NCBI GenBank assembly: GCA_053919585.1
Contig: CM132784.1
Length of the DNA: 64,000 nt
Strand: one strand, 5' to 3'
DNA from: Euprymna scolopes
Taxonomy: Eukaryota
Below, piece after piece: positions 1 through 64,000 of the stretch. The notes under the pieces were generated by a model. It was not told the DNA's origin, ran no database searches, and saw nothing but the letters and a program-made list of their open reading frames with translations. Position numbers and translations under genes: made by a program. Each line of letters starts with the position of its first letter. The stretch's first letter is position 1.

Positions 1-2045
1 TTCAAAACCTTCAGTTTCACCCGACCGTATAAGAAGGCAAAGCAGGCAATAGTAAAAATGTTTTGTTTTGTTTTTGTTTTTTTAACATAGTGAAAAAAAA
101 ATATGTTTAAATCCCCAGTAATATCGGATCTTCCTGCCAATAACTAAAAAAGAAATCTTGTGTTCCTGAACATTTCTCTCACCAAATAAAAATATAAGCT
201 TATGTCTGCCAGCTAGAAATAGCCATTAGATTATAATCGATCCTTTTGGTCACTCCCAGTTCTTCATTCTCCGTTACCATGGATACAGGCGGATGCGATG
301 ACGTCATCAAAATAAATTCTAGGAATTACATGGCAGCCGATCGATGAAGACGATAAGGTTGACTGAAGTAAACGATTTAGCTTTGAGCGGTTTGAACAGT
401 TATCGTTCATTTTCCACGAATAAATATAGTCATTCAGCACGTAGAAAATGATCGCGTGACTTTGAACTGATCAAATCATCGGAAGAGAAAGTTCGATCTG
501 TCGCAGGATATTTGTTTGGTTAACTTAGATTCATCGAGAGGGGGGGGAAGCTACATTTATCAGCGTATTCAGTACTGCAGCAAATGAACGTATGAGCATC
601 ATTTCTGATACGGCTTTCGTACTAAAATAAAATAAAAACTCTAATGTTAGAATTTGATAAAATAGTGACGAAAAGAAACGCATTACTGCAGGACTGGTTC
701 CCTAAAGATTACAACTTTATTGTTATAAAATTTCAATGTCAACAACAACCAGGATGAGATCAATAGTCTTAACAATCAAAATAATAGAAAATAAATATAA
801 ACAACTCCATCAATAAAAAATAAACTTTCCAAGATCATCGTCTTCGTAGTCGAGCTTTTTTGTGCGCAAATCCAAACGTAACTTGCTAATCAGTTGCACT
901 TGTCTCCGGAATTGTATTTGGAATTTCTAAACAGGACAAAGACTCTGGAATTCCTACAGAGAGAATTCAGAAATTCAGACTATTATAATAAATGTCTCTT
1001 CAAATTTTATTTTTTTGGGGGGGATACATTTAAGTATTATTGTTATATTATAAACCCTTTTTAAGAATCCAAAACACAACAACCATTGGTGTAAGCAACA
1101 GTCCGTTTTTTTTTTAATTTCTCCTGTTGTTCTTGCTTATGGTAGATAGAGAGAGAGAGAGTGGGAGAGCGACAGAGAGAATTATCGTGGCGTCCACTCG
1201 GTTGACAATCAAATCTCCAACTACAATCTTTTTCCTTCTGTCAATTTTTTCCTATCAATCTTTTCAAAACATCCACGTAACCAGATTCCTTTCTGTTACA
1301 TTTTTCATAACAATAACAAGGTTTGTTTATATTTGTGAGAAATATTGAAACAATTCCCGTTTAGCTTGTCAATTTCTGACATTTCATCCGCAGACGCGTG
1401 CCACATTTTAATTCATGAACATACATATATGTATATACACCTATACACATATATATACTAGCATGTCAACCCGGCTTCGACCGGGTCATTCGTGTAACAT
1501 TATTATCCATCATTATCAAAATCCATAACATCAAAAGCCAGAAGGTGTATACCATTGATCAATATTAGAACACCTATAGTTGCATATAAGATTTAAAAAA
1601 ATAATGGGGAAATGGATGCTAATTTATATATATATATATATATATATATTGATATATATTACTGTGGAGAAAATGAGATGAATTATGACTAACATGCTCA
1701 TCCGTTGGTTATTAAATAGTTAGAAGCGCTAAAAATCGCTACTAAAAATATAAAGATGGGTTAGAATATGTAATCGGTGAATTCGATTGGAAATTATTGT
1801 GTGTTATGTAAAGAGCACACATTGAAATGTTACGTCAGAATGAAACCAGATTTGTAATCTTAAATTTTATTGATCATTCCGTTTTATTAACTCTTATCCT
1901 TGAGTTGCTTTGGCCTTGATAAGTCGTGACCCAGCTGTAATAAAAGGTAACCAGAGAGATTGATAGATGGCAGATGGACGAAAAGGTCGACAGATGCAGG
2001 TTTGTTTTCCTTTAGTGATGGAGGTAAATTTCTAAATAAAAATCA

Positions 2046-2482
2046 TCTATATATTAATAGGATAACGTGTGTGTTATTTATTGTGTGTGTCACGCTTACA
2101 TTCGAGTGACTGTCGTTTAATTGTTATGGACTTCCATTTCTTGTAATAAATAATTTTACCAAGAATTCTTCATAGGTTTTGGTGTCGGTTCCAATTATAG
2201 CTAATCGCACTGAAATCATTTACTTTTTTAAAAATAATTTTACCAAGAATTCTTCATAAGGTTTTATTTCAGTTTCGATTATAGCTGAAGGAACTCTAGT
2301 TTAATATACAGGGCGTCACGAACTTTGACAGAGTTTTCATCCTTCCAATAGCATTTTAGGAGTTTTTTCTTTAAAGGTTAGCCTGGCTGTCGTCATTGAG
2401 ATCGATGAGTTTAATCTGCACAGAAAAAACAAACAACTCGTTGAAAATTATTTAAAATGTGTATATATCTGTTGGGGACACC

Positions 2483-2532
<50 letters not shown>

Positions 2533-2728
2533 TTCGTTTCTGTTTCGATTCAAGCTGATACACCCAAGTCATATGGATATATTTATTTTATTTTTGAAAT
2601 CGCAACTTTATAATATGTAACAATCGATAGAACGTTAAATCTATAACAATATATCCGAAATCTACATAAATTCAAATATCATAATTAAGCGTGCTTTAAG
2701 CCCTGGCTACGCCAGGCGTCTTGGCTAG
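2046..2728 (+). mobile_element. Non-autonomous Helitron-like element containing a nested MITE
   Basis: A|TCtatatatt start and cctggc-tac-gccagg hairpin followed by CTAG. Confidence 0.55.
2309..2485. mobile_element. Tc1-type MITE
   Basis: TA|CAGGGcGTC...GACaCCCTG|TA termini. Confidence 0.7.
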
Positions 2729-2833
2729 CTTATATAAATAATGTTGCAGTTTTAACAAAAGAGCTACAATAATATCAAAGCGTCCCCAATTACACTGAAC
2801 ATCTACGGAACGCCAACATCAATAAATTACATA

Positions 2834-4276
2834 TACTGTGTCAATCGCTTCATTGCAGATTAGTAAAATATCAATATTTTACTAAATATACGTCACAACA
2901 AAACGAAAATTATATCACAAGACGACTGCTTTAAGGTTATTTATTTCCAAATTTGTTATAAAAATGCATGCGATATTCACAAAGTTATGATATTTTATTT
3001 TTCGTTGAGGAATTTTCACTGTCCATCGCTTTGTTGCAGGTCTCTTAAAATGTTGTTTTAGGGCAAAAATACAATGTCTTATCGAACTTTACTTTTTTAT
3101 ATTTTTCTGTCAAAGAATAATAGACAAAAGCATATCCTAGGTATAAGTCTCATATAAATTAATAATGCACACTTTTTAAATAACTTAAAACAGCCTTTTA
3201 TCCCCTGAGGAATTCAATTGTTTCATCTTAAAAAGAGTTATGGCTCTAGCAACATCAACTATGTTCCTCGACAAGGTATCCTTTGAAGTAAATTGCTCTC
3301 CTCCCTCATAAACACCTCTTTTTAATATTGAACAGAGATATTCAATAGGGTTATGGTTTGGAGAATAGTGGTCAGGTCATGTGAGTTTCCCCAACGAATC
3401 CCATAGATTCAAGGAAGGCTGCAGTCGCCCCAAGCAGAATGGGATGGTACATTGTCATGTATAAAAATCATCTGAAAGCGACGTAACAATGGTAGGTCAT
3501 CTAGTCATCAACTTATCTCCAATTATTCCCGCCCAAAACATCATTCCTCCACCTCCTTGTTGGCGATGAACTATGTAAGGGGTTGGAGTTCCGTTCGGGT
3601 TTCAAACTTTGGTCCATCTATCTGGACCGTCAAAAGTAGCATGGGCCTCATCCCTAAATAGGACCTGTTGGAAATCCATTTTCATGTAATTCTGTGTTCA
3701 AGCCATTCATTTTTCCCTATTTTGTTTGCTCAATAAAGGCATTGGAAGAGGTTTGATGTTCCTTTCAGTCTCATTCAACACATTGTATCCGGCCTGCCTA
3801 GATCTTGGAGCGATTCCAGCTTTTTAAAAGACGGAATCACTGGTGATGTGTGTGTTTCGGTTGACTTCCCTACGAATTTTCCGAATATCACGATCTGAAA
3901 GCTTTCTCCTGGTACCCTTATTTTTCTGGGTTTGGTGTTCGGCTGTTCAGGAATGAGGCCAAGGTTCTTGAATCCCTTTCCAACTCCGTGGCTAAATCTT
4001 TGATGGACAGCAACTATCCTTTACTTTTCGATAACCCTTAATCGCATAATTTCGGGACACTTTAAGAGATCTGCAATAAAATGATTGGCAGTACAATTTC
4101 CTTGATAATAAATAAAATGTCATAACTTCGTGAATATAGCATGAATTTGAATAAAATTTGGGGAAATAACTAACCTTAAAGCAGCCCTTTTGTGGTACAA
4201 TTTTCATTTTATTGTGACGTATATTTAGTGAAATATTGATATTTTACTAATCTGCAATAAAGCAATTGACACAGTT
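2834..4276 (-). mobile_element. Tc1-family DNA transposon fossil with both ~165-bp TIRs (TRT/DD37E-like)
   Basis: Inverted repeats 2834-3001 and 4110-4276 flanked by TA. Reverse strand reads YMKMDFQQVLFRDEAHATFDGPDRW, HRQQGGGGMMFWAGIIG, IHDNVPSHSA and SPNHNPIEYLCSILKR with stops and frameshifts. Confidence 0.88.
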
Positions 4277-4446
4277 TACGAATAAGTCCTCTGAGGAATT
4301 TTCACAGGCCCCACTAGTGAAAATTAAATTCATTGTAGTCATAATAAGTTACAACTTTTTAACAAGGTGCATATAACTCGTTGAATCTAGTACTTGTATA
4401 AAATAAAAGCACTTATAACTGTAAATCTTATCCTAACATAACTAAT

Positions 4447-4737
4447 ATATACGGCGTAATCACGTTGAAACGCCGGTTCCCGTTAGATCACCGAAGTTAA
4501 GCAACGTTGAGCCTGCTCGGTATTAAAATGGGTGACCATTTGGGTATTCCAGTGCTGTATGTACTCCCCGCTTATCTCGTCATTGTTTCCAGTCCTCTCG
4601 GACCTCTCCTTGCAACTGACCTTAAGCATTGCTGATTCAGGAGAAATGTGATCGGGATTGCGCAACACTCGCTTCACAATTACACGCGCAGTATGTGGTA
4701 TTTATTGTCTTTCGTGACTGAACGGTGACATCGAATA
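4447..4737 (+). mobile_element. 5S rRNA-derived SINE (SINE3-like), body type I
   Basis: 4447-4563 is a diverged full-length 5S sequence (ccggttcccgttagatcaccgaagttaagcaacgttgagcc...atgggtgacc...gtgctgta). It is followed by a ~175-nt body shared with 42295 and 53505. Confidence 0.85.
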
Positions 4738-5827
4738 TAACTAACATATCCGCCAAAACTACATGCAAATATCTAAATACCATTTGTTTCATTTGATAGC
4801 AACCACTGAAGATGGATCAGAAATTACTAGCAATATAAGCGGATTCAAAAGGTACATCGTCGCTCGAAACAAAAAAAAAACATCAGAAAATTTCTTAAAA
4901 GATCAAAACAAAAATGTATACAGACATAACTTGTTCGTAATATCTAATTATAAATTTTCCTACTGTCTGTGTGTGTGTGACACGGTTTATCTCAGCCTAC
5001 AGGCATCCCACCCAGGCAAGTAAGGTACCGAAATGAAGCTTATGAGCCAGCGGATGTTTTAGTGATATTTATATTCATGTTTCGTGTATGGAAACGCAAA
5101 CAAAAATGCAAAAAATAACGATTTACTAAAGAACGTTTTATTTACTGGATATTTTTCCTGTACAAGGACTCAAGTTTGCCCAGCTGGACAAACTTTGGTT
5201 CTCGTTCCACGAAATGTGCAGGTTTCTGCTTTTGGATAAATCATTATAATATTTAACCATGCCTTGCTATCGGCATTTTTTTTTAAATATGTTGGATAAT
5301 GTAAGCGATTTTTTTTTTAATTACTGAAAGTAAAGAAACCGGCAAAAGTTTCGGAAAATACTTATTACCACTACTTTCTTCTACTACAAATATCTTCCAA
5401 TGATATTCCTTTACTTTTTCCTCTATTTTCAATGGTGCTTTTCCAGTTAAAACATGCGGCGCTATTATAGGTCTTTCAGTAGATCAGTTTGTCACATCAT
5501 TATTAGAATAGAATTCTCAGCATTCAACGCGCAAATTTGATGCTCTGTCTCTTTCGGTTAATTTCTAGTGATTCAGTTTAAATTTATGGTTTTTGTCGCT
5601 CTGCCACATTTAAGTTTTCTCGACTACTTTGCCCGCTAAACGTACACATTGAATGGACGTTTCTAATTTTAGACGCGCCAATGCATCGCTATCAAAGGCT
5701 GTGTCCGTCGGTCGGGTTTAAGCTTTATTAAAATAGCATATTCGTCGGTCTGTCACACTTTACTAAGTTCACAAATCTCTGTAAGAGTCTCTTTCTCTTT
5801 CTCTCTCACCATATCTCTCTATCTCTC

Positions 5828-5880
<53 letters not shown>

Positions 5881-6156
5881 TAGTTTCACGATTTGTATAT
5901 GATGTTTTTATTTTCTTGGTGGAAAAATTTGACACAATGTCGATAAAATGGGATTTGTAAAAGACAACGCCCTAGAGAAATAGCACTTTAACCTGCGAAA
6001 AATGCCTAGGTAGACATATCAGCATTCCTTGATAGAGGCGCTTTAGACTATAGCAAAAAGAATAACCTCATCTCGAAAGGTGATAATGTAAAGACTGTTA
6101 GGGTGGACCTCCTAGAATAGTACAGAACCATACGAATCATACCTCAACCAACAGAG

Positions 6157-6490
6157 AAAAACACTCGGCTACCCAAAACTACTATCAATAATTTCCCACA
6201 CTCTTTGTCTGTGCCTAAACCTTAACATAGATTCCATGAACAAAGCTTCTTTCTTAGAACTACACGCCTGTGGAACGGTCTTTCGTTTTCCTGCTTTCCA
6301 GCTGACTACAATATGATTGTCTTCAAGTCCAACGTAAACAAGTTCTTGATGAACCGTCCCCCTAAGTAATTCAATTTACAAAATTCCCACTACTTATGCT
6401 TACTACACTATAATCACATTGACTAATGAATACCCATTAACCTAAAGTGGCCTGCGAGCCTTGATAAGTGGTGATCTATGTGTAGAAAAA
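6157..6490 (+). mobile_element. CR1-group LINE family A, 3' fragment
   Basis: Homologous to the end of ORF2 (FHEQSFFLRT.RLWN...FKSNVNKFLMNRPP) and to the 3' motif gccttgataagtggtga followed by an A tail. Confidence 0.85.
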
Positions 6491-7014
6491 GTGTTATCTC
6501 AACGATGTTCTAGGCTTTGATTGCTTTGAAATAACATTATGAATCCCTAAGCGTGCAGATTGAAGGGATACTTATGTATGCGTTTTTGTTTATATTTGTG
6601 ATAATACGTTGTGCTGTGTAAAAAAAAAAAATGGGTGAATCTGCCGTGCTCGAAGTAACTTTTTACAGGTGGAGAATGCCACTAACTGAAACAGCCCAAG
6701 GGTTGCCATTTTCTTTACGTCATCAATCCATTCTGTGTTTACTGCAAAAATAAACCAAAAATAGTTATGTAAATATTATGATATCGACGCATTATGTTAA
6801 ATTTTACAAAACAGTGTCTTTTTTTTAAATAGAACATTTTTAGAATACATATTTTCACCAAACTTTTAAGTAAAAGTAAAGGATTCTCTAATAGTTTTAT
6901 CGTGTTATAATGCAGACTATGTGTCTGTTTTTAGCCAATCTTAATCACTATTCTAAGCTCGTTACTATACGTAGGGAGATGATGCTAGAGACGATTATGA
7001 TGCTTCAGTGCATC

Positions 7015-8050
7015 TTTTTTTCTTTTTGTACATGGTAGTTATCACTTATCAAGGCTCGGAAGCCACTCGGGGATAAGAGTTATTGCGTGTACAGTAATCA
7101 ATGGGATAATAACGTAGTAACCGTTAGTAGTGAAGATTTGATAAAATGTCTGACTTAAGGGGGTGGTTTATCAGAAATTTGTTTGTGTTGGACTTGAAGA
7201 CATCCAGGTTGTAGTCAGGTGGGAAACAGGTAAACGGAAGAGAGTTCCACTGGCGTGCAGTTCTAAGAAAGAATCTGGAATCTACGTTTTGATTTAGGCA
7301 CAAATAAAGAATGGGGTAAATTATTGACAGTGGTTTCAGCTAGACGGGTGTTTATCGTGAAAGATTGGCGAGGGGGACCAGAGATTGGAGCTCAGACGAG
7401 CGCTTGCTATGGAAATAACGATAAAACAAAGACAGGCTCGCAACGTCTCTTCTGTGGGAGAGAGGTTTCAGGGAAGAGAAAAGGGCATCCCCCACTAAAC
7501 CACGAAGTCTATTTTGTACTCTGTAGAGAACTGCATCAGCAGTGAGATATTTTCTGGAGCGGTAGAAAGATCCTACCATTTTCCAGCGACCTTGGCAACA
7601 GACTTGGTGTACGTGTTTCATTTCAGATCAGGAGTAAAGGTCAATTCCAGAATCTTGTTAAAACATGAAGAAGATGAGAGCCATCCATTTCAATTGATGC
7701 CAGATGGGGATCAGAGCGTTGATAATGTAAAGATAGGAGCTTGGTTTTAGATGCATTAAAAGTGACCAGCCACCTCTTCTCCCACTGTACCACGCGCTCA
7801 AGATCAGAGGACAGAGAATCAGAGAGAACTTTATCAGTTACGACCTTAGATGTATTGCCATAGATAGTCGTGTCATCAGCATAGATGTCAACGAATGATT
7901 TTAGTATGTCTTTTGGGAGATCATTGATGTAGACCAGGAAGAGAGTTGGGCCCAGGATGGGCCCCTGAGGGGCTCCAGCATTAATACTGTAGGCCTCTGA
8001 TTTCTGCTCATCAACCACTACTCTTATGAGTCTATCAGAGAGAAATGATA
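7015..8050 (-). mobile_element. CR1-group LINE family A, 5'-truncated copy
   Basis: ORF 7641-8087 contains PQGPILGP and YADD. 3'UTR and T-run at 7015-7028. Confidence 0.92.
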
Positions 8051-8209
8051 TCATCCGAGGCAACGCCATTATGATGTCATCCTGCAACCTTTTAGAATTT
8101 TATGTTTATTTCTCGTATCTACATAATTTGCTAATTATAATTTGTTGTTTCTTTTTTATTTTTACACTATTGGCTAATTATTTAATGAAATAAATATTTG
8201 TTAAAGTAT

Positions 8210-8261
<52 letters not shown>
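8210..8261. repeat. (AAT)n microsatellite
   Basis: Direct reading. Confidence 0.97.
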
Positions 8262-8265
<4 letters not shown>

Positions 8266-9099
8266 TATTAAATTTATCTCTAATGCTACATTTAAATTAT
8301 AGCTAAAACAGTTCCGACACAATTTTCTTTTTGCCTCTAACAGAATAACACCGCTACGGGTTGCATAATGTTTGATTTTTATTGTTTTTTTGTTGTTTTT
8401 TTTTATATTTTGCTCAACCAGAAGTTAAAGCAAGCTAAAGCGATCCCTTATAATTACGTATGGATCAGCGAAAGTTCTTGAAGAGATTAACTAAGACGTA
8501 AACTTTTGTTCATGCAAAATTTTATAAATTTTTTTTGGAAGGGCATATTTTCCAACATCCCTAAAAAATGAGTTCATGAAAACATACGAAGTACAATACT
8601 AAAGTTGTTTTATGTACTTCTTATTTGTGTCTGTTATGCCTTTTTGCGGAAGTGTGATAGCGTACCTTGCTGCTCATCTAGATGAAGGTTAAACACTATC
8701 CTTGTGACAGAACGATAGGTAAAAAAAAACACTGGGGCTCGGTGTTGCGACAAACATCACAATATAAACATGTCTCAAATAACCACTAATAATCACAACG
8801 TCATCAAAACAATGCTCTAGATTCTGATTGCTTTTGGATCGGAATAAATCCACCATAAGTTTGAAATAACATTATGAATCCCTAAGCGTGCAGATTGAAG
8901 GGATGCATAACCGACATGTGTTCCTTTGGCATAAAGGACCCGGTCCACATCTTGTGAATGTTGGTTTTTTCTAATTTCAGAAACGAGAATAATAAAAATA
9001 CCGAACTAGTAAGTATCTCCTCTGATTTTAGGTACTAAAATAATATAGATCAAATATACGGCAGCAAAATTGATCTGCATAAAACCTGAGAGAAGAAAT

Positions 9100-11300
9100 T
9101 GACAACAAAAGAGAACAGACAGAAAATGGAATGTTATGACAGAAGCCACCTCAAAACATGAGACGATCGAAAACGCGTGAAAGTGTTATGGGGCCTGTTT
9201 GTTGACTATCAAACAACAAGAAGCAAAATTTATTTTCCTGGAAGTTTGGCTTTCACATCTAGAACTAGTCGAGATACAACGGAAGAAAAATGACGGAACA
9301 GACCAAGAAACGCCTCGTAGTGGAACCCCAAACATAGAAACTCCACATGTAGAAGACATGCAAAATTACTCGCGGTGAACGTGAATGCCGAGATCTACGA
9401 AACAACATGACTAACTGAGAATGTAGCAGCTGAAGTATAAAATATAATACAAATTATGAATGAAAAAGAACTAAACTCAGACCCTTAAAAAATTAAGAGT
9501 GGAAAAAATTAAAGACTGAACAAGCTCTTCTCATGCATCCCAACATATTTTATTAAAGACTTGAATAATTTAATTTTTTCAGGTGCTAAGATATTAAATA
9601 TGACATTTTAAGTGAAGAAAAGAGCGGGGACAGAAAAGGGACAGACAAATCTTAGATGGGAATTCAGACTAGAAACTAGATGAACAAACTTACAAAAAGA
9701 AAACAAAGCGACAAATAGGATGAAAGCGAATAAAAAAGGGTGGAAAAGTGTAAATGTAATTTGCAGAGAGATGCTAAACAAGAAACATGGAGAACTAAAG
9801 CAAAAAAATAGCATCGAAGAAAGAAATGTAAAAACTATATGCACATAAAACCGAACAGTACAATCAAAACTGGACCTTCGAAACCAACGAAAACCAATTT
9901 TAATTAAAAAAAAAAAAATGTAAACGAAGAACACAAACAAAACAACCAGACTCGACAGAAACAAAACTCTACTGGAATAAGATATAGGAAGAGAGAAAAA
10001 CATCACGATATAAACGCTGAATGGCTGAATAATTTAAAAGAAAAGTGACAGCAAATCGAAAAAAAGCACATAGGTTTGTCTTGGGGGTTTCATTCTAAGC
10101 AAAACGGCAAACTGGAGAGCACTAGGTAGCAACGAAATGCATGCACACTGGACAAAAAATTACCAGAAACGAAACTTTAAAGCCTGAAAAGATGTATCCT
10201 GTAAGCAGATTACCAAAATGGGTGAGTAGAACCACAGTAACCCAATAAAGATACAGAAAAAGGGAACCGCCCCTAGCAACGACGAACCTATAACTTGTTC
10301 AAAATTCTGCAAGCACAACTGAGGGGGCACATTTACTACTCTTTTAATCCTGAGTAACAGAAAAGAATATAATAAATGAAAAACGGAACAAATGATCTAC
10401 TATGCATAGACCAAAAGATCCTGACGCAGGTAAAAAGCAGAATAAATTTAGCCATGGCATGGATCGACTACAAGATGCCGTGCGACAGGATCACTCTATC
10501 ACCATAGATAGCATAGTTTGAGAATGTACAAATATCAAACCAGATTATTAATCTCATTGAAAAAGCAATTAGAATATAAAGACTTGAACTGGCAGCTGAA
10601 TGGCAATACATAACTAAAATAAAAATGCAAGGAAATATCTTACAAGGAATTTTCCTATCACCACTACTGTTCATGATAGCCATGATGCCCTTAACAATAT
10701 ACTGAGGAAATTCCAAGCTGGATACAAATTTATTAATACAGATAAAAGAATGAACCCGCTAATGTATACGGACGACCTGAGACTTTTCACAAGAAACAAA
10801 AAGGAAAAAGGGACTCTAATAAACACAACCAGAATCTTCAGTAAGGATAGTAAAATGGAATTTGAAATGAAAAAGTTCGAACTACTCATTATAATAAGTG
10901 GGAAAACTGGATGCAACAGATGGTACGGAACTATCAAACCAAGAGGAAATGTGGATACTAGGCGAGCATGACAGCTGTTAATATTTGAAGGTTGTGAAGC
11001 ATACACCATAAAATTAAAAATAAAAAAGAGACAATCAGAAAAGAATACCTAAAAAAGAACAATAAAACTCTTAGAAACTAAACTATATAGTAGGAACCTA
11101 ATAAAATGTATAAACACATGGGCAGTCATATGGTCAATATCATTAATATCATACCCTGGGTCGTTTAAACGTTGGACCAAATAAAAACTAAGGCATTTAG
11201 ACCAAATAGCCATAAAAAAACAATGACCATGCAGAATGCACTACACCCAAAAAATGATGCTGGCCGACTTTACGTAAAAAAGAAAGATGGAGGAGAATGG
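9100..11300 (+). mobile_element. Decayed RLE-clade non-LTR retrotransposon, R4/Dong-like
   Basis: Frameshifted RT motifs in order: PITC (~10290), AMAWIDYK (10451), ILQG..LSPLLFMIAMMPLT (10637), LMYTDDLRLF (10759), LETKLYSRNLIKCINTWAV (11071), MQNALHPK..RLYVKRKDGG (11229). A-rich sense strand. 5' boundary uncertain. Confidence 0.8.
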
Positions 11301-12059
11301 TTAAAACAAAAACGCCAGTACTTTTAGCAATATTTCTAGATCTAAGCCATTACTATAATCTTTCATTCCCCATATCTGCAATGGAAGAACTTCTTTCCAG
11401 CCAATTTCTCAGCATTTCCAGTGTACAGACGCTTTACAAACTCAACCTTGGTTTCGTTCACTTTAACTTCACTGACCACAATATTGATCATCCACACCAA
11501 CTTTGAACCACATACGCCTCCAACGACGTCTCGTCAGCTCTCACACAATCAATCTCCGTCTTTTCTATTCTGATACAAGCTAGCTACGCTGCTTTTAATG
11601 TGGAACATACCAAACATATAATAATAATAAACGTCGTGGTTAAGAGAACAATTATTTAGCATTAAAAATCGTAATGCCTTTATTTTTAGTGAATAAAAAA
11701 AAGTGTTATAGAAAATGTTATTTGTTTTTGATTGCATAGAAACTGATATTACTGTATAGTTTTACTTTTGATCAAATACAAAATCAGTGATTCTAGAAAA
11801 ATGTGTCGTATTAAATTGTTCCGGTGACCATGCAGTGAAAACTGTTTTGATTTAATATACACATATAATCCATTAATCCATCCAGCGCGGCCATAGCTGC
11901 GATTGAACTCACTACACGAGTTTGTAGCGTAATTCAAATCTTGTCAGTGGCTGAATACTTGATGCTTCGTCAGGGCTATCAGGGGAATTTTTATCGTGAC
12001 GCCATCACTCGATGGGGTGCCTACTACAGCTTAAAAGAGTCCCATCTACCTTCAAGAGA

Positions 12060-12217
12060 AGGAATGACAGCGCCAGTTTCTCAACCTGGTATTTTACCTC
12101 GCGGTATATACAGCACCTTACTTTCCCAAATGGTCACCAATCTGGTACTGGCCAGGCGCAATGTTGCTTAACTTTTCTGGCGGGAACCGGTGTATCAACG
12201 CGATTGTGCTGGATATA
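12060..12217 (-). mobile_element. 5S-derived repeat, body type II
   Basis: 5S-like head 12105-12217. The downstream sequence differs from type I and weakly resembles 21890-21930. Confidence 0.75.
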
Positions 12218-13449
12218 AATATAATAGAAAACTATAATTTCTAATTAATACCTGTCGCAGTAACAAAACAAATGCATCCTGTTTGAAGAAAAGATATCTG
12301 GTCCGTAAAATTCAATAAATATAGTTGGATTAGAATTCTAACATATCCTCGAGATGTCTACTTGGGGGAGGGGAGTATTAAGGAAAAAAGCGAAGCTTTT
12401 ATTTACAATTTTATTTTGTGCACTTATATATATTGCAATGTTATTTTATTTTTAAAAAATAAATATTGCATCTTAATAAAATATATCTGGACAATTGGAT
12501 TACGAAGTTATAGCCGAGAGAAAAATGTGGTTGAAAGTTTCTCGTTGCAGTATGAGAAACATCCAATCGCAATGCGTCATTCACGTCGTTTCTAAACTAA
12601 GAATGTAAACCAAATCCAACACAGATCCTAAACATTCTTCCATCATAAATATAGCAAAAAGCACAGTTATACTTAACATACTTCAATAGTGCTCAATAGT
12701 GTGTTTCTTTCGGCAGCCAGAACAAAGATGCCTGCCGGAACAAACCCACGATGTTAAGTCTTCTATGAACTTTTGTCTTCTGGCAGCAATATATTGTCAC
12801 GCATTTTTTCAATATAAGCGAAGAATTTCTAATTTTTCTAAATAGTATATGTACGAAAAGAGATAGTATTGTCATAATAATAACTGTTTGTTTCTGCATA
12901 ACGAAACGGATCTATAAAAATGTACCGAAATTTTAACATGCTGTTTTGCATGAAAAATAAAGATTTGGATCTTAGATTTTATACATGCTTTGTTATATTT
13001 CACATAAACTGAGTTTCTAAACAAAAAAGAATGAAATATAATTGAAAAAACATATTTTTACCAAAACAACACACATTGTCGGAATTAGCATACCGACGAG
13101 TAGGGGGGGGAAGAAAAGACGGTTTAAATCTTGCAACGAAATGTCGACGTTGCTTACAAGCAGTCTTTCCTTGTAAAAGTAACAAATGAGTAACGATGGT
13201 CGAAGTGTAATTTGTCTAAAAGACAGCAACAACTACAACAGTAGAGCGGCCACCCCTTTTTATCTACTCCAACTCTCAGTCAACGAGATTCGCGCGTGAC
13301 TGAAATGTCTATTTAACTTGTAAGGAATAGGCACTCAGGTTCTTTGATTAACGGACCACCGCTCGTGTTGGTCACAGCTACCAGCACTCCTTTCTTCCCC
13401 ACCGACCTACCCTCGGCAAGTTAACCAATTCAAAATTCTCACAACATAT

Positions 13450-13792
13450 ATACAGGATTGTTCCAAAAGTAATGCCCGTTATTTTTTATTCTGTCCATAT
13501 GAGGGGGGTGGCTGCAAATTTCATTGTTATGATCATTGAACTTCTGCATTTATGATCTAAAAATTTCATCTTTCTGTTGCAGGTATTGATAGTGTAAGAC
13601 TTAGGAAACAGCCCCTGTCATTGATGTGCATCAGAAGCAGAGATGCGTCATTAAATTTCTGGCAAAAGTGACTTTGCAGAAAAATAAATTCTGAAGTACA
13701 AATGCTCGCTCGTTGTAATGGGACTACTTCCGTCTCGTAACTCTTCAACTAGTTAAAGAGAATAACAGGCTTATTTTTTAACGACCCTCGTA
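13450..13792. mobile_element. mariner-type non-autonomous fragments
   Basis: TIR-like ends tacaggattgttccaaaagtaatgcc, tatgagggg and gaccctcgta next to TA. Confidence 0.45.
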
Positions 13793-14079
13793 TATACATA
13801 TAAATATATATGAGAAAGAGAGATATATGCCAAATGAAGTCATGAGGAAAAGGTGGTAGCTTGACGAGGTCTGGCTATCAATAGCTCTCGCCGACATATG
13901 TCTGCAAATTTGTAGCCACGTAATGTTCGTATAAATAAATAAATGCGTAACATATGAGCATCCGAAGTTTAGCACCGTCTGTATACATATTTACTCTATT
14001 TGGAATGCCTGAATTTGTTACGCCAAAAGAACACAAGGGGAGAAATTGCTAGTAACTACTTACTGATTCACTGTCTACT

Positions 14080-14470
14080 CTCTTCAGATGACACACATGC
14101 CTATGGCAACACTTCTAAGATTCTTACTGATTCTGTCTCACGACAAGAATCAAAGTGTTGTAGATGTGGAAGGGCGTTGCGTTATCTTTAATACATCCGA
14201 AACGCAGTTCTTATTTTCCTTTCACCAGACCTTTGATTCTCGTTTTGACTTAGCATAAATAAATAGCTCTCTTTGAAGAAGCATCTTGCTTCGTCAAGCT
14301 CTTAAGACTGACTTTAGCCCAGACTTGAAATGGAAGATTTACATCAAATCTTTTAATAAAGTCAGTGTAAAATTGTTGGATATTTCTATCGCTCAAGGAA
14401 CTGCCCGACTGCTGATGTAATTCTATATTTAGTGTCAGATACGATCAAATGTAGATTAGAATACGTTTAC
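14080..14470 (+). mobile_element. Highly decayed CR1-group RT fragment
   Basis: SDDTHAYGNTSK and TFSPDLKWK-like segments align with family A. Confidence 0.6.
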
Positions 14471-14984
14471 AATGTATACAATCAAGTAACTAATCTATTT
14501 ATCTATCTACTATTATATAAAAGCAACTCTGTATATATCTCCCTATGAGTTCGTTCAGTAACGCCTCAAAAACGGTTATGCCGATTATTTTAAATTACAC
14601 ACGAATGCCGTTGATGTGTCTGGAAATGTTCTTACGTAAGTTTTATATCGGAATGCTTCCGATAAATATCGAAAATTCGGTATCCGATTAAAGAAGGAAG
14701 TCTGATTTGGATCAAAGTGAACACCTTTATATATCCTAGCGTCACAAGTGCATTTGAGAAATTTTATCAAAGCACAAGCAGAAAGGCTCAGCCTATAAAA
14801 TCAACGGTAGATTATTTTATAATGCAGATGCGCATTCGAAATGAATGTTTCTTTTTAGAGCACAATTGAATGATGATACTGCAGTGAAAATTGAGTGTGA
14901 CTGCAGTCACGGCGGTGGGCTGCATGTGCGAACTCGAAACCCGAGCGATGGAAGATGAGAAGGCGACCAATCAGCAGGTTCCGA

Positions 14985-15285
14985 TGCGCATTAATTTGCA
15001 TAAATAAGATAGGCAGCTAAATCCCACCCCCACACAGTAGAGATCCCTAGATGTAAAAGATCTTTCTACTCCAGTAGTTTCTTCCACAGAACCGCTAGAC
15101 TCTGGAATTCCATTCCAGGTCCCTGCTTCCCTAACTGTACTGACATGCAGAAGTTCAAGTGTAACGTGAACCGACATCTTGCTGCCCAAATCCCAACGTA
15201 TCTGACCCCAGTAGTTGCTACCCCTGATAGTAGCCCCCGACACCAAAGTGGCAATGTGCCTTGTTTGGGGTGAAAATGTAATTTT
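14985..15285 (+). mobile_element. CR1-group LINE family B, 3' fragment
   Basis: SSFFHRTARLWNSIP...DMQKFKCNVNRHL. Matches the reverse complement of 40443-40720. Confidence 0.85.
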
Positions 15286-15444
15286 TTTAAAAAATTATAT
15301 AAGGCCGGTAGTTAAGATGTTTGGGGGATCGAGCCGTTGAGTTCTCGAGAACCGGCTGGGGCCTGGTTAGAGCGGAGAGTGTCGATGAGAATCGAGTCCC
15401 AGGGTTTTTTGTTTTTTTGTCTTTTGTACGTTTAATTCAAGTGA

Positions 15445-15930
15445 ATATCTATATAAATAAAACAGTATATGCATTTGTGTGTAAAGATTTAACAGGTAAA
15501 CTCTTAAACTGCCGGTCACACAACAGTGAAATTAACAGGAAGTAGTACTTATACACCACGAATGATTTATAATGAATAAATCTTTATTTGGGGGGGGGGG
15601 GCATGAATAACGCGTACAGACATATATCGTCAAGTTGAAATGAGAAATGTTCATTTTCAACTGGCCGATATATTTGTACTTCTTTTTGCGCATGCCCACA
15701 TAAGTCATTTCTTCGAGTGTGTAAATATTTGAACTTTGTTTCTCTCGATAATAATATTGATAGAGAACGTAGTTTGACAGCAAAATGTTTTGGTTTCGAT
15801 TCTAGCTGATGGCATAAAGTCATTTTTTAATAAACTTTTGCCATTATCTCTTTGTATTAGTAAATGTGAATATCTGCATGTTTTGAAATATATTTAAGCT
15901 CATTTTACGGCAACCGGAATCAAAATATTT
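15445..15930 (+). mobile_element. Helitron-like interspersed repeat N3 (second copy ~32625-33125)
   Basis: Shared taaactcttaaact...aaattaacaggaa.tagta...gaataacgc.taca...caagttgaaatg blocks. The 33100 copy ends in a ccgagcaaggccgg hairpin. Confidence 0.6.
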
Positions 15931-16100
15931 ATTTACAAGCTCGGAAAATAAAACTTTTTTTTTAATAATTATAAAATAATTAGAAATTTTCGTAAGTAAT
16001 AAAATATAAATAATCGTTACATTTTTAGAAAACAAATATTAATTTCATGATTAGCCTCTCTGACTAAAACACAAATTTTCCGTATTTTTTATATTAACTA

Positions 16101-16665
16101 CGTCTCGCCGTTCATATTCGAAATATTGACTTTTATAATGTTTCGGGTATGCTGACACCGAATATTGCAGTTAAATTTAGGGTTGATAAATAGTTTACCA
16201 GATATGAAAACATCTTTTATCCAAAGCTAATGTAATCCCTGGCAACAACTGAGGAATTAGTGATGCGCATACGAAATGGCTTTTGCTGTAAACAACCCAA
16301 CCTCCCCATGTTAAGAACGATTTTTAGAATAAACACCCCCAAACTTTTCATGTTAAGAAAACTTTCAGAATAAACACCCTCAACCTCTCTATGTTAAGAA
16401 CAGCTTTCGGAATAAATATCCCATTTTTCCATGGGGGTGAAAATATTTGCTTTGTCGGTTCAGTTACACGCATGCGCATTAGCAACTACTGGATTGTGAA
16501 AACAAAATGGCTGCAAGGGATTACATTGGTTTTCACGTTGGATATCATATGCTTTCATATCTGGTAAACAACTTGTTAGTCTCAAATTTAACTGTGATAT
16601 TCGTTGTCAGCATACCCAAAATCTATAAAAGTCGACATTTACAATCCAAAAACCGCCACGAGACT
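16101..16665. mobile_element. Fold-back MITE with ~100-bp TIRs and an internal 3-copy minisatellite
   Basis: 16121-16215 is the reverse complement of 16545-16639. Internal atgttaagaa...agaataaacaccc occurs three times (16308-16422). Confidence 0.75.
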
Positions 16666-18122
16666 GAAATCAACCAATGAAAGGTTGAAACGAAAGCAAA
16701 CATTCGATCATAAACGGAAGTTCTCTTGCCAATTATTTTTTTAACGAAATTCAATAAAATTCAAATTTGCTCCAAACAATAAATTTTATAACGTTTATGT
16801 TCATCTACCCTGCGCCGGTAGAAGTGCAAAGCGGCGATTGTCAAGTCATTACAATAGTTTAAGTATAATTTTATTCTTTTTACATCCTATTCCTAAATCA
16901 TTCTACACCAGAACTTTACATTATTAATATTTAATTTTGATATTACTATAAGTTACCCTTAGAATTGTAAAAAAGAGAGATAGGTCTAACAAAACGTTAT
17001 AATCTGCAATAAGTGGTTTATCTATCAAACAAAATGCTGCTGTCCTTGGAAACCGAAGGCTTGATTCGGTCCCGAATTCTTTCTTTCCATTTAAAATGTG
17101 ACCTGAAAATGCGGCACTTGTGCAATACCTCGTGGTAACCACGTTTTTTGGGTTTCAATTAGGAGATTATTATTATGAAGACACATTTATTTGATGATCA
17201 GTCTGCAGCACTTTTCTCAAATCACCTCCTTTCCATTGCCACTGGTTCCATTACACTGAATAGAGGTCTTTAATTGCACAAAATATCACGTGGCCAGACA
17301 GTAAATTCAAATGGTGACCTGTTGACGAAAGTTTTCCTAGATTTTGATAAAGTTTCCGCAATATTAGATGGCTTCATGAAAGAGGAATCTTGGCCTCTAG
17401 AAATGATGCTGGTTATATTATCAATTATAATCTTTTGTCTGAGTTATCAACTCATTGATTGTGTTATTGATGAAGTTAAATTTCCTGTAGAATTCAATAC
17501 AATCGCCTATAGTGCCACATCATAACCTGATATTGAAGGAAAGAGATCAGGTTATATTATTAATGTTACAGGTATATTCAGCAGTGTTTAGATACGCACT
17601 GCTTAAATAAAAAAAATTATGTCATTAACAGAATAGATTGCTAACATCATCTTTATATCTACTGTACATTAAGTAATTAAAACAGAAAGTGATTTAACAG
17701 TTTTCAGATATGTACTATTATATAAAATAATACTAAATTCTTACATCATATTTTGAATGAAGAATGATTAAAAGATAAAGGATTAAGCTAAAAAAAAATG
17801 ATTACGGCTGCTGGCGAGACCTATATAAAATAAAACTCAGCTATTGCTCCTACCTCATGAGGGATGTGGAAAAAGAAACAATTATGAATTAATATTTTGT
17901 TTAATCAATAAGATAGTTATGCATGATGGCGGATTATTCAAATATATAATATACAACCTGGAAACGACGGGTACTTCAGATTGTGTAAAAATAATTTAAT
18001 AAAATCAACATTCGGTTCTTTGATAAGACAGGTGCGCGTTCGAAATTAATCAAGAGCACAATCAAACTATGATGCTTGACTTTTATATTTTAAGCTTTGA
18101 GTCAGCTATCATTTACAGATAA

Positions 18123-18561
18123 CTAGCGGGGATGGTTGCGCCAAGCGTTTCCAGGTCGTAAAATACGCTTAAATATGATATTTTAATTTGTCCAGATTTC
18201 GTATATATTATTATAGAGTTGTAATTTCAAAAGTGAAAAAAAGTATTTGGGTGCCATCAGCTAGAATCGAAACCTAAAACAAAATTGTAGTATTCAAATC
18301 TGGTGACTTTGCCACTGTACCAACGTGAGATGCGTATGAACTGATTAAAAATAAACTAAGATGAATGTACAAAATGCAAAACGATTTTTCTCAATTTTCA
18401 CCCCTTAAAAACTATTTTAACCGGCTAAAGACTTATAAAAAAGTCCCATAAAAAATCCAATTATTTGAGGTCCCCAGCACCGTTTTGAGACTGTTAGTTT
18501 CGGAAGAGATAGAATTTGAAAATATAGGAATAGACAAACATTGTGAGTTTTATAAATTAGA
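18123..18561 (-). mobile_element. Non-autonomous Helitron family N2 nested inside an N1 copy
   Basis: Minus strand reads A|TC...CTAG|T. Homologous to 60395-60750 and 37398-37475. Confidence 0.7.
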
Positions 18562-18902
18562 TTTTATAAAATCAACGGTAAATTTTCTACAGTACAATGT
18601 TAACTACAATATATTTTGGACTTAGCCGTGTGGGAAGCCGTGAGATACCCTCCTGCAGTGTACCGGGGGTGTCTCCAACAAGACCAGGCAATCAATTGAT
18701 TTGACTATAAAGTTGATGATTTTACCGACAATAAGAGTATGGGAGGGGAAAAGATTTCGGGATTTTCATTCAATCCCGGGCAACGTCTCTCCGTTAGTTT
18801 CTGTGATATGATGCCTTCTCTTCTCTATAGTAATGTTTTACACAGAAATGTCGTTGCTAATCTCGTTCGACTCTATTGTTATTTCTACAGTTGAGGTTAA
18901 GT

Positions 18903-19290
18903 TATTTTTATATGAGACTCATCACTTATCAAGGCTCGAAGGCTACTCAAGGATAAGGGCTAATGAATATAAGGTGGTAGTGTAGTAATCAGTAATGGTC
19001 TAAATTGGATAAAATTTTATTATTTATGGAAACAGTTCAACAAGAACTTGTTTACATTAGATTTGAAGACCACCATGATGTAATCAACCAGAAAGCAGGC
19101 CAGCGCAACAGTGTTCGACAGGCACACAGTTCTGGAAAAGAAGTTTTATTTATTGAATCTACGTTTAGATTTATGCACAGTGGGGGAAGTCGTATTTAGT
19201 GATTGTAGCTAGTCGAGGATTTTTTTGTGAAAGTTTGGCAAGGGAAAACCATAGATTGGAGTTCAGTCGAGCACTTGTTTCTTCGAATAA
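18903..19290 (-). mobile_element. CR1-group LINE family A, decayed 3' fragment
   Basis: cacttatcaaggc 3' motif and homology to the ORF2 C-terminus. Confidence 0.8.
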
Positions 19291-19439
19291 AATATTCGCA
19301 GCAGAACTGGTCTTTGTTAAACCAGCGAAGAACTTGCGTTTCTTTCTCTATGCACATAAAAATGAAAATTTCCATGAACGGAGTTTTGTTCTAATAAGTT
19401 CCCGTCTGTTGAAACCACAAGACGACTTCCTTACAGATT

Positions 19440-19645
19440 ATGAACATTCTATTGTTGGCATTTGTTTCCCCGAGAATTTTATAGTTAGAATTATTACTAG
19501 AAAGACATAAGGTACTCACGGAATGGGCCACGTGAAGGTTGTCAACATCCTAAGTGAAAAAGATTTTTGTGAAACAAACTGAATTCGAATTTGAGACACC
19601 CAGGTCGTCAGCCCATGTCGTTAACCACTGAACCATCCTCACCTT
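19440..19645 (-). mobile_element. Probable tRNA-derived SINE (body also at ~27700-27820)
   Basis: Minus strand ggtgaggaTGGTTCAGTGGttaacg...aaTTCGAATTC. The body is shared with the sequence just downstream of the receptor exon. Confidence 0.5.
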
Positions 19646-19774
19646 TCAATCCTCTTGTAATATTGTTTCATCGTCAAATTGATAATTTCATGAACTCTTT
19701 ATCGTCGAATGGTGATTGGTTTTAGTAAGTAGTTAACCAATAGTATGAGTAATATTAAACAGTGTTACTGATGC

Positions 19775-19825
<51 letters not shown>

Positions 19826-19829
19826 GTTT

Positions 19830-20260
19830 TATTTTACTTCAGTCGAAGTTCTCAGAAATAAAGGGGGTCACTACCTGGGGCTAACACTTGACCTCTATAT
19901 GAGATACTTAGATATTCGAATGTTCCATTAAAGTTCTTTATCTCTCAAACACTGAGTTAGTAAAGAAATCGAGAACATAATTTTCCTCTCCCAATTAACC
20001 ATTTTTATACGTTGTAGTTTATCTTTCATGGTTTTACTGGATTTCAGGACAAGAATTTATCTAGTCTGGTGAAGTATCCAGCTTCGTGCTATTACTTGAG
20101 GTACCATCACTTCGAGAAGGTGGGCCATTCCTCGTAAAAGCTAATCTGGGTTAGTTATAGAAAGGGCATCTTATTTGGGCTGCAAATACTATGCGATTTT
20201 GAATATTTGGTGAGGCTTACTTCTAGGAAAAAGTATCCTCATGCCAGGTTGTTTTGACAG
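19830..20260. repeat. Unclassified interspersed repeat (copies at ~49930-50430 and, inverted, ~54700-54870)
   Basis: Shared ttttactt.a.tcgaagttctcagaaa...tatatgaga...attcga.tgttc.att. Possibly a Penelope-like RT remnant; not verifiable by eye. Confidence 0.6.
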
Positions 20261-20334
20261 AGAGACCGTAGACACTCGAGGATAGTGTCCAGTAGACATT
20301 CAAGTTCTTTTCAAACATTCAAGTTCTCTACATA

Positions 20335-20367
<33 letters not shown>

Positions 20368-21511
20368 CTGTGTATGTATGTAGATAAACACTATCTTCCT
20401 CTCTAAACTCTCTCTGTATAAAGACTTCTCTACTCTCTCTTTTTCTCTCTCTTGTAAATCTGTAAATTTCAATATTGCTGTCACCACTGTTGAGCGCTAC
20501 ATATATAGATATAGACAAATAATACAACCATATACAACCCCTTTCCCTATTTGAACTTTCTCTCTCTTAACTCTATAAAAAGTAGCGATGGAAAAGATAA
20601 AATGTAATTAAATCCGAACCGAAAACGGAAATCAACAGCCGGAAGCGACAAAATGAAGACGCACATTGCAATTTGGCGGGAAAACATTTCATAATTTGCA
20701 CGTTGGAAAGATTTTATTTTATTTTGTTAAAGTTTTTGTTTACGCTATTTGTTTATTAATATTATTCTGTTTCTTTTTATTTAATAGATTTTTTTTAAAT
20801 ATTTTATACTTCTAATACATGTTTTATAATATTTTTCTAAACCTTTAATTCTTTTCCTTTTTCTCATTTTCGAAATTGTCCATGCGTCTTTATAATAGGC
20901 TTTGCCTGTCTGGTTATCGATCAATCTGTCACGCTACGGTTTAAAATAGTTCCCTCAGTGTTTAATGGTTGAATGGTTTCATCTTCTTTGAGATGCGTCT
21001 AAGCATCATTACAAAAGGCGTTAGTCTATCATGCTGAAGTTTAAAATTGCATTCTTATTGCAAATCGCACACGTTTAATGGACACATCTTTAAAATATTC
21101 AATCCTTTTCGGTGTTGAGTAACTTATTTATTTACTTTCATTAATTTCAATTGTAGTTATTTATTAATTGCCTTGAAATATATTTTCTTTTTCTTCTTGA
21201 TTTCATTTGATTTCCGCCTTCCCCGTGTATATTCTTGATTTAAAAAAGAAAAGAATGGACTATCCTATCGATTTCGACGTATGAGTTCCCTCCACAACAA
21301 CTAAGTTGTTCGGGAATCCACTCAAATGATTTGTTTATAGTTGTGAAAGCTTTGTGTAGAACTTACTACACTTTTTGGTAATCGTTGTCGGTGCAATGTC
21401 TGCCACAAGGCAGAGCATACAGTAGACCTCAGGATTTTACATGATACTTTTTCCTTCTCCTAGATGTATATCTTAACGCAAGACTAGGGGTGCATTTCTC
21501 CTAGTGAATTA

Positions 21512-21871
21512 GGCCCTGTCGGTGGGGCATTAGAATACACCGACTGCCCCCCCCCCCTGCAGAGGGTAAAAGTCCCTCAATGGGGGTCCTGGATATGACC
21601 TTAAACTATATCCAGTGGTGATGCCCCAGCTTGTGGGCTTTGGGGAGTGTGGAGCCACCCTTTAATTACCATTGCTCCCAGGTCCACTCTGACCCGGCGT
21701 GGTAGTACCTGTTACGGTCCCAACTATGCGTTAAATAGAAAATGACTTGAAAACAACAAATATATTCTATTAAAAAATTTTTCTTCAAAATCTTTGGATT
21801 CGGCATTGAATAACCCGAAAAGGGTTGATATGCCGTAAAACAAACAAACAACCAACCAACCAACCAAACAA
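21512..21871 (+). mobile_element. Complete 360-bp SINE-like retroposon with 12-bp TSD (second, truncated copy at ~53195-53467)
   Basis: cctagtgaatta at 21500-21511 and 21872-21883, a (CAAA)n(CAAC)n tail, and high similarity to 53200-53467. Confidence 0.85.
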
Positions 21872-21889
21872 CCTAGTGAATTAAACGCG

Positions 21890-22003
21890 TTCCCAGACAC
21901 CAACCTGACAATTTCTATATCTCGGTGCGGTACATACAGCGTCTAGCCTTCCCCAATGATCACCCATCTGGTACAGGCTACGTTCATCGTTGCTTAACTT
22001 CAG
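21890..22003 (-). mobile_element. 5'-truncated 5S-derived repeat, body type II-like
   Basis: gatcacccatctggtac...cgttgcttaacttc. Confidence 0.7.
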
Positions 22004-22086
22004 TTTGTTAATCTGAAAAGCTCTAAAAAGCAATCTTTTCCACTCATTTTTCTTTCTCAAAGAAGATTTCTTAGAGGGAAATTGTC

Positions 22087-22845
22087 TCTACTACTAAAGG
22101 AACTGTGTCTCTGTGTATGAGGCCGATTTTTATGAAATTTCACACGAAGGTACCTTATGTATTTGGCATGGTTTACAGATGGATTTTGCGGGAAAATATT
22201 TTCGATAAGTATCGATTATAAAAAGAGTCCGATGAACTAAGGAACAGGCGATTTTGATCAAAGTTAACATCTTATACAACCTAACATCTCAAGTGCATTT
22301 AAGACGTTTTGTTCCCACATAAGCCGAAAGGGTCGACATATAAAATAAACTGTAAGTTCTTTGATATGACAGGCGCGCGTTCGAAATGAATGTTTTGATT
22401 AAAACAAAATTACACCATCATACTTGATTTTTAAATTTTAAACTTAAATTTAAGCCATCATCACCGCACAAGCAGTAAGGACAGACATATAAAAATAAAC
22501 AGTATGTTTTTGATATTACAGGAGCGCTTTCTAAATGAATGTTTCACACAATTAAAACATAATACTTGATTTTTGCATATTAAACTTTAATTTAAGACTT
22601 TATATATAAAAATAATTTTATAAAATAGGTTCTTTACAGTGCAATGTAGACTACAGTGTGTTGTGGAATAAGTCATTGCATAAAGGCATGTGAGTCGCCC
22701 CCTGTTGCTCCGCAACGGGTCCAGAATTAGACCAGGCAATAAATCGATTTGATTGAAAACTGGGCGATGAGAAGAAAAAATATGGGAGTGTGAAACATTT
22801 ATTGATCATCATACAATTCCGGGCAATGTCGGGTCTCCCTGCTAG
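22087..22845 (+). mobile_element. Non-autonomous Helitron family N1, apparently complete
   Basis: tctactact start and ccgggcaatgtcggg hairpin followed by CTAG|T. Homologous pieces at ~14507-14870(+), 17985-18120 and 18562-18797(+), 48295-48870(-), 54072-54660(-), 57189-57395(-). Confidence 0.72.
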
Positions 22846-23318
22846 TATGTAAAAAAAGAGAAAACCTTATTATTTTAGTTCTTTCTATCCTATTAACAGG
22901 AATTCTCGGCATTTCTCCTAAATAGATTCTGACTCGTGGGTACTTCTGCTCCCTTCCGTAGACCTTTTTTCTATTTATTTTTTTTAAATAAATAACAATT
23001 TCGCCTTTGCTCAACCCGGGTGTCCATTGACGAAGGCATGCCCTTTTAATGGGGAGCCAGATATCTGTCCTCGTTTAATGAAAAATAAAGAAAACTTCTA
23101 TACGGAGATAGTTGCATTTTTGTAGCAGTTCACAGCGCCTCTGTTGAGGGAGTTGTGTTTTTGTCCACAAAAAAAAAAAACCGCATTGTGTTTAACACTG
23201 TTCTGGTGAGCAAACCAATTTAATAGAAACATTTGCTTCGTATAGCTGGTTATCAACCTAATCAACTAGCATCTCCTTATTTGGCATTGCCCTCGCAGAT
23301 ATAAAACAGCGGTGAACT

Positions 23319-23640
23319 TTTTCTTTAACTCCAACATTCAACGATTAGAAGCTATTTCGGCCTAATATTACCTTTCGGCGATAGAGGGCAAGATGTTTGA
23401 TGACCGGTTGATTCCGGAATTTAGTTGTGCTGCAGCTGATATGCCCATTAGCACCAACGCCGAAAGATCATAAAAAGCCGAAATAGCTTCTAATCGTTGA
23501 ATGCTCGAGTTAAAGAAAAAGAAGAATGCACCTGCACCACTAAATTCCAGAATTAACCGGACATACAAAATCTTGCCCTTCGTCGCCAAATGGTAATAAA
23601 AGGCCGAAATACCTTCTAATCGTTGAATGTTTGAGATACA
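23319..23640. mobile_element. Fold-back element with ~110-bp arms
   Basis: 23330-23437 pairs with 23528-23636. A third copy of the terminal 45 bp lies at 23472-23520. Confidence 0.75.
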
Positions 23641-24064
23641 CAAAACGAAGAATGATTTTTTAGATCGCCAAGTTCACCGCATCGAAGCACACATAACAAA
23701 AATCCGTCCCGTTCCCTTTTCGACGTTATAGCAAACAAGCTGGATTCAACTGACACCAGATTGCAAAGTACACCGTACGGACGTCAAGCCGATAAAAAAG
23801 AAATCGTCCACAATTGTGGAAATGCTGGCTTTTGATATTGTCAAATCCGACAGCGTTTCAATTTGTATAAGAGACGTTTTTGTCTCGTGTCCGTCAGGTT
23901 TCGAGTTTCAGACTTTTTCTTTTCTTAAACGAATGACCCCTCCCGCGCTAACCATGCACACTACAATATTCCCTACAGTTGTCAAGCGTGTAGAGATCAA
24001 AAATGTAACGAGTGATTAGCCCCATCATTTCTTTTTTTACTCACAGTCAAAAAGGAACTTCTTC

Positions 24065-24066
<2 letters not shown>

Positions 24067-24133
<67 letters not shown>
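24067..24133. repeat. (CT)n microsatellite (others at 19779-19820 and 38114-38178)
   Basis: Direct reading. Confidence 0.97.
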
Positions 24134-24136
<3 letters not shown>

Positions 24137-24799
24137 ACTCTAGAAGTCTCTCATAACACCTTGTTCACAGAAGAGTCACTTTTCTGAAATAAATAAAATA
24201 CGGGAGGTAAGTTTACTTGTATTATCTGTATTGTAACAAAATCTTACCTAATCGACGGAAACGTTGTGAAAATCACACTCAAGATAAAAACACTTGTCCG
24301 ATGAATTCAAATAATACAACCAATCCTCATCTCAAAAAATTCAGAATAATTGTTCGAATAATGTTCATACTATATCTAACTTGTCAATGTTTTGGTCATA
24401 AATGTTCAAAAGGTGCTTTATTGCCACTATGATTCAAACGTTAATCGACGATAAGTTTTTTTGTTTTTTTTTACCTGTGAAAAACAAGAGGATTAACTGA
24501 CGTTAGCTTTTCATAGACATACGTCGAAGCATTTAAAACTTCTATTTCAAACGTCAGCGTAATCGACAGACAGGACAGAACTTTTCATAGAAATAATTGG
24601 GCGCATCTCAAACGTGTTCATCCTCATGCAAAGTAAAGATTTCTCTTTGTAAACCAACGTAATCGGATATGCAATCAGGTTTGCAATGGTGGCAATTTTC
24701 CAACCCCAAAAGAATCGATACATTCATTTCGGACATCTGCTTAACAGAGATAATAGGAAATAAGCAATTCATCTTCTTTTTTTTTTAATTTTAAATCTA

Positions 24800-25160
24800 C
24801 GAGATTCCTTGCAAAAGTAATGTTTTGTATTTTTTAACTTAACACTAAAACATTGAATAGCTACCCAGACGGAAGTGATGCCATTAAAACGAGCAACATT
24901 TTGTGCTCCATGATTTATTTTTCTACATAGTCACCACCATTCACGATGCACTTTTGCTTGGTTTGATGGCTCGGTCGAAAAAGTCCGGAGCACGCTTTGT
25001 TACTCACATGTCTGTTGTTACTCTGAAATCGACAAACCCATCTTCTAACTGTGCTGCTGATCCAATGAATGTTGATCCGTTGAACTTTTTCTGCATGGAA
25101 GAATTCAATGAAGCTTCGGGTTTTTGACGCACGTCCATTACATTTTTTTTTATAGTCTCC
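24800..25160 (-). mobile_element. Internally deleted mariner-type element
   Basis: C-terminal QKCIVNGGDYVEK and an N-terminal RSFIEFFHAEKV remnant in ORF 24915-25256. Confidence 0.6.
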
Positions 25161-25168
25161 ATCCACTC

Positions 25169-25422
25169 GGGACCCGTGGAGCAGTGGATAGAGACGTTGA
25201 ATCTCTGCGGTTACAGGTGAGCATTGTCTGAACAGAGCAGTTTCAATCCTACTCAAAGCTGGTCAGAGGCTTAGTTGGCCCAAAACGTGGTGAGTGGAAA
25301 GCAGTAATTGCTGAGGATGCAGTTGGGAAATTTAGAATTCTTAACTCGTCGCGGTAACAACCTGACGAAGGCCGAAACGTTGTGAAACAACAACTGAAAG
25401 ATGGGGATAATAGTCCGCAATA
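25169..25422 (+). mobile_element. tRNA-headed, hammerhead-bearing short element, copy 1
   Basis: A-box-like TGGAGCAGTGG (25177), B-box-like AGTTTCAATCC (25239), CTGACGA-A-GGCC-GAAA-C-GTT (25362-25381), and tail gatggggataatagtccgcaata. Confidence 0.75.
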
Positions 25423-25434
25423 CAACACTTCACC

Positions 25435-25489
<55 letters not shown>

Positions 25490-26559
25490 TTTACTGAACC
25501 ATATTCTTGTTTTGTACTATTCGTACTATAAACCTTATTGTGTTACCCAACCTACAGTTCGTTTAATTATTCCACCGTGGATTTATTAATTTGCTTATAG
25601 CGAAATTTACGATTTAACAATTTCCATGAAGTTCTGTGTATCGGGGTTTGCGCGTTTCTACTTTGCTACTTACATTCTTCTATTGGATAATGGAACTGGG
25701 TAATACTTGGTTTCCTAAAAACGGTAAGCAAAACATAAAAACTGTTTTTGATGTGTTAGATAATGGAGCTGGATAAAACCGGTGTTCCAAAATAGTAAGT
25801 GAAACAAAGAACGGCCTTTGAAGTAAACGCGTACCATTTTCTTACCGGTGATATAGAATCACGTGAGTCGAATTGTAACAGAGTTCATATGAGCGCGTAT
25901 GAAAATATAATAAGCAGCCGAAACAACAGAAACAGCCTTTGAACGTGTATACTAATTGGCAAGTGTGCTCAGGCTTGCGTCTGAAGAAAAAAGAAAAAAG
26001 GCACCGCGTGGTCGAAGAGAAACAAAGTGTCCGCCGAAAGAGATGAACATACAAAATCAAGGGAGAAGAAAAGGTGCGATCAAAAAAGATGGATCTATAC
26101 TAAATTGTTGTCTATGACCGGCGTGTAGTGGGGTAAAAGTGAGATAATTAAGCTGTTGTCGAAAAGGGGAGAAAAAAGAACGGTAATAAATGATTCGAGT
26201 TTAAAAAAAAAAAAAAAAAAAAGAAAACGCCGAGTCGGATTTATTTATTTACTTTATTTGCATTTCGACTTAAGCAATGATACTAAAAACGAATTGCTTT
26301 TGGTCAGAGAAGAGTTGCAGAGAAGTTCACGTGTCAACAGAGGGTTGGCCGCATATTTTTGTCGTCATTACAACCCGCCATTTTGTTTCTCTCTCCATAA
26401 CCACAGGCTGTAAGTAACAAACAAACTGCATGTGTTTTTAAATCAACAACGGAATCGTTCTTTTTGTTACTGAGAACGAGTATACGTTCGCACGCATGAA
26501 AAAACACACTAAACGATTTTATACATACATTTCAATATAGGTTTGCTGGTTATCAAACA

Positions 26560-27189
26560 CGTCTACTAATTGGTCCACCGACCGCTCTGTGGGGCGCAGA
26601 GAGAAAAGCGTCTTCTGCTCGCTCAGCTACTCAGACTGCTGACTGTCAAACTCAGACTTTACTCATCTCACTAAGTGACTATATTGTCGGATTTTAACCG
26701 ACTGAAGGGGGGGGGGGAGTTTCTGCAACTCAACGGCTAAACCTGAACTCGATATAGAAGGAAAAAACAATGAAACTCTTAACTTGTGTGGAGAATCCTT
26801 CTCGGCTTTTCTCGGCTAACTGGAGTTGCAACGTATTGCCTCGTTGCTTACAACGACAAATTGTCTTTGTAATAGTAACTGTGAAACGTGTAACTTGACT
26901 AAACAAAAAAGTCCAACTAACACATCAACGATAGGGGTGTTTTATAACCCACAAGTTGATGCTATGCAAAGTTCAGTCCGACCCACGTGGTGGACAACAC
27001 ACTACTACTACTACTACTATAAAATCAGTCGACCAAGCACTTTTTTAAACCTTTTGCTTGAACGACTGCCTCCCAGAATTCCACTGCCTCCCCCCTCCAC
27101 ATCGAGTTCCGGTCAGTAATAATTACCACAATATCATCTCTCGCGTCTTTGCTTTCCATCCTACGTCAGACTTACGTCACATAAAAAAG
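26560..27189 (+). promoter_or_regulatory. Candidate promoter / 5' exon region of the nAChR-type gene
   Basis: Stretch with no recognisable repeats and relatively high GC/CpG just upstream of the first identified exon. Possible donors ccg|GTcagt (27112) and aag|GTcagt (27190), followed by AT-rich sequence ending ttttataacAG (27340). Inference only. Confidence 0.3.
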
Positions 27190-27468
27190 GTCAGTCGTAT
27201 TGTTATTGTTCTAAATTAATTGCTCAATTGATATTCCAAATTTTGTTATAAATATTCAAGCGTAAATCTTTTATTGTTCTAAATACCTCTTCCATTTCAA
27301 TACCATTTTTCTCAGTGAAATATTTCACATTTTATAACAGTGAACAACCGCAGTGTCATCCCTCACTTCAATTGTCACCAAGCTCCTGTGTCGTCCAGGA
27401 GTCATATTCCCTAACGATAGAATGTATTATTCTGTGATTCTTACTGTCACTTCGTTTTTATTTTCCAG

Positions 27469-27629
27469 GATCGGACTGTGGTGGGAAACCGGTAAAGAAC
27501 ACGTCTACAGAACAACAGTTACTTCAGAGTTTGATGAGAGGCTATGACAAATCAGTTCGACCTGTTTACAATTCTTCAAAAGCTGTAGTCGTGGGACTCG
27601 GCTTAACGCTTACACAAATTCTGGACGTG
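27469..27629 (+). CDS. Coding exon of a Cys-loop ligand-gated ion channel, nicotinic acetylcholine receptor-type subunit (N-terminal helix and beta1)
   Basis: Acceptor ttttattttccAG at 27467-68 and donor GTaagt at 27630. The phase-1 start reads (G)SDCGGKPVKNTSTEQQLLQSLMRGYDKSVRPVYNSSKAVVVGLGLTLTQILDV, matching the nAChR pattern E..LL..L...Y....RPV......V.V.L.L.L.QI.DV. Not in the ORF track in this frame. Confidence 0.93.
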
Positions 27630-28236
27630 GTAAGTTATTACGTTCAACATAGTTTTCTGGTTTGTTTCTTTTCGTAATCATGGAGTTTTTATGAATCAAA
27701 TTAATCTATTGTTAGCATTGGTTTCCCGGATATCTTTTTAGTAAAAATTTATTCTAAAAATACACTGGTTATTTGCGGGAAGAACCACGTGATAGTGGAC
27801 GGCATTCTAAGTTAAAGTTTTTTAATTGTACAAACACGCATTCATTTAAATGTAATGTTAACAAGAATCTTGCTGCACACGTTTTTATTTAGGCTGTCCT
27901 TGTAAATGTGGCAGTTAATAGCAGCTGCCATTTCAGCCTCAATGGCAATGTAGCTTGTTTGCTGTAAATAAAACTAACAGAAAAATATCAAATTCCCAGA
28001 TATAAATAAAATAAATGAAAATTTGTTTTTAAGTGTTCGAATTATTAGAGCTACAATAACAAAAAATAGAAAGGAGAGCATAACGGCAACTATTAAGCAA
28101 TATAATAAGCCTACAAGATAAAGAATAAAAGAAATACCTATATTATTCCGATGATTACGACTGCTACGTGTCATCATTACAACAATTCTCCATCCTAAGC
28201 TCATCCACGATACACAGATATCGTGAAGTAAAAGAT

Positions 28237-28375
28237 ACAGGGTTGAAAGATAAAATCGCGGCCCTAAAGTAAACAACGCTACAGCTTTATTTTAAAACTT
28301 TTATTGAAAAAAATCAATTCAGGTAACTTGATTATGAAGTAGAGTTGTTTTCTATTCAATGTAGCCGCCATGACG
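28237..28375 (-). mobile_element. Terminal fragment of the same maT-like element
   Basis: TA-cagggt terminus and homology to 51040-51145. Confidence 0.65.
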
Positions 28376-28399
28376 TATGAGGCAGAGCTTCGTAGCCCC

Positions 28400-29330
28400 A
28401 TTCGTTCAACTTCTGCAGGATCGATTTAGCAAGGTGCAGTAGGGTATTATCGTGGAGGATAATTGGACTTTTTTGTTGCCTAATGCTGGGTGTTGTTGTT
28501 GAAGTTTCTGATACATTTCATCCATTTGTTGAGAGTACTTTTCTGCCGTAACCTTTTCGCCTGCATTCAAACAAACTGTAATGGATGAGATCGGTCGAAG
28601 GCCACCAAACAGACAGCATGACATTCTTTTTGTGCAACTCTTGGTTCGGGGAGTGTCGTGAAGCTTTATCGGCGTCTAACCACTGAGCTGAGCGTCGCCG
28701 GTTTTCGTAAAGAAACCACTTTTCGTTGCAAGTCACAACTTGGTCGAGAAACATGTCGTGCTTGTTTCGTGGAAGAAGGGAAGTTGGCACTTCATAACGA
28801 TGTTTATTTTGGTTGTCGTTAAATTCATCAAGTTTCTTTATCTTTCCAATCTCTTGCAAATAGTTGGAAATAGTCGTATACGTTATTTCTAATCCAGAAG
28901 ACCAGTTTTCTAACAGTTGTGTATGGATTGGCTTCGACTAAGGCTCTTAATTGATCGTTATTAACATTCAATGGCCGATTACTACGCTGATCATCTTCAA
29001 GACTCTCATCGCCACCACAAAATTTCTTAAATCATCATTGTGCTTTGCCTTAAGTAGTGGTTCCTAAGTCAAACGCTTCGTTGATGTCGTAAGCTGTTTC
29101 AGCAGCTTTTTGGTCAAGCTTGAATTGAAATAAAATAATTATGTGAATTTGCTTTTTTTCCATCTTGTATTCGCCATTGTTTTAAAATATTCTAATTTAA
29201 ACGATTAGATAGTGATAATGTTCTTTAAAATGATATATAAAGTAAATGTATTATAATAAAAACTTATTTGAAAATACATCATTTGAAATCAAAGTTACAG
29301 TCGAAATAACTACTAGAATATGTGCACAAT
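28400..29330 (-). mobile_element. mariner (DD34D-type) transposase fossil
   Basis: ATG at 29163 begins MEKKQIHIIILFQFKL..KAAETA..INEAF; ORF 28518-28859 has FLDQVVTCNEKWFLYENRRRSAQWLD...KNVMLSVWW. Confidence 0.88.
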
Positions 29331-29399
29331 AGATTATACCATCTAATATTATGTGTATTTTTTACTTGTACTTACCCGAGCAAGGCACAATGCTACTTG

Positions 29400-30235
29400 G
29401 TCCTAATCTCTACATCATGAACGCTCTGATACCCATTTGGCATCAATTGAAATGGATGGCTCTCGTCTAGGGGAGGCCCCATGTTTTGATAAGCTTCTGG
29501 GTTTGACCTTTACTCCTGATCTTAAATGGAACACATACATCAAGTCTGTGGCCAAGGTCGCTGGGAAAATGGTGGGATCCTTCTACCGCTCCAGGAGATA
29601 TCTCACTACTGATGCAATTCTCTATCTATATAAGAGCCAAATACGTCCAAGGATGGAGTACTGCTGCCACATCTGGGCAGGAGCTGCTAAAAACAGCCTA
29701 TCCTGCCTTGACAGAGTACAAAATAGACTTCGTGGCTTGGTGGGGGATGCCCTTTTCTCTTCCCTGCAACCTCTTCCTCACAGAAGAGACATAGCGAGCC
29801 TGCCTTTGTTCTATCGTTATTTCCATGGCAAGTGATCGTCTAAGCTCCAATCTCTGGCCCCCCTTCGTCAATCTTTTTCAAAAAACACCCGACTAGCTGA
29901 AACCACCGTCAATAATTTTCCCCACTCCTTATCTGTGCCTAAATCAAAACGTAGATTCCACGAACAAAGCTTCTTTGTTATAACTGCGCGCCTGTGGAAC
30001 TCTGTTCCGCTTACCTGTTTCCCTCCCGACTTCAACCTGGATGTCTTCAAGTCCAACACAGACAAATTCCTGGTGAACCGCCCCCATGAGTAATGACACC
30101 TTATCAATTCTCCAATACTATTGCTACACTATCCCATTGAGTACTGTACACACAATAACCCTTATCCCCGAGTGGCCATTGGGCCTTGATAAGTGGTGAA
30201 CTCCATGTAAAAAAAATGTAAAAAAAAAAAAAAAA
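29400..30235 (+). mobile_element. CR1-group LINE family A, 5'-truncated copy
   Basis: ORF 29437-29835 is nearly identical to the ORF2 C-terminus. 3'UTR and poly(A) at 30209-30235. Confidence 0.95.
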
Positions 30236-30819
30236 TGGGCTACTATTTAGGATCATATATACAACGACACTTTGAAGGAAGTAGCAAGATTTCGGTTCAC
30301 ATTACACTGAAACTTCTATATGTCAGGGAGGGAATGAGGAAGTTAGGTAGAAAAATCATAGTCTAGCAGGTTGAGATGAGAAACTATTAAGGTAGACACT
30401 TTTCGGTACCTAGGAATCTCTACGGTGGAATTTTGTTGCTAATTGGGTTAGTCGGGGCACAACTGTTATGAGCTAGTTCGAGCATATTTCATGAAAATAC
30501 TTGTAAAACAGGCACATACATACAATATTGCAACGATGGGATAGAGGATGAAACTTAGTTGACATTAGATTAAATGCACTTTTTTGGACCCCATTTTAAA
30601 GTGAAAGATGAATAGTAGATGCACTAGTTTAAAGTTCGCATAAATATACCATACATCTGTCAATAGTGGCTTTATAGGGAGGAATATACTTTCCGATGAA
30701 TGTAATTTCTTAACACGATAGAGTGAGTTTATCTTCTTAAGGTTTGCGTACGTGTTGAACACTGTGGAAATAAATGATAAAATATATACACAATATATTA
30801 TATCACATTATAATATTTT

Positions 30820-31484
30820 ATTTTATTTTTTTTTACACAGTGGTCACCACTTATCAAGGCCCGAAAGCCACTCAGGGATAAGGGTTATTGCAAGTACAGT
30901 ACGTTAGTGTGGAGATTTGATGAAGTGTTTACTTAAGGGGGTGGTTCATTAGGAATTTGTTAACGTTGGACTTTAACACATCCAAGTTGTAATCAGGTGG
31001 GAAGCAGGCAGACGGAACAGAGTTCCACAGGCGTGCAGTTCTAAGAAAGAAGCTTTGTTCATGGAATCCACGTTTTGATTTAGGCACAGATAAAGAGTGG
31101 GGGAGATTTTTCACAGTGGATTCAGCTAGACGGGTGTTTTTCGTGAAAGATTGGCGAGGGGGGACCATAGATTGGAGTTCAGACGAGCACCTGCCATAGA
31201 AATAACGATAAAACAAGGATAGGCTCGCAACGTCTCTTCTGTGGGAGAGAGGTTGCAGGGTAGAGAAAAGGGCATCCTCCCACTAAGCCACGAAGTCTAT
31301 TTTGTATTCTCTCAAGGCAGGATAGGCTGTTTTTAGCAGCTCCTGCCCAGATATGGCAGCAATATTCCATCCTTGGACGTACTTGGCTCTTATATAGATA
31401 GAGAATTGCATCAGTAGTGAGATATCTTCTGGAGCGGTAGAAGGATCCGACCATCTTTCCAGCGACCTTAGCAACAGACTTGAT
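30820..31484 (-). mobile_element. CR1-group LINE family A, 5'-truncated copy
   Basis: ORFs 31179-31454 and 30929-31216 are a frameshifted ORF2 C-terminus. T-run tail present. Confidence 0.95.
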
Positions 31485-33294
31485 ATGTTTATATATATAT
31501 ATATATTATTATCATTAATAAATTATGTGTACGTTTGTATGAAAAAAAATATAGCTACTCTACATTCGGCATTTACAGCAGAAAAATATCTAGATTTGAA
31601 AAGAATTTCGGTAGAAAAATATTCATTCGTAAAATATTTAAAAAAAAAAAAGAAAGCACTCCTTCCATAATCACTTCCTTTTTTGACATTTTTTAATATT
31701 TGTATACAAAGATATATTCAATATCTGAATTTGATATTTGTTTTGTTTATTTGTTTGCCTATTTGATCAAAGAAAACATTTACCGTCGTTAATAGATTAT
31801 ATTTTCAATTGCCACTTCCGGTTCAAAAGAGAGGAAAAATAAAAATGGCAATTGGTTTCATGTTCTGTGTGAGTGTGTATCCATAACCTATTTTTTTTAA
31901 TTACGCACTTTGTTTAAAACGAATTGGTTGAAATATGAAATCATATAGAATATTTAGTTTTTGTGTCGTTCTTCGCTTTAAAACGACAACTTTTATTTGT
32001 TTTCGTTGTGAAAGATCGGCATACATTTTTATAAATAATTTATTAAATGTTTGACTTACTTTAAAGGGTTTTGTTAATTAAACAGTAAATATTCCTACGA
32101 ATTATCTTGCTCAGGAAATCGGACGATTGAACGGTACTTATTTAGCATTACACTTATTAAAAACAAAATACAGCAGATTCCTTAAGATGTACGTACTCGT
32201 GACGGAACGAAGACGTCATATTCCAAAATTCACGTAAGTTGATCTGATAGCTATTTTTTAACTAATATAATCAAAATTTACAATTTTGAGCGATTTTGAT
32301 ACTAAATTGTATGCATCATCAGGTTGATTTTGACTTCAATAGTTTGAATTGAGTTGTCTTCTGTTATTTATACATCATGACCGATGAAAACACTGCGTCT
32401 CGCTTAGTCATAAAATTTAATTTTCTTATGTAAAATAATACTTGATCAATTGACTTGATATTTAGAATACAACATTTTCATTCTGTGACCAGTACGTTAA
32501 TAACATTTTTCCTGTATTTTTGTTTTATATATAATTCTAAATAAACAACTATTGAACTAATATGTGCCTACGTATGTTTATCTTTCTATCGCTAGTTTCA
32601 TATAGATACATTAGGTTTCATTAGATTAATTTACACAAATAAAACATATATCCCTGTGTGCGCAAATATTTCACCGATAAACTCTTAAACTACTGACCAC
32701 ATAACACTGAAATTAACAGGAAATAGTAATCATAAACAAAAGACATATAACGAATAAAATCTTTGTTTAGATGAATAACGCATACAAAAATATGTCGGCA
32801 AGTTGAAATGCAAGCTATTCATTTTACCTGACGCACAGACGTTTATTACTTCTGTGCAAGTAGCTTAAAAATGGTTTGATTTTTAATCTTTTTTATCTAT
32901 CTGCCGGTAGTTCAATCGATAGGGACTGCTGCTGGAGTGGTAAAGGTTTTGGTTTCGATTCTAACCAATGGGATCCAAGTCATTTTTTTTTAAATCAGTA
33001 CTATTTATTACGTATATTATAATACTGGGTAAAGAATTATTATCTCTGTAATGATAAATTCGAAATTTGTGTAAATTAAAATATATTTCAGCGTAGTTTA
33101 CGACCGAGCAAGGCCGGAAGCAACCCCCCCCGCAATAAACGCGTATTATCTTGAAAATATGTGGACCTTGGATTCCATAAAGCTATTACTTTCTCACATT
33201 CACCAAATATATATATATATATATATATAATATATATAAGTGAAATTGTCTGTGTGTACATTTCTCTATCAAACTACTCTGTCAATTTTCAGTC

Positions 33295-33683
33295 TACTGG
33301 TGTTATGACTTTTTTACTCCTCCCACACTTATCATCCCTCACAGACTCCATGCCTTCTTTAAATCGCTTATGCCACGCAAAACTGATGCTCGATTCATGC
33401 AAAATAATCCAAACGCAGTCTGAAGCATTCCATACGTTAATGTGGCATTTTTTTAAGTTCAAAACAGGATTTTATTGCATGTTGTTCTTCTAAAGTGTTT
33501 TCGTGTCCAGATTGCATTATTGAAATTCACCAGCTGTGACAATCAGACGTTAGTAGAGTGTATTCCAATTCTTGCTGGCACTGTTCATTTTAACCTGAAA
33601 TCATAAAAATTGGTCAGTCATCTCATAAGATGTATAGCAATAACAATTTTAAATGTTTGTACAAAACAAGTCTTGCACCTCGT
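33295..33683 (-). mobile_element. mariner 5' fragment (TIR remnant plus N-terminal HTH)
   Basis: Reverse strand reads AIKSCFELKKNA..TYGMLQTAF..CMNRASV..WHKRFKEGMESVRDD. Confidence 0.8.
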
Positions 33684-33870
33684 GTGTATGAGAGAGAGAA
33701 GAAAAACAAGGAAAACTGATAATAAAAATTAAATAAATTACAATATTTATTAATCCATCAAAAATTCGGGAATTATAATTAAGTAAATCGTTACTCAATG
33801 GATTTTCAAAGATAGGTTCTTTTCATCAGAAGATAAGAAATAAACTTAATTATATCTTTATATTTTTTTT

Positions 33871-33898
33871 TAATTAGAATTCATTATTGAGATGAGTT

Positions 33899-33933
<35 letters not shown>

Positions 33934-34372
33934 TTGCGGACTATTATCCTCATCTTTATTAGTTGTTGTTTGACAACGTTTCGGCCAACTCTAACTCTGG
34001 CCTTCGTCATGTGGTAACCCCGACGGGATAGGAACTCCGAATCTTGTAACTGCATTCTCAGCAATCACTGCCATCCATAGTTGTTGTCGTCTCACCACGA
34101 TTTGGCCAAGTAAGCCTCTGGCCAGCTTTGAAACCGCTATCTTCAGACAATTCTCACCTAGAACCGTAGAGATTCAAAATCTCTATCAACTGCGCCACGG
34201 GCCCCGAAGGGCGATCAAGGTCAGATTTTTTGGTCTTATAAATCCACGGTTATTTATTATTTGATCTTCCATGGTCGGGGCCGTACCAAATAGTACATAT
34301 ATTTAATTGGAATTCATTATTGAGATGAGTATTATTTATTAATTTTATTCATTGCGGACTATTATCCTCATC
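33871..34372 (-). mobile_element. Same element, copy 2, with (AAAT)n tail and terminal direct repeat
   Basis: Head ggggcccgtggcgcagttgatagag at 34205. Hammerhead-like motif at 33972-34013 with C3 changed to A. 33871-33954 is repeated at 34304-34372. Confidence 0.75.
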
Positions 34373-35023
34373 ATTATTTACTTAATTATATATTTTCGAA
34401 TGAATGCGAACTAGTGATGTATTTTTACTAATGCTTGTTTTCGTATAAAAACAACCTTTTTTTGTCCATGGGTTAAGCAATTTTTCTTTAATAAAATTCC
34501 TTGTTTGAATTTTTGATATATTTATTCAATTTACATTTTTATCGTAAACTTTTTTTTTCTCTGTAATGGCTCTAATTTCGTATATTAAGGCTATTATCTT
34601 AATAGGTTCTAATTTTGAGATAAATATTATCTTTATAATTTAAGGGTGTGCTCTCCGTTAAAAACAAATTGCTTGAGATATAAGATCGAATAGAATATTG
34701 AGTTTTACATTCATTTTCACTTTCAAAGACCATTTTTTGGGAGGGGGTCTTTTTGAAAAAATATGGAAACCTATTAATGAATGAATTATTAAATATAGCA
34801 TGATGATTCCCATTCAAAAGCTTTGCGATTCAGTAGTAAACATTCATACGAATTATTATGCTAGGAAAATAGAACAATTGACCTTAGATGAGTTTGTCTG
34901 TGTCTTCTTACTGATTAGACGTAGAGACATACAGTTTAATAATATAAATTTGCAACAAATGCAAGAAATAATTAGAATCTGCGATTCTCCCAGGGTACCC
35001 GTCGTAGATTTATCATATTAGAC

Positions 35024-35069
<46 letters not shown>

Positions 35070-35631
35070 CCTTAATTATTTAGCTATAAGGATAAATCAT
35101 TAACATTCCAATACCAGTAGCTCAAAGTTTAGTGCAATACAGATCTGAAATAACAGCAAGCTTAACCTTGATTCCAAATATTTCTCATGTTATATAACCC
35201 CCTCTTTTAAAAATATGGTATATTATCAAATAATCCTTATACACTGTGAAATTTATTTTATGTATTAATATTAAAGAAGGGAGATATATCATATGAGAAG
35301 CATAGTTTTCTCTCCATCAAAGCTAGAGGTTATGGGAAAATATCAGATATTTTATCATTTATATGCAAAACTAGGAAAACAAATAACTAATTGAAACATT
35401 TTATGGCTGTAAAAACGTTCTAAAAATAAGCTCTGGATAATAGATGATTCCCTTAATGGGCGACCTTAAGAGCAAATGTCACATAGACCACTACATAATT
35501 CAGGTCATTACCTTTCCAATTAGCCTTCATTTGTTAAATTCTAATCAATGGTCGCTGACATTTGAGACTTATAAAATTGCCAAAAAAGATGGCGTGTATA
35601 TATAAAATAAATTTATATAAAATACATCTAG

Positions 35632-35674
<43 letters not shown>

Positions 35675-37370
35675 TAGTAGCTAAATTGAATATTGACGTG
35701 CTCATATCTGTGGTTCTATGGGATGAAACTACATGAAAATTCGCAGGCTTTTTGAAGATTAAATACTATTCTATGGTTAATATTCTATGACAATTGGTAC
35801 AAAATCTATATTTTCAAACCAATAAAGTATTTCTAAATGTGCCTACATCTGTATATATATTGTCCTGCAAGCCGGCTTCAGTTTTGCTGCTTCGGTTTTT
35901 TCCTCTGTGGTTTCGCCAGGCCACTAATGTGTGTGTGCGTGTGTGTGTATAAGATGACGATGTAAACCGTTTTCCAGATCAATTTCTAAATAATAAGCAT
36001 ACACAAAGATCTTTTAGATGTTAGCCATAATGTTTCGGCCCATAGTTTCTATGTGAGTATATTATACCAGCGAGAAAAGTGTAAAAATAAACAACTTTTT
36101 TAAAATCTTAACCGTCTATTAACTGGCCTATTTTTTATTCCCAACACATGCTATGTGACATCCATATGAGTAATTTTCCAACAATCAAAACATTATATTA
36201 GATTATCGTATAGCTTCATGTAGTTAGGCAATTATAAAATACATTTTCTCTTATAACAGAAAGAGAAATATATGTGTGTGATGGAGAAGATACAAAAGTA
36301 ATATTATAAAAATTAAGATACGCTTTCCAAGTTTGTATCAAGAAATTCGGTTAAGATTTAAGTATACGAATCAATTTCAAATTTCCATCGAAAAGCACGA
36401 AATTCAATGCGCATTCAATTCAGTTTTATAACATTTATTCAGAGATGTTCAGGAAGTATCATAAGTTTACATAAATGAATATTGTGAATACGTTACAAAA
36501 TATATCCCCCTTCTCATGAGAAAATCTAATTCATCCAAAAAAAGGTATATAAATATTTGTGCGTTTCTTATAGAAGGAAATCTGGAAAAAATCTACAGTG
36601 GGAGAATCTTAAGTGCACCCCAAAGACACTAATAGTTTCCTTAAAACTTTAAATATATTTTTTTATAAAATAACGAGCATGTTCAAACTTCCTTCTTTTT
36701 CATAAATTAAAAAAAAATATAATTGTAATCGAAATAATTCTACCAATTGTTAAACAAATAATTCAAGGAAATGAGTTAATTTATTGCTCACGGATTTCGC
36801 CATTGAATATTATGTGATTCGTATAATTCATTGCTTTTTATAAAATCATTCAAACATTGTTTTTCTACTCAACTACCAAACTTTCTTTGAAAAAAAACTT
36901 TTCCTTTAACAGACGTTAGAAATTATTTTACTTAGAATTTTAAAGGTTTATGCAAACTATTTCACTAGTAATTTCATCTAACATGAAAAGTTTTTTGTAA
37001 ATTTCATGACTTGGGGAAAAATAGTGCCCTAATTTATCAGGAGGAATCTAATGTTGTCTAGTGTATGTCCAAGTAGATTGAAGTGGCCTGTTAGTGGAGT
37101 AAAATTTTTGTCGAATTGTGTCTTATGATTATTAAAGCGTGATCTAAACATGTCAAAGTTTCTCCAATATATACGCCATTTGTACAAATGGAGCACACAT
37201 ATAATTTTTAAATTATATTTTTAAAATAATATATGTACCGCTCTCTATGTGGGGGTACTAAATTGGCTAAAAGGGAAAATTATTCCCAACTCACATTTAG
37301 GTAAAAATGCACTTTCGTAAATAATTGAATCCATTCAAAACATATCACTAAAACAAAAACAAACAACATC

Positions 37371-37401
<31 letters not shown>

Positions 37402-38113
37402 GCGTTGCCCGATCATACAATACGCTTAAACATGATATTTTAATTTATGCAGATTGCGTATGTATTATTATAGGCTCAATCTTCTATTGATTATTATATA
37501 TAACGATGGATAATTTGTCCGGTGGACTAATTCGCAAAAAAAAAAATAAAGTATAAAAAAATAATAATGATAAGGTCGTTGTTTGCTTACAATATCACGT
37601 CAGCTAATATTTGGGCTGGACGATGAATGCTTTGGAAAAGTTAATTTTTATTTATGCTTAGTTTTAAAATATGCAGACAAAGAAATGATTTGCGGCGATT
37701 TTAAATGATACCAGTTCTTTTATCGTAAATTGAACTCATTAATGAGAAAAAATTAAAATATAATAGTTAGATACACCAGAGCTTTAACATGGGATCATTC
37801 GATGTGTAGTCGAATGCTTTACCATTCAACTATATCTAGAATAGATCAGTTTTTTTTTTTTTTAAGAAGGAATGATTTGCTGAAATTTTATTATCTCCCT
37901 TGCCGGTGCAAAGTAAAATATCCCCGTGTAAAAATTATTCTTTTTTAACTATAAGAGAGAAAATCTATTTTTAAGATCTGATTTTTTTTCGATTTTTGAT
38001 ATTTCTCGGATGAATTTCCGTACAAAAATAACCTAATAACACTGCCAGATATATGAATTCGTGTGAAATTTTTAAAAGATAGGCTCAGCCTATAAGAACT
38101 TATGAAGAAGGAA

Positions 38114-38181
<68 letters not shown>

Positions 38182-38257
38182 CAGACACACATACACACGC
38201 GCTCGTGCGCGGTGACTTTTATATAATAGTAAACATAAAGATAAATTACGTTGGAAT

Positions 38258-38730
38258 GTTTTTTTTTCTTTTTTACTCCTGTTCACTCCTTACAAAGCAT
38301 ATCGCCACTTAGACGTAAGGGGCTACTATTACTACTAGCTTTCTGGCATTTAGGGACATCAACAGTGAAGGGGTGAGATCTTGTTGCTAAGTGGGTTTGT
38401 CGGGGATATGTACGTCGAGGAGGGTGTCAGTGAAACGACTTCATCAGAACACATTCCATTAAAATATTTGTAAAACTATTAGATACAACATCGCAGCAAT
38501 AGGACAGCGGCTGGGGCTTAGTTGATAAAGTGGGACCGATTAGATTGACAATTCTTTTTTGAACCCTATCTAATAGGGGGAGACTAGTAGTGGATGCAAC
38601 AGCCCAGATGTGGCAACAATATTCTATGCCTTGGCAAATGATTGCCTTGTAAAGTTACAGGATACTCTCAGGCGTGAGTAGTCTTCTAGCTCGATAGAGG
38701 GAGCCCACCTTCTTTTCAGCAGCCTTTGCA
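38258..38730 (-). mobile_element. CR1-group LINE, divergent family C, 3' fragment
   Basis: Reverse strand reads LYKAII..GIEYCCHIWAVASTTSLPLLDRVQKRIVNLIGP...FYKYFNGMCSDE, followed by an A-rich tail. Confidence 0.8.
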
Positions 38731-38871
38731 ATGTCCTCTGTGTATTTGTTCCAGTTCATATTGCCACATATATCTCCAAGGACTTCGGTTTGATATCTTT
38801 TTAGTTTTAATTGTTTTTATTTTTTTTCTACTTACTTTCTTTGTTCCCTTCTCTCTACGTATGTTAGTATT

Positions 38872-39047
38872 AGGACTATGACAACAGCATATTCTTTTCA
38901 TTGTTTTGATTCTCCGGTATATATCCATTGATATCTTATATGTTATGTAGAGTGATTTGGTTCTCGGTTGATTAATTGTGTCTAACTATGTCGAATATAT
39001 ACTCGAGACTAAAAACAATGAAAAGAATACGCTGTTGTCATGACCCT
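38872..39047. mobile_element. ~175-bp MITE, copy 1
   Basis: TIR atgacaacagcatattcttttcattgtttt / aaaacaatgaaaagaatacgctgttgtcat. Confidence 0.8.
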
Positions 39048-39782
39048 ATTTATTATATGCTTTTCATTTTTACTTCGTCTTTTATCTTTTCTTCTCTAGT
39101 TCCCTTTGTCCCATCCCCTCCCTAATCATCACTCCTTATTTCTCATCCCCATCCCCTTCAGTCGTCCCCATTATTTCACACCATATTTCTTTTTACTTTT
39201 ACATTTTTAATCTAAATGTTCTAAAACCAGGTTTATCTTTGTATACTCATATAGTGGTATAATATCTGATTTTCTCCTCTAATGATGAGAAGCATTTGAT
39301 TTTGAAAGGCCATAATCTAAAGAGTTTCTTTGCCATTTCCTCGTATTTTTTTTTTGTTTTTAATGGCATGATGATGTAATAAAGTTCTATGTAACTTTTA
39401 TTCCTCAACTTTTTAATTTATGAATTGCTCATCTTCACCATTATTACATATGTGTGCCGATCATAGCTCGTATGGTCTAGAGATTTATCAGCACCCACAT
39501 GTAATAAAATTAAAACAAAAGAAAAAGATTTAACGAAAAAGAAATTTATTTAAAAATAAATTAACAAGAAAAAACAAAAGAAAAGATTACCATGTTTGAA
39601 GGGCAACAACTCGCTCATAAATTGTCTCCCTTAGATCATAAAGAAAGTATTTCTTAATGTATTGTGTTTTGAAATGTTTTGTTTAGTGTATTTTTATATG
39701 TATATGTGTTTCAGTCAACAAACTCAAAGAATAAATAAAAACTTTACCAGAATCCAGACAGCCAGTTCTTCAGTGAGGTTTT

Positions 39783-39938
39783 TGTTTTTACGGCCTTATG
39801 TGGAAGCCGGAATTCGGACGTTGGTTGCCTCTTTTTGCATCCCAAAATATGTCACGAACTTGTTTTTACGGCCTTATGTGGAATCCGGAATTCGGACGTT
39901 GGTTGCCTCTTTTTGCATCCCAAAATATGTCACGAACT
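39783..39938 (+). repeat. 78-bp tandem duplication
   Basis: Two units differing at one base (gaaGcc vs gaaTcc). Confidence 0.95.
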
Positions 39939-40442
39939 GACTTTACCCACCAATAGCGTTTCTTTTATATGAGTTTTAAAAGGAACTTCCTGGAACCTTC
40001 TAGAGACTCAAAAAGGAACAAAAAGGCGTTCTACGCCTTTTTATATTTATAGACGCCGATTATTATTTATTTTTATGAATAACGACATTCTAGAAACGTC
40101 TTTATGTTTTAATTAATATATCAATAAACATATTTATATATTATAAGAAATATTTATATATATCTTAATCCAATCATAGGAGAGAATATGTTCTCCTATG
40201 ACAACCATGTAGAGTTTATATTATCTTGATATGCCTGCTTTATGAAGAAAATATGCTTTCAGCTCATTTATGAGATATATACCTATACAAATACATACAT
40301 GTGCTTATACATTTATATGCCTACACATTTACATTATATATATATATATATATATATATTTGTAGTCATCGACATACAATCCTGTTTCGTTGTATCACAA
40401 CTCATCAGTGCCGCTAGACTAGCATCTCTTCCAAGCCAGGGA

Positions 40443-41720
40443 TTACATTTTAACCCCAAACAAGGCACATTGCCACTTTGATGTATGGGCTTCTATCAGG
40501 AACATAAGCTACAGAGGTACTGTGTGGGGAGTTGGACAGCAAGATGTCGGTTCACGTTACACTTGAACTTCTGCATGTCAGTACAGTTTGAGAAGCAGGA
40601 ACCCGGAAGGGAATTCGAAAGTCTAGCGGTTCTGGGGAAGAAACTACTGGAGTAGAAGGCTCTCTTGCATCTAGGGATCTCAACTGTGAAGGCGTGGGAT
40701 TTTTCTGCTTGTCGGGGGTATTTACGTCGCGGGGGGACAAGTACTTGCAGTTCGTTGGAGCATTCACCGTTAAAGTATTTGTAGAACAGGCAGAGGGATG
40801 CTACATTTCATCGATGGGACAGAGGCTGAAGCTTATATGACAGTTCAGGACTTATTAGGTTGGCGACTCTCTTTTGAACCTTGTCAAGGAGTGAGAGACT
40901 AGTAGCAGATGCATCAGCCAAATATGACAACAATACTCTATACATGGGCGAATGGTGGCCTTATAGAGGTACAGGATACTTTTGGGCGTTAGTAGTTTTC
41001 TGGCAACAGAGAATCTCCTTTTTCGCAGCAGTCCTGGCAATGCTCTCAATCTAATTGTTCCAACTCATTTTCCCTGTGAACGTTAGGCCGAGGAGTTTAA
41101 AAGATGTACTTTCAGATAAAGAGTCTTTGGCCATTGCTATTGGTGGCAGAGAAGGTTTCTTGTGGTTATTGAAGAAAACATGTGTAGTCTTGGCAGCATT
41201 GAATGTGACCATCCATTTTTGTCCCCATTCCACTACAGATTGGAGATCATCCTCTAGTGTTTCTGCCATTTCTTTAGATATGTGTTCATTTGTTTTCCTG
41301 TAGTGTCTGTTATAGAGTGTGGTGTCATCAGCATATATACCCATCTCACAGACAATTTTGTCAGGGAGGTCATTTATGAATATTAGGAACAATAGAGGTC
41401 CAAGGATAGACCCCTGAGGCACTCCTGAATTTATATCGTATTGTTTAGATGTACGACCGTCGAGGACAGCCTGGATTTTTCTCTTATCTAAGAAGGATTT
41501 AATTATGTTAAGGATTGTTCCAGTGATACCGTATGATCTGATTTTCCTGAGAAGACTTTCATGACATACCCTGTCAAAAGCCTTAGATATATCTAGAGTT
41601 ACCGCTCTACCCTCCTTTTGCTTTGTCAAGCGAATGGTATATAGGCTCAGAGATTACAGTTAGGATGTCTGCTGTGGAACGGACTTGCCTAAATCCATAT
41701 TGATGGGCGGTCAGAAGTTT
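40443..41720 (-). mobile_element. CR1-group LINE family B, 5'-truncated RT-containing copy
   Basis: ORF 41051-41629 (LDISKAFDRV, PQGSILGP, YADD) and ORF 40855-41049 (IEYCCHIW). Confidence 0.93.
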
Positions 41721-42294
41721 AGAATACATAAAAATACACAGTACATACATGAAAAATGCATACAGTAGAACCCCGGGATACGGTGGCCCTAGGATAGTTT
41801 TTTTTTTCAGGTTACGATGTAGAATACGATTTTTAAGGTCCCGGGTTACGGTATTTGCCCCGCCTTGTGGTGATTTAATATTTTCTTTTAGATTTAATAT
41901 CTATTTTTTTTTATTTAAATCTTATTATTTCATTTTCTTTTATATATTGCTTAGTATTTTCTTTTATATATTTGTTCTTTTTCCCTTCTCTTCTTTTACC
42001 CCATCATACCGCCCTCTATAAAATATTTTCCCTATCCATCTGAATGTTTCCAATGTCTTTTTACCTTTACTTTTGTATAACTTCTGCCGTGAAGCAGTTA
42101 TCTTCAAAATGCCATAGATTACAAAGATTTCTCTCTTATTTTTGTTTCTGTAACTCTTATTTACTTGATAATGTAATAAATATCTTATGTAACTTTATGC
42201 TTTATTTTAACTTATTCTACATACAGATACACAAACACATTACATATATATATATATATATGCTCCTTCAGACTATGGATACCCACGAAGTGGT

Positions 42295-42541
42295 GCCTGC
42301 GCGTGGAATTTTTTTGGCAGAAGGTGCGCAATCTCTAACCACACCTCTCCTGAGTGGAGATTGTTAAATACCAGTGGCAAGTGAAATGTATGTACAAGAC
42401 GACTGGAAACAAATACCGAGATAAGCAGAGAGTACATACAGCGCCTAGAATTCCCAAATGGTCACCCATCTGGTTCTAACCGTTGCTAAACTTCTGTGAT
42501 CTGGTGAGAACCGGTGTGTCAACGCGATTATGCCGTGTATA
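42295..42541 (-). mobile_element. 5S-derived SINE, body type I
   Basis: cccaaatggtcacccatc head with a small deletion; body gactggaaacaa..ccgagataagc. Confidence 0.82.
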
Positions 42542-42984
42542 TATCTATACACACACTCTTGGAGTATTTCTAACTGCAGCTTGGTGCCTACTACTGAAAA
42601 CGATCTCTGTGTTGTTTATTGAAAATGTCTACATGTCTATCTGGTCACAGACGAAATTTCATGCCGATAAAATTCACGAGAAACCAGTTAACCTAAAAGC
42701 GTCTATATCGATTGGCATTCTCATTTACAAAATAAATAATAAATGACTCCAGTTTTCTAAAGGTCAAGAATGCCATGATACAAAAGAAAACCATGCGATA
42801 CGAAACATTTGGCAGTCAGTATGACTGCGAGTCGCCGAAGCAGGAAAAAAAAACGTTTAGACATTTATTTAGTTGCCATAAATAGAATCACAGTTCTAGT
42901 GCTGTGTACCTTTGTGGGCGGCCATCTTTATTTTTCATCTACATGTCTCGCTCTATTTGAGATATAATAATGCACACAAAACTA

Positions 42985-43236
42985 ATTTATTGTCTATATT
43001 TTATATATACATAATCAAATTCAGACCAAGAGTTGTTGGTGATTTTCGGGAGTACAACTTGGTGCGTCTTGGACAGCTAAACTGAAAGCTGGAAGTGAAG
43101 GAAATATTTTAATTTTCGCATATGATGTTACACGAATACTTGATATAATAAAATCTTGCACCCCACGTACTCCTGCAAATCACCAACCACTTTTGGCCTG
43201 GGTGTGATTATACATATAAAAATATGGACAATAAAT
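42985..43236. mobile_element. MITE with ~85-bp imperfect TIRs
   Basis: tttattgtctatattttatat...gttggtgattt..ggagtac versus gtactcc..aaatcaccaac...aaaatatggacaataaa. Confidence 0.72.
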
Positions 43237-43719
43237 ACCACAGTCCACATGTAAATATAACATTATAACATAACATGTATATATAATATAATGTAATATA
43301 AAATCACATTAAAATATGTGTGTAATGTTACGCATAACCATTTTAAGTACTTTACAGACATTTGCATTTGAAACCCCTTAGAAAATATATAAAGGGCGGC
43401 TACGTTAAACTTCTCTCTGCTACAAATTCAAATATAATGAATAGTTATTATGTTATCTACGCTTAGAGCAAACTGTGCACTGACATGAGCATTCTCGTGG
43501 CACTTTTTTGGGCCCATCTACTTCCGTGCTGGCTTATGACAAATTTGAAACAAATGTTTTGTTTATTTACACGAGGAGCCCAATCTACTCCCTGTAGGGT
43601 AACGATCCAAAGTACCAGAAGGAAGTTAACCGGTACCACCCCTTGTCCAAAGGGTGACCTGGAATTGTGTAAGGCAGGGGAGTTCATTTCCTGAAGTATT
43701 ATACATACTCACTTACCTA

Positions 43720-43832
43720 AATACGTTTAGCGTCTAATATTGTCAAAAGGTCATCGATCTGGTACTGACCATTCAACGTTACTTAACTTTGGCGATCTGA
43801 TGAGAACTTGTATATGAACATGATTATGTCAC
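43720..43832 (-). pseudogene. Decayed 5S-derived head
   Basis: ggtcatcgatctggtactgacc..caacgttacttaactttggcgatc..gagaac. Confidence 0.6.
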
Positions 43833-43981
43833 ACACATGCACACACACATACCTAAAAATGTAAGAGTTTGAAACAAAAATGTAATTTCTCATTGCTGTT
43901 TAATAATACAGTACTATCAATGCATAAAAGACATAATTTAAAGCGAACGTGATTTATAAATTAGATTTATTTTATTTTCAG

Positions 43982-44026
43982 GATGAGAAAAATCAGGTAC
44001 TGACCACCAATGTTTGGCTGGAGACG
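43982..44026 (+). CDS. 45-nt micro-exon of the same nAChR-type subunit (beta2 / loop D)
   Basis: Acceptor tttattttcAG at 43980-81 and donor GTaagt at 44027. Phase 0/0, encodes DEKNQVLTTNVWLET and joins in frame to ...QILDV. A 45-nt exon at this position is the conserved nAChR gene structure. Confidence 0.95.
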
Positions 44027-44309
44027 GTAAGTAATATTTACATTATTGTTCTTCAAAACTCACACCTATCTAAATTATCTTTCTCGGTCTATCTTTTAGT
44101 TCTACTGTACACGGAAACTACTGGGCACATCTGTTTGAAATTTTGTTAGGCACCTTGTTATGATAAAGTGAAGCGAACTACTATTATAGTATCTGTTCGA
44201 TACACAGTTATTTAGGAATAGGCATTAGTCATTACAATACCACATTTACTCCAAAGGTTTGGTTATAAAGCACTCATCTAAGTCAACGGGCTATAATTTT
44301 TTTACTGTT

Positions 44310-44523
44310 NNNNNNNNNNNNNNNNNNNNNNNNNNNNNNNNNNNNNNNNNNNNNNNNNNNNNNNNNNNNNNNNNNNNNNNNNNNNNNNNNNNNNNNNNNN
44401 NNNNNNNNNNNNNNNNNNNNNNNNNNNNNNNNNNNNNNNNNNNNNNNNNNNNNNNNNNNNNNNNNNNNNNNNNNNNNNNNNNNNNNNNNNNNNNNNNNNN
44501 NNNNNNNNNNNNNNNNNNNNNNN
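44310..44523. other. Assembly gap (214 N)
   Basis: Run of N. Confidence 1.
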
Positions 44524-44539
44524 TATTTTTATCTAAAAA

Positions 44540-44786
44540 TTGAAGAGTTACGAAGACGTTAGTCGTGTCATTGAGACGAGTTAACTTTTGTACTCCAAAA
44601 AATTTCTACATCTGCTTCTGACGCACGTCTATGACAGTAGCTTTTTCTTAGAGTATCACAGAGAGATGAAATGTTTAATTCATGAATGTATAAGTTAAGT
44701 CGTCATAACAATGCAATTTGCAATCATCACTACTTTATTTGGCCGACAAAAAAATCGGAGACATTACTTTTGGAATGCCTCTTGTC
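44540..44786 (-). mobile_element. mariner 5' end with TIR
   Basis: Terminus reads caagaggcattccaaaagtaatgtctccg on the minus strand. The same terminus recurs at 46526-46553 (+). Confidence 0.5.
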
Positions 44787-45010
44787 TAAAACTGATAAAT
44801 AGTCAACAGCATCATGCTTTACTGCAGTTTCATGGAGTGTCCATTCTTTAGAAGTGTTTTTACACGTTTCTGGTTTGCACTATCTGGATAAAAGTACAAA
44901 CTATTTACATTTTATTAAACTCTATATCATCGTTAAGAAAAATATTAAAACAATGCACAGAAATGGATAAACAATGGAACTGCAGTAAAATGTACAAATA
45001 AGACACGTCA

Positions 45011-45390
45011 ATATTTTCATTTATTTATTTGCAGACTATTATCCTTATCTTCATAGTTGTTGTTTCAAAATGTTTCGGTCAAACACGCAGTGGATAAAAG
45101 CGTTCAATCCCTACAGTTCGAAGTGAGCATTGCCTGAAGTAAGCGGTTTCAATCCTACCCAAAGCTGTCCAGAGAATTTCTTGGCCAAAACCTGGTGAGA
45201 CGAAAAAACTATTTAAGGAAGTAATTAATGAGATTACAGTTAAAAGATTCAGCATGTCTATCCCGTCGCAGTAAACCACCTAACGAAAGCCAAAGGAATA
45301 GTTGGTCGAAACATCGTGAAAAGAACAACTATGAAGATGAGGATAACAGTCCGTAAATAAATGAAAATATTCTAATTACTCATCTCAAAG
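45011..45390 (+). mobile_element. Same element, copy 3, with an inverted copy of its own 3' end at the 5' side
   Basis: 45011-45080 is the reverse complement of 45303-45372. The hammerhead core is mutated (CTAACGA, GAAACATC). Confidence 0.75.
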
Positions 45391-45993
45391 GTCCAAATAA
45401 TAAAGTAAAGCCACGTCAATATTATTCAGTATTGTTATTAAATTATATCTTATAAGTTATTGGGCGTTTTGTATGTATGAAGTTTTTTTTTTCTTTTGAT
45501 TCGATTCCGTTTTAGAATCATATCTGAACGGTCGAGTTTATTTTTTACACGAGTACATATACAAAGATTTGCAGATATTTTTTTCAGATACACAAAATGA
45601 CTCAGAATCTTTTTTTTTACTTTTTTATGATATGAATAAATATATTGCTTAGTAATGCGATTCATTAAAGTCTCTTTTAACTCTGGCAGTCAAACCGCGT
45701 TGGCTGACTCTAAACGATGAGAAACCTATACAAGCATGTAGAATTGTAGATGCTCGCCGCCAGCCAGGACGTTATCTTTACTGATAATCTATTCGTCTGA
45801 CAAGGAAGCGGTGTGTTAATGCCAGTATATTCCTCTTTTTATTCTCTCTCGTTTAACGCTTACTTAAACACATACCATACAAAAATATTGGAAAGGATTC
45901 AACAAGATTTTAAGTAAGAATTCAAGCATGATGTTCATCGATATTTATGTTTATTGTTGACGATTTAATAATTTAACATATTTTAGTATTTAC

Positions 45994-46300
45994 TTTCACG
46001 ACGTTTCGGCCAACTATTCCTTTGGCCTTCGTCAGGTGGTGTACTGCGACGGGATAGACATACTGAATCTTAACTGTAATCTCATTAATTACTTCCTTAA
46101 ATAGTATTTTCGTCTCACCAGGTTTTGGCCAACAAATTCTCTGGCCAGCTTTGGGTAGGATTGAAACCGCTTACTTCAGGCAATGCTCACTTCGAGCTGT
46201 AGGGATTCAACGCTTTTATCCACTGCGTAGTTTACCGAAACATTGTGAAACAACAACTGAAGAGTAGGATAATAGTCCGCAAATAATAAATGAAAATATT
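45994..46300 (-). mobile_element. Same element, copy 4
   Basis: Reverse complement of 45011-45322. Carries the intact hammerhead. Confidence 0.78.
45997..46038 (-). ncRNA. Minimal type-I hammerhead ribozyme motif
   Basis: Minus strand: CAC CUGACGA A GGCCAA aggaauag UUGGCC GAAA C GUC GUG. This gives stem I CAC/GUG, a complete core, a 6-bp stem II, a palindromic ACGU stem III and a GUC cleavage triplet. Confidence 0.8.
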
Positions 46301-46689
46301 GGCGTGTCTTATTTGTACATTTGACTGCAGTTTCATTGTTTATCCATTTCTGTACATTGTTTTAATATTTTCCCGAAACGATGATATAGAGTTGAATAAA
46401 ATGTAAATAGTTTGTACTTTATCCATATAGTGTTAATCAGAAACATGTAAAAACACTTCTAAAGAATGGGCACCCCATGAAACTGCAGTAAAGCATGATG
46501 CTATTGATTATTTATCAGTTTTAGACGAGGGGTATTTCAAAAGTAATGCCTCCTATTTTTTATTAAGTAAGTCTGTCACATTTTGCCTAATGTTGTTTGC
46601 TATGAAATCTCACCATAAAATGTCTTGTACATTATCTGATGGAGACTATTATTACGTCTTATTTGAACTAATTTTGGATTCAAAACGAT

Positions 46690-46943
46690 TCCTCCAATTT
46701 CTATCTGTGCCTAAATCTAAACACAGATTCCATGAACAAAGCTTTTTTCCCAGAACTTCCCGTCTGTGGAACACTGTCCTGCTTCCCGGTTGAATAAAAC
46801 CTGATAGCCTTCAAATCCAATGTCAACAAGTTCTTGTTAAGCCATCCCCATTAATGATTACTAAATTACCACCTTACATTCATTAACTCTTATCTTCGAA
46901 TGGTCCTCAGGCCTTGGTAAATGGTAACCACCTAGTAAAAAAA
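46690..46943 (+). mobile_element. CR1-group LINE family A, 3' fragment
   Basis: LSVPKSKHRFHEQSFFPRTSRLWN, ggccttggtaaatggtaa 3' motif and A tail. Confidence 0.82.
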
Positions 46944-47129
46944 TGAATATTGTTTAATATTATGTATAAATCGCTTACATGCTAGAATCAGGTGGTCCTT
47001 CTTCATATTTTGTTATGTTCTTGTTAAGCGTCAGAAAAAAAAAACACAAGAGAGAAATTGGATAAACAAATATAAAAGAACAATATAACATAAGAATGGA
47101 AGGATTACCAAGGCGACTGTACGATTCGA

Positions 47130-48080
47130 CTGCCGGGGCTATTAGCTGAAAAATTAACTTCCCGTAAGAGTAGTAACCTGCTTTTTATAGCTGAGAAAGT
47201 TCGTACGCGAGTCTCCTTATCTTGAGGCCACATTCGCCCCGGATCGGTAAAGCCAGCTTCTTCCAATGAATTCACAGCATCTCGCACGAAAACAGACCAA
47301 ACCCGGCGATAGTCTAAGCATCGCCAGTGCTTACACTATAGACAGGTTCCAGCGGCGAATGTCGTAGCTTGTCGGGCCCAGAATCAGTACTTAACAGTTT
47401 TAAGCCATGCGTTTATCTGCTTGCCGCATCGCTTCTTCCAATCCCAAGGAGGAACCGGATCATCGACTTCTTTGTTGCTTTCCAACTTTGTATGAGGGTG
47501 AACGCTTGAAAAACCAAACTGTTAGCAGCAGGATTTCTCCTCACCGAAAAGCAGTTAATCGCCCCGTATGGAGAAATTTTCAAAGAGGTGGATTGCTCCA
47601 AGTACCTATATTCATCCATCACTCCGACTAGACAAGGGGGTGCAGATATTAGTAACCGCATCACTGAGTAGAAAATCCGGATATTTGATTCTATACACTA
47701 CGCAATCGAGATGGATTTTTTCCTGCGCGTCTTCTAACATGAATATTGCCAAAGCAGCTAAAATGTGATCCATTGGCGTAAATCATTTTTTCACACTATA
47801 CCCTTTATGAATCCGATAGAAATTTAATCCATCTTTTAAATTTTATCGTGCCAAAAGTGACTTTCTTGCAGGTCTCTGTGACATCAATCATACTGTCAAC
47901 AACCGTTGGCGTACTGTGCGAATTGAGGCTTCCACAGTATTCCTTCAGTAATTGTTGACTATAGGCCTATCGATAAAATAATGAAAGCTGCACCAGATGT
48001 CGATCATTTCGTGGATATCTTTTTTACCGATTAGAAGCATTAATTGAATCAATGTCAAAACGAATATGACTCGTACTGAA
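47130..48080 (-). mobile_element. Possible very decayed CRE-like non-LTR RT remnant
   Basis: Reverse-strand fragments RPIV, VEASIRTVRQRL and LALPIRGECGLKIRR resemble CRE-clade RPIAVG, CEAAVHAARRFL and LPVRLGGLGIR in the expected order. No intact YxDD seen. Confidence 0.35.
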
Positions 48081-48907
48081 GAATCAAGGAAGTATAAAAT
48101 TTATAAATGTAAATATTTGTTTTTACTTGAAAATTATTTTAATTACAGCAAAACTAATTGTTTCTTATCCGTATCCAAAATTTTCGTTGCGTTGCAAGCC
48201 TTTTGTCAAGAGCTTTAACATTCGAATTCATCTGTGTTTTTCTCAATTCAATGAAAAATAGGCTTTAATATTTGCTTTAGTGATATATAATACGAACAGG
48301 CAGACCTGAGGTCGCCCGTGATTTAATGAGAATTAACGAATTTCCAATACTTTTATTGTCACCGAAATCTGTGAAATCGATTGATTACCTTATCTAGTCA
48401 GGGACCCACCGCGGTGCACTGGGAAGAAGCTTCACATGCCTCCCCGCAGTCACTTAGTTTACAATACATCTTAGTCTACATTGCACTTTCGAGAACCTAT
48501 TGTTGCTTTTATAAATTATTTTTATATTAGGGCTTGAATTGAAATTAAAAATGCAAACTCAAGTTTTATTGTTCAATTGTTTTCTTAAAAGAAACATTCG
48601 TCTCGAACGCACCCCTGTCTTAACAAAGGAACTACTATTGATTTTATACGCTTCTGCTTGAATGGTAATAAAACTTCTCAAATGCACGTGTGACAATACG
48701 TTAAGAAAAGGGGTATTAACGTTTGTCAAAATCGAACTTTTTCTTCTTTAATCGGATTTTTTTCATTATAGATTTTCGATACTTATCGGAGGCATTCAGA
48801 TATAAAACCTATCTAAGAACATTACCAGACACAAAGTACATTCGTGAGAAATTAAGGGAAAAAAATGGTCCAACTGCTTTGAACTCCATAGGGGACGAAT
48901 TAACACA

Positions 48908-49500
48908 CTTTTTTTTTACAAAGGAGTCACCACTTATCAAGGCCCAGAGGTCACTCGAGGATAAGGATTAATAAGTGTACAGTGGTCAATGGGACAGTGA
49001 CGTAGTAATTGTTAGTAGTGGAAATTTGGTAAATTGGATTACTTAAAGGAAACGGTTCATCAAGAACTTGTTTACTTTGAACTTGAAGACGACCATATTA
49101 TAGTCAGCCGGAAAGCAAACAAATGGAAGAGAGTTCCACAGGTGTGCAGTTCTAAGAAAAAAATCTTTGTTCATGGAATCTACGTTTAGGTTTAGGCACA
49201 GATAAAGAGTAGGAGAAATTATTGATAGTGTTTTCAGCTAGACGAGTGTTTCTCGTAAATGTTTGACGAGGGGGGGGGGCATAGATTGGAGCTCAAACGA
49301 ACACTTGCCATGAAAATAACGATAAAGCAGAGACCGGCTCGCAACGTCTCTTCTGTGAAGAAGAGGTTGCAAGGGAGAGAAACGGGCATGCCCTACTAGG
49401 CTACGAAGTCTATTTTGAATAATGTCAAAGCAGGATAAGACTTTCTAGCAGCTCCTGTCCAGATTTGGCAACAGCACTCCATCCTTGGACGTACCTGGCT
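48908..49500 (-). mobile_element. CR1-group LINE family A, 5'-truncated copy
   Basis: T-run, caccacttatcaaggccc motif and collinear homology to 61130-61690. Confidence 0.9.
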
Positions 49501-51020
49501 ACACACATACACACACTAAATATTTTTTATATATAAGTAGAGATATATGGTATTTGAAATAATTGTTATATTTAATATGAAATTGTTTACCATTATTATT
49601 TGAGGGAATTGGGAAGGACAGCAATTAGTAGATCTTAGAGGAATTCCTGTCTGCTAGTCGGAATCTAATTCAACTGTAATCTCATTATAATTCAACACGT
49701 CTTCAGAAAATCTTCGACGCTTAAGCGTCTTACGTACTTCACTAATGTGGTATTATGTTTTATATTTTTATAAAGGTTGATTTTGTTTTATCTTGTTTTT
49801 TTTGTTTATTTTGTTGCTGATTACTAAAAGTGCATATACGAAATTATAATAGGAAACATGTATCAAACATAGACCTGTTGACGTTTATATAAGAAAGACT
49901 TCACTCAATTATATCTAATAAATTGTCCTTTCATTTTACTTTAATCGAAGTTCTCAGAAAACAAGATGCGACTTCGTGAGACAAACAGCTAATCTTTATA
50001 TGAGAGAATGAGAAATTCGAGTGTTCTATTCAATTCTCTTTTATCTTTCAAATGTTGACTTTGCAAAACAGTAACAAACTTGTTTTTCTTTTCATTAACT
50101 GTACAATTAACTATGTTATAGTATATCCTCCATATATTAACTGTAACTATGTTATAGTATATCCTGTTTTCTTTTCATTAACTGGAACTATGTTATAGTA
50201 TATCCTCCATTTAGTCTCTTTATTTTACCAAATTATAGAGCAAGAATTCATTTGGTGGAGTATCCAAGTTAGTGCGGTTTGTATAAGCAACATCATTTGA
50301 AGAAGACGCAGCTTCCTCATTTAAGCCAATGTGAGGTAGCTATGAGGCGATTTTATTTGTCCTGCGAATAGTATGCTATTTGGAATGTTTACTCGGATTT
50401 GACTTGTAGGGAGAAGTATTCTCATTCGTGGTGCGAGGATTCCAATATTTTTTGCCGATTCCGATACAATTACCGATTCTGATTCTTCATAAATCGCTAA
50501 CTATTTAGCTACACAGCTGCTATTTTTCCAAATTATCGTCAAAATACATGTTAACATGTACAGATATTTTCTTAAGGGTAAAGACATACCTGTGGCGCGT
50601 TGATCCATACAGTTTTGTTTTACTGGTAGTTTAAAATTTGAAGATTTATTTTTTATCGTTAGCACTAGCAGTAGAGTTGTTTTAAATAAAATATGAAAAG
50701 GACAATTAAAAGAATCGTTTCTGTCATTGGAACATATGCACAAATTTTTGCGGATTCCGATACCCTCAAAAGTTTGGATTTTTCCGAATCCCTATTAATC
50801 GTCGCAACACTAATTTTCATGCTAAATTATTCTAACAAACCCCTGTACAAAGAGTCTTCAGACACTCAAGGATGGGGTCGATTAGGCAATTGTGTCCTCT
50901 CCTATGCGTGTATGTGTGTATTTTATATAATCACATGATCTTTTTAGAAATGTCAGCATGTACGTTTTATACATATGTTTATTATGGTTAGCAACGTTTC
51001 CTATGTGAAATTTCAATAAT

Positions 51021-51690
51021 TACAAAATAGTGCGGAACGCCGTAAAGAAAACACTACAGTTTTATTTTAAAGCTTTTATTGAAAAAAAAATCAATTCGGA
51101 TAACTTGAATATGTAGTAGAGATGACATCTATTTAATGTAGCTACCTTCAGAGTTAATCGCCGCCTTGATACGGGTTCGGAATTGAGAGCACACCTTTTC
51201 CACAAGCACCGGCGCGAGCTAGACGAATACTCGGCGGGTGGCGGCGATCAGACTGGCTTAGGTATTGTGCAAGGTCATGTTGGTGATGTTCGCAACGTAT
51301 GACGATACGAATAGTCCAGCAGGTTCAGGTTGGGGGGGGCTGGCAAGTGAATAAGAGTACAAAGTCGTAGCATTCCTTCTGACGTCAAGCCTGGATCTCT
51401 TTGGACTTGAAGGCAGGCACGAAGTCATACTGCCACACTCAGGGTATACCAGCGACCACCTGATTGCACCAAGGGACCACCATACTCTTCAGTACCTCCA
51501 GGTACACTTTTTTATTGACTTTCAAGCTTACTTCCAAGCTGTGATGTGGCAGGATGTGGCCCTCGCTTGAAACCAAACCATAACCGTGGCTGGAAACTTT
51601 GTTTTTATCACCCTGTGTATGCTTCTGTTATTTATGGCAATCCAGCGATGTATTTTAAGGGTTCTGGTAAAAGTCCTTTTGTCATAATTT
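51021..51690 (-). mobile_element. maT/DD37D-like Tc1-mariner transposase 3' fragment
   Basis: TKFPATVMVW, KVYLEVLKSMVVPWCNQV, PNLNLLDY and FRTRIKAAINSEGSYI on the reverse strand. Its 3' end is shared with 28237-28375. Confidence 0.78.
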
Positions 51691-52018
51691 AGATACATTA
51701 GAGAGCATGAGTTGTACAACGGTGCATCTCCGATCTCGTTCATTGAACAGTGAATCACTTTCAGACATGATAAAAGGCTCCTATCGCTTTGGAGATTTGT
51801 ACAACTGGTCAAGTATTAAATAGTCTGCAGCAAAAAAGAAAACCGGTTTTTATCAAACGGAAATTGAATCATGTCGTCTTTTCTAGGGCGACAATTCTTT
51901 CGTTTCCTCTTATATATTGTTCATTTATTTTCAAATAGTTTTTATTTCGTATACAGAGTCATAGATCCTGTTTCTAGCCGAAAGACCATGTTTTTGATGC
52001 ACAAAGATTTCTATAAGT

Positions 52019-52178
52019 AGGGCTACGACAACAGCATATTCTTTTCATTCTTTTGACTCTCGAGTATATATCCGAAACAGTTAGACACGATTAATCAACC
52101 GAGAACCACATCGCTCTACATATAAACATATAAGATACCTGAAAACCAAAACAAGGAAAAAATATGCTGTTGTCATCT
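52019..52178. mobile_element. ~175-bp MITE, copy 2 (opposite orientation)
   Basis: Same TIR. The interior is the reverse complement of 38930-39010. Confidence 0.8.
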
Positions 52179-53504
52179 TAGACACAAGCTCGTTTTTTTT
52201 TATATAAAAAGTTCCACTTATCAAAAATAGATCAATCAGTATTAGAGCAAAAATATTGCTTTGATCTTGAATAATCTCTAACTCTCCACCGATCGATGAA
52301 ACATAACATTAAGTACATAAATTGAACATATACAACACTTTGCTACCGATCAAGGGGTCATACCGATACAAATACGTTTCGATTTTCTTTTTAAAAGGGG
52401 TAATTTTACAGCTCTAAATGACTACTTGAAAAGGAACAAAAGTGAAACAAACCAATGGAGAGGGAAGTAAGCAGGAAATAAGAATCGGAAACGGACTTCG
52501 GTTTCAAACGCTAAAATACGTCCGCACGGAAGTTCAGGTAAATTTTGTCGGACCAAGTTAAGCGGAACGATTCTTGACATCAAAAAGAAAAAAGAAAAAG
52601 AAAATCGTTTTCGGGCAGAAATCATTTTTATTCTTTAGCAGAAAAATTGTACAGCCTAGCTGTCCGCGCATGTGCTTTTGCACCAATGTTCAAAAGAAGG
52701 AAAAAAGAAATGGAATAAAAGAATGAACGGCAGCTGACTCTGAGCCAGAAACAATAGACGATTTTCTTGCTTTCTACAATGTAACTGAATATATGAATTC
52801 TAGATTTCGTACATGTCGGCCAGTGAGTTATGGAAAAAAATTATTCTAGATGACTAATGTAGCGGCTTACTTGACTAGAATAATCACGCAAGTACAACAG
52901 ATATATGTAAATACGCATCCGCAAGTATACACTCAAATATATAACTATGTTATTTTATATTTACCTCTGTTCCAGGGGGTTAGACACAAAGTAAATTGGT
53001 TTGATTAAAGTATTTATTAAAATGAATAGGAGTCGGTCTTTTAAATACCAAGACTTTAAATCTATCTCGTTAACCACTTAGCCACGGTCACCCTCTCCCA
53101 TATATAACAATGCTATATCTTGATTTTATGTAGGTGTGCATATATATGTATGTGTGTAAATAAAACAAAGTCAAATGATATAAATGTTCTCGATATTACC
53201 TTAAACCATATCCGATGGTGAGGCTCCGGCTTGCGGGCTTTGGGGAGTATGGAGCCACCCTTTAATTGCCATTGCTCCCATGTCCACTCTGACCCGGAGT
53301 GATAGTAACTATTAGGGTCCCAACTATGGGTTGAATAGGAACCGACTTAAAAAAAAAAAAAACAAATATACTCTATTAAAAAATTGTTCTTCAAAATCAC
53401 TGGATTCGGCATTAAATAACCTGAAAATTGTTGATATGCCGTAAAAAAAAACAACTAACCAACCAAATTATATAAAATACATTTTTATATTCTCTTACGT
53501 TTAA

Positions 53505-53807
53505 ATATCGATGCCTCCGTTCAGTTTCGAAAAACAAAGGATACCTCCTGTAGAGGCAGCTGCGCGTGTAATTGTGAGGCAAAGGTTGCGCAATCCCGAA
53601 ATACACACCTCTCCTGAATTTGCACTGTTTCGGTCCAGTGGCAAGGAGAAGTCCATGACGACTGGAAACAATGCCGAGATAAGCGGAGAGCATATACAAC
53701 ACCTGAAAGACCCAAATGGTCACCCATCTAGTACTGGCCAGGCTCACCATTGCTTAACTTCGGTTATCCATCGGGAACCAGTGTGTCAGCGTGATTATGC
53801 CGTATAT
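53505..53807 (-). mobile_element. 5S-derived SINE, body type I (most complete copy)
   Basis: 5S head 53692-53807. The body ends actgaacggaggcatcga, as in 4717-4734. Confidence 0.87.
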
Positions 53808-54877
53808 CATTATAAATGAGTTTTAATATTTGATGATGAATAAAGAAAAGTTTCTTTATTTATTCAGTAGTTGTGAAAATGAGGCTTTCCTCTTCAGAGG
53901 AAATAACCAGTAAAGTAATATTAAATGTTATGTCATTTACATTTATTTATATTTTTATATGTCTTTTATACTTTTAACTTTTTTTTCTGATGTTTTTATT
54001 TGAAATACCTTCGCTTTTTTTTTTGCCAATGAAAGATTAACTTTGTGGCAATATGATCCTTTTTATAAGTAGACTTGCAATGGGACCCGGCTTTACCCGG
54101 GATTGAATATTCAACACTTCCAATGTTTTCATTGCCATCGAAATTGGTGAAATCACCCATTTTTTTTTTCAATCAGATCGATTAATTGCCAGCTCTGGTT
54201 GGGGACCTACGACGGTGCACTGGAAGGAAGCTATACATACTTCCTGCAGCGACTTAGTCCTAAATACAGTGGCATCTACATTGTCTTGTGGAAAACCTAC
54301 GGTTGCTTTTATAAAATTATTTTTATATAATGGCTTGAATTAAAGTTTAAGATGCAGAAGGCACGTATCACAGTTTAACCGTGCTATAAACAGAAATATT
54401 AATTTCTAACGCGTCCTTGTCTTGTCAAAGAGCCTACTGTAAATTTTATATGTCGAGTCCTTCTGCTTGTGCTTTGAAAAAAATTTCAAAATTTACTTGT
54501 TAGGTTAGGTTGTATAAGGGCGTTTACTTTGATTAAAATCGGACTGTTCCTTCTTTAATCGGATTTTTTGATTATTGACTTTTGATAATTATCGGACGCA
54601 TTCAGATACAAAACCTTTCTAAGAATACTCCACCAGACTAAATTAGTCCCTGAACAACCAAGAGACCAACAGAAAAAAGATATGCTATATTATTTAAATA
54701 GTCAATAAGAATAGGGAAATTATGTTCTCAACGTTTTTACTAACTCAGTGTTTTAGATGTAGAACTTTAATGGAATATTTGAATATCTATGAATTTCATA
54801 TAGAGATCAAGTGTTAATCCTAGGCTCGGTGACCCTCAATTTCTAGGAACTTCGATTGGAGTAAAATAAAATAAAAG

Positions 54878-54914
<37 letters not shown>

Positions 54915-56266
54915 AAAATCTAAATCTCTAAGGTTCAATTTTTTTTAGAAATGTTTTCTTATTTACATAGTCTGTTTAGTTTGATGATAAACGTATACAT
55001 TTTCTGAGTTCTATGGAATGAGAAATAACTTCTATTGGTTTCCCTGTTATTTGAATATCCGACTTTGCAATAATGTAAATGTATTATCTATTAGCAGTTA
55101 ATTTTCTTATATAAAGTTTGAAAATATATTTGGTAATTAAGCTGCACAGAATTTTCTGACTTTCATCCACGTGATCCTCGTGAGGATGAAACGCGTAAAA
55201 TTCTGTGTAACTAAATTTAAAAACTTACTGGCTGGCTTTACTTACGTATCGAGCACTGTCGAAGTAAATGCTAGAATGTTTACATAAGATTTTATGCATA
55301 TACATAAAATATATACATAAATATGTATATTACAACCATTATATCCACAACAAGGATCGAATATTGAAATGCATGTAAGAGACAATTTATTCTGTTGGTT
55401 TGGCTGAGTTATACGCTTTCCTTTTTCATTAAATTTATAATTTTCCTATCCACAATATAGCGTCCTCATTCTCTTCCATATTTACTTTTTTCAGTTTTAT
55501 TCTTTTTGTTTTCTCTTTTATTATTTTCTTTTCACTTTCCGATTCTCATTTTTTTTTTATTTCTTCCTTTCTCTACTCTATATGTTCCTCTTTTTATTTT
55601 ACCTATATCTTTACCAACAAGCTTAGTTCCTAGGCAATGTACCGCTACTTGTTTTACCGTACGCAACTTCCGGTTTAAAAGTCAGCCATTTTCTTTTTTT
55701 CTTTTCCTAAATTAACGTTGGCTTTTATTTATTCATCAAATAACGAACATGGGTGAAAAAGAAAAGCATCATTTAAAATCAGTCAATCGCCAAGCCGGGT
55801 TCAGAATAAAGGAACCGGCTCTTACACTAATCGTTCCATATGTACATGATTGCAAATAAATTCCATTAATAATTCTTGGATGATCGTCAATGGTAAATCA
55901 GTGGCTCGTTAGTTTAATTTACATTGAATAATAATATTTTCATCTCTTTAACAAACTTCTTTTCAGTCTGTTCTATGCGTTATTTACAACTAGCAATAGC
56001 ATGCGTTTGAAGAGAGATTTATAGGATACTCTTGAATATTTTAATAAATAAGAAAGAATACAACACCCAACAATTGCCATATAGAACCAATCGTGGTCTT
56101 GTATATAAGTAGCTAACGTGCTAAGAGATGAGTATTGTTCCTAATAGCAAAGAGTATAAAAGTCTCTGCCTATTTCTCTCTCTTTATATATATATAATTA
56201 TAAAACTCTGCAGACCTTGCTTTGACAATAAGATTATTCCATCTTTACAAAAGGGTGGCAAGTAGT

Positions 56267-56313
<47 letters not shown>

Positions 56314-56431
56314 CGTATGAGCGTGGCTCAGAGGCTAAGAAATGAGGGCGGAGGGTTGTATGTTTTGGTTTCGATTCTAGCCGACGGCACTCAAGTATGT
56401 ATGCACACATATATATATATATATATATATA

Positions 56432-56653
56432 CAGGGTGACCAAAAAAAAACAGGACATTCAATTGTTTTTTTCTGAGCATTTTACAGTCAACAGAGAAAA
56501 AAGGCCAAAGACTCTAATGTTTTGATGTGATGTTTTGGATATAATAAACTAGTTATGATCAAAGTTTCATTTCATTCGGACAAAACACTAAGAAACGGGG
56601 CCTAATTATAGTTGGGACCCGTTTTTTTTTTTTTTTTTTTTTTTTGGCTCACC

Positions 56654-56656
<3 letters not shown>
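56432..56656. mobile_element. Tc1-type MITE inserted in a (TA)n tract
   Basis: CAGGGTGA-CCAAAAAAA...TTTTTGGcTCACCCTG with (TA)n on both sides. Confidence 0.8.
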
Positions 56657-56697
<41 letters not shown>

Positions 56698-57709
56698 CAT
56701 TGATCTAACTACTATATATGAGGTCCAATATAATAATCGATAGAGAAATGTCTCTATAATAATAAATACGTATTCCTCATGAATGAAAATATCATATTTA
56801 AACATATGTTACGACCGGGTGACCTGCTAGTATATATAGGTATATATGCATATATTCTTGCAGCAATCATGTCTTGCAGTTGCTGGAGATGGAATTTAAG
56901 AGGATGATTTAACTATAAAAAATATATGTAAAACATTTTAAGTGTTATAGTGGAGAATTGGTGCGTGTGTAATTTTGTGTTTCTACAGAATTTGAACCGA
57001 ATAAAACCGACTTTTGCAAACTAAACTTAATATTTGTTTGTATTTAAACTATGTAAGTACAAAAAATATTCTCAAACTTTAAAAGAACAGTCTAACTATA
57101 AAAATCAGTTTTATTTTCTTATTCGTTAACAAATTAAATACTGTTGAAAACATTATTAATGAACCTCAAAAAATCTTATATATATATATTAGCAGGTAGA
57201 CCAGACATTGCCCAGGATTGAATGATGATCAACGAATATTTCACACTCCTATATTTTTATTGTCATCGAAATCCGTGAACTCGCCAAGGAGAAAGCTTCA
57301 CATGCCTCCATACAGTAACTTAGTCCAAAATATATGTTATCCTACATTGCACTCTAGAGAACCTACTGTTTCTTTTATAAAATTATTTTATATAAACTTC
57401 TTTCTAGTTAACGAAAAAAAACATTAAGAAATTTATGTGCGGAGTTTAGAACCTACAAATCACGTCGTGCAAAAACAAAAAACAAAAAAAAAATGCTATC
57501 AACTTTCCCACAGTAGAATTTTCACAGCCCGTTGTTCTAACATTGTTGCTAAGCGACGACATGGAAAAAATTATTCGACTGATGATAGCTAAATTAAAAT
57601 GTCGGTGCCAAAACTTAACAAAGATCACTCCCAGTCTTATACACTAAAGTTCTGTAAATTTTTCAGAAAATATCTTCAGCCATTTCGGAGTCTATAAGGC
57701 AGGAACCCA

Positions 57710-57741
<32 letters not shown>

Positions 57742-58243
57742 GACAAAGTTGTATTTATATAATTGTAGAGCTATCTATTTGATAAACATCGGTTTTCAAT
57801 TTCCGATATCAAACCAAAAGCCATTACCAAGTAGGCACTTTCTATATTACAATAAAGATACTAAGTCACAGCGAAATTTCAACTATGATGAAAAAATATA
57901 GTCGGTATCTTTATAAATATTCAAGAACAAGCCAACTACAGAAAAACGATAACTTAAGTTCATATTTAAAAATTAAAAGAACGGTGTTTTTAACTTCGGA
58001 TATCCTCATTCATAAGCTTTTCTTCCTGATTTATAAAGATTGCGACTATATTTTCTTACCTAGTTTTAAGTGTTTCACGCTTACAATAAAACCTGATATC
58101 ATTCTAAAGTAAAAACCTTTAGTGTTTTGTTTTTGTTTTGTTTTTTAGTTGTTTTTTTATTAAAAATGAGCAAATAAGAAAGGATAAGTTGTTTGTCAAT
58201 AAAGCTGACACCCAATGCACTCTAAAGAATTCGTGTGACTAAA

Positions 58244-58244
<1 letters not shown>

Positions 58245-58300
<56 letters not shown>
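58245..58300. repeat. (TA)n microsatellite (many others, e.g. 2486, 5834, 25439, 35027, 35634, 56273, 56657)
   Basis: Direct reading. Confidence 0.97.
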
Positions 58301-58304
<4 letters not shown>

Positions 58305-58590
58305 TTTTTACATCGTCGGGGTTAACACAATTATGGGGGCTCGGATACCACTGTAAGAAGAGAGTTAATAAGTGTTAGGTAGACCAGTAATGGTGGATCT
58401 TAGGTAGGGCTTAATTATTTAAGAGGACGGCTCAAATGTAACTTATTTACATTAGATTTGAAAATGGCCGGCTTATAGTAACCTGGGAAGTTGACTTACG
58501 GTATTGTGTTCCACAGACGGGCAGTTCCAGAAAACTTCTGTTCATTGAACTTTCATTCAGTTTTTAGCAGGATAAAGAGTAAGGATATAA
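58305..58590 (-). mobile_element. Old CR1-group LINE 3' fragment
   Basis: Reverse strand reads TARLWNTIP...FPGYYKPAIFKSNVNK. Confidence 0.65.
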
Positions 58591-58608
58591 TTATGTTTCT
58601 GTACGCAA

Positions 58609-59005
58609 TATGACAGCATAATCATGTTGACATACAGGTTTTCGTTAGATCACCGAAGTTAAGCACCGTTGATCCTGGTCAGTACCAGATGAGTAACCAT
58701 TTTGGAATACCAAGCCCTGCATGTAGGAGGATGTCGACACCTCTTTCCTATAACTGCAAGAGCCTAACGTTATCATCTCGTCTGGCGGAGATATACATGC
58801 TTGTAAACTTGATATACGGCATATTCATTTTAACACCGGTTCTCGTGCGATCATCGAAGTTAAGCAACGTTGAGCCTGGTCAATACCAGATGGGTGACCA
58901 ATTTGGGCATTCCAGGCGCTGAATATAAGAAGACGTCGACACCTCCCTGCAAGAGTTGCAAAATTCCAATACAGTCATCTCCTCTAAAGGGGATATATAT
59001 GCAAC
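58609..59005 (+). mobile_element. Two tandem 5S-headed units, body type III
   Basis: Heads at ~58609-58725 and 58812-58925, each followed by gtcgacacctc...ctgcaagag...tcatctc...gatatatatgc. Period about 203 bp. Confidence 0.8.
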
Positions 59006-59985
59006 TGAGGACCGCTTGTGATTTTCATGCTTCCATGAAACTTCCTCCTTTGTAGGAATCCGGCTAAACCCGCATAGGGTTGGTGCCGTTTTTATTTCCA
59101 TTCTAAACTTGATATCCCCATGAAATTTCCCTCTGGTTCAATGAAACCGGAACGTTTCGGATCGACTTTAGAAATTTGATTGGGTTCGTTTTGTGATGCA
59201 TTTGTTTTTTTTTTGTTTGTTTTTTTTTGTTTGTTTTTCAATTCAGCACCTTAACACATAGAGCTAGCAGTTTTCAACTGTATATTACGAAACAATGAGT
59301 ACGTATTTGGAGAAAAGTAATCACATTAAAATATTAAGAAAAATGTTTGTTTTTTTTTTAATTTCTGAACTATTATGATGAATGGAAGTGCAAATGCATA
59401 CGAAATGTGAAATGACGTCACCGTAAGAATAAAGAAAAAGATTCTAAAAAAGAACGTGCGCAACAGAAAGAGGAATATGTTCGAGAGCATATTCTGGAAC
59501 ACGTTCAAGCTCACGTTAGAGATGGGGATGATGTGTGAGAGGACCTAGGTCAGGGAGAAGGAGCACGATCACGTTTTATTCGGGAAAATACCAGGAAATA
59601 AATTTAAAATAAAAATTAGTTATTTTCTTCTGTTTCTTGCGACGCACTCTGCTACAACATGGTGGGTCTATGTGTGAATGGGTGTAACGTTATAGTACCT
59701 GATATAATTAATGGAATATATCGACTTTCCTATTACAATAAATATTTTGTTCACTTACAATTTGATAATTATATGCAAAAAGATACACGGTTTCACAAAC
59801 AAATTTGCGTACTTAAAACGGATTTTTATACCCTTTTATTCTCGCATTATTTCTATATATATTATTTTTTCCAAGAAAACTCTACATTGAAGTTACCTAA
59901 TTTTTGTATTATACTGAGGGGGTGCTCAGTTGTAATATACAATTTAATATGATATTGTAATTATCTAGATTTCGAATTTCGATAA

Positions 59986-60393
59986 TCTATATATCTACAA
60001 AAGTGAAAGTGTCTGTGTGTGTACATTTCCCTACGCAATAACTCTGTCAATTTTTAGTCTACAGACTCGAAATTTGATATACAAGGTACTGACATTTGGG
60101 AAAATAGATGTGATCAGTTTTTGGCTAGAAATTTGGCGATTAAGGTGTCAATGTTCAACGATTTGACCTTTGAGAACTCTACCAAACTCCTCCAGCAATT
60201 TTGGGTCTAAACACTTGAAATTTTAGATATAGGTTCTTTGGACATGGATCTAACTTAATAACTTGATTTGAGTCTAAAACAATAAATTTTAAGGAGTCAT
60301 AATAGGGGTAAAATTTTTTAAAAATTGACCGCTTTTTTTTTCTTCTCAACATACACCTCCAAATACCCGGGCAACGCCGGGTACCCATTCTAG
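59986..60393 (+). mobile_element. Complete non-autonomous Helitron
   Basis: A|TC start, 3' hairpin acccgg-gcaacg-ccgggt (60365-60382), CTAG|T end, no TSD. The 5' part is also present at ~33230-33297. Confidence 0.8.
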
Positions 60394-61113
60394 TATTATT
60401 ATAAAGTTGTGATTTCAAAAATAAAAATAGTATTTCGGTGCCATCAGCTAGAATCGAAACCAAAATCAAAAATGCAGCATTCAAAGCTGACGACGTTACC
60501 ACTGTACCAATTTGACACACATATGAACTGATTAAAAATAAACTAAGACAAATGTACACAATTCATGACGATTTTTTCAATTTTGACCCCTTTTTGATAC
60601 CTTAAAAACTATTTTAATCGGCTAAAGATCCGTAAAAGAACGGTTAAAAAAATCCAATCATGTGAGGCCTCTAGCGCATCTCTGCGATATTTAGTTTCGG
60701 GGGAGATAGAGTTTGAAAATATGAGGACAGACAGACATACAAAAATCTATTTTAATAATTAGCTCTTTGTTATTAATGATTATTCCTATTTGACTATTTA
60801 GAAATATTATTTAAAGTTGATATTTTTAATTTTTTATTTAATTTATTTGGAATTATTATTAAACAATATTAGTTGCGTTTCAAAACAGATATAATATTTA
60901 TTTAAGCTATGAGAGTTATTTACAGTTTGATTTTCTAGATGAGGATGGATGTGTTCAACATGTGGTCGACTTACAGGAAAATCGTAACTTAAGTTAGAAT
61001 AGTCTGTGTATTTTAAATAATATGCGACTAAACTCTTCGTACGGCAATATCTTTCGACCTGGTAATGCCAGGTATATACAACTAGTGTTGTGAATAATAA
61101 GATACATTTGATG

Positions 61114-64000
61114 TTTTTTTTGTTTTTTTTTTACACAGTGATCACCACTTATCAAGGCCCGGAAGCCACTCAGAGATAAGGGTTATTGATAGTACATCAC
61201 GTTAGTGAGGAGATTTTATGAAGTGTTTAATTAGGGGGGCGGTTCATTAGGAATTTGTTAACATCAGACTTGAAGACATCCAAGTTGTAGTCCGGAGGGA
61301 AGCAGGCAGACGGAACAGAGTTCCACAGGCGTGCAGTTCTAAGAAAGAAGCTTTGCTCATGAAATCCGCGTTTTGATTTAGGCACAGATATAGAGTGGGG
61401 GAAATTTTTCACAGTGGATTCAGCTAGACGGGTGTTTTTCGTGAAAGATTGGCGAGGGGGGACCAGGGATTGGAGTTCAGACGAGCACCTGCCATGAAAA
61501 TAACGATAAAACAAGGATAGGCTCGCAACGTCTCTTCTGTGGGAGAGGGGTTGCAGGGTAGAGAAAAGGGCATCCCCCACTAAACCACGAAGTCTATTTT
61601 GTACTCTGTCAAGGCATGATAGGCTGTTTTTGGCAGCTCCTGCCCAGATATGGCAACAGTATTCCATCCTTGGCCGTACTTGGCTTTTATATAGATAGAG
61701 AATTGCATCAGTAGTGAGATATCTTCTGGAGCGGTAGAAGGATCCCACCATCTTTCCTGCGACCTTAGCAACAGACTTGATGTACGTGTTCCATTTCAGA
61801 TCAGGAGTAAAGGTCAAACCCAGAAGCTTGTCAAAACACGGGGCCTCACCCAGACGAGAGCCATCCATCACAATTGATGCCAGCTGGGGATCAGAGCGTT
61901 GATGATGTAAGGATAGGAGTTTGGTTTTGGATGCATTAAAGGTAACTAGCCACATCTTCCCCCACTGAACCACGCGCTCGAGATCAGAGGAGAGAGAATC
62001 CGAGAGAACTTCGTCATTTACAGCCTTTGATGTGTTGCCGTAGATGGTCGTGTCATCAGCATAGATGTCAACGAATGATTTAAGTATGTGTTTAGGGAGG
62101 TCATTGATGTAGATCAGGAAGAGAGTTGGGCCCAGGATTGACCCCTGAGGGACTCCAGCATTTATATTGCAGGCCTCCGATTTTTGGCCATCTACCACTA
62201 CTCTTATGAGCCTATCAGAGAGAAATGATTTAATGATTGAGAAAACATTTCCAGTTATACCGTAGCTGGAAATCTTGTGAAGTAGACCCTTATGCCATAC
62301 TTTGTCAAAGGCCTTTGATATGTCGAGAGCAATTGCCCTAGAAAGGAAGCCTTTGTCAAGAGATTCACTAATCCTGTGGGATATAACCGTCAGCACATCT
62401 GCGGTAGATCTTGCAGAGCGGAAACCATATTGTGTGTCACTAAGAAGGTTATTCCTGCTGAGGTGGTTGACTATTTCTCTATTTAATATTGATTCCAGTA
62501 ACTTACTCATAACACAGAGAAGACTTATTGGTCTGTATTGAGAGGGAGATGACTTATCACCTGAATTCTTAAATACAGGGCAAACTGAGGAGGTCTTCCA
62601 GGGGGTCGGAAAGCACTTCTCCTTAAGGCAGCGCTTAAATAGTTTCGTAAGTATGGGAGCAAGTTCTGGTTGAAGCTTTTTTAACACTATAATTGGGATG
62701 CCATCAGGGCCAGTTGCTTTACTGGAATCTAGGTTTTTTATTAGCTTGGCGACCTCATGCACGGATATTTGTATGTTACCTAGCTTGTTCTGTGTTATAG
62801 GAGGAAATATGGGGAGTTGATGGCCTTCGTCGCATAGGGTAGAATTAGCTGCAAAGTTCTTTGCAAATAGTTTGGCCTTGTCTGATGCTGACGAGATAAC
62901 CTCTGGTCCATTGATAATGGTTGGGATAGAACGCACACTTCTGTTCAAGATCCTATTTGTTATTTGCCAAAACTGGTGGGAACCAAGCCGCTGATCAGCT
63001 ACCTTGGATTTAACAGACTGGGCATATAGCTCTCTTGCATTTTTTATTACTCTTTTACAGTGGTTGCTGGCAGTCCTGAAAGCAGCTTTAGTCTCAGTGC
63101 ATCTATTACGTTGGTAGTTATGGAAAAAGTGATTTCTGTGCGCTATAGCAGCAGCACATTCTGGGGAGAACCATGGCTGGCTGTTAGGTTTTTGTTGGAA
63201 TTTTTTAGATGGTATGAATTGGTCTATGCCTACAATTAACCATTCGGTCAGATCTGATACTATAGAGGACACTTCCTTTTTAAACATGGAGTGCAGAGGT
63301 AAATCAGATATGAATGTACGGAAGCTATCCCAGTCAGCCATAGAGTATCGGTATACAGTACGGTGGAGGGGTACGTCTGATGGCTTCTTACATTTTGTTT
63401 TTATCTTAACTGATACGACGGAGTGGTCGGAGGATCCTAAAGGAGAATGAACGGTACATGAACATAGCTCAGGGGAAGTTGAAAGAAAAAGGTCTAAGAG
63501 GCTTGCATATTGATTGGGTGTATCGGGCACACGGGTGGGTTCGCGAACAATCTGAGTGAGGTCATAAGCAATGGCAAAATCATGACAAAACCTCCCCTCA
63601 TCATCTGTCTTATTTGAATGGGTCAGCCATTCCACGTTATGGACGTTAAAGTCACCACAGATGTGGATGTTAGCCGAGGGATGTGAAGAAGTCTATTTTC
63701 TCAGATATGCTCTTAAAGATAGTAACTCCGCTGTTGTGGGGCCTATAGAGGGCAAATATAAATACAGTGGTGTTAGCAAGTGCAACCCTGAAGCACATAT
63801 AGGGTAAATTAGGATCTTCTCTAGAGATATCCCTGCCACATGGGAAGCCATCCTTAATGTAGGCACATATTCCATGCCCATGGCGATCTTGGGAGTCAGA
63901 TTTAGCTGTTAAATTGGAGTATCCATTAATTATGAACTCATCTAGGGAAGTGGTCGGCCCTATTCCAGTTTCACATAGAAATAATATGTCCGGTTTCGTC
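61114..64000 (-). mobile_element. Near-intact CR1-group (Zenon-like) LINE, family A; 5' end lies beyond the window
   Basis: APE endonuclease motifs (PDILFLCET, GDFN, LDLF, GSSDH), RT motifs (YRPISLL, QYGFR, LDISKAFDKV, PQGSILGP, YADD), C-terminal YCCHIWAGA / HRRDVASLSLFYRYFHG, ~95-nt 3'UTR and poly(A), seen as a T-run at 61114-61132. Confidence 0.95.
61227..63690 (-). CDS. LINE ORF2 (endonuclease C-terminal part plus reverse transcriptase)
   Basis: The 802-aa ORF in the track extends upstream in frame through SSHPSANIHICGDFNVHNVEWL. The N-terminal endonuclease part (TKPDILFLCET...SISEKID) is in another frame above ~63690, giving one frameshift. Confidence 0.9.

What the first reader, a model, noticed from the sequence alone, without database searches (positions are those of the whole stretch)
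25169..46300. A tRNA-headed short retroelement family carrying a hammerhead ribozyme (SMalpha / retrozyme-like)
Seen: four dispersed copies (25169+, 34205-, 45084+, 46228-) of a ~260-bp unit. The two 5'-complete copies start at the same point with a tRNA-like head (GGG.CCCGTGG.GCAGT.GATAG; B-box-like GGTTTCAATCC). Next comes a degenerate hammerhead-like hairpin (ctggccagagg...ttggcc.aaacgtggtg), then about 110 nt later a CUGACGA-A-stemII-GAAAC-GUH motif and an AT-rich tail. Established: minimal type-I hammerheads with a palindromic stem III occur in Penelope-like elements and non-LTR retrozymes, and Schistosoma SMalpha combines a Pol III promoter with a hammerhead. Inference: this is a Pol III-transcribed, self-cleaving non-autonomous element mobilised by a Penelope-like RT. 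Four copies in 21 kb imply a very high genomic copy number. I cannot tell whether it has been described in this lineage.
Basis: partly seen in the sequence, partly recalled or inferred. Interest (0 to 1): 0.82.

Follow-up and report, generated by a model that had tools for sequence, protein, structure and literature searches.

The report
Hammerhead-tailed short Penelope-type retroelement family
This is a very abundant short non-coding jumping element of a large, probably cephalopod, genome that joins a tRNA-gene-style promoter motif to the minimal hammerhead ribozyme and mirror-image insertion scars of Penelope-like retrotransposons: an interesting variant of known things that this scan has already met many times in this genome.

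Summary
The repeat is real and belongs to a family with at least 13,235 heads and 28,235 hammerhead modules in the 5.9-Gb genome. The short form is about 295 bp and the full unit about 458 bp (S plus a 160-bp segment E), sometimes in tandem arrays. Copies 45084+ and 46228- are the two arms of one local inverted duplication, so the window holds three independent insertions, not four. Only 46228- keeps an intact ribozyme core.

Insertions show the published Penelope-like (PLE) hallmarks: a 5'-truncated inverted copy head-to-head with a full copy, and partial tandems. The motif fits the published PLE minimal hammerhead, and its helices covary across families. Rfam hammerhead models do not detect it.

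The tRNA head is not confirmed: ARAGORN and Rfam see no tRNA. A-box and B-box matches, 5' ends clustered about 3 nt upstream of the head, and a conserved TATAAG at -35 fit Pol III, but equally fit a Pol II promoter in the upstream partial copy.

No matching autonomous PLE was found. Self-cleavage is untested, and a genome-wide test found no excess of copy boundaries at the cleavage site.

This scan has noted the same element class 58 times on other DNA of this genome.

The parts
25169..25432 (+). Old, diverged copy (79% to consensus, S:1-284) starting at the head. It is followed by (TA)n at 25437-25488 and a diverged E-like remnant reaching about 25600.
25362..25384 (+). Dead hammerhead remnant: CUGACGA-A-GGCC-GAAAC-GUU-GUG with helix II and its loop deleted.
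33866..34378 (-). Composite insertion. In element orientation it reads: partial tail (34378-34338, S:256-295), segment E (34356-34209), full S (34205-33921), then the E1 extension to about 33866. This is a partial tandem of the PLE 'pseudo-LTR' kind.
34235..34240 (-). TATAAG 35 nt upstream of the first G of the head. It is conserved at 90% or more in 30 genomic copies of E.
33972..34013 (-). Hammerhead module with a dead core (AUGACGA, C3 changed to A). Helix II is intact, followed by GAAAC-GUU.
45016..45082 (-). Inverted tail piece (S:228-294) abutting the 5'-truncated copy on its right.
45086..45365 (+). 5'-truncated copy (S:12-294, 81%). Its hammerhead at 45280-45318 is dead (CUAACGA, G5 changed to A; helix II mismatches; GAAAC-AUC).
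45994..46227 (-). Sister copy (S:12-247, 82%), cut off 6 nt after the cleavage site. It sits in the right arm of the local inverted duplication.
45997..46038 (-). The only intact minimal hammerhead in the window: CAC-CUGACGA-A-GGCCAA(AGGAAUAG)UUGGCC-GAAAC-GUC|GUG. The predicted cleavage lies between 46000 and 45999.
46228..46294 (+). Inverted tail piece (S:225-294) of the sister copy.
44749..45331 (.). Left arm of a local inverted duplication. The right arm is 45984-46561, 89-98% complementary, with about 650 bp between the arms. It carries one of the two sister copies.
45984..46561 (.). Right arm of the same inverted duplication.
44310..44523 (.). Assembly gap (214 N). It lies outside every element piece and outside the inverted-repeat arms.

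Best explanation
The four copies belong to a non-autonomous, non-coding retroelement family that is copied by the reverse transcriptase/endonuclease of Penelope-like elements (PLEs).

Anatomy of a complete unit (about 458 bp):
- a head with A-box and B-box matches;
- a decayed duplicate of the hammerhead module;
- a spacer;
- a PLE-type minimal hammerhead, CUGANGA-A-helix II (6 bp)-GAAAC-GUC|GUG;
- an AAUAAA-rich tail;
- a 160-bp segment E, which ends in a TATAAG 35 nt before the next head.

Inferred cycle:
1. RNA starts about 3 nt upstream of the head. The promoter is either the internal A/B boxes (Pol III) or the TATA box of the upstream partial copy.
2. PLE target-primed reverse transcription starts in the AT-rich tail at AT-rich or (TA)n targets.
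3. Template jumps produce the partial tandem (tail-E-head) and the head-to-head inverted truncated copy.
4. The partial tandem places E, with its TATA box, in front of the new copy.

The hammerhead has no helix III. It can only form an active fold as a dimer through the ACGU palindrome, for example in tandem or head-to-head transcripts. Its role is unproven; candidates are processing multimeric RNA or acting as the recognition module for the PLE enzyme.

Shown here: family size, unit anatomy, insertion architecture, motif class and helix covariation.
Inferred: which polymerase transcribes it, self-cleavage, and the identity of the helper element.
For: Family size:
- 6,614 first-look candidates; the best 40 are full-length at 87-91% identity.
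- 13,235 heads and 28,235 hammerhead modules at 2 or fewer mismatches, controls 0.

Unit and tandems:
- In 28 of 30 loci fetched with segment E, it is preceded by a direct 5'-truncated tail piece; in 29 of 30 it is followed by the head of S.
- Arrays with a period of 457-461 bp exist. One shows four minus-strand units head-to-head with four plus-strand units on contig C1 near 50.14 Mb.

PLE hallmarks:
- Most full copies have an inverted 5'-truncated copy abutting their 5' end.
- In the genome listings, 13 of 13 and 8 of 8 close opposite-strand pairs are minus-then-plus, that is head-to-head. None are tail-to-tail.
- These are the features described for PLEs in PMC8557442.

Hammerhead:
- A descriptor scan gave 73 hits against 2 in controls over 361 kb.
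- The architecture matches the published PLE min-HHR: an unpaired nucleotide 5' of a long helix II, no helix III, and a short helix I (PMC4209133).
- Across 5 element families and 2 PLE families, 93.7% of cells pair, 6 of 9 pairs show compensatory changes, and 0 of 500 shuffles reach the observed score.
- 26 of 47 held modules are fully intact.

Promoter:
- The box A match is perfect in many copies (TGGCGCAGTGG). The B-box match is 9 of 11 and nearly invariant across subfamilies.
- About half of the 30 full copies end within -4 to +1 of the head.
- TATAAG at -35 is conserved.

Helper class present:
- More than 15,000 GIY-YIG candidates were found.
- ORFs of up to 806-870 aa carry RVT_1 plus a C-terminal GIY-YIG domain.
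- These elements have a same-architecture hammerhead-like motif before a (TA)n 3' end.
Against: - No autonomous PLE sharing the element's tail was found. The dominant PLE family shows no similarity beyond the GAAAC core, and no PLE coding sequence lies in 60 element loci.
- Rfam hammerhead models give no hit even at E of 5-10.
- ARAGORN and the Rfam tRNA model see no tRNA in the consensus or in 361 kb of held sequence.
- The B-box match aligns with the helix I region of the duplicated hammerhead module, so it may not be tRNA-derived.
- Absence of TTTT on the sense strand is not significant (P = 0.24).
- Thermodynamic folding predicts helix II but also an alternative hairpin that sequesters the CUGACGA box.
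- Exact-pattern counts show 96.3% of tails continue with a pyrimidine across the cleavage site (8,091 of 8,400). Cleaved RNA is therefore not a major template.
- The helix II covariation is partly circular, because two of the rows were found with a descriptor that required helix II.
Confidence: 0.62

Rival explanations
1. The element and its mobilisation are the same, but it is not a Pol III SINE. It is a deletion derivative of a PLE terminal region, retrozyme-like. It is transcribed by Pol II from the TATA box of the upstream partial copy (pseudo-LTR), as in Drosophila Penelope, and its 3' ends are set by the AAUAAA/AUUAAA signals in the tail. The A-box and B-box matches are coincidental or secondary.
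For: - TATAAG at -35 from the head is conserved at 90% or more, and the 5' ends cluster about 3 nt upstream of the head.
- Both common 3' ends lie 10-15 nt after AATAAA or ATTAAA.
- No tRNA is detected.
- The B-box match is homologous to part of the hammerhead module.
- Words of the unit occur in poly(A)/oligo-dT RNA-seq contigs from four studies.
- The PLE pseudo-LTR overlaps an internal promoter in D. virilis Penelope (PMC8557442).
Against: - Box A matches the 11-nt consensus perfectly in many copies, and it sits at +12 from the clustered 5' end, which is the tRNA-gene geometry.
- The B-box match is almost invariant across subfamilies that differ by 20% elsewhere.
- Copies show no poly(A) tails.
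- The RNA-seq contigs may be host introns or UTRs.
Confidence: 0.3
2. An ordinary tRNA-derived SINE mobilised by a LINE (for example the RTE or CR1-like elements abundant here), in which the hammerhead-like motif and the inverted neighbours are incidental.
For: LINE reverse-transcriptase fragments are common around the copies (window 29437-29835, 31179-31454, 41051-41629). Cephalopod-type Ceph-SINE signatures exist in this genome (460 hits).
Against: - The element carries no Ceph-domain or RTE-like motif.
- It has no poly(A) or simple-repeat LINE tail.
- The strict head-to-head orientation bias (21 of 21 close pairs) and the partial tandems are not LINE features.
- The hammerhead motif covaries and belongs to the PLE-specific minimal class.
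Confidence: 0.04
3. A 458-bp satellite-like repeat spread by recombination or segmental duplication rather than by retrotransposition.
For: Tandem arrays with a period of 457-461 bp exist. Two of the four window copies were duplicated at the DNA level.
Against: - Tens of thousands of dispersed copies lie on all chromosomes.
- Their 3' ends are defined, while 5' truncation points are graded.
- Subfamilies of different ages coexist.
Confidence: 0.03

Closest known systems
Minimal hammerheads (min-HHR) in the pseudo-LTRs of metazoan Penelope-like elements (Cervera and de la Pena 2014, PMC4209133)
   Same: CUGANGA and GAAA boxes. [quoted passage not shown] No helix III or loop 3, so only a dimer can form helix III (ACGU palindrome). 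A short helix I. Massive copy number. Association with PLE-type terminal repeats.
   Different: Here the motif sits in a 295/458-bp non-coding unit with A/B-box matches, not in the flank of an RT-EN ORF. Helix I is only 3 bp plus a possible second 3-bp step. Activity is untested, and the published min-HHRs themselves cleave poorly in vitro.
Schistosoma SM-alpha / Sj-alpha SINE-like elements with a hammerhead (Ferbeyre et al. 1998; cited in PMC4209133; details from my own knowledge)
   Same: A short, highly repeated non-coding retroelement that combines Pol III-type A/B boxes with a type-I hammerhead.
   Different: SM-alpha carries a canonical hammerhead with a short helix III and proven cleavage. 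Here the motif is the helix-III-less minimal form. The element forms PLE-style inverted and partial-tandem insertions with a 160-bp inter-unit segment. The lineage is different (mollusc-like genome), and no sequence comparison was possible with these tools.
Animal non-LTR retrozymes (tandem hammerhead repeats giving circular RNAs), proposed to be non-autonomous PLE derivatives (bioRxiv 10.64898/2026.07.22.740005; PMC7761336)
   Same: Non-coding, hammerhead in every unit, occasional head-to-tail arrays (period 457-461 bp), and an inferred dependence on PLEs.
   Different: Most copies here are dispersed single or composite insertions, not long arrays. The unit is somewhat larger than the 170-400 nt I recall for retrozymes (from my own knowledge, not checked in a paper here). 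It has promoter-like A/B boxes and a TATA box. Circular RNA was not tested.
Non-autonomous Chlamys PLE derivatives such as MRC1 of Chlamydomonas (Craig et al. 2021, PMC8557442)
   Same: Short non-coding elements that produce pseudo-LTRs and multicopy head-to-tail insertions through PLE machinery.
   Different: Those share their 3' ends with identified autonomous families and lack canonical hammerheads. Here a hammerhead is present and the autonomous partner is unidentified.
Ceph-SINEs of squids and cuttlefish (Akasaki et al. 2010; PMC5786205)
   Same: tRNA-type heads, and apparently the same host group. The Ceph signature is present 460 times in this genome.
   Different: This family has no Ceph-domain or RTE-derived motif. 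Its tail and insertion mode are of PLE type, not RTE type.

Membership tests
Hammerhead ribozyme, PLE minimal class (min-HHR) | Conserved core boxes CUGANGA and GAAA with a GUH cleavage triplet | tested here: met
   The family consensus and 33 of 47 held modules keep both boxes. The triplet is GUC in 25 and GUU in 16. There are 28,235 genome matches to the 33-nt module at 2 or fewer mismatches, control 0. In the window only 45997-46038(-) is intact.
Hammerhead ribozyme, PLE minimal class (min-HHR) | Helix II longer than usual, with one unpaired nucleotide at its 5' end | tested here: met
   A-GGCCAG/UUGGCC gives 6 bp with an 8-nt loop. 4 of 6 pairs show compensatory changes across families. 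The published description is in PMC4209133.
Hammerhead ribozyme, PLE minimal class (min-HHR) | No helix III or loop 3; a palindrome that allows a dimeric helix III | tested here: met
   GAAAC-GUC with the ACGU palindrome and no intervening loop, read directly from the sequence. RNAcofold did not specifically predict the dimer, which such energy models are not expected to do.
Hammerhead ribozyme, PLE minimal class (min-HHR) | Helix I closing the core | tested here: inconclusive
   Only 3 bp (CAC/GUG), possibly extended by GUU/AAC after an internal loop. 2 of 3 pairs covary with the PLE versions (CUC/GAG).
Hammerhead ribozyme (Rfam RF00163, RF00008 and related models) | Match to a curated covariance model | tested here: not met
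   No hammerhead hit at the gathering score or at E up to 5-10 on the window copies and 20 further loci. A different, more canonical motif at 40379-40425(-) reaches 19.5 bits. The models require a helix III that this class lacks.
Hammerhead ribozyme | Site-specific self-cleavage | not testable with these tools
   The genomic proxy was negative. Only 3.7% of 8,400 exact tails lack a pyrimidine just 5' of the predicted site.
tRNA-derived SINE (SINE2) | Head recognisably derived from a tRNA | tested here: not met
   ARAGORN finds nothing in the window, the 30-copy consensus (including the relaxed setting) or 361 kb of held sequence. There is no Rfam tRNA hit at E up to 5-10.
tRNA-derived SINE (SINE2) | Internal Pol III A and B boxes at tRNA-like spacing | tested here: met
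   TGGCGCAGTGG/TGGCGCAGTTG at S:9 fits TRGCNNAGTGG. GGTTTCAATCC at S:71 matches GGTTCGANNCC at 9 of 11 positions. Both are conserved across subfamilies. The consensus box sequences are quoted from my own knowledge.
tRNA-derived SINE (SINE2) | Discrete 5' end at the Pol III start, and transcription by Pol III | tested here: inconclusive
   About half of the 30 full copies end within -4 to +1 of the head. That position is also about 30 nt downstream of a TATA box. Which polymerase acts cannot be tested here.
tRNA-derived SINE (SINE2) | LINE-derived 3' tail, or a poly(A)/simple-repeat end | tested here: not met
   The tail is AAUAAA-rich without poly(A). The insertion architecture is of PLE type.
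PLE-dependent non-autonomous element | Partial tandem (pseudo-LTR) upstream of a full copy | tested here: met
   In 28 of the 30 loci fetched with E, E is preceded by a direct tail piece (5' start between S:71 and S:270); in 29 of 30 it is followed by the head of S. The window copy at 33866-34378 has the same layout.
PLE-dependent non-autonomous element | Inverted 5'-truncated copy abutting the 5' end (head-to-head) | tested here: met
   All 21 close opposite-strand pairs in the genome listings are minus-then-plus. The feature is described in PMC8557442.
PLE-dependent non-autonomous element | 3' end shared with an autonomous RT/GIY-YIG element of the same genome | tested here: not met
   The dominant PLE family (RVT_1 + GIY-YIG) shares only the hammerhead architecture.
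Non-LTR retrozyme | Head-to-tail arrays of hammerhead-bearing units that yield circular RNA | tested here: inconclusive
   Arrays with a period of 457-461 bp exist but are a minority. Circular RNA was not testable.
Ceph-SINE | Ceph domain (CORE-like CCTTGGGAAAG plus the RTE-like 23-mer) | tested here: not met
   Neither motif is in the family consensus, although the 23-mer occurs 460 times elsewhere in the genome.

The most novel reading that the evidence does not exclude
This may be a true 'Penelope SINE' whose insertion mode rebuilds its own promoter. The PLE-type template jump would place segment E, with its TATA box at -35, in front of each new head. New copies would then be born transcription-competent, driven by Pol III through A/B boxes plus an upstream TATA. 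The helix-III-less hammerheads would pair as dimers in tandem or head-to-head transcripts and release unit-length, possibly circular, RNA templates.
Probability: 0.25. Interest if true: 0.75.

Novelty: new variant of a known kind. Interest (0 to 1): 0.55.

Why it matters
SINEs are textbook parasites of LINEs. A SINE-like family that instead uses Penelope-like machinery and carries the Penelope minimal hammerhead would extend the SINE concept to a third retrotransposon class. It would also link three separately described things: SM-alpha-type ribozyme SINEs, PLE min-HHRs and animal retrozymes.

The family offers tens of thousands of copies, subfamilies of different ages, tandem and head-to-head forms, and a conserved inter-unit segment with a TATA box. 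That makes it a good natural system for asking what PLE hammerheads are for and how pseudo-LTRs form.

It is also a practical annotation point. Automated pipelines report almost no SINEs in decapod cephalopod genomes (PMC13218726). Families like this one probably sit among the 'unclassified' repeats.

Tried and rejected
- **Rfam scans.** Gathering and E-value scans of the window copies and 20 more loci gave no hammerhead or tRNA hit.
- **ARAGORN.** Nothing in the window, the consensus or all 361 kb of held sequence.
- **PLE partner search.**
  - blastn of the element and E against 30 GIY-YIG loci found only one unrelated insertion.
  - Local alignment of the dominant PLE tail against the full unit gave a score of 17, equal to the shuffle mean.
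  - tblastn of the PLE ORF against 60 element loci and the window found nothing.
- **E as a decayed duplicate of the head.** Not significant (244 of 500 shuffles score as high).
- **Exact TSD search at the head boundary.** Nothing, because the true boundaries lie outside the composites and in AT-rich tails. One copy (L029) shows a possible imperfect 13-15-bp duplication by eye.
- **Absence of TTTT as evidence for Pol III.** Not significant (P = 0.24).
- **Cleavage-site boundary idea.**
  - In 29 composites, 7 upstream partial copies start at S:236-242, against cleavage after S:241.
  - Genome-wide, however, 8,091 of 8,400 exact tails read through the site.
  - Reverse transcriptase stalling at the helix II hairpin explains the local cluster equally well.
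- **Read laying.** The four runs laid (X1-X4) are contigs and look like low-coverage DNA, so they give no transcript ends.
- **Thermodynamic folding of monomer and dimer.** It shows helix II only.
- **Ceph-SINE membership.** Rejected.

Full report
**1. The observation**

I built a 30-copy majority consensus S of 295 nt from own-genome hits. Against it:
- 25169+ is 79% identical over S:1-284.
- 34205- is 91.5% identical over S:1-295.
- 45086+ is 81% identical over S:12-294.
- 46227- is 82% identical over S:12-247.

The assembly gap at 44310-44523 lies outside every element piece and outside the inverted-repeat arms described below. Nothing in the finding depends on continuity across it.

Two of the four copies are not independent.
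- 45084+ and 46228- sit in inverted-repeat arms 44749-45331 and 45984-46561, which are 89-98% complementary.
- The 267-bp non-element part of the arm has only two full-length matches in the whole genome, and those are the two arms.
- Both copies begin at S:12 behind the same inverted tail piece.
- The window therefore documents three insertions plus one local DNA-level inverted duplication.

**2. Size of the family**

The window's genome has 5.9 Gb in 925 contigs, with chromosome-scale contigs numbered to at least 45. It holds:
- 6,614 first-look candidates for the 284-nt query; the 40 scored are full-length at 87-91% identity;
- 13,235 matches to a 24-nt head pattern at 2 or fewer mismatches (control 0);
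- 28,235 matches to the 33-nt hammerhead module at 2 or fewer mismatches (control 0).

Contigs of four public runs, which behave like low-coverage DNA, pile up on the hammerhead bin 45987-46033 at roughly 8 x 10^4 times the depth of the unique spacer. The tool warns that this is not a copy number, so I use it only as an order of magnitude.

Three things fit a decapod cephalopod: the genome size and contig number, 460 copies of the Ceph-SINE 23-mer (control 0; motif from PMC5786205), and 'mollusc metagenome' run labels. This is an inference.

**3. True anatomy**

- Many full copies carry conserved sequence upstream of the head and downstream of the tail.
- I fetched 30 loci using that upstream segment, E, as the query. 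In 28 of them E is preceded by a direct 5'-truncated tail piece, in 29 it is followed by the head of S, and an inverted 5'-truncated copy usually lies further upstream.
- S plus E is about 458 bp.
- The head-pattern and tail-pattern listings show head-to-tail arrays with a period of 457-461 bp. One array has four minus-strand units abutting four plus-strand units on contig C1 near 50.14 Mb.
- E is at least 90% conserved and contains TATAAG 35 nt before the first G of the head. In the window this is 34240-34235.
S:68-152 aligns with S:194-273 at score 69, against 22 +/- 4 for shuffles. In that alignment the B-box-like GGTTTCAATCC lines up with the helix I region GGTTACCACC.

**4. Insertion architecture**

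- Most full copies have an inverted, 5'-truncated copy directly at their 5' end.
- In the genome listings, every close opposite-strand pair is minus-then-plus, meaning heads together and tails outward: 13 of 13 and 8 of 8. None are tail-to-tail.
- Partial tandems, an adjacent inverted 5'-truncated copy and (TA)n association are exactly the features given for Penelope-like elements and their non-autonomous derivatives in PMC8557442.
- The window's two sister copies are convergent, which is one more sign that they arose by DNA duplication rather than by this mechanism.

**5. The hammerhead**

The module reads CAC-CUGACGA-A-GGCCAG(AGGAAUAG)UUGGCC-GAAAC-GUC|GUG.

- **Class.** It matches the PLE minimal hammerhead defined by Cervera and de la Pena: the core boxes, an unpaired base at the 5' end of an unusually long helix II, no helix III (so only a dimer can be active; the ACGU palindrome would allow it), and a short helix I (PMC4209133).
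- **Descriptor scan.** A simple descriptor finds 73 such motifs in the 361 kb I hold, against 2 in reversed or complemented controls. The hits include several unrelated canonical-looking hammerheads.
- **Covariation.** Across five element families and two PLE families, 93.7% of helix cells pair and 6 of 9 pairs carry compensatory changes. The covariation score is 0.62, against 0.31 for shuffles (0 of 500 reach it) and 0.03-0.11 for slid controls (A2). The helix II signal is partly circular, because two rows were found with a descriptor that demanded helix II. The helix I signal is not circular.
- **Intactness.** 26 of 47 held modules are fully intact. The triplet is GUC in 25 and GUU in 16, as expected from CpG decay.
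- **Rfam.** No hit at any threshold tried. A different, more canonical motif at 40379-40425(-) reaches 19.5 bits. The miss is what one expects for a motif without helix III.
- **Energy folding.** It reproduces helix II only, and it suggests a competing hairpin over the CUGACGA box.
- **Window copies.** Only 45997-46038(-) is intact. This agrees with the earlier scan note s1-280023.

**6. The head and the promoter question**

Evidence bearing on a Pol III head:
- Box A (TGGCGCAGTGG or ...GTTG at S:9) and a 9-of-11 B-box match at S:71 are present and conserved across subfamilies.
- No tRNA is detected by ARAGORN or Rfam in the consensus, in about 100 copies or anywhere in 361 kb. 'tRNA-headed' is therefore unproven.
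- About half of the 30 best full copies end within -4 to +1 of the head, typically at (C)TTC|GGGG. The rest continue into E.

That terminus lies about 12 nt before box A, which is tRNA-gene geometry. It also lies about 30 nt after the TATAAG of E, which is Pol II or TATA-assisted Pol III geometry. Both common 3' ends lie 10-15 nt after AATAAA or ATTAAA. The sense strand lacks TTTT, but that is not significant (P = 0.24).

I therefore cannot decide between a Pol III SINE and a Pol II-driven pseudo-LTR promoter. I give them roughly 0.45 and 0.3 of the probability within the PLE-mobilised reading. The remainder covers use of both promoters or neither.

**7. The helper**

- PLEs are extremely abundant. 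There are 15,396 GIY-YIG candidates, open frames reach 806-870 aa, and many are in head-to-head clusters.
- A representative ORF has RVT_1 plus a C-terminal GIY-YIG domain.
- The dominant, young family ends in CUC-UUGAAGA-A-GCCCG(CAUAAAU)CGGGC-GAAAC-GUU-GAG, followed about 70 nt later by (TA)n. This is the same architecture as the element's hammerhead, but with U instead of C3.
- That family has no other similarity to the unit.
- No PLE coding sequence flanks the 60 element loci.
- Earlier follow-ups in this scan also failed to find the partner. One unchecked note reports a GIY-YIG relic followed by such a head.

**8. Does the ribozyme cut in vivo?**

- In 29 composites, the upstream direct partial copy starts at S:236-242 in 7 cases, at S:243-270 in 11 and further upstream in 11. 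The predicted cleavage is after S:241.
- This could mark cleaved RNA 5' ends. It could equally mark reverse-transcriptase stalling at the helix II hairpin.
- Genome-wide, 8,400 exact tails start with RUGAAAC..., and 8,091 of them (96.3%) have a pyrimidine at the preceding position.
- Boundaries exactly at the site are therefore at most a few percent of copies. Self-cleavage remains unshown.

**9. Distribution and expression**

- Exact 31-mers of the unit occur in runs labelled with at least six coded organisms, plus mollusc and invertebrate metagenomes.
- They occur in six runs on record as RNA, from four studies, at 0.23-0.40 of the sampled words.
- This shows that the family is shared by relatives and is present in transcripts. 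It does not show that the element has its own transcript.

**10. Comparison and novelty**

- The motif class, the insertion architecture and the idea that hammerhead repeats are non-autonomous PLE derivatives are all published (PMC4209133, PMC8557442, bioRxiv 10.64898/2026.07.22.740005).
- Schistosoma SM-alpha is the closest precedent for A/B boxes joined to a hammerhead.
- The searchable library holds no description of such an element in cephalopods or other molluscs.
- The recent cuttlefish genome paper reports almost no SINEs (PMC13218726).
- The family is not a Ceph-SINE.
- I class it as a new variant of a known kind.
- This scan has noted the same element class 58 times on other DNA of this genome.

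**11. Verdict**

- Confidence is about 0.85 for 'non-autonomous, PLE-mobilised element with a min-HHR'. It is 0.62 for the full mechanism as stated. Interest is 0.55.

Noticed in passing
window 4447-4563(+), 12105-12216(-), 53691-53807(-), 58608-58725(+), 58812-58927(+): Five 5S rRNA-like matches above Rfam's gathering score (38-75 bits), with decaying scores. They are probably 5S-derived SINE copies or pseudogenes rather than functional genes.
   Followed up: no
window 40379-40425(-): A second, more canonical hammerhead-like motif (CUGAUGA-GUUG...CAAC-GAAAC...GUC). It lies just before a (TA)n run and just after the 3' end of a LINE-like repeat. Rfam Hammerhead_3 gives 19.5 bits, E = 0.09, below threshold.
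   Followed up: partly
L032-L060, e.g. L050:904-956(-); G000:C12:14496712-14504984: A very young and very abundant Penelope-like family: over 15,000 GIY-YIG candidates, ORFs up to 806-870 aa with RVT_1 + GIY-YIG, and frequent head-to-head clusters. Its 3' hammerhead-like motif has U in place of the conserved C3 (UUGAAGA), and the element ends at (TA)n.
   Followed up: partly
L031 (G000:C553:29970-33197): The unplaced contig C553 encodes a bacterial UvrC-like protein (GIY-YIG + UVR + UvrC_RNaseH domains). It is probably a bacterial contaminant or symbiont contig in the assembly.
   Followed up: partly
G000:C1:50143888-50146989: A mirror-image array of the element: four minus-strand units (period 458 bp) abutting four plus-strand units (period 458-460 bp). 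It is seen only as pattern coordinates, and the sequence was not read.
   Followed up: no
L073:3062(+), L069:614(-), L070:758(-), L046:967(-), L018:72-127(+), L091:489-540(-): Several other hammerhead motifs from unrelated or related families lie in the flanks of element loci. Some have palindromic helix III loops (UCGA, ACUAGU, ACGCGU). Two are sister families of the present element, with compensatory helix II changes.
   Followed up: partly
window 29437-29835(+), 31179-31454(-), 41051-41629(-): Fragments of non-LTR reverse-transcriptase ORFs (RVT_1, 90 bits for the last one). The surroundings of the copies are a patchwork of LINE debris.
   Followed up: partly
L002:1312-1493(-), L015:1858-2081(+), L013:2443-2538(-): Weak sub-threshold U2 snRNA matches (24-30 bits) next to element copies. 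These may be U2-derived repeats.
   Followed up: no
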